From Bacteroidaceae bacterium (GTDB taxonomy: Bacteria > Bacteroidota > Bacteroidia > Bacteroidales > Bacteroidaceae): a stretch of DNA of 39,192 bases. Where the stretch lies: contig JAILIJ010000046.1 in assembly GCA_024695315.1 (NCBI GenBank), positions 1-39,192 on the forward strand, given 5' to 3'. The translations under genes and the position numbers were made by a program. Of the stretch, positions 1-39,192 are shown piece after piece (position 1 is the stretch's first letter; every line of letters begins with the position of its first letter). The notes below the pieces were generated by a model. That model worked only from the letters and a program-made list of their open reading frames with translations, ran no database searches and was not told where the DNA came from.

Positions 1-1
1 C

Positions 2-1645
2 TTCGGTATTGGTTTCCAAAAGGGTGCAGAATATCGCTTCTCTGTTTGGGCACGTAACCCTAATGGCGATGGTGATGTGAAGTTGCGCATTATGCTTTGT
101 GATCCATCTACAATGGGTGAGCGTCAGCAGTTTACAGATGCGGAAGTTGTGGTTTCTGGTAAGGAATGGAAGAAGTATGAAGTTGTCATGAAGTCTGCAA
201 AGACTGTTGATAAGGGTACTCTCCGTGTTATGCTTAGAAGAAATTCCAAGACTGTAGACCTTGAGCACATAAGTCTTTTCCCTGTTGATGTATATAAGGG
301 AGATTCAAATGGTCTTCGTAAGGACCTTGCCGAGGCTCTTGAGCAGCTCAAACCAGGTGTGTTCCGTTTCCCAGGAGGATGTATTGTTGAGGGTACTGAC
401 CTTGCTACACGTTACCAGTGGAAGAACTCTGTAGGTCCAGTTGAAAATCGTCCTTTGAATGAGAATCGTTGGCACTATACTTTCGATTACCGTTTCTTCC
501 CAGATTATTATCAGTCATACGGACTTGGATTCTATGAGTATTTCCGTTTGTCTGAGCAGATTGGTGCTGAACCACTTCCTGTTGTCAGCGTAGGTTTGTC
601 ATGTGAGTTCCAAAATGGTGATAAGCGTGGTGATATGCATGTTGACGTTGACCAGCTTCAGCCATATATCGATGATGTACTTGACCTTATTGAGTTTGCT
701 AATGGTGATCCAGAAAAGAATTCATGGGCTAAGCTTCGTGCTGATATGGGACATCCAGCTCCATTCAACCTCAAGTATGTTGCTATTGGTAATGAGCAGT
801 GGGGTGCTATCTATCCTGAGAACTTGAAGCCATTCATTGAGCAGGTTCGCAAGAAGTATCCTAATATCAAGATTATCGGTACTTCTGGTCCTGATTCAGA
901 GGGCGGTAAGTTCGATTACTTGTGGCCAGAGATGAGAAAACTTGGCGTTGACCTTGTTGATGAGCATTTCTATCGTAATGAAGAGTGGTTCTTGAAGTCT
1001 GGTAATCGTTATGACAATTATAAGCGCGGCAAGAAAGATCCTAAGGTATTTGCAGGTGAGTACGCTTGTCATGGTAAGGGCAAGAAGTGGAATCACTTCA
1101 ATGCTGCTCTTATGGAAGCTGCGTTCATGACTGATCTTGAGCGTAATGCCGATGTTGTTGAGATGGCTACTTATGCCCCTCTTTTCGCACACGTAGAAGG
1201 ATGGCAGTGGCGCCCAGATGCTATTTGGTTTGATAATCTTCGTTCTTTCAATTCTTGCTCATATTACGTTCAGCAGCTCTATTCTTTGAATAAGGGTACT
1301 AATATGATTTCTTTAACTATGAACGGTAAGCCAGTTGCAGGCAATAGCGATCAGGATGGTCTCTTTGCTTCAGCTGTATATGACAAGAATACTTCAGAGA
1401 TTATCATTAAGGTTGTGAATGTTGGAGACAAGGCTCAGGATGTTACTTTCAATCTTAAGGGTATGAAGAAGGGTAGCCATGCTGCTGAGTTGATAACTCT
1501 TCACTCTGATAACCTGACAGCAGAGAACACTCTTGAGGCTCCAAAGTCAATCATTCCACAGTCATCAAGCTTGACTATTGATGCTCCTTCTTGTGGTATT
1601 AGCGTTCCTGCGCGTACTTTCCAGATTTACAAGATAAAGAAGTAA
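2..1645 (+). CDS. alpha-L-arabinofuranosidase, GH51-like (5' end outside window)
   Basis: The frame is open from base 2 (FGIGFQKGAEYRF...), so the listed GTG at 77 is internal. FRFPGGCIVEG, VAIGNEQWG and FAGEYA motifs occur in GH51 order, and a hairpin terminator follows. Confidence 0.8.
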   Translation, partial: FGIGFQKGAEYRFSVWARNPNGDGDVKLRIMLCDPSTMGERQQFTDAEVVVSGKEWKKYEVVMKSAKTVDKGTLRVMLRRNSKTVDLEHISLFPVDVYKGDSNGLRKDLAEALEQLKPGVFRFPGGCIVEGTDLATRYQWKNSVGPVENRPLNENRWHYTFDYRFFPDYYQSYGLGFYEYFRLSEQIGAEPLPVVSVGLSCEFQNGDKRGDMHVDVDQLQPYIDDVLDLIEFANGDPEKNSWAKLRADMGHPAPFNLKYVAIGNEQWGAIYPENLKPFIEQVRKKYPNIKIIGTSGPDSEGGKFDYLWPEMRKLGVDLVDEHFYRNEEWFLKSGNRYDNYKRGKKDPKVFAGEYACHGKGKKWNHFNAALMEAAFMTDLERNADVVEMATYAPLFAHVEGWQWRPDAIWFDNLRSFNSCSYYVQQLYSLNKGTNMISLTMNGKPVAGNSDQDGLFASAVYDKNTSEIIIKVVNVGDKAQDVTFNLKGMKKGSHAAELITLHSDNLTAENTLEAPKSIIPQSSSLTIDAPSCGISVPARTFQIYKIKK

Positions 1646-1716
1646 GCTTTTTGATATGAATGTATTTTTATAGAAAGTATATTCTACAACTTACTCAATT
1701 TCATATTTGATAAATA

Positions 1717-1752
1717 AAATCCTCAAAGCGTTATGCTCTGAGGATTTTTTAT
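1717..1752 (+). terminator. intrinsic terminator after the GH51 gene
   Basis: AAATCCTCA (1717-1725) pairs with TGAGGATTT (1739-1747), followed by a T-run. Confidence 0.7.
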
Positions 1753-1874
1753 TGTTCCTGTCTGCTAAACATATTTTTAAGCAGGAATAATTGGTATAAA
1801 AACGTTCATTTTGCATAGGTTATTTAGGAGTATGATGTTGTACTCTGAGGGAAAAAACTCCAGAAGGAGCTATA

Positions 1875-1920
1875 TTTTTAAAAATAAGTCCGCAATACCT
1901 TGTTTATTGGTACTGCGGAC
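1875..1920 (-). terminator. intrinsic terminator after dacB-like gene
   Basis: GTCCGCAATACC / GGTACTGCGGAC hairpin (1888-1920, one mismatch). On the minus strand it is followed by TTATTTTTAAAAA. Confidence 0.6.
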
Positions 1921-1966
1921 TCATAATTTGTTGCTTTATGGTTTCTGACGACAATATTTTCTATTC

Positions 1967-3379
1967 TTATTTGACCATTTCTCGGCAAACCCTATCCTGG
2001 AAGTCTCGTGCATTCCATACGGGTGTGTCTTTCTGTATGATGGCAAAAGCATACCAATGACCATTTATGCCGTGTGCATATCCTGCAAGAGAAGATGTAC
2101 CAGTAGTCACGATTGTACCTGTTTTGCAAAAGATACGTCCTTTAGTATATCCGTATGACATTCTTTTCTTGAGTGAACCGGTGCGGTTGATGAGTCCTGG
2201 GCTTGCTAACCCTTCGCTGATTAAGATGTCGCGTATATCTTCTTTATTGTATGCCCAAAGAAGTAATTGTACAAGAAAGTCAGATGTGAGTCTGTTTTCT
2301 GGTGACAATCCGCTTCCGTCGTTGATGACAAATCCTTCTGATTTTGTGTCTATACCCATTTCCTCCATCAAGAACTTTTCAACTTCATGAGGAGACTTTC
2401 CGTATTGGCTGTGCGATTGCCATAGTCCTCCATAAACATTATCGAGATGGTAGAATATGCTTTCTGCCTTTATGTTGCTGCTATAGATAAGCATAGGAGC
2501 GAGCACCTTTATAAGTGGTGTCTGGGAGGAGATAATACACTCGGCATTGTTTGTTAACTGGTCGAGGGCAATTCTTCTCATCATGTGATTTAAGTCGAAA
2601 GAAGGGTCTCCGAAGTGTTCTTGTGCCACTTTTGTCCAGTATTCGTTTAGATTTGGATCTTTGAGTGTGAACTGCTCTTCTTTGACTTTTATGCCTTTAT
2701 TTGCGAGTGTCTGTATGAAATTACGTTTAATGAATTTCTCCCCTTTGAGAAGTAGTGGCAATTTGAAGTATTTTATGTCCCATGGCTTGTCTGTTGGATG
2801 TGGACGTAAAGTGTCTCTTCTAGCCAAATTCATTATTATATTTCCCTCAATACGTTTGATGCCCTTTTCCTTAACAGCTTTTGCCCATTGATTGAAGTCC
2901 ATAAACAAAGGGTTGTCGTCCATCTTTAGGATTAAAGACCCGTTGAGAGTTCCGTTCTCGTCAATAGTTCCGTTCATGAATAGGGAGTCGCAAAATTCGT
3001 AGTTTTCTCCCAAACGGTCAATGGCAGTTATGGCAGTAAGCAGTTTCATACATGATGCAGGCGCCATGAGCATCTGGTCATTATGATTATAGATGTATGT
3101 GCCTGTTGATATGTCGTATATGCTTATTGCGGTATTGTCATGTGTTATTCCTCTTCTAAAAGTTGTTAAGAGTTTGTCTATACTCTGTTGCATGTGCATA
3201 TCGTGATGGAAGATATATGCAGCAGAGTCAGACTTGTCTTTTGTAGCGTTTTGTATTAAGGTTGGTACCTCATTCTTGTTCTCAATTGTTTCTGTTTTGT
3301 CCGTTTTGCCAGGTTTAATAGGTCCTGACTTCCATATTGCTAATAGTGATAAAAATAGTAGATACGTTAGATGTCTCAT
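1967..3379 (-). CDS. dacB: D-alanyl-D-alanine carboxypeptidase/endopeptidase (PBP4, peptidase S13 type)
   Basis: N-terminal signal sequence and three motifs in PBP4 order: SxxK (SCMK), DGSGLSPEN and KTG (CKTGT). Size is 470 aa. Confidence 0.8.
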   Translation of the reverse strand: MRHLTYLLFLSLLAIWKSGPIKPGKTDKTETIENKNEVPTLIQNATKDKSDSAAYIFHHDMHMQQSIDKLLTTFRRGITHDNTAISIYDISTGTYIYNHNDQMLMAPASCMKLLTAITAIDRLGENYEFCDSLFMNGTIDENGTLNGSLILKMDDNPLFMDFNQWAKAVKEKGIKRIEGNIIMNLARRDTLRPHPTDKPWDIKYFKLPLLLKGEKFIKRNFIQTLANKGIKVKEEQFTLKDPNLNEYWTKVAQEHFGDPSFDLNHMMRRIALDQLTNNAECIISSQTPLIKVLAPMLIYSSNIKAESIFYHLDNVYGGLWQSHSQYGKSPHEVEKFLMEEMGIDTKSEGFVINDGSGLSPENRLTSDFLVQLLLWAYNKEDIRDILISEGLASPGLINRTGSLKKRMSYGYTKGRIFCKTGTIVTTGTSSLAGYAHGINGHWYAFAIIQKDTPVWNARDFQDRVCREMVK

Positions 3380-3569
3380 TTATAATCCCTGAAAATACAC
3401 TTATTAAAGATTTCTATGCTATATAATAATCTGAAGTAGTTAGAAAGTCGATAGATGATATGGAAAACATATCGTGTAGTCTCTTTAATTTCTATATTAC
3501 TTCACTTATAACTCCTTTTTACTTCCTGCAAGTGAGTGTTTGCCTAACTTGCGAAACTTGAGTGATAAT

Positions 3570-4325
3570 CTAATCCTTTATTACCACTTCTACAGGGCAG
3601 TGGTCACTTCCCATTATTTCTGAGTGTATAGATGCACTCTCGAGTCGTTCTGTCAATCTGTTTGACACGAGGAAATAATCTATGCGCCATCCGGCGTTTT
3701 TCTCTCTTGCATGGAAACGGTAGCTCCACCAAGAGTATGCACCTTCTTGTGAAGGGTAGAAGAAACGAAAAGTGTCTGTAAATCCGCTATCGAGCAAGAT
3801 TGTCATTTTTTCTCGCTCTTCATCGGTAAATCCTGCATTTCTTCTATTTGTCTTTGGATTCTTTATGTCTATTTCTTTGTGAGCAACATTCATGTCCCCA
3901 CAAACTATTATTGGCTTAATTTTGTCGAGACGTAGGAGATAATCTCTAAATGCCTCTTCCCATGTCATGCGGTAGTCCAAACGTCGTAATTCGTCTTGAG
4001 AATTAGGAGTGTAGACGGTAATCAGGTAGTGGTCCTCGAATTCCAGCGTTATAACCCTGCCTTCGTGGTCGTGTTCTTCAATACCCAGTCCATAAGAAAC
4101 ACTTATTGGCTCTTTGCGTGTGAAGATTGCTGTTCCTGAATAGCCTTTTTTTTCAGCATAGTTCCAGTAGGATTTATATCCTGGAAAATCAATATCAAGC
4201 TGTCCTTCCTGCATTTTTGTTTCCTGAAGGCAAAAGGCGTCTGCATTTAGCTTCTCAAATGACTCTTTGAAGTCTTTTCCAACGCAAGCACGTAGGCCAT
4301 TAACATTCCAACTTATATATTTCAT
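3570..4325 (-). CDS. xth: exodeoxyribonuclease III
   Basis: MKYISWNVNGLRA N-terminus, CLQETK, CGDMNVAH and SDHCPV motifs typical of the ExoIII/APE family. Size is 251 aa. Confidence 0.93.
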   Translation of the reverse strand: MKYISWNVNGLRACVGKDFKESFEKLNADAFCLQETKMQEGQLDIDFPGYKSYWNYAEKKGYSGTAIFTRKEPISVSYGLGIEEHDHEGRVITLEFEDHYLITVYTPNSQDELRRLDYRMTWEEAFRDYLLRLDKIKPIIVCGDMNVAHKEIDIKNPKTNRRNAGFTDEEREKMTILLDSGFTDTFRFFYPSQEGAYSWWSYRFHAREKNAGWRIDYFLVSNRLTERLESASIHSEIMGSDHCPVEVVIKD

Positions 4326-4352
4326 AAAGGCTTACTTGTTTTTATGTGCGTG

Positions 4353-4360
4353 CAAATATA
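4353..4360 (-). promoter_or_regulatory. Bacteroidota -7 box (TATATTTG) for xth
   Basis: The reverse complement of CAAATATA matches TAnnTTTG, about 28 nt upstream of the ATG at 4325. Confidence 0.55.
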
Positions 4361-4445
4361 GTAATAATAAACCATATTTTATCTTTTTTTTTATGATTTG
4401 TCAACTGAAAAATGCAAAACTATTGTCGGAAAGAAATAATTTTTA

Positions 4446-4453
4446 TACCTTTG
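4446..4453 (+). promoter_or_regulatory. Bacteroidota -7 box (TACCTTTG) for the rha operon
   Basis: TAnnTTTG match 32 nt upstream of the rhaB ATG at 4485. Confidence 0.6.
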
Positions 4454-4484
4454 ACAAGAATTTAACTTAAACCTTAACTTAAGA

Positions 4485-5960
4485 ATGACAACAACTAACT
4501 TCTTTGCCGTTGACCTTGGTGCTACTAGTGGACGTACTATTTTGGGGTCTATTGTTGATGGTAAATTAGAACAACGAGAGCTGACTCGTTTTCCAAATAA
4601 TATAATTCAGACAGGTGGACATTTCTTCTGGGATATCTATGCTTTGTATAATGAGATTATCAGAGGATTGAAGGTCGTTGCTGAAGAGAAAATAGAGATA
4701 TCATCTATTGGTATTGACACATGGGGTGTTGACTTCGTGTTTGTTGGTGATGATGGAGGTATACTGCGTAATCCTTATTGCTATCGTGATCCATTCACGG
4801 ATAATGCTATGGAGGATTACTTCAATCTTATACCAAAGGAAATGGTATATGAGAAGACAGGTATTCAGTTTATGCAGTTTAACTCACTCTTCCAGTTGTG
4901 TGCTATGAGAAAGAATAGAGATTCTGCGTTGGCTGCTGCTAATAAGATTCTCTTTGTTCCTGATGCGTTGACTTATATGCTTACTGGCGAGGCTGTATGT
5001 GAATATACGATACTTAGCACGAGCCAGTTGCTTGATCCACGTACTAAGAAGATTGATGTAGAACTCATCAATGTGCTTGGTTTGGAAGAAAGCCATTTTG
5101 GACGTTATGTAAATCCAAGTGATAAAGTAGGTGTCCTTACTGAGGAAGTACAGAAGATTACAGGTCTTGGACCTGTTCCTGTTATTGCTGTGGCTGGTCA
5201 TGATACAGGTTCTGCAGTTGCTGCTGTTCCTGCTCAGAACGAAAAATTCGCTTATCTTTCTTGTGGTACATGGTCTTTGCTTGGTATCGAAACTAAGGAT
5301 GCTATTATCAGCAAGAAGAGCTTCAAGTATAATTTTACAAATGAGGGAGGTATCGAGGGTACTACTCGTTTCTTGAAGAATATTTGTGGTATGTGGCTTC
5401 TTGAGCGTTGCCGTCAGGAATGGACAGATGCGCCTAAGGATGTTAACCAGATAAATAGAGAGAGCATGGATGTGCCTGCTTTCCAGAACTTCATTTATCC
5501 TGATGCTCCTGAGTTTGCTAATCCTGCAAGTATGGTGGATGCAATTCAGAACTTCTGCCGTAGGACAGGTCAGCCTGTTCCTCAGACATATAAGGAAATT
5601 GCTCGATGCATATTCCAGAGTCTTGCTATGCGTTATCGTCAGGTGCTCGGCTATCTTAAGGATATGGCTCCATTCCCAATCGAGAAACTTCATGTCATTG
5701 GTGGTGGAACAAAGAACGTTTATCTCATGCAGATGGCTGCTAATGCCATTGGCATGGAAGTCGTGACTGGTCCTATGGAAGGTACAGCTATCGGAAATAT
5801 AATGCTTCAGGCTAAGGCTGCTGGACTTGTGAATGACATGTTTGAGATGCGTAAGATTATTGCTGACAGCATCGAACTTGCTACATATACTCCTAAGGAG
5901 ACTGATGAGTGGGAGGCTGCTTATCAGAAGTATCTCCAAGTTACTCAGGAGTACGTATAA
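4485..5960 (+). CDS. rhaB: rhamnulokinase
   Basis: FGGY-type kinase N-terminus (FAVDLGATSGR), 491 aa, collinear with E. coli RhaB, first gene of a rha cluster. Confidence 0.92.
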   Translation: MTTTNFFAVDLGATSGRTILGSIVDGKLEQRELTRFPNNIIQTGGHFFWDIYALYNEIIRGLKVVAEEKIEISSIGIDTWGVDFVFVGDDGGILRNPYCYRDPFTDNAMEDYFNLIPKEMVYEKTGIQFMQFNSLFQLCAMRKNRDSALAAANKILFVPDALTYMLTGEAVCEYTILSTSQLLDPRTKKIDVELINVLGLEESHFGRYVNPSDKVGVLTEEVQKITGLGPVPVIAVAGHDTGSAVAAVPAQNEKFAYLSCGTWSLLGIETKDAIISKKSFKYNFTNEGGIEGTTRFLKNICGMWLLERCRQEWTDAPKDVNQINRESMDVPAFQNFIYPDAPEFANPASMVDAIQNFCRRTGQPVPQTYKEIARCIFQSLAMRYRQVLGYLKDMAPFPIEKLHVIGGGTKNVYLMQMAANAIGMEVVTGPMEGTAIGNIMLQAKAAGLVNDMFEMRKIIADSIELATYTPKETDEWEAAYQKYLQVTQEYV

Positions 5961-6085
5961 AGAATGTATCAGTTAGACGCTAGGAAAGTGACGCACATGT
6001 TTTTCCTGGTCTTCCTGGGCAGACTTTTTCTATAAACAATTAAGTATAATAAAATCTAACAATAACAAATACTAACCATTTATTT

Positions 6086-7339
6086 ATGAAAACAGAACTT
6101 ATTTCAAAAGCATATGAGGTTGCTAAAGCACGCTATGCTGAGTGTGGTGTTGATACAGAGGCAGTCCTCAAACAGTTACAGGATTTTCACCTTTCACTTC
6201 ATTGCTGGCAGGCAGATGACGTGCACGGCTTCGAGGTACAGGCAGGCGCTATGTCTGGTGGTATTCAGTCAACAGGTGATTTCCCAGGTGCAGCACGCAA
6301 TATAGATGAGCTTCGTAAGGATATCCTAAAGGCAAAGTCACTTATTCCAGGTAACCACCGTTTGAATCTTCATGAGATTTATGGCGATTTTCAGGGTAAG
6401 GTTGTCGATCGTGATGAGATTACTGTAGACTATTTCAAGTCTTGGATAGAGTGGGGTAAGGAGAACAATACTCTTCTTGACTTTAACTCAACATCTTTCT
6501 CTCACCCTAAGTCTGGCAGTCTTTCTTTGTCAAACCCAGATAAGGGTATTCGTGATTTCTGGATTGAGCATACTAAGCGTTGCCGTGACATTGCAAATGC
6601 TATGGGTGAGGCACAGAACGATCCATGTATAATGAACCTTTGGGTTCACGATGGTTGTAAGGATCAGAGCGTTAATCACTTCATGTATCGTAAATATCTT
6701 AAGGAGTCACTTGATGAGATCTTCGCTAAAAAGCAGCCTATGATGAAGGATACTATTGAAGGTAAAGTATTCGGTATCGGTCTTGAGAGCTTTACTGTTG
6801 GTTCACATGACTTCTATACAGGATATGCAGCTTCACATAATATGATGCAGACTATCGATACTGGTCACTATCATCCAACTGAGATGCCTGGTGATAAGGT
6901 AAGCGCTTTGCTTCAGTTCCTCCCAGAGTTGATGCTTCACGTTAGCCGTCCTGTACGTTGGGACTCTGACCACGTTACAATTATGGATGATCCTACTCAG
7001 GATCTCTTCTCAGAAATCGTTCGTGCTGGAGCTCTTGATCGTGTACACTATGGTCTTGACTTCTTTGATGGTTCAATCAACCGTATCGGAGCTTACGTTA
7101 TCGGTTCTCGTTCTGCTCAGAAGTGTATGCTTCGTGCTCTCCTCGAGCCAAAGGAGCTTATCAGCAAGTTGGAAATCGCTGGTGAGGGATACAAGGTTCT
7201 CGGTCTTATCGAGGAACAGAAGGCTATGCCATGGCAGGCTGTTTACGATGAATTCTGTGTACGTAATAATGTACCTGTTGGTGCTGAGTTTATGGCAGAA
7301 ATCGACAAGTATGTTGCTGATGTAACTTCAAAGCGATAA
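6086..7339 (+). CDS. rhaA: L-rhamnose isomerase
   Basis: 417 aa. LSLHCWQADDVHGFE closely parallels the E. coli RhaA motif MHCWQGDDVSGFE. Confidence 0.95.
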   Translation: MKTELISKAYEVAKARYAECGVDTEAVLKQLQDFHLSLHCWQADDVHGFEVQAGAMSGGIQSTGDFPGAARNIDELRKDILKAKSLIPGNHRLNLHEIYGDFQGKVVDRDEITVDYFKSWIEWGKENNTLLDFNSTSFSHPKSGSLSLSNPDKGIRDFWIEHTKRCRDIANAMGEAQNDPCIMNLWVHDGCKDQSVNHFMYRKYLKESLDEIFAKKQPMMKDTIEGKVFGIGLESFTVGSHDFYTGYAASHNMMQTIDTGHYHPTEMPGDKVSALLQFLPELMLHVSRPVRWDSDHVTIMDDPTQDLFSEIVRAGALDRVHYGLDFFDGSINRIGAYVIGSRSAQKCMLRALLEPKELISKLEIAGEGYKVLGLIEEQKAMPWQAVYDEFCVRNNVPVGAEFMAEIDKYVADVTSKR

Positions 7340-7342
7340 GTT

Positions 7343-8374
7343 ATGGATATTGCTATAGGATTACTTATCATAGCTATTGGCGCATTTTGCCAAAGTTCAT
7401 GTTATGTGCCTATTAACAAGATAAAGGATTGGAGCTGGGAGAGCTACTGGATTATCCAGGGAGTCTTTGCTTGGCTCCTCCTTCCTTTCTTGGGAGCACT
7501 TCTTGCTGTACCTGAAGGGCATTCGCTCTTTGAACTTTTTGCAGGTGCAGATGCGTTTAATATTTGGATGACAATACTCTTTGGAGTGTTATGGGGTGTT
7601 GGTGGACTTACTTTCGGTTTGTCTATGCGTTACCTCGGAGTTGCTTTGGGACAGTCTATCGCACTTGGTACATGTGCTGGTCTTGGAACTGTTATGGGAC
7701 CTATATTCCTTAATTTCTTCTTTCCAGAAGACGATCCGTTGTCTCAGCTTACTTCTTCGGTACTTATTGGAGTGGCAGTAACTCTTATTGGTATTGCTAT
7801 CATTGGATTTGCTGGTTCTTTAAAGTCCGCTTCATTATCAGAGGAGGAGAATAAAGAAGCTGTTAAGGATTTTGATTTTACTAAGGGATTGGCTATTGCT
7901 TTGCTTGCTGGTTTCATGAGTGGATGTTTTAATGTGGGACTCGCTTTTGGTGAAGATATAAAGTTGCCAGATTCTAATCCTATGTTTGCCACTCTTCCTG
8001 CTACTTTGCTCGTAACTTTGGGTGGCTTTGTGACAAATGCAGTATACTGTTTCTACCAAAATCATGTTAATGGTACGTGGGGCGATTATAAGAAGAAGTC
8101 TGTATGGACCAATAACTTGATATTCTGCCTTATTGCAGGTGCACTCTGGTATAGTCAGTTTTTCGGACTCTCTTTAGGAAAGGGTTTTCTCACAGAATCA
8201 CCAGTGCTCATGACATTTGCATTCTGTATTCTCATGGCATTGAATGTGACATTCTCTAATGTCTGGGGAATTATTCTTGACGAGTGGAAAGGATGCTCAA
8301 AGAAAACTATTACTGTTCTTGTGATAGGATTGTTGATACTTATTATTTCAACTTTCCTCCCTCAATTACTATAA
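7343..8374 (+). CDS. rhaT: L-rhamnose/H+ symporter
   Basis: About 10 TM segments. KIKDWSWESYW matches the RhaT N-terminal signature (KVKKWSWETMW in E. coli). It starts 4 nt after the rhaA stop. Confidence 0.9.
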   Translation: MDIAIGLLIIAIGAFCQSSCYVPINKIKDWSWESYWIIQGVFAWLLLPFLGALLAVPEGHSLFELFAGADAFNIWMTILFGVLWGVGGLTFGLSMRYLGVALGQSIALGTCAGLGTVMGPIFLNFFFPEDDPLSQLTSSVLIGVAVTLIGIAIIGFAGSLKSASLSEEENKEAVKDFDFTKGLAIALLAGFMSGCFNVGLAFGEDIKLPDSNPMFATLPATLLVTLGGFVTNAVYCFYQNHVNGTWGDYKKKSVWTNNLIFCLIAGALWYSQFFGLSLGKGFLTESPVLMTFAFCILMALNVTFSNVWGIILDEWKGCSKKTITVLVIGLLILIISTFLPQLL

Positions 8375-8404
8375 AAATAATAATTTAATTTTAAGGTAAA
8401 AAAT

Positions 8405-9226
8405 ATGGCTTCAATTTTAGATGGTCGCAAGGGATTGGCTGAGGTAATCGACCAGATTGCTGAAGTTACAGGTTATCTCTGGCAAAAAGGATGGGCTGAG
8501 CGTAATGGTGGTAATATCACTGTAAACGTTACGGAATTTATGGATGATGAGTGTAAGGCTATGCCAGCTATCGCTCCTGTTAAGCAGATAGGACTGGTAC
8601 TTCCTTATCTCAAAGGAAAATACTTCTATTGTAAGGGTACAGGAAAGCGTATGCGTGACCTTGCAAAGTTCCCTATGCAGAATGGCTCTATAATCCGCAT
8701 TTGTGACGACTGTGCTAGTTATGAGATAATTGCAGACGAACCTGTTTGCCCAACTTCTGAGCTTCCTACTCACCTTATACTCCAGAATCACCTCTTAGAA
8801 ACTGGTAGTTGTTATAAGGCTACGCTTCATACTCATCCTATTGAGCTTGTAGCAATGTCTCATATTGGCCGATTCTTGCAACGTGACGAGATGACTCGTG
8901 TACTTTGGTCTATGATTCCTGAGACTCTTGCATTTGCTCCTCTTGGCATAGGTATAGTTCCTTATGGACTTCCAAGTTCTGTAGAGCTTGCTAAAGATAC
9001 TCTTGAGCAGATTAAGACTCACGACGTTGTGATGTGGGAGAAGCATGGTACAGTTGCCGTTGGACAGGATATAATGGATGCTTTCGATCAGACTGATGTT
9101 TTGAATAAGGCAGCTACTATTTATATGACGGCTCGCTCAATGGGTAGTGAGCCAGACGGAATGACTGCTGAGGCAATGAAAGAAGTACAGGATGTCTTTA
9201 ATCTTCCAAAAAAGCGTCCTTGCTAA
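8405..9226 (+). CDS. rhaD: rhamnulose-1-phosphate aldolase (class II aldolase)
   Basis: KGWAERNGGNITV parallels E. coli RhaD KGWDERNGGNLTL, with a His-rich metal site (TLHTHP). Size is 273 aa. Confidence 0.9.
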   Translation: MASILDGRKGLAEVIDQIAEVTGYLWQKGWAERNGGNITVNVTEFMDDECKAMPAIAPVKQIGLVLPYLKGKYFYCKGTGKRMRDLAKFPMQNGSIIRICDDCASYEIIADEPVCPTSELPTHLILQNHLLETGSCYKATLHTHPIELVAMSHIGRFLQRDEMTRVLWSMIPETLAFAPLGIGIVPYGLPSSVELAKDTLEQIKTHDVVMWEKHGTVAVGQDIMDAFDQTDVLNKAATIYMTARSMGSEPDGMTAEAMKEVQDVFNLPKKRPC

Positions 9227-9249
9227 GTAAATAATATCATTTTTATTTT

Positions 9250-9292
9250 ATCAATCTCATAAGAAATTGTTCTTATGAGATTGATTTTTTTG
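9250..9292 (+). terminator. intrinsic terminator of the rha operon
   Basis: Perfect 15-bp stem ATCAATCTCATAAGA / TCTTATGAGATTGAT with a 6-nt loop, followed by T7. Confidence 0.85.
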
Positions 9293-9428
9293 TTTTAAAT
9301 GTCCTTTTTTTTGTGTGTAATTGTTCTTTATAAGTGTATTTTTGTCCTTTTTGTTTTGCTATTTTATAAAAAGTGTTAGATAAATGTAAAAAATACATTC
9401 AAAATATTGTGGTAATCTTATTTTTTCA

Positions 9429-9436
9429 TATCTTTG
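9429..9436 (+). promoter_or_regulatory. orphan -7 box (TATCTTTG) with no CDS downstream
   Basis: TAnnTTTG match, with a TTG about 18 nt upstream. The nearest downstream plus-strand signal is the terminator at 9569-9603. Confidence 0.4.
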
Positions 9437-9442
9437 CAATAA

Positions 9443-9603
9443 ATTATGAAGATAAATATTCATATATATATTATGCTATTGGACACATCCTCGAGGATTT
9501 ATCTAAGAGGAAAAGAGTCGTGAGGCTCTGGTCCACCCCAATAGAAATATTTAACATTTCACCTGATTATTCCTGCGCCGAGAGGTGCGGGAATAGTTTT
9601 TTT
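9443..9603 (+). ncRNA. candidate ~160-nt small RNA (promoter-to-terminator unit), family unknown
   Basis: It is bounded by the -7 box at 9429-9436 and the terminator hairpin at 9569-9594 plus a T-run. It contains the palindrome ATCCTCGAGGAT. No convincing ORF is present; the best is 25 aa. Confidence 0.3.
9569..9603 (+). terminator. strand-specific intrinsic terminator
   Basis: ATTCCTGCGCC-GAGA-GGTGCGGGAAT has two G.U wobble pairs that exist only in the plus-strand RNA, followed by AGTTTTTTT. Confidence 0.6.
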
Positions 9604-9813
9604 ATGTATATAAGGCTCAATGGTGGCAGTAGATATTTATCTGCTCAGTGGATTTTTTAGATAATTTGGAACTTTTGCTTATTCTTTTATATTATGTGCA
9701 CTAAAACTTTGTCTCTTTTGCGTACTTTCATGCAGAACAATTTATTCAATGAAGCAGAAAAATTTCTTTATTCCTACTGGGCAATTCTATGCCTATTGTG
9801 AAACAATTCATAA

Positions 9814-9891
9814 AATCACAGCGTGGTACGGTCGTACCACGGCGTGGTATGATTATACCACGGTGCGGTACGACTGTACCACAGCGTGATT
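9814..9891 (-). repeat. 11-nt phased hairpin array (GTGGTAC/GTACCAC words) inside copy A
   Basis: Seven 11-nt units form three tandem 7-bp hairpins with 4-nt loops (GTGGTAC-GGTC-GTACCAC, GTGGTAT-GATT-ATACCAC, GCGGTAC-GACT-GTACCAC). The outer 16-nt arms are 9814-9829 and 9876-9891. Confidence 0.8.
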
Positions 9892-10030
9892 TTGAAAATT
9901 TCTCTTGAATAATAGAACTATTTCTGCTGAGCATTATAATAAATTATGCGCTCAAATTAAAGAATTATTCAGCATTAAAAGTCGCATCACTGCTTACATC
10001 TAAAAATGACAACAGATCTTGTCTGCTTAA

Positions 10031-10093
10031 TCACCGTTTGAACATCGTTTGAGCACCGTTTGAATACCGCTCAAACACTGCTCAAGTACCGCC
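10031..10093. repeat. 11-bp phased CGTTTGA / TCAAAC word array (copy A)
   Basis: tcaCCGTTTGAacatCGTTTGAgcacCGTTTGAataccgCTCAAACactgCTCAAGtaccgcc has three forward and two reverse words. Confidence 0.75.
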
Positions 10094-10145
10094 AAAAAAT
10101 TGTATTGTCTTTTTTAAAAAATAATGTTTACTCCAAAAGAAAAAT

Positions 10146-10203
10146 GGCGTTCAATTACCATTCAATCATCGTTTGAGTAATGTTTGAACTGTAATTGAAC
10201 GCC
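10146..10203. repeat. 11-bp phased TTCAAT/GTTTGA array closed by a 13-bp inverted repeat
   Basis: GGCGTTCAATTAC (10146-10158) is the perfect reverse complement of GTAATTGAACGCC (10191-10203). The interior is phased as cattcaatcat/cgtttgagtaa/tgtttgaactg. Confidence 0.75.
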
Positions 10204-10344
10204 ACTTGTGTGTACGCATGTTCTCTCTAGATATTTAAAAAATTATCTATCACTTTTCGCAGTCTCAACGCTTGCCGTAGGCTTGATGAAACACACCAAA
10301 CTGAATGTTTTGCAGCATGACTAATTATGCGAAATTTGAAGGAT

Positions 10345-10629
10345 TTATAATCCGGAGAAATACGTTTTGAGTGCTTCTACATATTTCTGCATAGCGTCTC
10401 GTCCTATAGGTGTCATTCGGCAGATGGTTCGGGGCTTTGCGCCAGATGAGTCTGTCATTTTTTCTATATATCCAGCAGTTGTAAGTTTATCTATTTGTAC
10501 ACTTAGATTGCCAGCTGTAGATTCTGTTTTTTCTTTTAAATAAACAAAGTCAGCTTCCCGAGCACTAAGTAGTATAGACATTATTGCTAATCGTAATTGA
10601 CTATGAAGGAGTGGATCAAGTTCTTCCAT
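10345..10629 (-). CDS. winged-helix transcriptional regulator (small MarR/ArsR-like)
   Basis: 94 aa. It has the pattern LHSQLRLAIMSIL...FVYLKEKT..TAGNLSVQIDKL..AGYI, typical of small wHTH regulators. It overlaps the upstream membrane-protein gene by 14 nt. Confidence 0.7.
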   Translation of the reverse strand: MEELDPLLHSQLRLAIMSILLSAREADFVYLKEKTESTAGNLSVQIDKLTTAGYIEKMTDSSGAKPRTICRMTPIGRDAMQKYVEALKTYFSGL

Positions 10630-11251
10630 TATTTTGTTTTTTTGCCTTATCGTTAATTAAATGTCCAGGTATAACCATCATTATGGCGTAAGAGGCTGCA
10701 AAGCCAAGATGCCAGTCTATTGTTAATGTGGAATTTAATATGTACATTTCCATTGCCGCAATTCCAAATGTTATACCTAAAAATCCTCCAACCACTGCAC
10801 TTTTTTCTTTTAATGCAAGTCCTGTAACTGCTGTTCCTATTCCAGGTAGAAGAAGTCCAAGTACAAAGAAAATTATGGTGTGAGCTTGCTTGTGAAATAT
10901 AATGAAGTAGACAATTATGATTGCGGCTATAATAAAGGAATATGAAACCAGTTTCCATATAGAATTAATCATGTATGTTGAATAATTCTCTGCTATTCCT
11001 TCTTTTGGCTTTCTATTATATAATATAGAAAGTAAACAACCTATAAATGGCAATAAAACATAAATCCATGCTGCACTATTTCCGAAATTTAATAATTGTA
11101 GTATCCATACCAAACATCCAATAATCACACTTGTATATCCCCAGATTAGAAATGTGGTTCCACTACCTATAGGTAAATTATCTTTTGTTTGCTGGATCAT
11201 TTGAGTGATAAGTTCTAGACTTTCTTTCTCTGTTATATTTTTTTCTTCCAT
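10616..11251 (-). CDS. polytopic membrane protein, unknown function
   Basis: 211 aa with a cytoplasmic helical N-terminus and about 6 hydrophobic segments. It is translationally coupled to the wHTH gene. Confidence 0.65.
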   Translation of the reverse strand: MEEKNITEKESLELITQMIQQTKDNLPIGSGTTFLIWGYTSVIIGCLVWILQLLNFGNSAAWIYVLLPFIGCLLSILYNRKPKEGIAENYSTYMINSIWKLVSYSFIIAAIIIVYFIIFHKQAHTIIFFVLGLLLPGIGTAVTGLALKEKSAVVGGFLGITFGIAAMEMYILNSTLTIDWHLGFAASYAIMMVIPGHLINDKAKKQNNGRT

Positions 11252-11285
11252 TTTTTTATTGTTAAAATGTTGGTAAAATTTTTGG

Positions 11286-11445
11286 TTTATTTTATAAACT
11301 CAAAATCTAAAAAGAGAAGCAAGGAGTCCGGCTCTCACTTGCTTTTATTTGCGCAAATCTTCTTTTTTTATTGTTTACTGCTGCAAATGTATGATGATTT
11401 ATTTTATAAACCAAGGAAAATAGGCATAAAGTTTATTTTATAAAC
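11286..11445. repeat. three direct copies of TTTATTTTATAAAC
   Basis: Exact 14-mers at 11286-11299, 11398-11411 and 11432-11445, in the intergenic region between the LuxR-type gene and the membrane/wHTH operon. Confidence 0.8.
11306..11350 (-). terminator. hairpin terminator after the LuxR-type gene (T-runs on both strands)
   Basis: AGCAAGGAG / CTC(A)CTTGCT stem at 11318-11343, with CTCTTTTT downstream on the minus strand and TTTATTT downstream on the plus strand. Confidence 0.5.
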
Positions 11446-11538
11446 CATTTTTTTTGTTTCATTAAAAAAAATAAGAAGAAACTTTACTTTTATTGCGGTA
11501 TCAGAGGAAGTATTACGTCTTTTGTTAGAATTTTTATA

Positions 11539-12258
11539 CTACAAATCTCCTACATCTACAAGTCCGTTCATTACACAATATATTATAATATCAGCTAATG
11601 AACGAGCGTGCAACTTTTCCATTATATGTGTTCTATGTGTGATGACGGTAGTGATACTGATATTGAGTTTGTTTGCTATTTCTTTATTTATAAATCCCTT
11701 TGACAGAAGGACTGCTACTTCTATTTCTCTTGCAGAAAGAAGCAGTTCTTGTGGTGTGGATGCAGGTCGAGTTTCGTGATGTGGATGACCAGAAGGCATA
11801 TTGGCATGTTGCATGAAAGACGGTGGCATAGATTTATGTGCCTGTTTCATGTCTATATTGTCAGGGTGTCCACCTGGATGCCCTCCTGGATGTCCTTGTC
11901 CTGGATGTGCGCCTGGGCGTCCATGTCCTGTTCCGTGTAGAGCAAGAATGTCTTTAATTAGCATTTTTTCTGTTTGGCAAACATTTAGTGTCATCACGCC
12001 ATTTATTTGCATGTCTCCATTTACCAAAACAAATGATTTAGTAGCATTTTCGCGAAAGAACTGTGCGTGTTCAAAGTATATGCGTGAAGCAACAAAAAAA
12101 TGCACAAAGTTTTTTTCTTCGCATGATACAAGTTCTTCAAAAGAAGTGAATATGCGAATATCTGCCACAGGAATTAAGTCTTCAAGAATTTGTTGAAGTC
12201 CCATTCCTGCCAAAACATTAGAATCGACTATGGCAACAGAAAAACTATGCATAGTCAT
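11539..12258 (-). CDS. LuxR-family HTH regulator with degenerate receiver-like N-domain and His/Gly/Pro-rich linker
   Basis: The C-terminus LSAREIEVAVLLSKGFINKEIANKLNISITTVITHRTHIMEKL is a LuxR/FixJ-type HTH. The N-terminus VAIVDSNVL...HFFVAS has receiver-like spacing but no Asp at the expected phospho-acceptor. The linker is HGTGHGRPGAHPGQGHPGGHPGGHP...SGHPHH. Confidence 0.75.
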   Translation of the reverse strand: MTMHSFSVAIVDSNVLAGMGLQQILEDLIPVADIRIFTSFEELVSCEEKNFVHFFVASRIYFEHAQFFRENATKSFVLVNGDMQINGVMTLNVCQTEKMLIKDILALHGTGHGRPGAHPGQGHPGGHPGGHPDNIDMKQAHKSMPPSFMQHANMPSGHPHHETRPASTPQELLLSAREIEVAVLLSKGFINKEIANKLNISITTVITHRTHIMEKLHARSLADIIIYCVMNGLVDVGDL

Positions 12259-12541
12259 CCTTTCTCTTTGGATTCATCGGAAACCATCCCTTTTTTACAC
12301 GTTGTCTTTGTTCGAATACTTCAAGAATACTCCAAAGGCAAGAGCAGCCTACAACACCAAGTACGGGACTTAGGATTTCATTTTCAACAAATAAAGAACA
12401 TGCAATAAATCCTATTCCTGAAATAAGAAACCACCACCAGCATTTTGTTCCGAAATGATACTCGGACTTAATGACAATAGGGTGGAAAATTCCAATTACG
12501 AGAAAAGTAGTTATCGCGATTATTATACCTATATAGTTCAT
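12245..12541 (-). CDS. small 3-TM membrane protein (DUF4491-like)
   Basis: 98 aa, three hydrophobic helices, basic C-tail. It overlaps the LuxR-type gene start by 14 nt. Confidence 0.6.
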   Translation of the reverse strand: MNYIGIIIAITTFLVIGIFHPIVIKSEYHFGTKCWWWFLISGIGFIACSLFVENEILSPVLGVVGCSCLWSILEVFEQRQRVKKGWFPMNPKRKDDYA

Positions 12542-12676
12542 TATATAATTTTACTTTGTTTTTGTTGAAAATTACCTATTTGAGGGTGCAAAGTAACGGA
12601 AAAAAAATGAAAAATACAATCCTAATTTATAATGATTTACTCAAAAGTGGGTATTGTTGTCCATATATTAATTTTA

Positions 12677-12684
12677 TAACTTTG
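12677..12684 (+). promoter_or_regulatory. -7 box (TAACTTTG) for the 12740-15242 operon
   Basis: TAnnTTTG match 56 nt upstream of the ATG at 12740. Confidence 0.55.
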
Positions 12685-12739
12685 TGCCCCTAAACGTAAT
12701 TCTACAATTTATTGATGTATAATTTTTAGAAAAAACAGA

Positions 12740-13729
12740 ATGAATACAAAAAAACTTTATTTCGGGAAATCAATAGGTTCTTTCTTTCTTGTGTTGTTCA
12801 CGATGCCGCTTGGCCATGCTTTAATGATGTTGATGGAGCATTATATGTCTCCTACGGCTCTTCATTATAGTGCGTTCTTTATGGGATTCCTTGGTTTTGT
12901 GATTACAGTTATGGGCATTTTTGTCAAAGGAGATACAAAACAGACCGTGTATGGCTTAGCAGGAGGTTTACTATTTTGGACAGGTTGGGTGGAATTTCTA
13001 ATGGCATATTATGCACAGCGCTATGGTACACATTGTGATCTTGTTGGAAATGGCACAGTTACAACAATAACCGAATATGTTAACGGTATTGGAGTGAATC
13101 ATCAATTCCTTATAAATGGTACCCCTATTGAGGAGTTTACTCGTCCTGAATTAAAGGCTTTAAGGGGAAGTAGACCTGAATACCTCACCATGCCTTCAAG
13201 CTTCGGATTTTTCATGATGTTTGCCATGATATATATATGCTGTATACGAACTGGTTGTAATGCAATAAATTGGTGCCAATTAAAGCTTTTTAGGGGAAAA
13301 CGAGATATTATAGTTGCTCGACCTATGACACGTCATACTTCGATAGTAACATTTATGGAACTAAATACTATGATGTGGGCTTTATATTTAGTATTGATGT
13401 TTTGTTACGATCCTGTTTTTCTAGGGGATAAGCACCCTGTTACTCTTGGAGTAGCTATCTTTTGTCTTATTGGCTCTTTCTTTATGTTTAAGAGAGAATT
13501 AAAGATATCTTCGTGGGGGGCAAATATAAGAATGGCTATTGCTACGGTTGTAGTTTTTTGGACTTTTGTAGAAGTTATGGCTCGTAATCAGTTTATGAAT
13601 GAAATCTGGGTCGCTCCTCTTGAGCATCAGGCTGAGATGTGGTCTATTCTTGGAGCGTTTATACTTGCAGGATTATATCTATTTTGGGATTCAAGACGTG
13701 GAAATACAAATGATAATGTCAAAAAATGA
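12740..13729 (+). CDS. polytopic membrane protein, unknown family
   Basis: 329 aa, about 8 hydrophobic segments, with a soluble loop of about 70 aa (HCDLVGNGTVTT...RPEYL). No recognisable motif. Confidence 0.65.
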   Translation: MNTKKLYFGKSIGSFFLVLFTMPLGHALMMLMEHYMSPTALHYSAFFMGFLGFVITVMGIFVKGDTKQTVYGLAGGLLFWTGWVEFLMAYYAQRYGTHCDLVGNGTVTTITEYVNGIGVNHQFLINGTPIEEFTRPELKALRGSRPEYLTMPSSFGFFMMFAMIYICCIRTGCNAINWCQLKLFRGKRDIIVARPMTRHTSIVTFMELNTMMWALYLVLMFCYDPVFLGDKHPVTLGVAIFCLIGSFFMFKRELKISSWGANIRMAIATVVVFWTFVEVMARNQFMNEIWVAPLEHQAEMWSILGAFILAGLYLFWDSRRGNTNDNVKK

Positions 13730-13754
13730 AATATAAGTTTAGATTGTTTGGTTT

Positions 13755-15242
13755 ATGAAAAAATATACGTGGCAAAAGATCCATAAATGGGTGGGTATTG
13801 TATTTTGCTTCTTTTTGTTGATGTTTAGTATTTCTGGAATAATACTTAACCATCGTCATATGTATGGCAAGTTAAATGTCTCGCGTGGACTTTTGCCTCA
13901 CTCTTTCCAATTTGACAATTGGAATAATGGGCTTTTTCGTGGCAGTCTAAAAGTAGATAAATCTATTATTGGAAAAAAGAAAACCTCATCTGATCGGAAC
14001 ATTTTGGTGTATGGAGCAGGAGGATTTTATTTGACCGATTCCATCGGGAAAGTGTATGAAGATTTTAACAAAGGATTGCCTGAGGGCGCAGATTCAAGGA
14101 AAATACGTAATGTCGTGGTTACACGTAGTGGTAAGATGTTTGCGGTCGCTTCTTATGATCTGTATGCTTATGAAGCAGAGTGGAAAAGTATTCCTACAGA
14201 TAAGTTGACAGATGTTCTTAATCCGCGTTTTACAGATATTGCCGTACGTGGTGATTCCTTGATTGTTTTGGGACGTAGTAATATTTACTTATCTCTCCCT
14301 CCATACGACACATTTGAGGAGATAACTATAAAGTCTCCGCATGGGTATAAAGGCGAGGTTACGCTATTTCGTCTAGTATGGCTTTTGCATAATGGAGAGC
14401 TGTTTGGCATTCCGGGAAAAGTGTTTATAGATCTTGTCGGATTACTATTTATATTTCTGTCAATATCGGGAATCATTATATGGATTGCGGGAAAAGGACG
14501 ATTCCCGAAATTGTTTAGATGGAATTTCAAGTGGCACGAGAAATTAGGTCGTTGGACAATTGCAGCAACTATTTTTATGACTCTAACAGGATGGGCACTA
14601 AGACCTCCATTTCTGATTGCCCTTGTAAAAAATACGGTAAAACCAATTCCTTATACAGTTTTAGATTCTGATAATGCGTGGTATGATAAGCTGCGAATGA
14701 TAATTTATGATGAAACTCATCATGATTGGATTATGTCTACCTCTTCAGGATTTTATAGTCTTAAGAATTTTGAGGATGTTCCAAAGCGTCTAAAGGGCAC
14801 ACCTCCAGTAAGTGCTATGGGCTTAAATGTTATGAAACGCGTTGGAACTAACTGGTTATTAGGATCTTTTTCTGGTATGTTTACTTGGAATCGAGAAAAA
14901 TGTGAATCCTTTGATTATTTCACAGGTTCACCAGCTCCAAAACATGGTGGAGCGCCGTTTGGTAAAGTTGCCATAGCGGGTTACTCGGATGACTTTGCCA
15001 TAAGAAACGTAGTCTGTACTTATGATAAGGGTATACTGACGGAACAATTACCACAACCAGAGGAGATGCGTACACTTCCAATATCAGTTTGGTCTTTGGC
15101 CCTTGAAGTTCATACAGGAAGAATTTACACATTTATGTGCGGGGCAGAGACACTAATTTTTATCTTTGTTTCGGGACTGGTTGTAGCTTTAATCCTATGG
15201 AGTGGTTGGAAACTTAGAATACGAAAAAAGTGCAAAAAGTAA
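13755..15242 (+). CDS. PepSY-associated TM-helix protein
   Basis: N-terminus WQKIHKWVGIVFCFFLLMFSISGIILNHRH, further TM pairs at about residues 220-290 and 465-490, and H-rich TM edges. This matches the architecture of the PepSY_TM family. Confidence 0.65.
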   Translation: MKKYTWQKIHKWVGIVFCFFLLMFSISGIILNHRHMYGKLNVSRGLLPHSFQFDNWNNGLFRGSLKVDKSIIGKKKTSSDRNILVYGAGGFYLTDSIGKVYEDFNKGLPEGADSRKIRNVVVTRSGKMFAVASYDLYAYEAEWKSIPTDKLTDVLNPRFTDIAVRGDSLIVLGRSNIYLSLPPYDTFEEITIKSPHGYKGEVTLFRLVWLLHNGELFGIPGKVFIDLVGLLFIFLSISGIIIWIAGKGRFPKLFRWNFKWHEKLGRWTIAATIFMTLTGWALRPPFLIALVKNTVKPIPYTVLDSDNAWYDKLRMIIYDETHHDWIMSTSSGFYSLKNFEDVPKRLKGTPPVSAMGLNVMKRVGTNWLLGSFSGMFTWNREKCESFDYFTGSPAPKHGGAPFGKVAIAGYSDDFAIRNVVCTYDKGILTEQLPQPEEMRTLPISVWSLALEVHTGRIYTFMCGAETLIFIFVSGLVVALILWSGWKLRIRKKCKK

Positions 15243-15264
15243 TATTTGTTTTGCATATATTTGG

Positions 15265-15306
15265 GGCATCAAAATTAATTAAGGTTAATTTTGATGCCTT
15301 TTGTTA
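15265..15306 (+). terminator. intrinsic terminator after the PepSY-TM gene
   Basis: Perfect 14-bp stem GGCATCAAAATTAA / TTAATTTTGATGCC followed by TTTTGTTATTTTT. Confidence 0.8.
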
Positions 15307-15346
15307 TTTTTGTCTTATTTTTTTTGTGGTTGAATATTCTTCGGCG

Positions 15347-15354
15347 TAATTTTG
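15347..15354 (+). promoter_or_regulatory. -7 box (TAATTTTG) for the OM beta-barrel gene
   Basis: TAnnTTTG match 45 nt upstream of the ATG at 15399. Confidence 0.55.
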
Positions 15355-15398
15355 CAGTATTATTACTATTACTTTATAAAATAACAAAACGAATTTAA

Positions 15399-16094
15399 AT
15401 GATGAAAGTCTTTTCTGCATGCTCAGGTGTGTTGTGTGCGTTTATGTTCTCAACAAGTGCAAGTGCTCAAGTATTTCGTGTTGAAGACATGCCAAAACAT
15501 TCTATATCCTTTAATATAGGATTTGAAAATTGTTTGACGGATAATAATACAGAACATTATGAATCTTGTCCAACTTTGAAATCTTCTGGTTTCAAGTCAA
15601 GCGATAAGGAGAAAGGGGATGATTTGAAAAATTCCTTATCTTTTAATGCTATTTATTTTCGCAATCTTAACAATCGTTTTGCTGCTGGCGTACAAGCTGG
15701 TGTAATTTATAATTATGACAGTTTTTATGGTAGTGAAAATACTGGATATGACAACAAATGGAATGAGTTCTATACTTATGATAAAAATGTAGCGGAAGTT
15801 GCTGATCTTCATATTTATGTCATGCCGACAGCCAAAGCATATTGGTTTAATTATTCTCATGTTGCCATGTATAGTCGCGTTGCCGCTGGTGTTGCTTACC
15901 GACACATGACTGAAGAAGACTTAGAACCAAATGATGGCATAGATTTTAATTGTGGAACAGACAATACTATAAAGTTTGCTTATCAGCTCTCACCTATATG
16001 TGTGGAAGTTGGAGGATATGCTCTTCGCGCAGTACTTGAGGCTGGATATGGCTATAATGGCTACTTTAGTGCTGGTATTCGCTATGCTTTTTAA
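15399..16094 (+). CDS. outer-membrane beta-barrel protein
   Basis: Signal peptide ending SASAQ, alternating aromatic/Gly beta-strand pattern, C-terminal GIRYAF with a terminal Phe. Confidence 0.6.
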   Translation: MMKVFSACSGVLCAFMFSTSASAQVFRVEDMPKHSISFNIGFENCLTDNNTEHYESCPTLKSSGFKSSDKEKGDDLKNSLSFNAIYFRNLNNRFAAGVQAGVIYNYDSFYGSENTGYDNKWNEFYTYDKNVAEVADLHIYVMPTAKAYWFNYSHVAMYSRVAAGVAYRHMTEEDLEPNDGIDFNCGTDNTIKFAYQLSPICVEVGGYALRAVLEAGYGYNGYFSAGIRYAF

Positions 16095-16292
16095 TATAAG
16101 TTGCTAATTCTATAATGCAGAATTAGAATATTCTGTATTACTCATATACTTTTTTATTATGGCTTGTTGTTGAAAAAAACGACAGGTCATTTTTTTTATA
16201 ATTCGGAAATATGTTTTTTACCATTTAGAACCAAATTTAATATGATAAGTCCTATTTTTATTCCATTCACCATTGTAAAGTCCAGATTACAA

Positions 16293-16525
16293 TCCTTCGT
16301 ATCGATTTTTTTGAAATGTTAAAAAGTGTGTTAAATCTTGTAAAAGATAGGAAAAATAGGCATTATTGTCATGTTTTTACTACCTTAGAACATTCATCTG
16401 ACGAGTCGCGTCTATCTCCGATTCCAACTGGGGGTGAGCTAAAATTTCAAATGTACGAAATCGATACTCATCAGCAATGGAATACGAATGTGATACGAAG
16501 GAGATACGAAGCGTTGTCGAAGGAG
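16293..16525 (+). repeat. TACGAAGG-word element (family shared with 30393-30526)
   Basis: CGAA recurs at 16485, 16496, 16507 and 16518, an exact 11-nt spacing (aataCGAAtgtgataCGAAggagataCGAAgcgttgtCGAAgg). TCCTTCGTATC (16293-16303) is the perfect reverse complement of GATACGAAGGA (16492-16502). Confidence 0.75.
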
Positions 16526-16623
16526 GTGGGGTAAATAAATACGTCCTTATTGGAAACACTTTTTACTTAAAATACGATAAATACTTATTGATGTAAATAC
16601 ATAAAAAATTTGGTTTACAATAC

Positions 16624-19149
16624 TCAATTTTGAGATGCTCTATATTCCTTTGGAGTCATACCGTATTGGTCCTTAAAGCATTTTGCAAAGTATTGTGAAG
16701 AGCTGAATCCCACTTTATAAGATATTTCTGTTATGGAAAGAGATGTTTCCTTTAGCAACTGCTTACCTTTTTCCAATCTAGTATAACGTATAAACTCTGA
16801 AGGAGAACTTACAGACGCGTACTTTTGGAATCTTCGATAAAGGTTCGAACGGCTTAAATTCATATCTTTTGCCAGTTGTATATTATCATAATTGGCATTA
16901 TCTATATTCTTTTCTACAAGACCGATAACTTGCTCCATAAAGAGCTGTGCTTCTTTGTCTATACGTGATGGTTCATTATTTGGCGTTTTTGAATCTTCTG
17001 TAATCGCATTTTCAAAAATTTCACTTGTATCTGCGCTTTGACTTGCAGAATATCTATTTTTTATAAATCTATAAATGACAAATATGCAAGTTTGTGCAAT
17101 CAAAAAATACAACACTGACATGTACCATTTCATATATATAGGCGTAGCAATGGTGAATGTTTTTAGCTGTTGAACATCGGACCATCTACCGTATTCATCG
17201 GTACATTTAGCTTCTAAGGTGTATGTTCCTGGCCATAACTTATCGTAGCTGATTATGTTTTTACCACTTTCAAGTTTTATCCATTTGTTATAATTTCCAA
17301 AAATGACAAAACTTTCGGGAACGAATCTGTAGGTAAACTGTATTTTGTCGGCATGGAGGTGGTTGAAACTCGAAAGGTAAATAGAATCTACCAGAATTAT
17401 GATATCGTCGTTGTGGTCAACGTCAAGTTCCTTACAAGGCGCAACCATACAAAATGCTCCTACTCCTCCAAGACAAATGCTATCGCCATAAATAGTCATG
17501 TCTGTGAAATAGTCAACATTTACGCATTTGTCGTTCGCATTTATGCTCCTTGAAGCTCCTGTCTTCGGATTTGTTTCTGTAAGAGTATTTTCTGTAAGAG
17601 TCCAAATGTGACCACGTTTGTCCGTTAGGGTAGGTAGAACCGTCGGATCTGTTGAGAATGCCAATCCGTCCTTGCTCCACGTGATTCTGTGAATAGTACC
17701 TACAGAATCCGTTAGTTGCTTGAGCTTTTTTGCGTGATAATCATATTTGAAAGCTTGCTTCTCTGTTCCAATAAGCAATTGTCCTTTTCCTATGTCATTT
17801 AGAGCGGCAATATAGTTTGGAGTACATCCGCTACTATCCTCTTCCCAGAAGATTTTCATGCCTTCATTCCATATATGTATAAGATGTTTGCCGTCACATG
17901 ACCATACGCCTTTTTTGTCTTGGCATTTTGCCAGCACTTTTTGTGTTGCTAAAGGCGTAGGTAGAGCGTCCGTAGCCATGAAAGTCATCTCGCCTGTTTT
18001 ACTATTATATAGGGAAAGGCGTGTTCTTCTTTGATAAATCCAATAGTAATCTCCTTCGCGTACTATTTTGTCAACCATGATTTTGTATCCCATTTTGTTT
18101 TTCATGGCTGTTACCCCGTCGCGACGTATGCTGCCTTGAGTCCAAGCAAGGCAAAATGTATGTGGAGAAAATCCAGGAATCCACATATTACTGTTATTGT
18201 CTTGTATGACTTTCCCAATTAGTTTTTTATCTTTTGGTAGGAAACTGCTGGTTTCTAAAGCAATTAGGCTGTCATTTCTCATTAGGTAGGCATATAAATC
18301 ATCCATTGTGCTTACCCACATTATGTTATGGATAGTGTCAATGTGCATGTTGTTGATTTCTAAACCAAATTTTGTCATGGACGAAGATGCTGGTTGAGGA
18401 ATAATCTTACCATTCTTGCTGTATTTGACAATACCGCCTCCCCACGTTCCTATCCAATAGTGTTTTTTGCTTGGGTCTTCAACGATAAAACTTGCTGCAA
18501 AATTATAATCCCATGGCCTTTCAATCACTTGATCTGAGTTTTTATCCATGGAATATATTCCCCCGCGTAATATAGTCATCCAAAGAGTACCTTTGGAATC
18601 AATCATGAGTTCCTTAACCTCTTGGCGTCTATTTTTACATACATTATATTCTTTTATCAATTCCCCATCAAGGTTAAATTTAATAAGATTTTGCGCTACA
18701 CCAACAAGAATTTCGTTTTGTGAATTTGTGGCGATACAATTCACCTTTTTCCGGTTGAATAGTTCATAGTCAACCTTTTTAATCTTTTCTGTTTTTTTAT
18801 TCAATACGTAAAGTCCAGAACGTGTGCCGAACCATATTTGTCCATTTCTATCTTCGTGTAGACAACTTATTTCGTCACTCTTCATTATACCACGTCCTGA
18901 AGTTTTACTGCTATATACTTTTATACGATACCCATCATCTCTGCATAGTCCTTCTCCATTAGTTCCGTACCAAAAAAATCCTACATTATCCTGCATAATA
19001 ATTCCGGTATTTGATGTAGGTAGAAGGTCTTGAGTTGCTAATTCGTGATATGAAATATTATTAAGCAATGGATTTTGAGCATGAATAATGAGGTATGAAA
19101 AAATCCATACAGAGAATATCATTATTGATAAATGTATTTTATGTCCCAT
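16624..19149 (-). CDS. membrane-tethered sensor-regulator: periplasmic beta-propeller repeats + Y_Y_Y domain + TM + AraC HTH (no kinase or receiver)
   Basis: Repeated W.GT..GL propeller-type motifs, a Y_Y_Y-like segment (IQFTYRFVPE...WPGTYTLEAK), the TM helix YMSVLYFLIAQTCIFVIYRF, then about 45 aa before the AraC HTH (SRSNLYRRFQK...YFAKCFKDQYGMTPKEYR). The start was chosen at MGHKIH (19149) because a -7 box lies at 19187-19194. The ORF is open up to 19239. Confidence 0.8.
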   Translation of the reverse strand: MGHKIHLSIMIFSVWIFSYLIIHAQNPLLNNISYHELATQDLLPTSNTGIIMQDNVGFFWYGTNGEGLCRDDGYRIKVYSSKTSGRGIMKSDEISCLHEDRNGQIWFGTRSGLYVLNKKTEKIKKVDYELFNRKKVNCIATNSQNEILVGVAQNLIKFNLDGELIKEYNVCKNRRQEVKELMIDSKGTLWMTILRGGIYSMDKNSDQVIERPWDYNFAASFIVEDPSKKHYWIGTWGGGIVKYSKNGKIIPQPASSSMTKFGLEINNMHIDTIHNIMWVSTMDDLYAYLMRNDSLIALETSSFLPKDKKLIGKVIQDNNSNMWIPGFSPHTFCLAWTQGSIRRDGVTAMKNKMGYKIMVDKIVREGDYYWIYQRRTRLSLYNSKTGEMTFMATDALPTPLATQKVLAKCQDKKGVWSCDGKHLIHIWNEGMKIFWEEDSSGCTPNYIAALNDIGKGQLLIGTEKQAFKYDYHAKKLKQLTDSVGTIHRITWSKDGLAFSTDPTVLPTLTDKRGHIWTLTENTLTETNPKTGASRSINANDKCVNVDYFTDMTIYGDSICLGGVGAFCMVAPCKELDVDHNDDIIILVDSIYLSSFNHLHADKIQFTYRFVPESFVIFGNYNKWIKLESGKNIISYDKLWPGTYTLEAKCTDEYGRWSDVQQLKTFTIATPIYMKWYMSVLYFLIAQTCIFVIYRFIKNRYSASQSADTSEIFENAITEDSKTPNNEPSRIDKEAQLFMEQVIGLVEKNIDNANYDNIQLAKDMNLSRSNLYRRFQKYASVSSPSEFIRYTRLEKGKQLLKETSLSITEISYKVGFSSSQYFAKCFKDQYGMTPKEYRASQN

Positions 19150-19186
19150 TGCTTTATAGAAAAAATATATTTGTATAAAATAATCG

Positions 19187-19194
19187 CAAATATA
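19187..19194 (-). promoter_or_regulatory. -7 box (TATATTTG) for the sensor-regulator gene
   Basis: The reverse complement of CAAATATA matches TAnnTTTG. It lies downstream of the ATG at 19239 and upstream of the ATG at 19149. Confidence 0.55.
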
Positions 19195-19279
19195 CAATAA
19201 AATTATGTCAAAAAAGCCACTTGGGACGATTTTATACATTTAATAATCTATTTTTACCAAACGCTGATTCTTATAACTT

Positions 19280-19287
19280 TACCTTTG
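19280..19287 (+). promoter_or_regulatory. -7 box (TACCTTTG) for the PL11-GH2 operon
   Basis: TAnnTTTG match 35 nt upstream of the ATG at 19322. Confidence 0.6.
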
Positions 19288-19321
19288 TGACCAAGAAAAT
19301 TAAATCTAAAAAAAGTCTTTT

Positions 19322-22300
19322 ATGAACAGAACTAACCTATTTAATAGCTTAACAGGAAGATATGCGCAATTATTTGTTATATCTCTCTTTTGTGTTTCTG
19401 GAGCCAAAGCTCAGAGAATACAGCAACCTTTGGGACGAGGAGTTGTAGCAGTTCAAAATGGCAATAATGTAACTGTTACATGGCGACGTCTTGCCCAAGA
19501 AGCCGAGGACGCTAAGTATAATATTTATATAAAGAAGAGTGGAGCAAGTGACTTCGTAAAATTGAATACTTCTGCTCTGTCAAATACAAATTATAAGACT
19601 ACTACTTCTGTAATTCCTACAGGTTCAGAACTGGCTGTAAGGGTTGTAAATGTTTCAGGTGATAATACCGAAGAGCAGGAATTGAGTGTTCCATTTAAGT
19701 TTGAGAAAATGGATATGCGCAATAAGTTCATGGGTATACGCTTTAACAACAGTCCTCTTGAAAATAAGTCTTTTGATACTAAGTTCTGCTGGCCTGTAGA
19801 CCTTGATGGTAATGGTGAATATGATTATGTGGTTGACCGTAATTCCGTAAATTCTAATCGCCATTATCTTGAGGCATATCTTGCAGATGGCACTTATCTT
19901 TGGACTGTTGACCTCGGACCTAATGAATGGAGTTCTACAGGACAGGATGACCAAATTTGCGCATACGATATTGACTGCGATGGCTACGGAGAAGTTATAG
20001 TACAGACATCTGATGGTACACGTTTCTGGGATAAAGCTAATAATACATGGGGACTATATGTGAACAAAAGTATTACAGGAGATACAGATAATGACGGTAT
20101 CATAGATTACGATACGCAGAGCACAAAGAATCCTCCAAGATATATTTCTGTTATTAATGGGCTTACCGGAGAGGAAAAAGCAAGCGTAGAGCAAATGTAT
20201 GATGAAGCATATAATCGTACAAACAAATCGTCCTTGATGGGGGATGAGTATAATAGACACGTGGGCCATGTGGGTATATTCTATTATGATGGAATACACC
20301 CAGGGTTAGTAATGGAATGGCACACTCGAACATCAGGTGGTGCTCACCAATACCGCAATTCAGCTTTCGCATTTGATTTCTCAACTGGTAAGGCTGAGAA
20401 TTGGCATCAGCTTTTCATGAAAAGAACAGGGGGCTCAACATTTCATCAGATACGAATTCTAGATGCTGATGGTGACGGAAAGGATGAAATGAGTAGCGGA
20501 GCATACTGTATGGACCATGACGGTTCTACATTATATGATTCGGGTATTTCACATGGCGACCGCCATCGTACTACAGATATTGACCCAGAACGTCCTGGAC
20601 TTGAGACTTTCTCCGTACAACAATATGCAGGCGATATGCTTGGACAGATTCTCTTTGATGCCGGCACAGGTAAGCCTATCAAGAAATGGTATCTAACAGC
20701 GGTCGGAGATATAGGTCGTGGAGAATGTATTGATATAGATAAATCTCATTTGGGATGGGAGATGTGGTCAACAATGGACGGCAATATTTATGATGCTAAA
20801 GGCGACCTTATCCCGTCATTAAAAAATATATTCCCAACTGAGGGCGTATGGTGGGATAGTGAACTCGACCGTGAGATTGTACAGACATCTGATAGCCATT
20901 ATAATGTATATATACAGGATTTCTTCAAAGGACGTCTTATCGAGATAGCAAAAGAGTCTGGTTACAAATATATCACAAGTTATGGTAAGCGCGCCAAGTT
21001 CTGGGGAGATATTATTGGCGACTGGCGTGAGGAACTTATTCTCAATTACATGGAGAACGGAGTAAACGTGGGTATTGCTGGTTTCACTACGGACTATACA
21101 ACAGCCGTAAACAACATCTATTGTTTGCAGGAAGATCCACATTATAGAGGCGACTGCACAACAAAGGGCTATTATCAGTCTCCTAATCCTGGATTCTACC
21201 TAGGATATGATATGCCTCGTCCACAGCTTCCTCCATGTATGGTTACGGATTTGGTAGCTAAAACTGATAATACTTGGACTGGATATGATCATGTAACCGC
21301 TGCAGCATACGAAAACGGCAAGAGCGTACTGTTCGACCTTACTTTTGGTACTGGTTCTTTCAATCTTGAAGATAATTTCGAGCCTGCGTCTATATATGCT
21401 ATGCCAGTAAAGGATCAGACTATCACTATAAATGGTTATATTGCCGGTAAATGTGATTTCTGGAAGTCACAGCAAGGAACTATAGTTCTATCTGGCAAGA
21501 ACAATTCTACTGGTATAACTTACATTTCAGAAGGAACACTTCAGGTTGATGGCGAAATTGCAGGAACATTAGATATTCGTGCACGTGGCACCTTGACTGG
21601 TTCAGGTTCTGTAAATGATGTGACTTTCGAGGGCGCACTCAATTATGAAGGTGGACGCATCATGCCGACTGGAACATTAACATTTAAGAAAGGACTTGAA
21701 ATTGATAAGAAAACATACGTAGAACTTGACATCAATAAGGGTACGCTTATAAAGGCCGTTGGCGATCTTAACGTTACTGCTTCTACCATTTTTACTATTG
21801 ATTTCACATCTCCTGAAGCTGGCGAATATAAACTCATAGAATATAGCGGTAATTTTAAGGGCGACATGAATAATTTCAACGTACGCGGAATTGTAGGTCT
21901 TTCTTATAATATCGTGAACCATGATAATGCTATATGGCTAAAGATAAATGAACAGCGCGAGGCTGCTCAAGGAGTTAAGTGGACTGCAGCAGAGACATCC
22001 ATTTGGGATTATCAGACTGATAATTTTATGAAAGATGATGTCGCTACTACTTTCGTAGCTGAAGATGGCTTGTATTTTGGAGATGAGGCAAATAATAAGA
22101 CTGTTCAAGTGGATGAGTTAATGCCAACAAGCAGAGTGGAAGTAAATACAGAAAAGACATATACATTTAATGGTGAAGGTGGATTCTCTGGAACAGGAAT
22201 GTTGGTTAAGAATGGCTCTGGTAAGTTAATTCTAAATACTACAAAGGCTGACTATAAGGGGGCTACTGTTATAAACTCAGGAACCGTAACTGTTAAGGAA

Positions 22301-23791
22301 TTGGCAGATGGTGGAAATGTGTCTTCTTTTGGAGCAGCATCATCAAGTGCCGAAAACCTTAAAATTGGCAAGGCTACGCTTATTGTGAACAACACAAATA
22401 CAGCCACTAATCGAGGCATAACACTCCTTGATACTGCAACTTTCCAAATTCCTTCAGGTACAACATCCTTGAAAGGTATTATAAAAGGTGACGGAACTCT
22501 ACATAAAACAGGTACAGGACAGTTAAATATCACTTATGCAGGCAGCAATTCATGGGCAGAAACTATACTGCAAAGCGGTATTCTGGCAATGGGAACGTGG
22601 AACACGACATTTGGGAAATCTGGAAGTCCTATACATGTTATTGGAAATTCTACTATCAAGATGTTTGATAATAATACATCAAGTGCTGTGCCAACGTTGC
22701 AAAATGCTATAATCATAGATAAGGGCAAGATTCTCACCTTTGCCGCAGGTAGTCGTTGTACAGTAAAAGGTTCACTTTTGGGTGAGGGAACTTACAAAAT
22801 TAGTTTCCCATACGTTCGTGGAGATGTGTACACAAATTGCTCTAAGTTTGAGGGAACATACGAGGTCACTTCTGGACAGTTACGTCTGCGTCAGGCTATG
22901 GACTTGTCCAAAGGAACTTTGAAACTTGGTGCTGGTGTATATGCTGCAGGACTTAATTCTGACAAGAATGAATATAGCTATAATCATAAGATTGGTTCAC
23001 TTACTTCTACGGCTACAGATTGTACACTTTCAACAGGTGTTTGGAATGTAGGCTATCTTGGAAAGGACGACACTTATGCAGGAGCATTCAGTTCTGCTGC
23101 TACACTCAATAAGTATGGCGAAGGTCGTCTGATACTTTCTGGTTCTGGTGCAGGAAAAGTAAATGTCTATTCAGGAATCCTTGAGGCAAGAAATACAAGT
23201 GCTCCAATCACAACCGAAACAATAAGCGTAAGAGATGGAGGAACACTCGAGGGTACGGGGCAGGTGAATAGTATAATAGCATATAGCGGAGGTACCGTAG
23301 GAGCCGGAAATGGCACTTCTGTAGTCGGTACTTTAACTGTTAATGGTTCGCTTACCATGAACTCTGGTTCAGTCCTGAGAATACGTACTAGATCTACATC
23401 TACAAAAACAAATTCGGATGCTTTAGATGTTATGGGTAATGTGAAACTCAATTCTACAAAAATTGTCTTTGAGGAGATAAGTTCTAGTGGAATTTTTGCT
23501 GACGATGCCGAATTACAGATAATAAAATGTGATGGTAAAATATCACTTTCTGGAGATGTGACTATAGAACCTGCTATGCCAAAAGAAGGATGGAAGTGGG
23601 ACACAAGTACGCTAACCTCTGATGGTAAAATTCGTGTTGTAGCTGATCCAACGACAGCCATTACTTCTGTTTCAGCAGATGAATTATCGTCTGACGATAA
23701 GATATTTGATATGTCAGGTCGTAGAGTTACTCTAATATCTGAAAGCGGATCTTATATCGTGAATGGAAAGAAAGTTTTTGTAAGAAAATAA
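19322..23791 (+). CDS. rhamnogalacturonan lyase (PL11-like propeller) fused to autotransporter-associated beta-strand repeats and a T9SS C-terminal sorting domain
   Basis: Signal peptide, then the PL11-type N-terminus (LGRGVVAV..VTVTWRRL), Ca-binding DxDGDG-type blades (DLDGNGEYDYVV, DIDCDGYGEV, DADGDGKDEM) and GDIIGDWREELI. At least four GxGxLxLxG...Y.G.T.I..GTL repeats occupy residues about 720-1300. The C-terminal IFDMSGRRVTLISESGSYIVNGKKVFVRK resembles a T9SS tail. Confidence 0.75.
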   Translation: MNRTNLFNSLTGRYAQLFVISLFCVSGAKAQRIQQPLGRGVVAVQNGNNVTVTWRRLAQEAEDAKYNIYIKKSGASDFVKLNTSALSNTNYKTTTSVIPTGSELAVRVVNVSGDNTEEQELSVPFKFEKMDMRNKFMGIRFNNSPLENKSFDTKFCWPVDLDGNGEYDYVVDRNSVNSNRHYLEAYLADGTYLWTVDLGPNEWSSTGQDDQICAYDIDCDGYGEVIVQTSDGTRFWDKANNTWGLYVNKSITGDTDNDGIIDYDTQSTKNPPRYISVINGLTGEEKASVEQMYDEAYNRTNKSSLMGDEYNRHVGHVGIFYYDGIHPGLVMEWHTRTSGGAHQYRNSAFAFDFSTGKAENWHQLFMKRTGGSTFHQIRILDADGDGKDEMSSGAYCMDHDGSTLYDSGISHGDRHRTTDIDPERPGLETFSVQQYAGDMLGQILFDAGTGKPIKKWYLTAVGDIGRGECIDIDKSHLGWEMWSTMDGNIYDAKGDLIPSLKNIFPTEGVWWDSELDREIVQTSDSHYNVYIQDFFKGRLIEIAKESGYKYITSYGKRAKFWGDIIGDWREELILNYMENGVNVGIAGFTTDYTTAVNNIYCLQEDPHYRGDCTTKGYYQSPNPGFYLGYDMPRPQLPPCMVTDLVAKTDNTWTGYDHVTAAAYENGKSVLFDLTFGTGSFNLEDNFEPASIYAMPVKDQTITINGYIAGKCDFWKSQQGTIVLSGKNNSTGITYISEGTLQVDGEIAGTLDIRARGTLTGSGSVNDVTFEGALNYEGGRIMPTGTLTFKKGLEIDKKTYVELDINKGTLIKAVGDLNVTASTIFTIDFTSPEAGEYKLIEYSGNFKGDMNNFNVRGIVGLSYNIVNHDNAIWLKINEQREAAQGVKWTAAETSIWDYQTDNFMKDDVATTFVAEDGLYFGDEANNKTVQVDELMPTSRVEVNTEKTYTFNGEGGFSGTGMLVKNGSGKLILNTTKADYKGATVINSGTVTVKELADGGNVSSFGAASSSAENLKIGKATLIVNNTNTATNRGITLLDTATFQIPSGTTSLKGIIKGDGTLHKTGTGQLNITYAGSNSWAETILQSGILAMGTWNTTFGKSGSPIHVIGNSTIKMFDNNTSSAVPTLQNAIIIDKGKILTFAAGSRCTVKGSLLGEGTYKISFPYVRGDVYTNCSKFEGTYEVTSGQLRLRQAMDLSKGTLKLGAGVYAAGLNSDKNEYSYNHKIGSLTSTATDCTLSTGVWNVGYLGKDDTYAGAFSSAATLNKYGEGRLILSGSGAGKVNVYSGILEARNTSAPITTETISVRDGGTLEGTGQVNSIIAYSGGTVGAGNGTSVVGTLTVNGSLTMNSGSVLRIRTRSTSTKTNSDALDVMGNVKLNSTKIVFEEISSSGIFADDAELQIIKCDGKISLSGDVTIEPAMPKEGWKWDTSTLTSDGKIRVVADPTTAITSVSADELSSDDKIFDMSGRRVTLISESGSYIVNGKKVFVRK

Positions 23792-23867
23792 TATAGACAT
23801 ATTTTATTAGTATTTTTGTTAAGTAAGTTTGATAAGTAAATCTAAAAAATTAGTTTTTGTGAAAAAG

Positions 23868-26800
23868 ATGAACATACACCGATTGCTAACAATCTTTACC
23901 ATGCTCGGCTGTGCAGTCTCGATGACTGCACAGCAAAGAGCAAAATACAATTTCAATGGGAACTGGCAGATTCATTATCCAAAAGATTGTATAAATCATC
24001 AGGGAACAACCGAAACTGTCACATTGCCTCGTGCATGGAATGAAGACTATGCTTATAGGGTTGGCATAGCCAGTCTACCTGATGACACATGTAGATATAC
24101 AAAGACGTTTTTTGCTCCTAAGGAATGGAGTGGTAAACGTATTCTCATAGAGTTTGAAGGTGCGCGTCAGGCTGCCGAAGTATGGATGAATGGAAAGAGA
24201 GTAGGGCTGCATGAAAATGGGGTTATGGCTTTCGGATTTGATCTTACTCCATATATCGTAATTGGGAAAGAGAATAAGTTAGAAGTCCTTACCGATAATG
24301 ACTGGTCTTATAAAGAGAAGAATTATAAGGGAAAAGATTCTGATATCACTATATCCAAGGATGGAAATAGTCTGCCATTCAATGAACTCAAGGCTAACTC
24401 TTTTCAATGGAATAATAAGAATTTCAATATGAATATGGGTGGACTCCCAAAGAATGTCTACTTGCATATTGTTGATGAGGTCTATCAAACTCTTCCGCTT
24501 TATAGTAGTCTTGGTACCACAGGAGTATATATATATGGTACCGATTATGATATAAACGGCAAAAAGGTTGTGGCAAATGTAGAGTCTCAAGTTATCAATT
24601 CTTCCAAATCTCCCAAGGCCGTCTCCCTTTTTGTGGAAGTTCTGGATAATGACGGAAAGTTGGTATCAAAATTCTCAGGAAAGCAGATGAATGTTTCTTC
24701 AGGAGATACTATAATCCTTTCGGCAAAACGTAAACTTTCTGGAGTACATTTTTGGTCTTGGGGGTATGGATACCTTTATACAGTACGTACATCTCTGAAA
24801 GTAGATGGCAAGGTTGGCGATTGTGTTTCCACCAAAACGGGATTCCGAAAGACGAAATTCCAAGATGGTAAAATATGGCTTAATGACCGTTGTATTATGA
24901 TGCATGGCTATGCTCAGCGTACAAGTAACGAATGGCCATCGGTAGGTATTGATATACCTGCATGGCTTTCTGACTATAGCAACGATTTAATGGTGAAATC
25001 TGGAGGAAATCTGGTTCGCTGGATGCATGTTACACCTACTCGTCAGGACGTTGAGTCGTGTGACCGCGTAGGACTTATCCAGGCTATGCCAGCTGGCGAT
25101 GCGGAGAAGGATGTTACAGGTCGTCATTGGAGCCAGCGTACAGAACTCATGCGCGATGCAATTATCTATAATAGAAACAATCCTTCTATACTATTCTATG
25201 AGGGTGGAAACGAATCCATATCAAGGGAACACATGAAGGAACTTATAGCCATTCGTGATATGTATGACCCTCATGGCGGACGCGCCACAGGTTCACGCGA
25301 AATGCTTGATATCGACGAGGCAGAATACGGAGGTGAAATGCTATATATAAACAAATCGAAGAAGCATCCTATGTGGGCAATGGAATATTGCCGTGACGAG
25401 GGTTACAGAATGTATTGGGATAACTATTCCTATCCATACCATCAGGCTGGTGCTGGTCCTTTATATAAAAATGCTTCTGCGGCAGTTTATAATAGAAATC
25501 AGGACGATTTGACAATCGAACAGATTATACGTTGGAATGACTATTATGTTGTTCGTCCAGGCATGGGTAAGAGATGTTCATCTGGAGGAGTAAAGATTAT
25601 ATTTTCAGATACAAATACTCATGGACGTTCTGAGTTCAATTACCGCGTAAGTGGTGTGGTTGACGCTATGCGTATAGAGAAAGATGCCTATTTTGCAAAT
25701 CAGGTAATGTGGAATTCATGGGTTGATGTGCAGCATAGCGCGAGCCATATAATTGGTCATTGGAACTATCAGAACGGTATTGTTAAGGATGTGCATGTCG
25801 TTTCTACTTCCCCTATTGTAGAACTCTTTGTAAATGGAGAGTCTGTAGGTAAATCGACGACTCCAAAACATACTTTCCTGCACACATTCAAGAAAGTTAG
25901 ATGGGCTGCTGGAGAAGTTAAGGCCATTGGATATGCTGCTGATGGAGTAACCGTAGAGTCAGAGGCAAGTCATAAGACTGCAGGACGGCCTGATCATTTG
26001 AAATTTACGCTTATGCAGAATCCTGATGGGGGAATGATTGCCGATGGAGCAGATTTAGCCCTTGTGCAGATTGAAGTTGTAGATAAGGATGGTAATAGAT
26101 GCCCAGTAGATAACCGACTCATACATTGGTCGATTGAGGGCGAAGGAGAATGGAGAGGCGGCATGGCTAAGAGTCCAGACGGGGATAATTACATCCTTTC
26201 AAAGATCCTTCCTGTTGAAGCTGGAGTAAGTCGAGTTTTGGTACGTTCTACAACGAAGGCCGGCAATATACGTCTTACTGCCAAAGCTATAGGTATGGCT
26301 GATGCTACCTTAGAATGGACTTCTCATGCGGATAAGGCAAAAATCGACGATGGATTGACACGGTATATTGCATCTGAGCATCTAAGTTCTGTCTTGGATA
26401 GGGGAGAAACACCTTCAACACCATCTTATGTGGATAAGAAGAGAAACATAGATATCGTATCTGCTACAGCTGGTGCTAATGCTGAAAATGCCATAAGAAG
26501 TTGGGACGACAACGAACTATCGGAATGGCGAAATGATGGTAAATTGTCCTCAGCTTGGATAACTTATGAACTTGCGGAAGCTGAGGCTATAGATGAAATA
26601 AGCATTAAGTTCACAGGCTGGCGTCAGCGTTCTTATCCTATCGAGGTTCTTGCAGACAATAAGGTGGTTTGGAAAGGTAATACAGAGAAGTCATTAGGAT
26701 ATGTGAGTCTTTTCATCAAGAATCCTGTTAAAGCCAAGAAATACACTATTCGTCAGATTGGTTCTTCGACAGATAAAGATGCTTTTGGACAAGTGACAGA

Positions 26801-26912
26801 ACTTGCAGGAGGTAATGCGGCGGAACTTGATCTTTACAAAACGCCAGGAAGTGAAAAGGTAAGAGGAGAACTACGAATCGTAGAATGCGATTTCTTGAAA
26901 AGAATAGAATAA
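23868..26912 (+). CDS. glycoside hydrolase family 2 with C-terminal F5/8 type C (discoidin-like) domain
   Basis: ATG start giving the signal peptide MNIHRLLTIFTMLGCAVSMTAQQ (the track start at 23829 is TTG). GH2 sugar-binding segment (VWMNGKRVGLHENGVMAFGFDLTPYI), TIM-barrel segment with NNPSILFYEGGNES, and a C-terminal SEWRNDGKLSSAWITYEL module. Confidence 0.8.
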   Translation: MNIHRLLTIFTMLGCAVSMTAQQRAKYNFNGNWQIHYPKDCINHQGTTETVTLPRAWNEDYAYRVGIASLPDDTCRYTKTFFAPKEWSGKRILIEFEGARQAAEVWMNGKRVGLHENGVMAFGFDLTPYIVIGKENKLEVLTDNDWSYKEKNYKGKDSDITISKDGNSLPFNELKANSFQWNNKNFNMNMGGLPKNVYLHIVDEVYQTLPLYSSLGTTGVYIYGTDYDINGKKVVANVESQVINSSKSPKAVSLFVEVLDNDGKLVSKFSGKQMNVSSGDTIILSAKRKLSGVHFWSWGYGYLYTVRTSLKVDGKVGDCVSTKTGFRKTKFQDGKIWLNDRCIMMHGYAQRTSNEWPSVGIDIPAWLSDYSNDLMVKSGGNLVRWMHVTPTRQDVESCDRVGLIQAMPAGDAEKDVTGRHWSQRTELMRDAIIYNRNNPSILFYEGGNESISREHMKELIAIRDMYDPHGGRATGSREMLDIDEAEYGGEMLYINKSKKHPMWAMEYCRDEGYRMYWDNYSYPYHQAGAGPLYKNASAAVYNRNQDDLTIEQIIRWNDYYVVRPGMGKRCSSGGVKIIFSDTNTHGRSEFNYRVSGVVDAMRIEKDAYFANQVMWNSWVDVQHSASHIIGHWNYQNGIVKDVHVVSTSPIVELFVNGESVGKSTTPKHTFLHTFKKVRWAAGEVKAIGYAADGVTVESEASHKTAGRPDHLKFTLMQNPDGGMIADGADLALVQIEVVDKDGNRCPVDNRLIHWSIEGEGEWRGGMAKSPDGDNYILSKILPVEAGVSRVLVRSTTKAGNIRLTAKAIGMADATLEWTSHADKAKIDDGLTRYIASEHLSSVLDRGETPSTPSYVDKKRNIDIVSATAGANAENAIRSWDDNELSEWRNDGKLSSAWITYELAEAEAIDEISIKFTGWRQRSYPIEVLADNKVVWKGNTEKSLGYVSLFIKNPVKAKKYTIRQIGSSTDKDAFGQVTELAGGNAAELDLYKTPGSEKVRGELRIVECDFLKRIE

Positions 26913-26930
26913 TATTACAATAAAATATAG

Positions 26931-26938
26931 TATCTTTG
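26931..26938 (+). promoter_or_regulatory. internal -7 box (TATCTTTG) ahead of GH95
   Basis: TAnnTTTG match 40 nt upstream of the ATG at 26978. Confidence 0.5.
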
Positions 26939-26977
26939 CATTATTACTAATACCCAAATTATACAATAATCAAAGAT

Positions 26978-29401
26978 ATGAACAGACTATACAGACACTT
27001 ATATGTAGCATTGGCAGCATCTTTTGTTGCTAGTGCTACTAATGTTTTTGCACAAAGCACTTTATTACACTACAATCGGCCAGCAGAGTATTTTGAAGAA
27101 GCCCTGCCTATTGGAAACGGTAATCTTGGAGCTATGGTTTATGGCGGAATTGGCGAGGAAAAGATTTCTCTCAACGATATTACTTTATGGACTGGCGAAC
27201 CAGATTTGAAGGTGTATTCACCTAATGCTTACAAGTATATTCCTCAAATAAGAAAAGCTTTGGAAAATGAGGATTATAAGCTGGCTGACGAATTACAGAA
27301 AAAGGTGCAAGGTCACTATTCTGAAAGTTATCAGCCACTTGGCACGTTGACTATGGAATATGCTAATCCGATGGTAGCTATGTGTGATAGAGACAAATCG
27401 TCGTATAAAAAGTTTGGCTATCAGCGCTCATTGGATATTTCTTCTGCTGTGGCTGACGTGAAATATAATGTTGACGGTTCAACATCCATACGTTATTTTG
27501 CTTCAGCCCCTGATTCTGTTATCGTAATGCATATTCAGGCTAATGGAGACGGTAAATTGGATGTAGGACGCGTGTTCTCATATCATTGCCAACTGCCGCA
27601 TACCATAAAGGTTGAGGGAAATGAAATGATTATCGACGGATATGCTGCCTACCATAATATGCCAGGTTATACCGATGCGGGCGAGAAGCATTCATACGAC
27701 TCAAATCGAGGCATACATTTCCGGACTATCATCCACGTAAAGAATAACGATGGAAAGGTTTATGCAAAAAATAACGATCAGCTGGTACTTGAAGGCTGTT
27801 CAGAAGCCACAATTCTGATTTCTAACGTGACAAGCTTCAACGGAAACGATAAGGACCCAGTTAAGGAAGGACGAAACTATAAGAAACTTGTTAGGGCTCG
27901 TATTGATGATGCTAAGGCTAAGTCTTACGATGATTTGTTGGCACGTCATACAGCCGATTATAAGCCGCTATTCTCTCGTTTTACTATTGACTTTGGCTCT
28001 ACGGATGAGGCTATCTCACAGATGCCAACAGACGAACAGTTGCTAAAGTTTACTACGGAGAATCAGAAGAATCCTGATTTGGAAGAATTGTATGTACAAT
28101 ACGGAAGATACCTTCTCATTTCTTCTTCGAGAACAGAAGGCGTACCTGCCAATTTGCAAGGTCTATGGAATGAAAGCATTTTGCCACCTTGGTCATGTAA
28201 CTATACTTCAAACATCAACTTGGAGGAAAACTATTGGCCTTCTTTGATATGTAACCTTCCTGAGATGAATTATTCGTTGATAGGTTTCATAAAGAAATTG
28301 CCGGTAACAGGTGAACAGACGGCTAAGGCGTACTATGGAGTGCAGGAGGGATGGTGTTTGGCACATAATACGGACATCTGGGGCATGACGTGTCCTGTGG
28401 GACAGAATGGTGGTGACCCTTCGTGGGCTAACTGGAATATGGGCGGAGCCTGGGTTAGCACTCATCTTTGGGAACATTATCTATTTACTCAGGATAAGGC
28501 ATATTTGCGCGAGGTGTATCCTACACTAAAGGGAGCTGCAGACTTCTGTATGGGATGGCTCATCGAGAAGGATGGAAAATTACTTACTTCGCCTGCTACG
28601 TCTCCTGAGAATATTTATGTGACAGATAAGGGATATCATGGACGCTCATTATACGGCGGATTTGCTGACATAGCCATGATTAAGGAATGTCTGCTCGATA
28701 CACGCGATGCGGCCATAGTTTTAGGAGAAGATAAGGATTATATCAAAAAGCTAAATGCAACGATAGAGCGACTTTTACCTTATCGTATAGGTAAGAATGG
28801 AAATTTGCAGGAATGGTTTCATGACTGGGACGATGAGGACCCACGCCATCGCCATCAGTCTCATCTCTTCGGACTATTCCCAGGTCATCATATCTCGGTT
28901 AAAGAGACGCCTGCGCTTGCCGAAGCATGTAAGCGTACTCTTGAAATAAAGGGGGATAGGACTACGGGGTGGAGTACCGGATGGCGTGTCAATCTTCAAG
29001 CACGTCTTCACGAAGGTGAGGCTGCTTATAAGATGTATCGCACCCTCTTATCCTTTGTTCATCCTGATGGCTATCAAGGTGAAGGTAAACGCACTGGTGG
29101 TGGAACATATCCAAACCTTTTTGATGCTCACAGTCCATTCCAGATTGATGGAAATTTTGGCGGCACAGCTGGTGTGACGGAAATGCTTATCCAGTCAAGT
29201 GTTGACACAAAAGGTGTGACGACCATCGAGCTTCTTCCTGCACTTCCTGAGGCATGGAAAGCTCAGGGTAGCATTAGCGGAGTACGCGTACGTGGTGGAT
29301 ATGAGGTATCTTTTTCTTGGAAGAATGGCAAGGTTACAGATTATAAAGTGGTACCAGTCAATCGAAAGAAGGGGAAGATAAAAGTAATTAAGAATTCATA
29401 A
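26978..29401 (+). CDS. glycoside hydrolase family 95 (alpha-L-fucosidase / alpha-L-galactosidase type)
   Basis: Signal peptide, GH95 N-terminus (EEALPIGNGNLGAMVYGG...ISLNDITLWTG), NLQGLWN and NINLEENYWP catalytic-region motifs. Size is 807 aa. Confidence 0.88.
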   Translation: MNRLYRHLYVALAASFVASATNVFAQSTLLHYNRPAEYFEEALPIGNGNLGAMVYGGIGEEKISLNDITLWTGEPDLKVYSPNAYKYIPQIRKALENEDYKLADELQKKVQGHYSESYQPLGTLTMEYANPMVAMCDRDKSSYKKFGYQRSLDISSAVADVKYNVDGSTSIRYFASAPDSVIVMHIQANGDGKLDVGRVFSYHCQLPHTIKVEGNEMIIDGYAAYHNMPGYTDAGEKHSYDSNRGIHFRTIIHVKNNDGKVYAKNNDQLVLEGCSEATILISNVTSFNGNDKDPVKEGRNYKKLVRARIDDAKAKSYDDLLARHTADYKPLFSRFTIDFGSTDEAISQMPTDEQLLKFTTENQKNPDLEELYVQYGRYLLISSSRTEGVPANLQGLWNESILPPWSCNYTSNINLEENYWPSLICNLPEMNYSLIGFIKKLPVTGEQTAKAYYGVQEGWCLAHNTDIWGMTCPVGQNGGDPSWANWNMGGAWVSTHLWEHYLFTQDKAYLREVYPTLKGAADFCMGWLIEKDGKLLTSPATSPENIYVTDKGYHGRSLYGGFADIAMIKECLLDTRDAAIVLGEDKDYIKKLNATIERLLPYRIGKNGNLQEWFHDWDDEDPRHRHQSHLFGLFPGHHISVKETPALAEACKRTLEIKGDRTTGWSTGWRVNLQARLHEGEAAYKMYRTLLSFVHPDGYQGEGKRTGGGTYPNLFDAHSPFQIDGNFGGTAGVTEMLIQSSVDTKGVTTIELLPALPEAWKAQGSISGVRVRGGYEVSFSWKNGKVTDYKVVPVNRKKGKIKVIKNS

Positions 29402-29423
29402 CATATCACAATCTATATGTTTA

Positions 29424-29535
29424 GGCTGTGTTTGAGCAATGCTTGAATGGTGCTCAAGCACAGCTTAAATAAGTTCAATCGTTTAATGTTTGTTTAACGG
29501 CCATTAAATGTTCGTTTAATGGATGTTAAATGTTT
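29424..29535. repeat. ~11-bp phased TTGA/TCAA/TTAA word array (10 units)
   Basis: Word cores start at 29432, 29443, 29454, 29465, 29475 and at 29483, 29494, 29504, 29516, 29526. Nested inverted repeats: CTGTGTTTGAGC/GCTCAAGCACAG (11 of 12, with the mismatch a G.U on the plus strand), TGCTTGA/TCAAGCA, CCATTAAA/TTTAATGG. Confidence 0.75.
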
Positions 29536-29650
29536 TACTTATATGATTTTTGAAATGGTAAAAATGGTATTATAAAAGGTCAGAATTTTGTTTTTGATTA
29601 GTGGGCAAGTGAATAGGGGGAGCGTAATGAGTGACTAAATGAACAGGAAT

Positions 29651-29986
29651 TTATTTTTGTGCTTCGCTGATGAGCCAGCGTATATAGTCCTCAGAAACGT
29701 TGTCAATTTCGTTTTTGTCATAGATGGTAAGTAGCGTGATTTGAGCATCGTCACTTACCAAGATATTTAGCGTCAGTACGCGAGCACCTCCGCTTTTACC
29801 TTTTCCCTTAGAGGCAATAGACATGCGAATCTTACGTACACCACTACCAAGATCTGTACCTTGAAAAGGATTTTCTTTTAATTCCCTTTGCAGGTTTTCT
29901 AGGTCGTCAGTCAGAGAACGATATTTCTTCTTTAGTTGTCTGAACTGACGTTTGAACTCGTCGTGTACATGTAGCGTTACGTTCAT
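29651..29986 (-). CDS. type II toxin, RelE/HigB (Gp49-like) superfamily
   Basis: 111 aa. VRKIRMSIASKGKGKSGGARVLT resembles the K.R....GKSGG.R motif of RelE/HigB-like toxins. It has a 4-nt ATGA overlap with the upstream small gene. Confidence 0.65.
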   Translation of the reverse strand: MNVTLHVHDEFKRQFRQLKKKYRSLTDDLENLQRELKENPFQGTDLGSGVRKIRMSIASKGKGKSGGARVLTLNILVSDDAQITLLTIYDKNEIDNVSEDYIRWLISEAQK

Positions 29987-30237
29987 ACATTCTCCTCCAT
30001 TCTAAGTTCATAGATAAAATCATCAACTGTTTGTAACTTGCGTCCTTCTTTTTTTGCGCGTTTCACTTCGTCGAGAGCACGAGTTAGCGTTTCTTTCACG
30101 TAGGCTTTTTGGCGTTCAGTCTCAGCGTCGTCAACCTTTGACTCTAAGAGTTTGTTGGCAAGCCATTCGCGATCTTTCTTTTTTAGGGACAGACTATCAA
30201 TATACGTCCACAGATTTTCCAATGCTAATGCTGTCAT
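29983..30237 (-). CDS. putative cognate antitoxin (helical, no recognisable DNA-binding motif)
   Basis: 84 aa from the ATG at 30237 (MTALALENLW...), chosen because a -7 box lies at 30267-30274. The ORF is open to 30288. It is charged and helical, and coupled to the toxin gene. Confidence 0.5.
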   Translation of the reverse strand: MTALALENLWTYIDSLSLKKKDREWLANKLLESKVDDAETERQKAYVKETLTRALDEVKRAKKEGRKLQTVDDFIYELRMEENV

Positions 30238-30266
30238 AATCTTATAATTTGATTGTTTTATATCTG

Positions 30267-30274
30267 CAAAGATA
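30267..30274 (-). promoter_or_regulatory. -7 box (TATCTTTG) for the toxin-antitoxin pair
   Basis: The reverse complement of CAAAGATA matches TAnnTTTG, 30 nt upstream of the ATG at 30237. Confidence 0.55.
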
Positions 30275-30392
30275 AATTGTAATCTCAAGAAAACAAAATA
30301 TATGTTTAACTTTTTTGAAATCAGAAAATAATTATGGCTATGCTATTGGACTTTTAGTTTTTGTCTTATAGGCATATTTTAAGATGGATAAG

Positions 30393-30526
30393 TTGTCAAT
30401 TTGTAAGTTCTCCTTCGGACGCCACTTTCCTTTTGATAATTGACATTTCACGAAAAAGTTACGAAGGTAATACGAAGGAGAATAAAAGGTAATACGAAGC
30501 GTCTCGGAGTAACATTTTGTCAATTT
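30393..30526 (+). repeat. TACGAAGG-word element (family shared with 16293-16525)
   Basis: gtTACGAAGGtaaTACGAAGGagaATAAAAGGtaaTACGAAGCgtcTCGGAG, with CGAA at 30462, 30473 and 30495 (11-nt grid). TTCTCCTTCG (30408-30417) is the reverse complement of CGAAGGAGAA (30473-30482). TGTCAATT occurs at 30394 and 30518, with an inverted AATTGACA at 30438. Confidence 0.75.
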
Positions 30527-30731
30527 CAATATTCGAAATTATGGCGTGATATGTATGAAATGGTAATCTAAGAGAAATGAAATGCTCATATTGCTTATTC
30601 TTATTATTTCTTCCTGTTTTGTGCCGTTATTGTGTTAAATAGCTGAGTTTTTGCTATGTTTATGGGGAAAATTCAACAAAAGTATCGTGTGTAATCAACA
30701 ATTATATTGTCCCTGAGAGAGTAAATGACCG

Positions 30732-30739
30732 TATATTTG
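30732..30739 (+). promoter_or_regulatory. -7 box (TATATTTG) for GH31
   Basis: TAnnTTTG match 33 nt upstream of the ATG at 30772. Confidence 0.6.
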
Positions 30740-30771
30740 CAGCAGAAAAATCATTAAAACCAAATACGTGT

Positions 30772-33141
30772 ATGAAAAGAAAAGCAATCCTTTTTTCTAT
30801 CCTTGCCCTTATGGTCAATTCTATATGGGCGCAGAAAGTGGAGTTCTTTACTCCAAGTATTGTCCGCATTATTAAGGACAACGGACAGCCTTTTGAAAGA
30901 AAGTCGGAAGTGATAACAGCAAAACCGCAGAAGGTGAAGATAAGTAAAAGTGTAGACGGAGATATTACCACCTACAGATCGTCAGCCTTGACCGTTACGG
31001 TAGAAAAGGGTAGGGTGACATTTGCTGATCGTAAGGGGAATGTCCTTTTGCGTGAGGGAGAATGTAAATTTACCCCTATTACCAGCGGCGTGGATAAGGG
31101 TGCATATAAGGTAAAACAAAGCTTTGCGCTTGATAAAGATGAACCGATTTATGGACTCGGATTGTTGCAAAACGGTAAAATGTCGCAGCGTGGTGAGCAT
31201 AGGCTGATGATGCAAAGTAATCTTGAAGATTATAGTAATGTTTTTCAGAGTATTAAAGGCTATGGCATCTATTGGGATAACTATTCGCCAACTCAAATAG
31301 ATGATAATGCTACACTTGAATTAGAGAGTCAGGTCGGAAAGGCCGTAGACTATTATTTTATGTATGGCGTAACGGCCGATGGAGTGATAGCTCAAATGCG
31401 TTATTTATCTGGCAAAGTTCCTATGTCTGCTTTGTGGACATACGGATTTCATCAAAGCCGCGAGCGCTATAAGAGTCAGAATGAGTTGCTTGACGTGGTC
31501 CGTAAATACAGAAAACTTAGGGTGCCATTTGACGGAATAATTCAAGATTGGCAATATTGGGGAAGCAATTACACTTGGAATGCCATGGAGTTCTTGAATG
31601 AAGATTTTGGACGTGCCCAGCAGATGATTGATGAGGTTCACCGTCAGAATGCCCACATGAGTATTTCTATATGGTCATCTTTCGGACCTGAAACCAAGGC
31701 TTTTAAGGAATTGAAGGATAAGGGATTACTCTTTAGTTTTAAGACATGGCCTGAGAGTGGACTTGGGTTCTGGCCTCCACGAATGGACTATCCAAGTGGG
31801 GTGCGTTGCTATGATGTATATAGTCTGGAGGCGCGTGACATTTATTGGAAGAACTTATCAAGGCTTCATAAGATGGGCATTGATGCATGGTGGATGGATT
31901 CTACGGATCCTGACCACATGAGTTTCAAGGATTCTGACCTCGATGAAACGTGTTCTGTGGGCAGCTATCGAAGCGTACGTAACATTTTCCCATTAAAGGC
32001 TGTAAGTGGCGTTTATGACCACCAAAGGGCGGTAGATTCTTCTAAGCGAGTATTTATTCTTACACGTAGCTATTTTGCGGGACAGCAGCGTACTGGAGCG
32101 CAGACTTGGAGCGGCGACATCGGTTCTTCTTGGGAAAACTTCCGTAAGCAGATTCCTATATGTCTCAATTATACTTTAACGGCAAATCCTAATGTGAATA
32201 CGGATATTGGTGGATTCTTTGCTGGCTCATATAATACTCAGGGCCACAATTCGGCAACTCGTAATCCTCAGTATCAGGAACTTTATGTTCGTTGGATGCA
32301 GTTTGGAGCTTTCACACCTATGATGCGAAGCCACGGAACGGACGTCTATCGTGAATTGTATTATTATGGAAAACAGGGTGAGCCGGTATATGATGCTCTC
32401 GTAAATGCCGTGAAGCTTCGATATAACTTCTTGCCTTATATATATAGTACGGCTTGGCAAGTCAGTAAGAATGACGATTCCTTTATGCGTGCTCTAATGA
32501 TGGATTTCAAGAGTGATAGGAATACTTGGGATAATAGCCGTGAGTTTATGTTTGGACGTAATATTCTTGTTTGTCCAGTACTTAGCCCTCTTTATACAAA
32601 GGAGAAGATTGTGAAAACTGACGAACTTAGTGGATGGAATAAGACGGAAAGTCAGGAGGCTAATGCGGGCTATCCTAATGTTAATTGGACGGAGGAGAAG
32701 CAATATGAGGTGTATCTGCCTGCGGGTACTCAATGGTTTGATTTCTGGACAGAGAAGAAGATTGAGGGTGGCCAAAATGTGATGGCTACTGTTCCTCTTG
32801 ACCATTCTCCTTTATATGTTAAGGCCGGAAGCATTATTCCTTTGGGACCGGATGTTCAGTATGCCAATGAGAATAAGTTTGATAATATAGATATTGTTGT
32901 CTACCCTGGAGCAAATGCTGAATTTATGCTTTATGAGGATGAGGGGGATAACTATAATTATGAGAAGGGACAATACTCTACTATTCTGCTCAAGTGGAAT
33001 GATAAGGCTAAGGTGCTTACGATAGGAAAGCGTAAAGGGTCATTTCAGGGTATGCTTGCTAGCCGTACTTTCAACGTGAAGGTTGTTGGCGGAAAGAATA
33101 CGACTGTCAAATATTCTGGAAAGAGTATTACGGTGAAGTAA
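30772..33141 (+). CDS. glycoside hydrolase family 31 (alpha-xylosidase / alpha-glucosidase type)
   Basis: Signal peptide, GIIQDWQYW, GIDAWWMDSTDPD (nucleophile region) and WSGDIGSSW motifs. Size is 789 aa. Confidence 0.88.
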   Translation: MKRKAILFSILALMVNSIWAQKVEFFTPSIVRIIKDNGQPFERKSEVITAKPQKVKISKSVDGDITTYRSSALTVTVEKGRVTFADRKGNVLLREGECKFTPITSGVDKGAYKVKQSFALDKDEPIYGLGLLQNGKMSQRGEHRLMMQSNLEDYSNVFQSIKGYGIYWDNYSPTQIDDNATLELESQVGKAVDYYFMYGVTADGVIAQMRYLSGKVPMSALWTYGFHQSRERYKSQNELLDVVRKYRKLRVPFDGIIQDWQYWGSNYTWNAMEFLNEDFGRAQQMIDEVHRQNAHMSISIWSSFGPETKAFKELKDKGLLFSFKTWPESGLGFWPPRMDYPSGVRCYDVYSLEARDIYWKNLSRLHKMGIDAWWMDSTDPDHMSFKDSDLDETCSVGSYRSVRNIFPLKAVSGVYDHQRAVDSSKRVFILTRSYFAGQQRTGAQTWSGDIGSSWENFRKQIPICLNYTLTANPNVNTDIGGFFAGSYNTQGHNSATRNPQYQELYVRWMQFGAFTPMMRSHGTDVYRELYYYGKQGEPVYDALVNAVKLRYNFLPYIYSTAWQVSKNDDSFMRALMMDFKSDRNTWDNSREFMFGRNILVCPVLSPLYTKEKIVKTDELSGWNKTESQEANAGYPNVNWTEEKQYEVYLPAGTQWFDFWTEKKIEGGQNVMATVPLDHSPLYVKAGSIIPLGPDVQYANENKFDNIDIVVYPGANAEFMLYEDEGDNYNYEKGQYSTILLKWNDKAKVLTIGKRKGSFQGMLASRTFNVKVVGGKNTTVKYSGKSITVK

Positions 33142-33183
33142 ATTATATGATTGAATGATTCAAATTATCTGACAAAATGAATT

Positions 33184-33215
33184 AGACGCTCGACACGAAA
33201 AAGTGTCGAGCGTCT
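33184..33215. terminator. hairpin between convergent GH31 and TonB_C genes
   Basis: Perfect 13-bp stem AGACGCTCGACAC / GTGTCGAGCGTCT with a 6-nt loop. The flanking T-runs are weak on both strands. Confidence 0.5.
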
Positions 33216-33332
33216 GTGTCTCAACTTCCCTATATTTGGGCGTGAATGTTGAAACCGAGTGGGTTAATTGTGTATTGTCGACAAGTAGAATCTTGTTTTT
33301 TTCGGTTGTTAATTGGCCAAAATGATAAGCTC

Positions 33333-34574
33333 TTATTCCAAAGCCATACGTAAGTTTTCTGGCAAAGGCGATAATTCCCAAATCTCGTTTTGTACCTTGG
33401 AATCTTCATCAACAGAAAAAGCCTTAAAAGTATTATCATCAAGCCATTCCATCTTTAACTCTTCTTTTGCAAATGGGAATATAAATCCATTTTGGGTGAA
33501 ATGTATAGGAGAATAGATTAATGTTGAACGTAGATTTTGAATGTCGGAAATAGTTATCATAAGTAGGACGTCCTTGTCGAAAATAAGATATTCATCATTT
33601 TTGCCTTCTTTTAGCATTTCCTTTCCTGCAACATTTATAACGTCTCCGACTTTATGCCATATTCCGACCAATTTGTTGTTCTTATCTCTTTTTACATCCT
33701 TTCTCATTAATGAAATGATACGTTCGACATTCTCAGGAATGTTTTCTTTTCCATACCATTCGGTTATGAATTGGTCCTTTGGAAAATACTTACCTTGCTC
33801 ACTATCGTTGTACCACTTGAACTTAAATCCTTTGTCGCCACAGTCGTAGATTCTTTCTCCGAGTCCATTTGCACCTTGTGGAGTGTCACCTGTATAGCGA
33901 AGAGCTTTACCTATGTCATCGCGCATAGACATAATTTGCACTTTATCCTTGCTACCTTTATTCACAAAAAGTAATGAGGCATTTTTACTTACATATTTGT
34001 ATTGCTCAAATATCGGTATTTGTGGCTCTTTCTCGTTGTCGTAGGAGATCATGCGCAGTTTATACAAACCTTCAGGATTTTCAGCCTTTGTTATGTTTTG
34101 TTCGAACAATTTGCGCACATTTTCTACTTCAGAATCGGATTCTCCTTCTGGCAAACGGAAACTTATAGGTAAGGCGTATTTTGTACATACAGGCTCTCCT
34201 TTAACATAGCCTGGTGTCCAATTTGGCATCATGCTGACCACTCTGATTGCTTCGTTGTCAAGAGAAGGGTGAGCTTTTTTTATAATTCTAGGAGAGATTA
34301 CTTTACCCGTTTTGTCAATAACAAATTGTATGATAACACGACCTTCAATTTTCTTTTCTTTACAGTCGCTTGGATATTTAAGATTTGATTTAAGAAAAGA
34401 CATGAGAGCATTAGTACCACCAGGATATTGAGGTTGAATATCTGGCATTGCAAAAGTGTCCTTTGAGGCTGTTTCCTCAGAATAAATGTTGTCTAATTCG
34501 TTGAATGCGTATAGACTACTAATAGTTGCGGTAGCTATTACAAATAGTACCATCATAATAATACCTTTCTTCAT
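33333..34574 (-). CDS. TonB C-terminal-domain protein with ~270-aa unknown C-terminal extension
   Basis: Signal anchor, then PQYPGGTNALMSFLKSNLKYPSDCKEKKIEGRVIIQFVIDKTGKV, which is TonB_C-like. The remaining residues have no recognisable motif. Confidence 0.65.
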   Translation of the reverse strand: MKKGIIMMVLFVIATATISSLYAFNELDNIYSEETASKDTFAMPDIQPQYPGGTNALMSFLKSNLKYPSDCKEKKIEGRVIIQFVIDKTGKVISPRIIKKAHPSLDNEAIRVVSMMPNWTPGYVKGEPVCTKYALPISFRLPEGESDSEVENVRKLFEQNITKAENPEGLYKLRMISYDNEKEPQIPIFEQYKYVSKNASLLFVNKGSKDKVQIMSMRDDIGKALRYTGDTPQGANGLGERIYDCGDKGFKFKWYNDSEQGKYFPKDQFITEWYGKENIPENVERIISLMRKDVKRDKNNKLVGIWHKVGDVINVAGKEMLKEGKNDEYLIFDKDVLLMITISDIQNLRSTLIYSPIHFTQNGFIFPFAKEELKMEWLDDNTFKAFSVDEDSKVQNEIWELSPLPENLRMALE

Positions 34575-34604
34575 AATTCTTTTTTTTACTGGTTAGTAAT
34601 AATG

Positions 34605-35312
34605 TTAATTTTGGGTTATGGTTATTTCGCTTATATAATACGAATTGTCATCACATATAGAACAATAATAGATGAAATCTGAGTCTTGATAATCCGAAGT
34701 GTAATATTCGTCTATAATATTTGACTCTTCATCTGCCACCTCTTGTTCTTCTGTATATGAGCATATAAATTCCTCGCCCTCCATGTCGTAGATTGCTACT
34801 TTGGAATCGACGGAGCTATCGGTTTGGGCTATTAGTTTATTTGACTCATTTTGTACAGTATGTTCTTTTTGAATAGCTTTGGCTTGTGACTCGCTATTTG
34901 TTGGACGGTTGAGTGCAGCCGTATTTTTTGTTTCTTCAACTTTATCTGATTTTTTTATCTCAAGATTGTTTGGAACTACCTCTACTTTAGTATTTTCAAT
35001 CTTTGCTATAGTAGGATGTCCGGTAGAGACGTCCTCTTTGGTTGGAAAGAAAAACAATAGAGCGATAACGGCACATGCTGCAGCTATTGCGCCATAGCTC
35101 CAAATAGGAATAGTCTTCTGTTTAGGTTTCTCTTTTACCAAATTACTCTTGTCTGCAATAGCGGCATATTCCCTAAACATCTTGGCGTAAGGTAGTAATT
35201 CCTCGGGAATGTCGTTTCCCTTGAAATATTCATAAAGCAGGTGTTCCTCTTCAAGAGTAGTATCTGCCTCAAGATAACGCTCAATAAGTTTTTGTATGTT
35301 TTGCTTCTTCAT
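34605..35312 (-). CDS. putative anti-sigma factor (single-pass membrane protein)
   Basis: 235 aa, short cytoplasmic helical N-domain, one TM (IWSYGAIAAACAVIALLFFF). It overlaps the ECF sigma gene by 32 nt. Confidence 0.5.
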   Translation of the reverse strand: MKKQNIQKLIERYLEADTTLEEEHLLYEYFKGNDIPEELLPYAKMFREYAAIADKSNLVKEKPKQKTIPIWSYGAIAAACAVIALLFFFPTKEDVSTGHPTIAKIENTKVEVVPNNLEIKKSDKVEETKNTAALNRPTNSESQAKAIQKEHTVQNESNKLIAQTDSSVDSKVAIYDMEGEEFICSYTEEQEVADEESNIIDEYYTSDYQDSDFIYYCSICDDNSYYISEITITQN

Positions 35313-35778
35313 CCTTATATCCTTTTAATACAGCCATTCTGGCTCTACTGAGCGATTTCCTGACTGCCTGTTCTGTTGTTCCTATAAGAGTGGCAATGTC
35401 TGCCATCTCCATATTTTGCATCAATCTCATTTTAAGAACCGTTTGTTGCATAGTTGGTAAATTGTCAATCAACTTTAGAATATGCCCAACCTTTTCAGCA
35501 TCATTATCCTCTATGGTGTCATCGCTAATGTCTATTTCATTTATGCTTATATGAGGACAGGTTCTTGTTACTATATTTAGGCATTGGTTACGAACCATTA
35601 TCGACGCAAGTGCTTCGGGCTTTTCTATTGTCCGCTCTTGCTGTATTTGCCATAGTTTCAGGAGTGTGTCCTGAACCACATCTTCGGCTTCAGCACTATC
35701 TCTCACAATCCGTTGAGCGATAGCTATGAGCTTAGGACGTATCCGTTTGGCTAATATTTTGAAAGATTCTGTTTCCAA
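35281..35778 (-). CDS. ECF-type RNA polymerase sigma-70 factor
   Basis: 165 aa with region 2 (AEDVVQDTLLKLW) and region 4 (MEMADIATLIGTTEQAVRKSLSRAR). It has a TTG start, because an in-frame TAG lies immediately upstream. Confidence 0.82.
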   Translation of the reverse strand: METESFKILAKRIRPKLIAIAQRIVRDSAEAEDVVQDTLLKLWQIQQERTIEKPEALASIMVRNQCLNIVTRTCPHISINEIDISDDTIEDNDAEKVGHILKLIDNLPTMQQTVLKMRLMQNMEMADIATLIGTTEQAVRKSLSRARMAVLKGYKDEEAKHTKTY

Positions 35779-35810
35779 TGTATTATTTTTTTGTTTCTAT
35801 AGGGATAACA

Positions 35811-35818
35811 CAAAGATA
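35811..35818 (-). promoter_or_regulatory. -7 box (TATCTTTG) for the ECF sigma operon
   Basis: The reverse complement of CAAAGATA matches TAnnTTTG, 33 nt upstream of the TTG start. Confidence 0.55.
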
Positions 35819-35902
35819 TGTTTTTTGTGACATTCAATATTTATTTTTTTATGTCTTATTATGTAAAAGTGTAAAAATAGTGTTCAAACACCGTTTTGAG
35901 CG

Positions 35903-35935
35903 GTGTTTGAGCAGTGTTTGAGCAGTGTTTGAGCA
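35903..35935 (+). repeat. three perfect tandem copies of GTGTTTGAGCA
   Basis: Copies at 35903-35913, 35914-35924 and 35925-35935, preceded by the 9-bp hairpin CAAACACCG-TTTTGAG-CGGTGTTTG (35885-35909). Confidence 0.9.
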
Positions 35936-36079
35936 GGTTAAATTTATTGAAAAATGTATGTTGGTTCTTAGAAGTAAGCTGTGATGGGGCATTTAATGCT
36001 GGATATTTCTTTCATTCGAGCGCAAAAAATTTTGTAAAGTTCAGCAAGAATAGTTCTATTATTTAGGATGAATTTCACG

Positions 36080-36157
36080 AATCATTCAATGGTACGGTCG
36101 TATACCTAAATGTTACAGTCATACCATTGAATAGTACACCCGTACCATTGAATGATT
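36080..36157 (+). repeat. 11-nt phased hairpin array inside copy B, closed by a perfect 16-bp inverted repeat
   Basis: AATCATTCAATGGTAC (36080-36095) is the exact reverse complement of GTACCATTGAATGATT (36142-36157). The interior is 46 nt, the same length as in copy A. Confidence 0.85.
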
Positions 36158-36354
36158 TTAAGAATTTTTTCGCAATAGGCATAGAATCGCCCAGTAGGAA
36201 TGAAGAAATTTTCCTGCTTTGATGAATAAAATATTCAGCATTATGGTTTCGCTAAAGGGGGAAGGTTTTAGCGTATGTAAAAAAAATATTGCATCAAACC
36301 AATAGCTTGATGTTCGGCTACTTTCGTGAAGGTTGAAGTGTTATTGATATTTGT

Positions 36355-37977
36355 TTAATCTTTATAAGAATCTATAACGTCACTTATTCTTGTACCCAAT
36401 ATTTCTTCTATTCTGTGGAAGTTACGGTGTGCAACAGTACGTGAATAGTTGAATATGCGTGCGATGTCTGCCTGTTTCAACCCAAGTTTTACAAGGTAGA
36501 TTATGATTAGCTCCTTATTTTTTATTGCTGGAAAGTATGAAAGGACATGCTTGCGGAATTGTGGATGAAGCTTATCTACGGCAAGGAATACGCTTTCCCA
36601 TTGGTCTTCTGTTAATGTTTCCTTTGGATCATATTCTATGGCATTGATACTATCCATTACCGTTGATATGTCTTTTGTACATTCTGCTCTCAGCATTTTG
36701 TCTGCGTTGACAATCTCTGTTAGCTTGTTGTGCTCCTCCGTAATCCTTACATTGTCAGATTCTAGTTTCTGGATGTCTGCCTTGTATCCTTTTTTCTTTT
36801 TACTTTGAATGTAAAGCATAAAGCATAGGATAGCCAAAGTATTAGATACGATGGCTATTCCGTATGCAATATATTTGTTTCTTTTTGCAAGTTTTTCTTT
36901 AAGTGAGTTCCTTATTATATCCAATTCTTGTGCTTTAAATTGATTCTGTGCATAGCTTGTCTCTTCTGCTAAATCTTGTACTTTTGCAGAGTCTTCGTAT
37001 ATGTAGTGAATGTTTGCATATTCATATGCCTTGTTCATATCCCCTTTTTCTGCGTAAGATTCAGATAACATTCTTGCATATACTGCTTTTGTTTCGTTAT
37101 CATGTTCATTTTTCCATGCTAATTCAATATAATAAATACATGAGTCTGTATTATTTTCAAGTTCAGAGTAGTATATGGCAACTTTTGCAAGGATATATGG
37201 AGGAATTGAGTCTTTGTCGATAGTTAATATCTGGTCTAATGATATTTTTGCTAATTTGTGATTGTTAATGCGCGTATAGAATTGTAAATGGTCTCCAATA
37301 TAGTCTATATTGTCTTTAATAGAATGGCTGTTAGCCATTTTTATGGCACTTATACTATAATAGTTATACGCACTATCCATATTTCCAAGAGTGTAATAGA
37401 CATTTGCAACGTCTTGATACGATGCAGCATCATCAGTTTTTAGTTGCTGTCGTATTTGTAGGGCGTGTTTCATTTGGTCCAATGATATTGACGGGTTATT
37501 TGCTTTTCCATTCATCCAACTTAGTTGTGAATAGATGTTAGCCAATAGCATGGAATCTGTGTGGCTGATTATGTTGTTTTCTCCTATGTTTACTGCCTCG
37601 TTGTAGTATGAAATAGCAAGTGGATAGTTGTGCATGTCCCTATATGTACTTCCCATATAATAATTGACTTCCATTTTGTCGCCAACGGTACCTTCTTTGT
37701 CGAAGTAATCATATAGGTCTTTAATAATACTGTCTGAAGAGTGGAGTACGTAGCATTTATCCTCCCCTTTGTATTTTAGCAAGGATAGTTTCATTTTATG
37801 GTATTCGTCGTTACCGTTGTAATTGTTGATTATGGATTTAACGGAATCTAATCCCTTTTGTGGATTCAATTCCAGTAAGATATTAAGGTCAGAATAGTCC
37901 TCTTTCTTTGTCTTATAACAAGATGTGCATATCAAAATGCAAATGAATATAAATATTTGAGATGTCTTATATGTCAT
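36355..37977 (-). CDS. TPR-repeat / TM / C-terminal HTH regulator (lipoprotein-type N-terminus)
   Basis: N-terminus IFICILICTSC, multiple TPR-like units (..YYMGSTYRDMHNYPLAISYYNEA.., ..ANVYYTLGNMDSAYNYY..), a TM helix (YIAYGIAIVSNTLAILCFMLYI), a coiled coil, and a LuxR/sigma-region-4-like HTH (LGLKQADIARIFNYSRTVAHRNFHRI). Confidence 0.7.
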   Translation of the reverse strand: MTYKTSQIFIFICILICTSCYKTKKEDYSDLNILLELNPQKGLDSVKSIINNYNGNDEYHKMKLSLLKYKGEDKCYVLHSSDSIIKDLYDYFDKEGTVGDKMEVNYYMGSTYRDMHNYPLAISYYNEAVNIGENNIISHTDSMLLANIYSQLSWMNGKANNPSISLDQMKHALQIRQQLKTDDAASYQDVANVYYTLGNMDSAYNYYSISAIKMANSHSIKDNIDYIGDHLQFYTRINNHKLAKISLDQILTIDKDSIPPYILAKVAIYYSELENNTDSCIYYIELAWKNEHDNETKAVYARMLSESYAEKGDMNKAYEYANIHYIYEDSAKVQDLAEETSYAQNQFKAQELDIIRNSLKEKLAKRNKYIAYGIAIVSNTLAILCFMLYIQSKKKKGYKADIQKLESDNVRITEEHNKLTEIVNADKMLRAECTKDISTVMDSINAIEYDPKETLTEDQWESVFLAVDKLHPQFRKHVLSYFPAIKNKELIIIYLVKLGLKQADIARIFNYSRTVAHRNFHRIEEILGTRISDVIDSYKD

Positions 37978-38010
37978 GTTTTTTGTTTTTGAGGCTTAAT
38001 AAATACGTTG

Positions 38011-38018
38011 CAAAGTTA
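38011..38018 (-). promoter_or_regulatory. -7 box (TAACTTTG) for the TPR-HTH gene
   Basis: The reverse complement of CAAAGTTA matches TAnnTTTG, 34 nt upstream of the ATG at 37977. Confidence 0.55.
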
Positions 38019-38128
38019 GTGATTTTTATTTTAAGTGTATTCTTTTGTGTGAATAAAGTTTTATGCTGTTTTGTGTTGTGTCTGATGGTGCTGTTTATAA
38101 CTAAAAGATATACAACAGAATAGGTGAC

Positions 38129-38190
38129 GTAACAAAAGTGCTAACAATTGCTGTTAACAACTTGTTACAAAGTACTAACGCATTGTAACG
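38129..38190 (+). repeat. six same-orientation (G/C)TAAC(A/G) words at 10-13 bp spacing
   Basis: GTAACAaaagtgCTAACAattgctgTTAACAacttgTTACAaagtaCTAACgcattGTAACG. Word cores start at 38130, 38142, 38155, 38166, 38176 and 38186. The array lies between divergent promoters. Confidence 0.7.
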
Positions 38191-38221
38191 GAAATAATTT
38201 TTCAATATGATTTATTCAACA

Positions 38222-38229
38222 TACCTTTG
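38222..38229 (+). promoter_or_regulatory. -7 box (TACCTTTG) for the 38307 operon
   Basis: TAnnTTTG match. It is immediately followed by the palindrome AGCGCAAAA-N15-TTTTGCGCT (38231-38263). Confidence 0.55.
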
Positions 38230-38306
38230 CAGCGCAAAAACAAAAATAAAAAAGTTTTGCGCTTTTGTCGCACTCTTTGTGGAAGTATAATTAAAAATAT
38301 TGAAGA

Positions 38307-38906
38307 ATGAAGATAAAGATAAAGATATTGTTATATTTATTTATATTATTTTTTGTGTCTTGTTCAACGATGAAAGAACGTCAACGTATTGTTTCAACAA
38401 CGCAAAAAATGACTCTTAATGACAGCCTTGTTATGGAAATACATGCAATTTTTACATTAGACCAAGGAATTAGAGATACTGCTGTATGGGACTCTAAATC
38501 AAAAGTCGTTCAATCAATAGATTCTGTATGTTTTGTAAGAACTATAGATTTTATAAAAAAATATGGTTGGCCAACACGTGAGTTGAAAGGTAAATATGCA
38601 GATTATGAACCTGTTTCTTTTGCTTTTGTCCCTGTGATGTTACATCATCCTAATCGTATGATAGAACCAGAAATACATGAATTGCTTGTAAAACAAGTAA
38701 GGGAAGGAAAATTGAAAGCAGAAACCGTCATTATATTTTTTGACAAATATTGGGTTTTCTGTAAAGGCAAGTCTCTTTACAATACTGGATTCAAAGTGTT
38801 TACCAGAGCAAAAGGTGTGCTTAAAAGTGATAAAGAATTATCCGATAGTTTGATGAGAGAATTAGGTTTGGATGTTTTACCTGATAGTGTTTTTGTGGAA
38901 CAATGA
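38307..38906 (+). CDS. lipoprotein, unknown function
   Basis: Lipobox-like LFFVSCS, 199 aa, DQGIRD...KKYGWP...LHHP pattern. It has an ATGA overlap with the next ORF. Confidence 0.55.
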   Translation: MKIKIKILLYLFILFFVSCSTMKERQRIVSTTQKMTLNDSLVMEIHAIFTLDQGIRDTAVWDSKSKVVQSIDSVCFVRTIDFIKKYGWPTRELKGKYADYEPVSFAFVPVMLHHPNRMIEPEIHELLVKQVREGKLKAETVIIFFDKYWVFCKGKSLYNTGFKVFTRAKGVLKSDKELSDSLMRELGLDVLPDSVFVEQ

Positions 38907-39163
38907 TATTATTACTGACAACAGAAGCTGGAGATTATTCTCATATTGAATTGGTTAATTGGCTTGAATATTATAAGGCTGATTATTGTGTGTTGGCAGG
39001 GGAGTCATTTATAGTTGGTCGTTCTTCTTTGTCAATAAGTGATAATGTAATAAAAATAAACGGAAGGGAAATTACTGATGAAGTTAATGTTGTATATTAT
39101 CGTAGATGGGCATATCCTTCAAATATACAACTAGTTTCTATTAATGATTTGTTATGCCGATAA
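38903..39163 (+). CDS. short ORF resembling the N-terminal pre-ATP-grasp domain of RiPP ATP-grasp maturases (truncated or fragment)
   Basis: MILLLTTEAGDYSHIELVNWLEYYKADY...VVYYRRW resembles, from memory, the N-termini of microviridin-type / grasp-with-spasm ATP-grasp ligases. A stop at 39164 yields only 86 aa, and the window ends 29 nt later. Confidence 0.35.
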   Translation: MILLLTTEAGDYSHIELVNWLEYYKADYCVLAGESFIVGRSSLSISDNVIKINGREITDEVNVVYYRRWAYPSNIQLVSINDLLCR

Positions 39164-39192
39164 GAATTGAAAGTTATTTGTTATTTTGTATT

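Follow-up and report, generated by a model that had tools for sequence, protein, structure and literature searches.

The stretch of DNA analysed here (hereafter the window) spans 39,192 nucleotides of a Bacteroidaceae bacterium genome and carries nine arrays of short words (Table 1), all of which were found on inspection at the coordinates and with the words given in an earlier note on this sequence. The genes that adjoin these arrays include many regulators (HTH_34, LuxR, HTCS/AraC, ECF sigma, and TPR-HTH), and a RelE/antitoxin pair is flanked by arrays 5 and 6, of which array 6 is located where the antitoxin gene and the GH31 gene diverge. As also proposed earlier, arrays do sit between convergent genes, this being so for three of the five such gaps in the window. 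No credible coding sequence was found in the array regions, where the open reading frames are only short and non-conserved, in agreement with the description of the arrays as extragenic and noncoding. Moreover, the array-bearing gaps are synteny breakpoints with respect to relatives, in which the 7 kb between the GH95 and TPR genes is replaced by 0.4-1.5 kb.

Table 1. Repeat arrays and the duplicated element in the window, with the word family of each array
Feature	Position	Strand	Word family	Description
Element A	9701..10099	-		Copy 1, noncoding, palindromic, ~400 nt; holds arrays 1 and 2
Array 1	9814..9891	.	TGGTAC-N4-GTACCA	Apex of element A palindrome; three 21-nt TGGTAC-N4-GTACCA-type units
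Array 2	10031..10093	-	YGTTTGARC	Module of element A; aligns with array 7
Array 3	10146..10207	-	YGTTTGARC	Long hairpin of TTCAAT/GTTTGA words, then AUUUUUCUUUU on minus strand
Array 4	16482..16525	+	ATACGAAGG	Four direct ATACGAAGG-type units on exact 11-nt grid
Array 5	29418..29535	+	YGTTTGARC	Pair of long hairpins (~29418-29471, ~29479-29535)
Array 6	30459..30510	+	ATACGAAGG	Direct ATACGAAGG-type units, 11/22-nt spacing
Element B	35870..36272	+		Copy 2, ~400 nt; holds arrays 7 and 8
Array 7	35882..35936	.	YGTTTGARC	Module of element B
Array 8	36080..36157	.	TGGTAC-N4-GTACCA	Hairpin at the apex of element B; homologue of array 1
Array 9	38129..38190	.	GTTAC	GTTAC/GTAAC/GTTAAC/GTTAG words, 10-13 bp spacing

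Using Tandem Repeats Finder (TRF), a period of 11 was returned at 10032-10069, 16482-16511, 30460-30499, and 35895-35936, a period of 21 at 9817-9888, and a period of 11/22 at 29481-29535. When 5 kb of intergenic DNA was scanned at a threshold of at least 20/33 self-matches with dinucleotide shuffles as the control, we found five segments at lag 11 (0.40 in shuffles), four at lag 21 (0.28), and ten at lag 22 (0.27), with all other lags at background level. In a second scan that compared intergenic with coding DNA at a threshold of at least 21/33, lags 10, 11, 21, and 22 gave 16 intergenic segments and no coding ones, while the 23 remaining lags gave five intergenic and eight coding segments, six of the latter at multiples of 3. 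The periodicity is genuine, far above chance, and restricted to intergenic DNA, with no such density of segments in shuffled or coding DNA at these lags. The earlier claim of phasing at about 11 bp is thereby upheld for lags 11, 21, and 22, but not for array 9, which is loosely spaced. Relatives show the same bias toward periods of 11, 21, and 22 (12 of 22 TRF arrays), whereas the periods in unrelated metagenome contigs are broadly spread. The 11-nt module itself may reflect a single helical turn, either of A-form RNA or, approximately, of DNA.

These periods bear on two rather unlikely alternatives. In one of them, the arrays would be functionless by-products of mutation, with slippage duplicating short units and template switching perfecting quasi-palindromes in dispensable DNA that builds up at recombination junctions; their location at synteny breakpoints suits this origin, as do the perfect adjacent units of array 7 and of an array in L002, which point to recent duplication, though slippage by itself fails to explain an enrichment confined to 11, 21, and 22, here as in relatives. 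In the other, all arrays would be helically phased landing pads on double-stranded DNA, similar to iterons, operators, or centromeres, and occupied by a nucleoid protein or by DNA-binding proteins that oligomerise, with the hairpin potential a by-product of mixed word orientations. Here, periods of 11, 21, and 22 bp do amount to one or two DNA turns, and regulator genes are abundant nearby, but three of the array-bearing gaps are convergent and hence offer no promoter to regulate.

Contrary to the earlier view that the word differs at each locus, the words of the nine arrays sort into four families. The YGTTTGARC word occurs 10 times (1.4 expected), with nine of these occurrences inside arrays 2, 3, 5, and 7, and TGGTAC-N4-GTACCA occurs three times (0.06 expected). 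Moreover, the exact 11-mer GTGTTTGAGCA is common to arrays 5 and 7, while arrays 4 and 6 have in common both ATACGAAGG and an identical ending (ATACGAAGCGT..TCG..GGAG). Judged from the sequences, the words are family-specific without being locus-specific, and the families appear small and dispersed. For the landing-pad alternative, four word families would require four proteins.

Four of the nine arrays lie within a duplicated element, two in each copy, and array 1 corresponds in position to array 8 and array 2 to array 7. Element A aligns in reverse orientation with 35965-36271 (75% identity over 307 bp, E 1.7e-55). Because the element also matches its own reverse strand in nhmmer (E 2.4e-22), its core, some 270 nt long, can be described as imperfectly palindromic. 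On sequence grounds the element of about 400 nt is noncoding, and in element A no frame is open and none has a synonymous excess. The predicted fold of element A reaches -100.7 kcal/mol (z -10.0), with the minus strand the more stable, and that of element B -96.2 kcal/mol on the plus strand versus -80.7 kcal/mol on the minus strand. At the apex, array 1 folds as a single hairpin with arms of ~38 bp (-57.4 kcal/mol, z -10.8), and its stem pairs show compensatory changes with respect to array 8, whose words are CAATGGTAC/GTACCATTG and whose fold has z -6.6/-7.3. Array 2 consists of 11-nt units, three direct and two inverted, and folds better on the minus strand (-24.8 versus -14.5 kcal/mol). In array 7, GTGTTTGAGCA is repeated in three perfect units and a 10-bp palindrome is also present (TRF period 11, 96% matches).

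When three sequences of the element are compared, pairing extends to 95.3% of cells, as opposed to 42-46% in slid controls. In 12 pairs both partners have changed, whereas shuffles give 4.3 and none of the 500 attains 12, a count to be read with the tested structure having been derived from the same three sequences, two of which are 97% identical. The consensus fold for the A-minus/B-plus strand has 127 pairs at -121.4 kcal/mol, and the opposite strand 96 pairs at -89.1 kcal/mol. Similarly, G.U pairs are more numerous on the favoured strand than on the other in both copy A (13 versus 6) and copy B (14 versus 7), and this strand bias tracks the orientation of the element and not the replication strand. 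Such strand-biased G.U pairing is unexpected for a site in duplex DNA, and near-perfect complementarity in arms of 38-65 bp goes beyond what an operator needs, though the landing-pad alternative does gain from the word phase being kept where the orientation flips between arrays 2 and 7. A bias that follows element orientation also speaks against mere mutation by-products. What these folds suggest instead is an extensively structured RNA of ~400 nt that would correspond to the minus strand in copy A and to the plus strand in copy B, although no convincing Bacteroidetes-type promoter (TAnnTTTG) was found for it. On the minus strand of array 7, a terminator-like hairpin with a U-run lies at 35910-35884, and so points to the strand opposite that favoured by the G.U bias. 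Array 7 is also 64-118 nt upstream of a -7 box of the ECF sigma gene (TATCTTTG, 35811-35818, minus strand; read by eye from the sequence).

Less likely still is that the arrays belong to non-autonomous mobile elements of a MITE- or REP-like kind, the words being subterminal sites bound by a transposase whose gene would lie in another part of the genome. The presence of the element within 39 kb in two diverged copies and the array gaps at synteny breakpoints would fit this. However, neither element A nor element B is flanked by a target-site duplication, as read from the alignment and folds, and the conserved block of the element is without a match in 185,579 representative genomes, JGI metagenomes, plasmids, or phages. 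Moreover, among the 28 window genes scanned, none has a Pfam transposase domain, so that no RAYT/IS200-type gene is visible in the window.

Six of the nine arrays are palindromic. Rather than the chains of 6-9 bp hairpins described earlier, arrays 1, 3, 5, 7, and 8 form long composite hairpins (z -4.6 to -10.8), and arrays 4, 6, and 9 remain unfolded. Among the former, array 3 folds to -32.8 kcal/mol (z -7.8) on the minus strand and to -25.9 kcal/mol on the plus strand; a U-tract follows only on the minus strand, which is that of the upstream HTH_34 operon (10345-11251). Between the HTH_34 stop codon and array 3, reading the sequence by eye revealed no other terminator-like hairpin, and array 3 is probably the intrinsic terminator of this operon. 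Array 5 begins 17 nt past the GH95 stop codon and folds to -48.9 kcal/mol (z -6.7) on the plus strand versus -29.2 kcal/mol on the minus strand, and its G.U pairs occur only on the plus (GH95) strand, which has 12; its modelled fold probably serves the GH95 operon as a 3'-end or terminator structure. Ordinary terminators occur elsewhere in the window (9250-9285, 15263-15300, and 33184-33215), but arrays 3 and 5 are the sole terminator-like structures after the HTH_34 and GH95 operons, a placement at odds with functionless by-products.

Arrays 4, 6, and 9 show no significant fold (z +0.5 to -1.9). For array 4, z is +0.5/-0.3 locally and -1.2/-1.7 over 276 nt, with one inverted word at 16294-16302, and for array 6 it is -0.9/-0.1. 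Array 9 precedes the -7 box TACCTTTG (38222-38229) of the gene at 38307-38906 by 32-93 nt. Its words are all conserved in L001 and L005 and only the spacers have changed, which likewise disfavours a purely mutational origin. GTTAC-word clusters recur beside the promoter at loci of the regulator homologue, in L002 (two genes), in L003, and more weakly in L004; in the five loci, including the window, there are 22 GTTAC/GTAAC words in 2.2 kb versus a background of 2.0 per kb. Array 9 is thus probably an operator array for the TPR-DUF6377-HTH regulator, which is encoded divergently, and arrays 4, 6, and 9 are best read as candidate operator-type binding sites of regulators, which fits them better than extragenic palindromes. 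If extended to all arrays, as the landing-pad alternative would have it, protein binding could likewise call upon arrays 7 and 9 and the L002 array (about 110-260 nt from its box) being upstream of -7 boxes, and upon an unrelated metagenome contig (L061) in which ~350 bp of 11-bp GTTTGAAC repeats beside an AT-rich stretch look like an origin with iterons.

We also considered that the arrays might be site-specific recombination sites (integron attC-like or Xer/dif-like) bounding cassettes such as the RelE toxin-antitoxin pair. The position of arrays 5 and 6 around this pair would agree with that, as would the swapped 7-kb GH95-TPR interval, and GTTTAAC and GTTAAAT in array 5b fit the attC R''/R' consensus (RYYYAAC/GTTRRRY). 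Being short and AT-rich, however, this consensus is easily matched by chance. The candidate site, at 41 nt, is smaller than known attC sites, the words of arrays 5 and 6 are unrelated, and the window has no integrase or recombinase genes, all of which makes such sites highly improbable.

The explanation we tentatively prefer, at somewhat under even odds, is that two classes of array have been built by one rule from modules of 11 or 21-22 nt, namely RNA hairpins and arrays of regulator sites. The first class (arrays 1, 2, 3, 5, 7, and 8) would comprise the arms and apexes of long imperfect palindromes in small, dispersed families, with arrays 3 and 5 as stand-alone hairpins directly at gene 3' ends. 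These would work chiefly as RNA, the stem-loops of arrays 3 and 5 ending or protecting transcripts. In the second class (arrays 4, 6, and 9), binding sites for regulators would be phased onto a single helical face, array 9 serving as the operator array beside the promoter that faces away from the TPR-HTH regulator gene.

Among known elements, REP/BIME, BOX, and the BrickBuilt repeats of Porphyromonas gingivalis come closest, and the first class would be of their general kind. REP/BIME in Enterobacteria and REPINs in Pseudomonas form dispersed families of imperfect extragenic palindromes that frequently separate convergent genes, alternate in orientation, and can stabilise upstream mRNA and bind proteins; the REP unit is ~35-40 bp, present in hundreds of copies, and has a conserved 5' tetranucleotide recognised by the RAYT transposase. 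The earlier comparison with such palindromes holds for the six palindromic arrays, with their dispersed families and convergent gaps, but not for the direct repeats of arrays 4, 6, and 9, and the window differs further in its 11-nt modules, in showing no REP consensus, and in having no RAYT gene visible among its genes. BOX of Streptococcus pneumoniae, arranged as boxA-(boxB)n-boxC, is similarly modular and intergenic, with a variable number of internal repeats and stable folds, though its boxB unit measures ~45 nt, its repeats are not phased at 11 nt, and the sequences are unrelated. For arrays 4, 6, and 9, the closest analogues are Pho boxes (PhoB/PhoP), plasmid iterons, and parC repeats, these being short direct repeats spaced at 11 or 21-22 bp, which places bound proteins on one helix face; in contrast, arrays 4 and 6 have no obvious adjacent target promoter and array 9 has mixed orientations. 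STRR sequences of heterocystous cyanobacteria are also short tandem units in noncoding DNA whose inverted arrays are able to form stem-loops, but with a 7-nt unit, in another phylum, and unconnected with the helical repeat. Reports of BrickBuilt are confined to P. gingivalis, where it is present in 19 copies per genome and is made up of a single 23-nt direct repeat unit together with leader and tail segments that carry small terminal inverted repeats (Klein et al., 2015; PMC4596501). The likeness here lies in the order (Bacteroidales), the strictly intergenic and modular organisation, and the conserved flanks around a short-period tandem repeat, whereas the window has units of 11 or 21-22 nt in both orientations, at least four word families, only two visible copies of the larger element, and no sequence similarity. 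While the long hairpins match known kinds of bacterial intergenic repeat, the strict spacing is the only unusual feature.

Repeat number differs among strains (one 22-mer has two copies in L005 and three in L007), and the words appear homogenised inside each array. Arrays could lengthen or shorten via replication slippage, and conversion or template switching would homogenise their words, such that those of one array change together. Array 8 differs from its L133 counterpart by five clustered changes of a conversion type, with the L133 hairpin the more regular. The L133 ortholog of element B is 97.3% identical; set against the neighbouring ECF coding block (98.8%), element B (97.7%) is conserved no better, and it therefore gives no evidence of purifying selection. 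Such copy-number differences, clustered changes, and an element that evolves no slower than coding DNA all suit the by-product alternative, and palindromes can persist mechanically by template-switch correction with no function needed, though an L132-type element exceeds the genes on both its sides in conservation. In L001, L005, and L132, a 300-nt element with the ends GAGTTATC...GATAACTC is 98-98.6% identical, compared with 85-96% for the genes on either side. Other small dispersed repeats are found in relatives, such as a 160-bp repeat in two copies (89% identical) in L009, and L001 differs from the window by an insertion of 180 bp whose terminal inverted repeats measure 14 bp; together with the GAGTTATC...GATAACTC element, these are of the sort that mobile elements would leave.

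An earlier note on the window had described nine intergenic arrays of short words phased at about 11 nt, and all nine were confirmed at their positions and with their words (see the table). Across the whole window, seven of the nine Tandem Repeats Finder (TRF) arrays scoring at least 40 have a period of 11, 21, or 22. Moreover, a self-match scan over 5 kb of intergenic DNA, with a cut-off of at least 20 matches in 33 and dinucleotide shuffles as the control, returned 5 segments at lag 11 (0.40 in shuffles), 4 at lag 21 (0.28), and 10 at lag 22 (0.27), with the remaining lags at background. At a cut-off of at least 21 of 33, lags 10, 11, 21, and 22 gave 16 intergenic and no coding segments, and 23 other lags gave 5 intergenic and 8 coding segments, six of these eight coding ones lying at multiples of three. 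An equal density in shuffled or coding DNA, the outcome that the earlier note regarded as fatal to its claim, was looked for with this lag scan and not obtained. In related Prevotellaceae loci (93 kb), 12 of 22 TRF arrays likewise have a period of 11, 21, or 22, and the TRF periods in unrelated metagenome contigs are broadly spread. The periodicity is real, statistically strong, and common to related genomes.

Coordinates of the arrays and other features in the window, with the TRF period and the z-score of the fold
Feature	Position	Period	z	Remark
Array 1	9814-9891	21	-10.8	in element A
Array 2	10031-10093	11		in element A
Array 3	10146-10207		-7.8	better strand
Array 4	16482-16525	11	+0.5	between convergent genes
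Array 5	29418-29535	11/22	-6.7	better strand
Array 6	30459-30510	11	-0.9	
Array 7	35882-35936	11	-6.2	better strand; in element B
Array 8	36080-36157		-6.6	in element B
Array 9	38129-38190		-0.5 to -1.9	
Element A	9701-10099			
Element B	36272-35870			reverse orientation to A
Canonical terminators	9250-9285, 15263-15300, 16159-16190, 33184-33215			
Terminator of TPR gene	36292-36312			
Rhamnose operon	4485-9226			
Hybrid two-component regulator gene	16624-19239			minus strand
TPR-DUF6377-HTH regulator gene (TPR gene)	36355-37977			minus strand
-7 box TACCTTTG	38222-38229			of gene 38307-38906
95-aa ORF	9373-9660			
Conserved noncoding stretch	9450-9610			plus strand; downstream of rhaD
Terminator hairpin of this stretch	9565-9598			GATTATTCCTGCGCC...GGTGCGGGAATAGTT + U-run
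Motif TTTATTTTATAAAC, three copies	11292, 11403, 11432 (approx.)			in gap 11252-11538
LuxR-type regulator gene	11539-12258			minus strand
27-bp tandem repeat	11873-11930			2.1 copies, 80% matches

Besides the genes in the table, the 39.2-kb window, from a Bacteroidota organism, contains RGL11, GH2, GH95, and GH31 glycoside-degrading genes, a RelE toxin-antitoxin pair, and an ECF sigma operon; tRNA and tmRNA genes were searched for and not found. Its nearest relative among representative genomes is an uncultured Prevotellaceae MAG (locus L001), and the window proteins have no record on any other contig, most being singletons at 90% clustering. As for minor features, the 27-bp tandem repeat within the LuxR-type regulator gene is an in-frame coding repeat, and the motif present three times between that gene and the gene at 10616-11251 is a possible regulator site. 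The noncoding stretch conserved downstream of rhaD shares about 72% identity with its counterparts in the relatives L009 and L010, closes with a terminator hairpin that has compensatory changes in relatives, and resembles an unannotated small RNA or leader. The 95-aa ORF that overlaps this stretch has no Pfam match and no similarity to the TPR protein, and is probably spurious.

The words had been taken to be specific to each locus, but this view did not hold, and not all of the arrays are independent of one another. The words recur across arrays as families. Arrays 1 and 8 are characterized by TGGTAC-N4-GTACCA, arrays 4 and 6 by ATACGAAGG and a common ending (ATACGAAGCGT..TCG..GGAG), and the exact 11-mer GTGTTTGAGCA is common to arrays 5 and 7. 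YGTTTGARC occurs 10 times against 1.4 expected, with nine of the ten occurrences in arrays 2, 3, 5, and 7. Moreover, arrays 1 and 2 and arrays 8 and 7 are parts of one duplicated element: copy A is homologous to copy B read in the opposite direction, with 75% identity over 307 bp (E 1.7e-55), and the two can be aligned over about 400 nt. Array 1 in copy A corresponds in position to array 8 in copy B, and array 2 to array 7, and it is because of these equal positions that the architecture seemed to be kept while the word changed. The element also matches its own reverse strand (E 2.4e-22), its core being an imperfect palindrome of about 270 nt with array 1 or array 8 at the apex, and the palindromes of the two copies fold at -100.7 and -80.7 kcal/mol. 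There is no frame open in both copies and no synonymous excess in any frame.

A JGI metagenome contig (L133), orthologous to positions 34942-37658 of the window, supplies a third sequence of the element. The consensus structure of the three sequences, on the strand that is minus in A and plus in B, has 127 pairs at -121.4 kcal/mol, against 96 pairs at -89.1 kcal/mol for the opposite strand. Here, 95.3% of cells in the three sequences are paired, compared with 42-46% in slid controls, a share inflated by the derivation of the structure from the same sequences. Twelve pairs are altered on both sides and yet still paired, against 4.3 in shuffles, with none of 500 shuffles reaching 12; the compensatory changes between the paralogs A and B are real despite that derivation. 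G.U pairs also favor the same homologous strand in both copies (13 versus 6 and 14 versus 7). Since GC skew is uniformly positive across the window and the two copies are oppositely oriented relative to it, this bias tracks the element and not the replication strand, and it forms the main, if not a decisive, argument for structure at the RNA level. The terminator-like hairpin and U-run of array 7 lie on the minus strand, which is not the strand favored by G.U pairs. A manual search found no Bacteroidetes-type promoter (TAnnTTTG) shared by both copies, and a sigma-70 promoter scan was set aside, its matches being at shuffle level and the sigma-70 consensus inapplicable to Bacteroidota.

The element has two copies in the window and the one ortholog. 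Searching for the pattern CCTACTGGGCNATTCTATGCC gave no further copy in representative-genome contigs or in metagenome contigs, blastn against plasmids and phages gave none, and nhmmer over all fetched loci returned the window copies only. A second metagenome scan, for three GTTTGAR words at 11-bp spacing, gave at least 120 matches from environments of all kinds and over a GC range of 18-69%, which is non-specific and uninformative on the family. REP/BIME elements (REPINs) consist of units, about 20-40 bp long, that share a conserved recognition tetranucleotide; they are present in tens to hundreds of copies and have a cognate RAYT (IS200/IS605 TnpA-like) gene. The earlier likening of the arrays to them stands insofar as these are extragenic imperfect palindromes in a dispersed family (YGTTTGARC at four loci, all intergenic). 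The units of the window arrays are 11 or 21-22 nt, and none of the 28 window genes has a Pfam transposase-domain match. Terminal inverted repeats, a feature of MITEs, are present in A and B, as their palindromes of about 270 nt, and in the ends (GAGTTATC...GATAACTC) of a different 300-nt palindromic element, with TTTGAAC-type words, which lies at the corresponding place, downstream of the TPR gene, in the relatives L001, L005, and L132. Target-site duplications are absent from A and B, as the flanks of the palindrome differ in both A (GTCTCTTT vs TCACTGCT) and B (GCGAAACCA vs AATGCCCCA). The element is missing from the syntenic gaps of L001, L005, L009, and L132, these having been replaced wholesale with no clean empty site. 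Separately, L001 has at 3254-3430 an insertion of 180 bp, bounded by 14-bp terminal inverted repeats (GACCTGTACGGTTG...CAACCGTACAGGTC), in the 5′ leader of the homologue of gene 38307-38906. The window lacks this insertion, which resembles a MITE, at about 38250.

The arrays had also been described as chains of small hairpins, but arrays 1, 3, 5, 7, and 8 fold as long composite hairpins (z -4.6 to -10.8), and arrays 4, 6, and 9 have no significant fold. Array 1, for instance, is a single hairpin with arms of about 38 bp at -57.4 kcal/mol, to which array 8 corresponds. Array 3 has its best fold on the minus strand, where AUUUUUCUUUU comes next, so that a stable hairpin precedes a U-tract; it lies 138 nt past the stop codon of the HTH_34 operon, and no other terminator-like hairpin was seen in between. 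Array 5 begins 17 nt past the GH95 stop codon and folds at -48.9 kcal/mol on the GH95 strand versus -29.2 on the other, with 12 G.U pairs versus none, and is the weaker terminator candidate, its U-rich tail coming after a second hairpin. No such arrangement is found at arrays 4, 6, and 9. Given the canonical terminators elsewhere in the window and the placement of arrays 3 and 5 past these stop codons, the simplest reading is that both are terminators or 3′-end structures of their operons. If such hairpins end or insulate transcripts, they are relevant to operon annotation in gut and rumen Bacteroidota.

Arrays 4 (units on an exact grid of 11 nt) and 6 (spacings of 11 or 22 nt) are direct repeats without hairpin potential and resemble Pho boxes, which are direct repeats on an 11-bp grid. 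One inverted copy of their word is located upstream of array 4, and a long-range fold of the inverted CCTTCGTAT word with array 4 was rejected, the 276-nt fold being not significant. The likeness of an L002 word (CGATGGAGAT) to the ATACGAAGGAGAT words of arrays 4 and 6, at nine of ten bases, was discarded as within chance given the comparisons made. Array 9, at 32-93 nt upstream of the -7 box of a gene divergent from the TPR-HTH regulator gene, has words that are all identical in L001 and L005, with the differences confined to spacers. Clusters of GTTAC words, some inside 21-22-bp direct repeats, are found about 35 nt away from the -7 box complement at the loci of TPR-HTH homologues (44-94% protein identity) in L003 and at two genes of L002, and in weaker form in L004. 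Five independent loci (the window, two in L002, L003, and L004), 2.2 kb in all, contain 22 GTTAC/GTAAC words, the background being 2.0 per kb. This pattern, drawn from sequence, fits array 9 being a putative operator array of the TPR-HTH regulator. If the direct repeats are operators, they offer candidate binding sites for the uncharacterized TPR-DUF6377-HTH regulator family. At L002 3581-9314, a homologue stands beside a peptidase-C39 ABC exporter, a TonB-dependent receptor, and small ORFs, a context suggesting that the family controls peptide or bacteriocin-like export loci.

With regard to how the arrays change, a 22-nt unit has two copies in L005 and three in the otherwise near-identical L007, array 7 has three perfect units, and an L002 array has 13 units in exact 11-nt register, from which a hairpin of -91.5 kcal/mol forms. 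Of the 13 intergenic differences that separate L133 from the window, five are clustered within about 36 nt of array 8, and by these the L133 words come to match their neighbors. These observations indicate that the arrays evolve by slippage together with intra-array conversion or template switching, and it is for this reason that all words of one array change together. Element B is 97.7% identical to L133, the adjacent ECF coding block 98.8%, and the TPR gene 85% (71% at third codon positions). Purifying selection on element B had been read from its identity and was withdrawn in light of the ECF block, the low overall identity being due to the TPR gene. Compared with L133 559-1302, this gene has its divergence breakpoint at the stop codon, and the adjoining intergenic region and ECF sigma operon are 98-99% identical, which suggests allele replacement through recombination. 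The 300-nt element is 98-98.6% identical among L001, L005, and L132, both flanking genes being 85-96% identical, a degree of conservation that fits either selective constraint or recent spread. Directly after this element, L005 (7286-7690), like L006 and L007, has a 405-bp insertion that is absent at the same site in L001 and L132.

Arrays are present in three of five gaps between convergent genes, in two of five between divergent genes, and in one between tandem genes, which bears out the claim that several sit between convergent genes. Wherever relatives are comparable, the array-bearing gaps are synteny breakpoints. Positions 29401-36355 (7 kb, GH95 to the TPR gene) are represented by only 0.4-1.5 kb in L001 (5345-6502), L005 (6944-8428), and L132 (2380-3406), and past the rhamnose operon L009 has a TonB-dependent receptor gene instead. 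The 7 kb includes the RelE toxin-antitoxin, GH31, and TonB/anti-sigma/ECF sigma genes, and a small LiaF-TM-like gene is all that its replacement in the three relatives contains.

For Proteobacteria and Firmicutes, there are good descriptions of small intergenic repeat elements. Our literature search on 11-bp repeats, REP elements, and terminators in Prevotella and Bacteroides found nothing relevant except BrickBuilt of Porphyromonas gingivalis, the closest case in the same order, and as far as this literature goes, little is known of such repeats in Bacteroidota beyond it. BrickBuilt is intergenic and modular, its leader and tail segments enclosing a 23-nt tandem direct repeat. It forms long stem-loops and has a repeat number that varies between strains and no Rfam match (PMC4596501). 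The window arrays differ from it in unit size (11, 21, and 22 nt, with no 23-nt unit), in mixed orientations, and in having several word families, and have no sequence relation to it. A scan with Rfam 15 covariance models at E up to 1 likewise gave no match overlapping any array. Integron attC sites have an R″-L″...L′-R′ architecture of at least 57 nt and stand next to cassettes with an integron integrase; the sole look-alike, of 41 nt in array 5b, was rejected, the window having no integrase gene. The ncRNA arrays of UG27 reverse transcriptases in Bacteroides prophages were found inapplicable, as the window has no reverse transcriptase.

Taken together, the nine arrays are a mixture of two copies of a palindromic noncoding element, two terminator-like composite hairpins, and three operator-like direct-repeat arrays, which is ordinary in kind for bacterial intergenic DNA and no new category. 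More specifically, this uncultured Prevotellaceae lineage has its longest intergenic gaps filled with hairpin-forming and direct-repeat arrays at strict one- or two-turn spacing, adjoining polysaccharide-utilization genes and their regulators. The consistent preference for an 11-nt building block is the sole part that could lead to something new. We think it unlikely that A and B are the first representatives of a so far undescribed family of highly structured RNAs, giant hairpins about 400 nt long made of 11-nt modules (one A-form turn each), and that they form, with the lineage-wide excess of 11, 21, and 22 nt in these Prevotellaceae, one dedicated system distinct from ordinary terminators, operators, or junk. 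Such a system could be a protein reading helically phased words on dsRNA or dsDNA, or REP/RAYT-like machinery with a new unit size.

REP/BIME, BOX, and cyanobacterial STRR sequences are functional analogues of the window arrays, which could be assigned to none of the known families compared. Tandem heptamers and octamers (AAGTGAA, AAGTTAA, TCAATTA, and TAAGTTCG) that recall the STRR occur in the related Bacteroidales loci L003 (1-34 and 827-913) and L004 (5387-5416 and 6321-6350). L009 has two copies (2951-3120 and 14395-14555; 89% identical) of a dispersed noncoding repeat that is about 160 bp long and itself contains 22-bp repeats. Lastly, a tract that looks like an iteron-type replication origin is present in the unrelated metagenome contig L061 (55% GC) at about 1620-2000, shown on the minus strand, where 11-bp GTTTGAAC-type repeats run for about 350 bp, with an AT-rich stretch immediately after them.

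Follow-up and report, generated by a model that had tools for sequence, protein, structure and literature searches.

The window analysed here is a contig of 39,192 nt from an uncultured, rumen-type member of the Bacteroidales; among named organisms, those nearest to it are MAGs of Bacteroidaceae and Prevotella. It contains two copies of an intergenic element, each represented by a 250-nt domain. Copy A (9728..9977, minus strand; arms 9963-9977 and 9728-9742) is found beyond the stop codon of a wHTH gene (10345), and copy B (35994..36243, plus strand; arms 35994-36008 and 36229-36243) is found beyond a TPR regulator gene. Both copies are placed directly after terminator-like hairpins and in the orientation opposite to that of the upstream gene. 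The region that follows the TPR gene contains, in order, copy B, an ECF sigma/anti-sigma/TonB_C cluster, a GH31 gene, a RelE pair and a GH95 gene. The RelE pair (29651-30288, minus strand) consists of a RelE-like toxin (111 aa, PF06296) and an overlapping upstream ORF of 101 aa, and is likely to be a toxin-antitoxin pair. Near copy A, a 95-aa ORF (9373-9660, plus strand) is without a Pfam match and probably does not represent a gene; it holds a strong plus-strand terminator (9565-9598) with a 15-bp stem followed by TTTTT. The idea that A and B delimit a composite transposon was considered and rejected, since the intervening 26 kb consists of ordinary chromosomal genes (rhamnogalacturonan and fucose/glucoside hydrolases, and regulators) and contains no transposase. 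In fact, the entire 39-kb window contains no transposase or recombinase gene.

The domain is made up of several modules, which were delimited by repeat searching, direct reading and alignment. Its centre is a tandem array with a period of 21 nt. In copy B, the array comprises about 3.5 units of CATTSAATGGTAC-NNNC-GTAC (36080..36157, plus strand), the outer parts of which form a 16-bp stem (36080-36095 with 36142-36157); in copy A, it comprises 3.5 units of CACGCYGTGGTAC-NNYC-GTAC (9812..9893, minus strand). Written out in full, the repeat reads CACGCYGTG-GTAC-NNYC-GTAC (copy A) or CATTSAATG-GTAC-NNNC-GTAC (copy B). Because every unit is a palindrome, adjacent units pair together, and this produces what the initial annotation described as a 16-bp stem with a hairpin array. 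For the copy A array, GGTAC-N4-GTACC sites are enriched, with three found against 0.34 expected. The array is flanked by two conserved boxes. Box 1, AATAGTTCTATTATT, is located at 36049..36063 (plus strand) in copy B and at 9908-9922 (minus strand) in copy A, as identified by both the A/B alignment and the dyad alignment. Box 2, CGCAATAGGCATAGAATYGCCCAGTAGGAAT...GAATAAA, is located at 36171..36230 (plus strand) in copy B and at 9741-9800 (minus strand) in copy A. Box 1 mirrors the start of box 2 (TTCTAT..TATT against AATA(GGC)ATAGAA), and the two are partly complementary; the arms of the domain thus bear AATAG/CTATT boxes in mirrored positions.

Further modules lie outside the domain. On its 3' side, a small hairpin, CGCTAAA...TTTAGCG, is conserved between the copies (36251..36272, plus strand, in B; about 9700-9721, minus strand, in A). 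On its upstream side there is an array of 11-nt iterons, in which GTGTTTGAGCA and its complement constitute the motif common to both copies. Copy B has four to five units of GTGTTTGAGCA (35882..35935, plus strand), and copy A has TTTGAGC and GTTCAAAC half-sites in both orientations (10030..10098, minus strand). Folding of these iterons gives hairpins whose stability is greater in the proposed sense orientation than in the other (-31.2 versus -15.0 kcal/mol in B, -24.8 versus -14.7 kcal/mol in A). On the minus strand, the iteron region of copy B also forms a hairpin followed by a T-run (35910-35884).

Phased 11-nt repeats are also present elsewhere in the window. A third array of TTTGAGC-type iterons (29417-29535) forms a hairpin of -30.5 kcal/mol directly after the GH95 stop codon and continues into phased GTTTAAYG repeats; it is about 70-76% identical to the iterons of copy A, and has no foldback domain. 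Another family of phased 11-nt repeats, ATACGAAGG, occurs at 16476-16525 and 30453-30502, both intergenic, and the latter region (30390-30520) has the inverted repeats CTCCTTCGGACGC / GCGTCTCGGAG on either side.

The initial annotation had proposed that a long-range helix closes the domain in both copies. Re-reading the coordinates of copy B, we found that TAATGCTGGATATT (35994-36007) and AATATTCAGCATTA (36230-36243) form 13 Watson-Crick pairs and one G.U exactly as described, and that the contiguous run extends to 15 bp once the next T-A is counted. A check of copy A by hand (minus sense, 9963-9977 with 9728-9742) likewise gave 12 Watson-Crick pairs and one G.U, with mismatches at two positions (T.T and A.G), as had been counted. 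Minimum free energy (MFE) folding by RNAfold returned the helix in both copies, and RNAalifold kept it in the consensus; in both copies it encloses the AATAGTTCTATTATT box, the 16-bp stem with the hairpin array, and the CAATAGGCATAGAAT..CCCAGTAGGAAT box. Relative to dinucleotide shuffles, the MFE folds of the two copies have z-scores of -7.1 and -9.4. A contiguous long-range helix of at least 15 bp appeared in 2 of 150 dinucleotide shuffles of copy B, and the interrupted helix of copy A alone is not significant against shuffles. Between the copies, the helix differs by one compensatory double change and two wobble changes, and it is broken at two positions in A. On its own, then, the closing helix is modest evidence.

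The solid signal is the dyad symmetry of the entire domain, rather than the helix alone. When each 250-nt domain was globally aligned with its own reverse complement, 168 of the 250 positions matched in A and 160 in B. The alignment scores (140 in A, 116 in B) lie approximately 8-10 sd above the shuffles (means of -28 and -18, sd about 17), and blastn agrees. Similarly, a profile constructed from A and B with nhmmer matched each copy on its opposite strand across some 260 nt (E = 3e-22 and 1e-15). Each copy is thus a 250-bp imperfect DNA palindrome (quasi-palindrome), and the reported helix is its terminal inverted repeat, that is, the outer and best-kept end of the palindrome. The arms of this repeat are 14-16 bp long, and terminal inverted repeats are a feature of miniature transposable elements with inverted repeats (MITEs). 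The dinucleotides that flank the helix are TA..TA in B and TA..GA in A, which is trivial and gives no convincing target-site duplication. A 9-nt direct repeat, TATGTAAAA, found at 35858 and 36271, is specific to copy B.

Copies A and B can be aligned without gaps over 286 columns, with 188 identities among the 250 positions of the domain (75%). The count of 53 identical positions among the 60 of the CGCAATAGGC...GAATAAA box was reproduced on recounting. The homology continues for about 120 nt upstream of the helix, through the iterons and a small hairpin, and for about 45 nt downstream. Since it passes the helix on both sides, the helix is not the boundary of the repeated unit, which is about 320-420 nt long and hence longer than the helix-bounded domain. 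For the same reason, the true ends of the element are uncertain. Box 2 is better kept than its mirror partner; this asymmetry hints at some one-sided constraint on the sequence, which the foldback-repeat model favoured below does not explain. A scan of the window allowing mismatches for further arms or boxes returned A and B only, and so the number of copies within the 39 kb is two.

A palindrome of this extent has a direct bearing on how the helix should be read, because an origin at the DNA level accounts for it equally well. One way to separate the alternatives is the wobble test: a G.T mismatch is tolerated in the sense RNA, while A.C is tolerated only in the antisense RNA. In the dyad, the ratio of G.T to A.C mismatches is 8:7 in A and 10:10 in B, so that strand bias is absent. 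The RNAalifold consensus energies of the two strands are also close to each other (sense -57.8, antisense -54.7 kcal/mol), the single-sequence values being -93.5 versus -91.6 for A and -84.6 versus -73.6 for B. In addition, we took the Watson-Crick dyad pairs of one copy and recorded what each had become in the other, a procedure that is free of predicted structure. Among the pairs defined in B outside the array, 14 are changed in A (one compensated, one G.T, four A.C, and eight other mismatches); among those defined in A, 10 are changed in B (one compensated, four G.T, two A.C, and three other mismatches). The sole compensated pair outside the array is an A-U/U-A swap within the closing helix. 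Outside the array, then, these two sequences, a comparison of low power, do not display the compensatory pairing expected of a non-coding RNA. RNAalifold does report ten double changes, one in the closing helix and most in the array. In the array, all units of a copy are changed together (CACGCYGTG in A versus CATTSAATG in B), which indicates concerted evolution or re-amplification. Together with the transcription signals described next, these patterns fit an old DNA palindrome that has been decaying independently in the two copies, and do not fit an RNA whose structure is selected on one strand.

The element is small and non-coding, as MITEs are: its ORFs are short, and none is common to A and B. 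The possibility that box 2 encodes a small protein was rejected, since it has five non-synonymous changes against one synonymous change and copy B interrupts the reading frame; a protein search with a 62-aa frame of the element gave no match. As the initial annotation had noted, there is no Bacteroidota promoter upstream, the TAnnTTTG box being missing from the sense strand of either copy. The box is also absent from both strands inside either domain, and its only exact occurrence nearby (35818, minus strand) serves the gene for the sigma factor; this promoter scan led us to reject a promoter inside the element or pointing out of it. Neither copy has a hairpin with a U-tract after the domain that could be its own terminator. 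The suggestion that copy A is a long 3' UTR of the wHTH gene is not supported, because a strong terminator-like hairpin predicted by folding (10131..10207, minus strand; 28-nt arms, -32.8 kcal/mol, 10207-10142, then ATTTTTCTTTT) sits between the wHTH stop codon and copy A. Copy B has no upstream gene on the same strand, and is antisense to the TPR gene preceding it. It is flanked on both sides by minus-strand terminator-like hairpins, and the TPR gene has its own terminator at 36312-36292. Two other candidates were also discarded: a dif/Xer-like site at GAGCGCATAAT..., since the resemblance to dif is found in A and is absent in B, and a retron-like msr/msd, since there is no reverse transcriptase gene.

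Further copies were sought in several collections. The whole window had no family match in Rfam at the gathering threshold, and with an E-value threshold both copies gave only sub-threshold matches of the miRNA hairpin type. A blastn search with copy B against plasmids and phages found nothing similar. Exact box-2 patterns were found neither in viral contigs (IMG/VR) nor in GTDB genomes, for which one genome per species was scanned (185,579 species). In JGI metagenomes, box 2 had four chance matches in coding-like DNA, none of them with another box. When the viral contigs and GTDB were scanned with degenerate back-translations (IGIE[LS]PSRN and one further pattern), 230 and 390 pattern matches came up, none of which was confirmed. 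Finally, an nhmmer search of about 35-36 loci of TPR and wHTH orthologues found no copy of the element.

The sites themselves were also compared in related strains. Six contigs are 94% identical to the window at the nucleotide level over the TPR gene, and a seventh, L002, is 85% identical at the amino acid level. The homology to the six contigs (L031-L036) ends 9-11 nt past the TPR stop codon (window 36344-36346). These and L002 lack the element behind the TPR gene, and their whole downstream region differs; in the six, LiaF-like and GH95 genes come next. The segment absent from the relatives includes the RelE-like pair. No clean empty site was found: the relatives differ by a larger rearrangement that begins 9-11 nt after the TPR stop codon.

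At the site of copy B, all seven related contigs carry another element (element Y, located downstream of the TPR/DUF6377 gene), whose sequence is unrelated to that of the window's element (X). For example, it lies at 7000-7288 in L031, 2407-2686 in L035, about 3803-4021 in L036, and 1666-2273 (reverse strand) in L002. Element Y is also a foldback, with self-complementarity about 5 sd above shuffles, built around a 21-nt palindromic minisatellite with TTTGAAC/GTTCAAA half-sites. The number of units is four in L031 and L035 and one in L036 and L002. An extra insertion of about 400 nt is present in L031 (7289-7690) and L002 and absent from L035 and L036; in L031 it contains 36-nt inverted repeats (7349-7384 and 7489-7524), and a 6-nt TTTTTT overlap at its borders resembles a target-site duplication. 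At the other site, the DNA downstream of the wHTH orthologues is unrelated in 22 contigs. In L009-L030, at about 1830-2790, the wHTH (HTH_34) gene and an upstream gene of about 215 aa form a pair that is conserved across many rumen Prevotella-like contigs, and the variable DNA downstream of it often carries defence genes (AbiTii-TIR, HipA, DUF4143 ATPase). From the differing downstream DNA in the relatives, we infer that these intergenic sites turn over rapidly and are hot spots occupied by repeats of the foldback and minisatellite types.

We consider that A and B are best read as copies of a lineage-specific, non-coding foldback repeat, MITE-like and of the BrickBuilt or BIME kind, and give this reading a probability of about 50%. 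According to this model, an ancestral element with nearly perfect arms would have been copied into intergenic DNA directly behind terminators, probably by a transposase or recombinase supplied in trans that would read the terminal repeat and the subterminal boxes; alternatively, a mosaic repeat might have been duplicated. Since then, A and B would have drifted to 75% identity while the dyad decayed, with the terminal repeat and the array stem best kept. Read-through RNA would form a long hairpin in either orientation and could serve as a barrier or stabiliser; such a hairpin would be a by-product, and not a strand-specific RNA structure under selection. The weak points of the foldback-repeat model are that only two copies are known, that these are old (75% identity), and that they have no convincing target-site duplication; the homology that runs past the helix, the lack of a transposase or recombinase gene in the window, the missing clean empty site and the asymmetry of box 2 also count against it. 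Membership in the MITEs is partial, consisting of the terminal inverted repeats, the non-coding sequence, and the internal tandem repeat. In its favour, MITEs typically have a distribution as narrow as that seen for the element in the collections searched.

Three alternatives assign the dyad a different role, and the least improbable of them, which we nevertheless regard as doubtful, is that the element is non-mobile, resident double-stranded DNA that serves as the platform of a DNA-binding protein (in the manner of operator, centromere-like or recombination accessory sites), in which the outer inverted repeat reflects a symmetric layout. The periods of 11 and 21 bp correspond to one and two helical turns, the dyad is strand-symmetric, and the GGTAC-N4-GTACC palindromes are enriched; moreover, similar TTTGAGC arrays occur without the domain (29417-29481), and a TTTGAAC-type 21-nt array occupies the same site in the relatives. 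However, no candidate binder is linked to both copies, the neighbours being the wHTH gene for A and the ECF sigma factor and TPR regulator genes for B, and the repeat units of A and B are unlike in sequence, which would make it hard for a single protein to read both. The change from one to four units between close strains in the sister family Y also suggests slippage rather than a tuned operator array. That the element is a structured non-coding RNA of about 300 nt (an sRNA or a 3' UTR domain), in which the helix closes a multi-helix domain and the boxes are single-stranded or protein-binding, is unlikely. The very stable folds, the presence of the helix in both copies and the consensus, the ten double-change pairs, the asymmetric conservation of box 2, and the greater stability of the iteron hairpins on the proposed sense strand would all agree with it, but the transcription unit is undefined, having neither promoter nor terminator; a strong terminator lies ahead of copy A, and copy B is antisense to its upstream gene. 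The mismatches are unbiased, the consensus energies of the two strands are similar, the changed pairs outside the array are mostly broken, the double changes lie chiefly in tandem units and are accounted for by concerted change, and neither Rfam nor any collection searched contains a homologue. The geometry and the missing upstream promoter reported in the initial annotation stand, and folding recovers the helix, whereas the interpretation as a conserved structured RNA or 3' UTR is not supported by the tests applied.

An inverton, in which a site-specific recombinase flips the 222-bp segment between the 14-bp inverted repeats in the way of the phase-variable promoters of Bacteroidales, is very improbable. 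The geometry does fit, with short inverted repeats separated by about 220 bp within intergenic DNA of a Bacteroidales genome; however, the segment has no TAnnTTTG on either strand, the window has no recombinase gene, A and B are in the same phase, and the interior is itself palindromic, so that flipping would change little. A broader and more speculative proposal, which we consider quite unlikely, is that X and Y represent an undescribed class in rumen Bacteroidales: foldback modules of helically phased palindromic units (21-nt units with 10.5-11-nt half-sites, such as TTTGARC and GGTAC), used by a dedicated protein, or through their own RNA or single-stranded DNA hairpins, in the service of the host, for example to insulate convergent genes or to seed hot spots of recombination, with the closing helix and box 2 under selection.

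If the foldback-repeat model is true, the element would be another lineage-restricted foldback repeat, and its significance would be chiefly that of a caution. Decaying DNA palindromes and tandem palindromic units automatically yield very negative z-scores and a few "compensatory" pairs, and these are not to be counted as evidence of structured RNA. In addition, the DNA behind the TPR regulator gene and the wHTH operon would be sites of fast turnover, at which repeats and gene sets swap between strains at 94% identity. This would be relevant to the assembly of rumen Bacteroidales genomes and to understanding their rearrangement.

Several known systems resemble the window's element in part. Bacteroidales invertons likewise have short, intergenic inverted repeats separated by about 200 bp, but the element has no internal promoter or nearby recombinase and its interior is palindromic. 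Correia elements, which are MITEs of Neisseria, are foldbacks of 100-250 bp with terminal inverted repeats and possible TA duplication; they are inserted near genes, and the transcribed hairpin can alter mRNA fate. However, their terminal inverted repeats are 26 bp long, they exist in hundreds of copies, and they have known promoter and RNase III effects, none of which is shown for the window's element. The ERIC/IRU elements and BIMEs (REP mosaics) of Enterobacteria are, like the present element, imperfect palindromes in intergenic and often 3'-flanking positions, mosaics of short modules whose transcripts fold in either orientation. They belong to another phylum and differ in sequence, and ERIC is about 127 bp long and lacks an internal minisatellite; REPs are mobilised by RAYT transposases, whereas there is no evidence of a RAYT with the window's element.

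BrickBuilt of Porphyromonas gingivalis consists of a leader and a tail that enclose a 23-nt minisatellite, with short terminal inverted repeats and long predicted stem-loops (PMC4596501). It has flanking terminators and no Rfam match, and is confined to P. gingivalis plus the sister species, P. gulae (PMC4596501). There is no sequence similarity between BrickBuilt and the present element, the terminal inverted repeat being TAATGCTGGATATT here and GAGACCTTTGCA (IS5-like) there (Table 2, PMC4596501). Furthermore, the number of repeat units is not variable here, the array having 3.5 units and equal length in both copies; the entire element is palindromic, and an external array of 11-nt iterons is attached. 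Like the BrickBuilt / MITEPgRS MITEs, the element belongs to the Bacteroidales, is strictly intergenic and non-coding, forms predicted stem-loops, and is often beside Rho-independent terminators. As in BrickBuilt, a leader, a dyad-symmetric tandem repeat of about 21-23 nt, and a tail are combined with short terminal inverted repeats, the 3.5 units of 21 nt lying here between the box-1 and box-2 arms; both lack an Rfam match, and both are restricted to one species or lineage. BrickBuilt is the closest published analogue of the window's element.

Follow-up and report, generated by a model that had tools for sequence, protein, structure and literature searches.

Repetitive extragenic palindromes (REPs) are clustered into bacterial interspersed mosaic elements (BIMEs) (PMC2817692, PMC3333891, PMC3733652). 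A hallmark of REPs is a conserved GTAG or CGTC tetranucleotide, which stands beside the palindrome and outside its stem (PMC3733652). Palindromic sequences are also subject to mutational processes of their own: quasi-palindromes are perfected by template switching (PMC7202029), and template switching yields changes in hairpins that look compensatory (PMC8794818). REP/BIME elements and MITEs are the closest analogues of the element described here, which we do not file as a member of either.

We analysed a 39,192-nucleotide stretch of DNA from a Bacteroidaceae bacterium (contig JAILIJ010000046.1), the whole of which is referred to as the window. It is ordinary chromosome with a rhamnose operon, pectin-degrading enzymes, regulators and a toxin-antitoxin pair, and it carries two copies, A and B, of an intergenic element. 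The original prediction held that a 16-bp long-range stem in this element is kept by selection on a folded structure. The stem is real sequence, but it consists of the outer half-units of a palindromic array and is not preserved in related copies, and thus does not in itself attest a selected RNA fold.

Structure of copies A and B

Copy B has a perfect inverted repeat formed by AATCATTCAATGGTAC (36080-36095) and GTACCATTGAATGATT (36142-36157), the two arms enclosing 46 nt. On the minus strand of copy A, AATCACGCTGTGGTAC (9891-9876) pairs with GTACCACGCTGTGATT (9829-9814) through 13 Watson-Crick and 2 G·T pairs with 1 C·C mismatch, again enclosing 46 nt. From AATAGTTCTATTATT to CAATAGGCAT, copy B (36049-36182) and copy A (9922-9789) are equally long at 134 nt, without an indel, and the 46-nt interiors of A and B are identical at 27 of 46 positions (59%, hand count on the alignment; about 60% had been reported). 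When the sequence was re-read, the arms, the interiors, the equal length and the paired differences between the copies were all found as first described. By our own estimate, a perfect 16-bp inverted repeat within approximately 100 nt is expected about 1e-3 times per 39 kb, and the repeat is thus beyond chance.

Each copy contains an array of four 17-bp palindromes, GTACC-N7-GGTAC, which recur with a 21-bp period, a 4-nt spacer (RGTC or GACY) following each unit. The array of copy B occupies 36079-36158 on the plus strand (units 36079-36095, 36100-36116, 36121-36137 and 36142-36158; consensus GTACC-ATTGAAT-GGTAC) and that of copy A occupies 9813-9892 on the minus strand (units 9813-9829, 9834-9850, 9855-9871 and 9876-9892; consensus GTACC-ACGCCGT-GGTAC). 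TRF gave a period of 21 with 3.4 copies at 9817-9888, and a direct-repeat search was concordant. The minus strand of copy A reads aaatc ACGCTGT GGTAC agtc GTACC GCACCGT GGTAT aatc ATACC ACGCCGT GGTAC gacc GTACC ACGCTGT gattt; in the same frame, the N7 series of copy B is ATTCAAT, CCTAAAT, ATTGAAT and ATTGAAT. Among the eight half-sites of each copy (GTACC plus 3 bases), at least seven carry ACG or ACA in copy A and seven carry ATT in copy B. The 16-bp arms of both copies are the outer half-units together with AAT and ATT.

The arrays lie in a larger element. Homology between A and B extends over approximately 420 bp at about 75% identity (copy B, 35859-36299, plus strand; copy A, 9686-10099, minus strand, from the alignment and nhmmer). 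Within it, a core of approximately 250 bp around each array forms an imperfect palindrome with inverted repeats (35992-36243, plus, in B; 9719-9990, minus, in A), and an nhmmer profile built from A and B matched both copies in the reversed direction as well, with E = 5e-23 for A (9719-9984) and 1e-16 for B. The outer arms of the copy B core are TAATGCTGGATATTT... and ...AAATATTCAGCATTA; in a dyad alignment of the flanks the arms were only about 55-60% colinear. Two blocks are conserved between the copies, CAATAGGCATAGAATnGCCCAGTAGGAAT (36173-36201, plus, in B; 9798-9770, minus, in A), whose GGCATRA core recurs in relatives on the same side of the array, and AATAGTTCTATTATT (36049-36063, plus, in B; 9922-9908, minus, in A). 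Repeat search and TRF also detected modules with an 11-bp period in the flanks. In copy B, 3.8 copies of GTGTTTGAGCA and one inverted copy are located at 35870-35936 (plus strand), where module and inverted copy yield, on the minus strand (35910-35884), a hairpin resembling a terminator. In copy A, the module is found in two clusters at 10018-10199 (minus strand).

Relatives, unit turnover and genomic context

A pattern of the array geometry, used to scan GTDB, detected at least two rumen MAGs among the matches listed, L040 (Prevotellaceae) and L099 (Bacteroidaceae RGIG6920), and a stricter pattern detected 11 metagenome contigs with arrays of this family. Together these are at least 13 further arrays from rumen Prevotellaceae/Bacteroidaceae, or 15 arrays including copies A and B. 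The 39-kb window holds two copies and each contig of a relative one. On an Alloprevotella contig, a related array shows the spacer TCGC and a fourth palindromic type of N7, AAGCCTT. All four types (ACGGCGT, ACTAAGC, ATTGAAT and AAGCCTT) are palindromic or nearly so. One further candidate, L088, was rejected as a family member because, by eye, its array seems to be part of a gene that encodes a 7-aa repeat.

All 15 arrays keep the 21-bp phasing exactly, without indels, and GGTAC/GTACC as well as positions 2 and 6 of N7 are near-invariant. Within this frame the arrays vary in unit number, mix N7 types, exchange one type for another between orthologous loci and homogenise their half-sites. Three (L114), four or five (L119) units were counted, the five-unit array sharing its right flank with the four-unit array of L040, and in L121 one 22-bp flank unit has been lost or gained. 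Many arrays carry mixed N7 types. At the L040 locus the N7 series is CCTTAGT, GCTAAGC, ACTAAGC, ACGCCGT (types T, T, T, C), and at the orthologous locus of L099 it is CCTTAGT, ACTAAGC, ACGGCGT, ACGCCGT (types T, T, C, C). Identity between half-sites was 0.71 within arrays compared with 0.53 between arrays, with none of 5000 permutations as extreme; between copies A and B it was 0.30.

Turnover of the units may proceed by replication slippage, unequal recombination and gene conversion. Slippage or unequal exchange at the invariant GGTAC-N4-GTACC junctions would account for the type switches at junctions, and intrastrand template switching, in which one arm of a quasi-palindrome would serve as template for its partner, could keep the units palindromic. 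Turnover and template switching together would give double changes of compensatory appearance without selection on any stem.

The flanks of the relatives are composed of other short motifs: GTTCCCGAACAATTCTT recurs at intervals of about 22 bp on one side, and the opposite side has its complement, so that the family is defined by its centre and by its mosaic, dyad-symmetric layout. The centre may be regarded as a minisatellite of 21-bp units; the flanking arms, made up of other short repeats of 11- or 22-bp period, mirror each other around it and make the whole element a long imperfect palindrome. Since the element is palindromic, the orientation of copies A and B relative to the other subfamilies is ambiguous. 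The conserved flank 20-mer AATAGGCATAGAATNGCCCAG had no match in GTDB, and the flank subtype of A and B is thus known from this window only. Viral contigs gave no match for AATAGGCATAGAATNGCCCAG, the left-flank pattern or the array pattern, and plasmid and phage sequences gave none for the element by blastn; an exact-protein look-up of three window proteins returned no record.

Copy A is located between convergent genes, behind two terminators, and copy B between the terminator of a TPR/HTH gene and an ECF sigma operon. The relatives' arrays were found in convergent (L040, L099, L116 and L124) and divergent (L114, L123 and L125) settings; overall, convergent, divergent and tandem contexts all occur, and five of nine contexts are convergent. 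The neighbouring genes are unrelated (TonB receptor, alaS, esterase, fabG-like, PAP2, HU-HIG, the rha operon, ECF sigma factor). Copy A is absent from the syntenic relatives L128-L133, whose RhaD protein is 95% identical and which also do not contain the HTH_34 gene and the 211-aa ORF that adjoin copy A. Copy B is absent 3′ of an 85%-identical orthologue of the 540-aa gene (L001). Unrelated neighbours and absence in syntenic relatives indicate that the element is lineage-specific and not tied to a gene, although part of the context variation may be artefact, as metagenome contigs can be chimeric at repeats.

No recombinase or transposase was detected by a Pfam scan of 28 window ORFs and 10 neighbour genes in relatives, and the borders of A, B and L040 showed no recognisable target-site duplication; the relatives, with approximately 80% nucleotide identity in flanking genes, are too diverged to offer a clean empty site for comparison. 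As neither a target-site duplication nor a transposase or RAYT gene was found, mobility is suggested solely by presence and absence and by the varied contexts. Several other explanations were rejected. A large invertible segment between A and B is contradicted by the lack of a recombinase, the identity of only about 75% between the copies and the ordinary pectin and rhamnose genes between them. A restriction-site decoy does not fit, as GTAC occurs in the window about as often as expected (observed/expected 0.99). A role as operator of the adjoining HTH_34 gene was rejected because a separate triple palindrome, GTTTATTTTATAAAC, belongs to the operon of that gene, and because no HTH_34 gene adjoins copy B.

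Origin of the 16-bp stem

For the stem to be maintained by selection, further copies would have to preserve its pairing. Among the 12 four-unit arrays, good pairing of the terminal arms is restricted to copy B (16/16), copy A (13 Watson-Crick and 2 G·T pairs) and L116 (14/16). The other nine have 10-11 Watson-Crick pairs out of 16, essentially the invariant AAT/ATT and GGTAC/GTACC; in all nine, the centre of the arm is unpairable at 2-5 positions, even when G·U is allowed. Arm positions hence vary in these copies and pairing is not kept. In the 12-sequence alignment, 77.6% of the stem positions were paired compared with 75.3% in shuffles, and stem columns 5, 6, 8, 9 and 10 were unpaired in 5-9 of the 12 sequences. 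Three local hairpins across the spacers were paired to 85.4%.

The strongest covariation among the 12 four-unit arrays was observed for dyads centred on the units (0.179 versus 0.104; none of 500 shuffles higher). Columns 50 and 52, for example, are GC in six arrays and UA in the other six, never unpaired, with a single base between them. Positions one base apart are unable to pair in a hairpin, and this signal therefore reflects palindromic unit identity and not RNA folding. The RNAalifold consensus was a global hairpin covering columns 11-70 only, which leaves out the variable part of the 16-bp arms; in this consensus the spacers of junctions 1 and 3 are paired with each other (AGTC/GACT, with the two exchanged in one subfamily).

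The apparent compensation has another source. The paired double changes that had been taken as compensatory arise from one 3-mer common to the half-sites of an array (ACG/ACA in A, ATT in B), and so from concerted evolution of the units instead of independent compensation in a stem. In an array of one type each half-unit is complementary to all others, so that the first and the last mimic a 16-bp long-range stem, and replacing unit type ACG by ATT alters the two arms at once. What remains of the claim of a folded structure is that the element is dyad-symmetric and capable of forming hairpins or cruciforms, with dyads that recur in each unit; the long-range stem itself is not conserved. A DNA cruciform, offered originally as the alternative to an RNA, would fit the unit-level dyad symmetry that recurs across the family.

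On balance, we consider the element probably to be a non-coding repeat, not described before, that is dispersed through intergenic regions of rumen Prevotellaceae, a palindromic minisatellite of REP/BIME- or MITE-like character that acts as DNA, and we hold this reading with limited confidence. Any function is most likely exerted at the level of DNA and not by a dedicated structured RNA. By analogy with REP/BIME, the element could provide helically phased, dyad-symmetric sites which are bound by protein or prone to form hairpins or cruciforms. Two features may go beyond a mutational mechanism: the palindromic N7 in all four types and the complementary spacers of junctions 1 and 3, which may point to real selection on dyads, be it by a protein dimer or by a hairpin. 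The strand asymmetry in the folds of the relatives, given below, is of the kind expected of a transcribed hairpin or of single-stranded DNA and weighs against a DNA minisatellite.

Comparison with known systems and alternative readings

With REP/BIME the family has in common palindromic units of 14-17 bp that are extragenic only and often located just 3′ of gene ends, a regular clustering in a mosaic with other short motifs, subtypes that differ by complementary stem changes, and a lineage-specific presence with variable abundance. REPs are short extragenic palindromes (20-40 bp) that can form a stem-loop, and the 17-bp units and 14-bp junction palindromes, all intergenic, are of this kind. 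REPs also reach tens to hundreds of copies per genome and are associated with a RAYT (Y1/HUH transposase) gene. Unlike in REPs, no GTAG or CGTC is found next to the units of the 15 arrays, the spacers being RGTC, GACY or TCGC. The units follow each other head-to-tail at strictly 21 bp, whereas those of REP/BIME alternate in orientation and are joined by variable linkers. Being palindromic, the units have no orientation of their own, and the polarity of the spacers is F,F,R or R,R,F, not strictly alternating. Further differences are that no RAYT gene was found among the window ORFs or the relatives' neighbour genes scanned, and that the whole element is itself a palindrome of approximately 250 bp.

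MITEs (PMC3184786, PMC11602168) are resembled in that the element is non-coding, measures 250-420 bp, possesses inverted-repeat arms and folds into a long hairpin, and that it is intergenic, stands beside unrelated genes and is absent at orthologous sites of close relatives. In L040, the inverted-repeat arms extend to TTTTTTGTGTTTG and CAAACAGAAAAAAA on opposite sides. On the other hand, neither a target-site duplication nor sharp conserved termini could be recognised, there is no known parent IS or transposase, and the centre is conserved while the flanks differ greatly between subfamilies, which is the reverse of a typical MITE. Three to five units in close relatives, the change of a 22-bp flank unit and the homogenisation recall minisatellites (VNTRs) and quasi-palindrome hotspots (PMC7202029, PMC8794818), and at a template-switch hotspot of the latter kind double changes that preserve the arms are possible in one mutational step. 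Ordinary VNTRs, however, are made of non-palindromic units and do not form families scattered over unrelated loci. A CRISPR array, which has direct repeats of 24-48 bp and unique spacers of similar length, was rejected on the basis of the 21-bp period, the 7-nt palindromic variable part and the absence of cas genes from the window.

Arrays of operators or centromere-like sites provide a further parallel, with sites every one or two helical turns in a one-face geometry and 11-bp iterons that adjoin the element in copies A and B. Examples are ARG boxes, which stand in tandem 21 bp apart, and parC of plasmid R1 with its 11-bp iterons. Unlike these, the element is not linked to a regulator, a partition gene or a regulated promoter, and it occupies many unrelated chromosomal contexts. 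The 14-bp GGTAC-N4-GTACC palindromes or the 17-bp units could nevertheless serve as a binding platform on which a dimeric protein (a regulator, a nucleoid-associated or a centromere-like protein) would bind cooperatively to palindromes that are spaced by two helical turns and so face the same side of the DNA. The exact phasing without indels and the near-invariance of GGTAC/GTACC and of N7 positions 2 and 6 in the arrays are consistent with this, as are the 11- and 22-bp periods of the flank modules and the unit-centred covariation, which is as for dyad-symmetric protein sites. In Actinobacteria the geometry recurs, and two GGTAC-N4-GTACC sites 7 bp apart stand directly 5′ of apparent start codons like a pair of operators. 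Yet no neighbour gene or regulator is conserved, and the window contains no single GGTAC-N4-GTACC site outside the arrays, which also led us to reject a regulon of such sites. Several N7 types in one array would be odd if N7 set the specificity, the unit count differs among close relatives, and sites between convergent genes have nothing to regulate. We therefore regard a protein platform as unlikely.

The second alternative is a structured RNA, either an sRNA or a cluster of hairpins in a 3′-UTR or 5′-UTR, with one strand transcribed and the array at the apex of a long hairpin. Selection for RNA pairing would then keep the dyad symmetry, and the transcribed strand would tolerate G·U. The folds are strong, with −87.6 kcal/mol (z = −8.4) for the core of B(+) and −95.8 kcal/mol (z = −10.3) for that of A(−), and the RNAalifold global hairpin includes covarying spacer pairs. 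However, any DNA palindrome folds well on both strands, and both strands of both copies did fold far below shuffles (z from −6.6 to −10.3), including the strands opposite to B(+)/A(−) (z = −6.6 and −9.7). The original proposal of an RNA in the B(+)/A(−) sense is not supported, and the strand preference is inconsistent: the array alone folds better on A(+)/B(−) and the array with 90-nt flanks better on A(−)/B(+). When the minimum-energy fold of B(+) was mapped onto A, 60 pairs were unchanged and 14 were changed yet kept, as against 20 that were broken. Eight double changes between A and B are kept, six of them in the array and two in the outer arms; the latter two speak for RNA pairing.

The strongest argument for an RNA, or for a hairpin in single-stranded DNA, comes from the relatives. 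Folded with their flanks, their arrays favour one strand by 9-33 kcal/mol with many more G·U pairs, in L040 11 on one strand and 1 on the other. This excess may stem from one ancestor, in which case the relatives are not independent, and it disagrees with the array of the window. Moreover, the top covariation joins positions one base apart, impossible in a hairpin, mixed-type arrays abolish the long-range stem, and no promoter box of the Bacteroidetes type is conserved between A and B, as judged by eye only. The elements stand behind terminators and in divergent, convergent and tandem settings alike. No Rfam family matched at the gathering score in the window and 16 loci; in E-value mode only models of miRNA precursors appeared, at 18-21 bits compared with gathering scores of 61-100. 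Taken together, a structured RNA appears quite improbable, and the DNA-level minisatellite remains our preferred reading.

The same geometry occurs outside this family. In Flavipsychrobacter MAGs, a 14-bp palindrome that recurs every 21 bp in 2-4 units is dispersed in high copy number: 375 kb contain at least 53 arrays, which read GGTATAWWTATACC-N7 and have a conserved head of approximately 110 nt. Because the scan pattern selects for the 21-bp geometry, the likeness is one of geometry and does not demonstrate homology. A cognate transposase near the Flavipsychrobacter arrays was sought and rejected, as clustering of ORFs returned common paralogues only (NHL/T9SS proteins and ABC transporters). 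Speculatively, GGTAY-N4-RTACC arrays with a 21-bp period could form a dispersed class throughout the Bacteroidota that is recognised or propagated by a protein, such as a domesticated recombinase or transposase or a nucleoid factor. The 7-nt cassettes of the Prevotellaceae (ACGGCGT, ACTAAGC, ATTGAAT and AAGCCTT) would then be selected to be palindromic and exchanged between arrays, and the elements would mark borders of variable gene cassettes that are prone to recombination, among them the 1.85-kb insert by copy A and the differing left neighbours of L040, L119 and L120. We consider this proposal as a whole very unlikely to be correct.

Least probable of all is a bidirectional intrinsic terminator or insulator, in which GC-rich hairpins standing between AAAT and ATTT(T) would halt transcription from both sides: a scan marks CGTGGTACGACCGTACCACG followed by CTGTGATTTT in array A (9841-9822, minus strand) as terminator-like, A-runs and T-runs bracket both arrays and five of nine contexts are convergent, but the scan match is absent in array B, the T-run of the relatives has just 3-4 nt (GATTTAC), three contexts are divergent, and canonical terminators already stand between the genes and the element (among them 36312-36292, 9250-9285, 9565-9598 and the GGGGGCTTTTTT hairpin of L040).

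These data carry a caution for comparative analyses: tandem arrays of palindromic units can yield compensatory-looking substitutions and constant length by concerted evolution or template switching, and such changes are not to be read as covariation of an RNA stem. They also add a new intergenic repeat family of rumen Prevotellaceae, which had no match in Rfam, in the phage, plasmid and viral collections or in the literature searched. As the number and type of units vary in close relatives, the arrays may be of use as a strain marker. If a cognate binding or mobilising protein exists, a system resembling REP/RAYT would be added for the Bacteroidota.

Small RNA candidate and variable cassette around copy A

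The interval between rhaD and copy A of the intergenic repeat (9686–10099, minus strand) probably harbours a small RNA gene, located on the plus strand at 9430–9606. This candidate contains a Bacteroidetes-type −7 box, TATCTTTG, at about 9434–9441 and a strong terminator at 9565–9598, which is followed by T7. Its final 71 nt (9536–9606) share 88–90% identity with relatives that are syntenic around rhaD and do not contain copy A (L128–L132), while the flanking genes reach just 68–80% and the remaining intergenic DNA cannot be aligned to these relatives. Both the promoter box and the start, GATAAATATTCATATATAT, are also retained in these relatives. A search of Rfam yielded no match for 9430–9606.

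Approximately 1.85 kb (9669–11520) are missing in the syntenic relatives L128–L133, in which the distance from the sRNA-like terminator to the GerE/LuxR gene is about 120 nt. Besides copy A, this segment contains an HTH_34 winged-helix gene (10345–10629, minus strand) and a 211-aa ORF (10616–11251, minus strand). The repeat therefore lies on the edge of a variable cassette. Upstream of the 211-aa ORF/HTH_34 operon, the 15-bp palindrome GTTTATTTTATAAAC is present in three copies (11285–11299, 11397–11411 and 11431–11445) compared with 0.31 expected by chance. These palindromes probably represent the operator of the HTH_34 regulator.

Variation at related loci

Just 3′ of rhaD, relatives carry a different repeat (TTGCTGTCTGTGCTATTTGAATTTGGTT...; L128 10890–11100, L130 3040–3560), whose unit was estimated by eye at roughly 44 bp. 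Its copy number is unequal between L128 and L130. This repeat represents a further rapidly evolving intergenic minisatellite at that same position 3′ of rhaD.

Among loci with arrays of the same family as copies A and B, alignment of L040, L099 and L121 with L119 and L120 showed the same element and the same fabG-like right-hand neighbour combined with three different left-hand genes, namely a TonB-dependent receptor, a gene ending in ...PLWQSFNAN and a methyltransferase-like C-terminus (the latter two read by eye). The common sequence of these five loci begins at a terminator hairpin, GCTCCCTAT...ATAGGGGGCTTTTTT, which exhibits compensatory variation in its upper stem. The differing left-hand genes mark a hotspot of rearrangement or else result from assemblies that are chimeric at a repeat.

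Short-period repeats and motifs in the window

Intergenic tandem repeats with a period of 11 or 22 bp were found at 29420–29535, 10032–10069, 35895–35936 and 9285–9329, and repeats of helical period seem to characterise the intergenic DNA of this genome in general. Located 3′ of the GH95 gene, the cluster at 29420–29535 is similar to the GTGTTTGAGCA module found in copies A and B but lacks a palindromic core. A second short dispersed motif with an 11-bp period, (A)TACGAAGG(AG), occurs in two unrelated intergenic regions (16482–16515 and 30460–30505), terminating in ATACGAAGCGT in both.

The octamer ATAGGCAT occurs six times in the whole window compared with 1.6 expected, five times in intergenic DNA (9789, 11420, 16356, 30368 and 36175) and once within a gene (25684). 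Two of these occurrences constitute the block conserved between copies A and B, and in relatives the array has a GGCATRA core on this side as well (e.g. TTCGGCATAAACAG).

Over the whole window, GATC, GGCC and CCGG are depleted (observed/expected 0.45, 0.49 and 0.58 respectively), a pattern compatible with pressure from restriction-modification. GTAC shows no avoidance (0.99).

The 21-bp geometry in other bacteria

In three Flavipsychrobacter MAGs, the array geometry of copies A and B recovered a high-copy dispersed element at about 50 loci (among L005–L113, e.g. L052 7280–7480), homology to copies A and B not being implied. A conserved head of ~110 nt is followed by GGTATAAAGGGGTATAAAAG and two to four copies of GGTATAWWTATACC, whose 7-nt spacing results in a 21-bp period. 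The element adjoins unrelated genes; no recurrent transposase was found near it, and it had no match in Rfam.

Many genomes of Solirubrobacterales and other Actinomycetota contain paired GGTAC-N4-GTACC palindromes, 7 bp apart, immediately 5′ of apparent start codons (L006, L009, L010, L027, L036, L053, L065 and others). These pairs resemble a conserved double operator that shares the 21-bp geometry.
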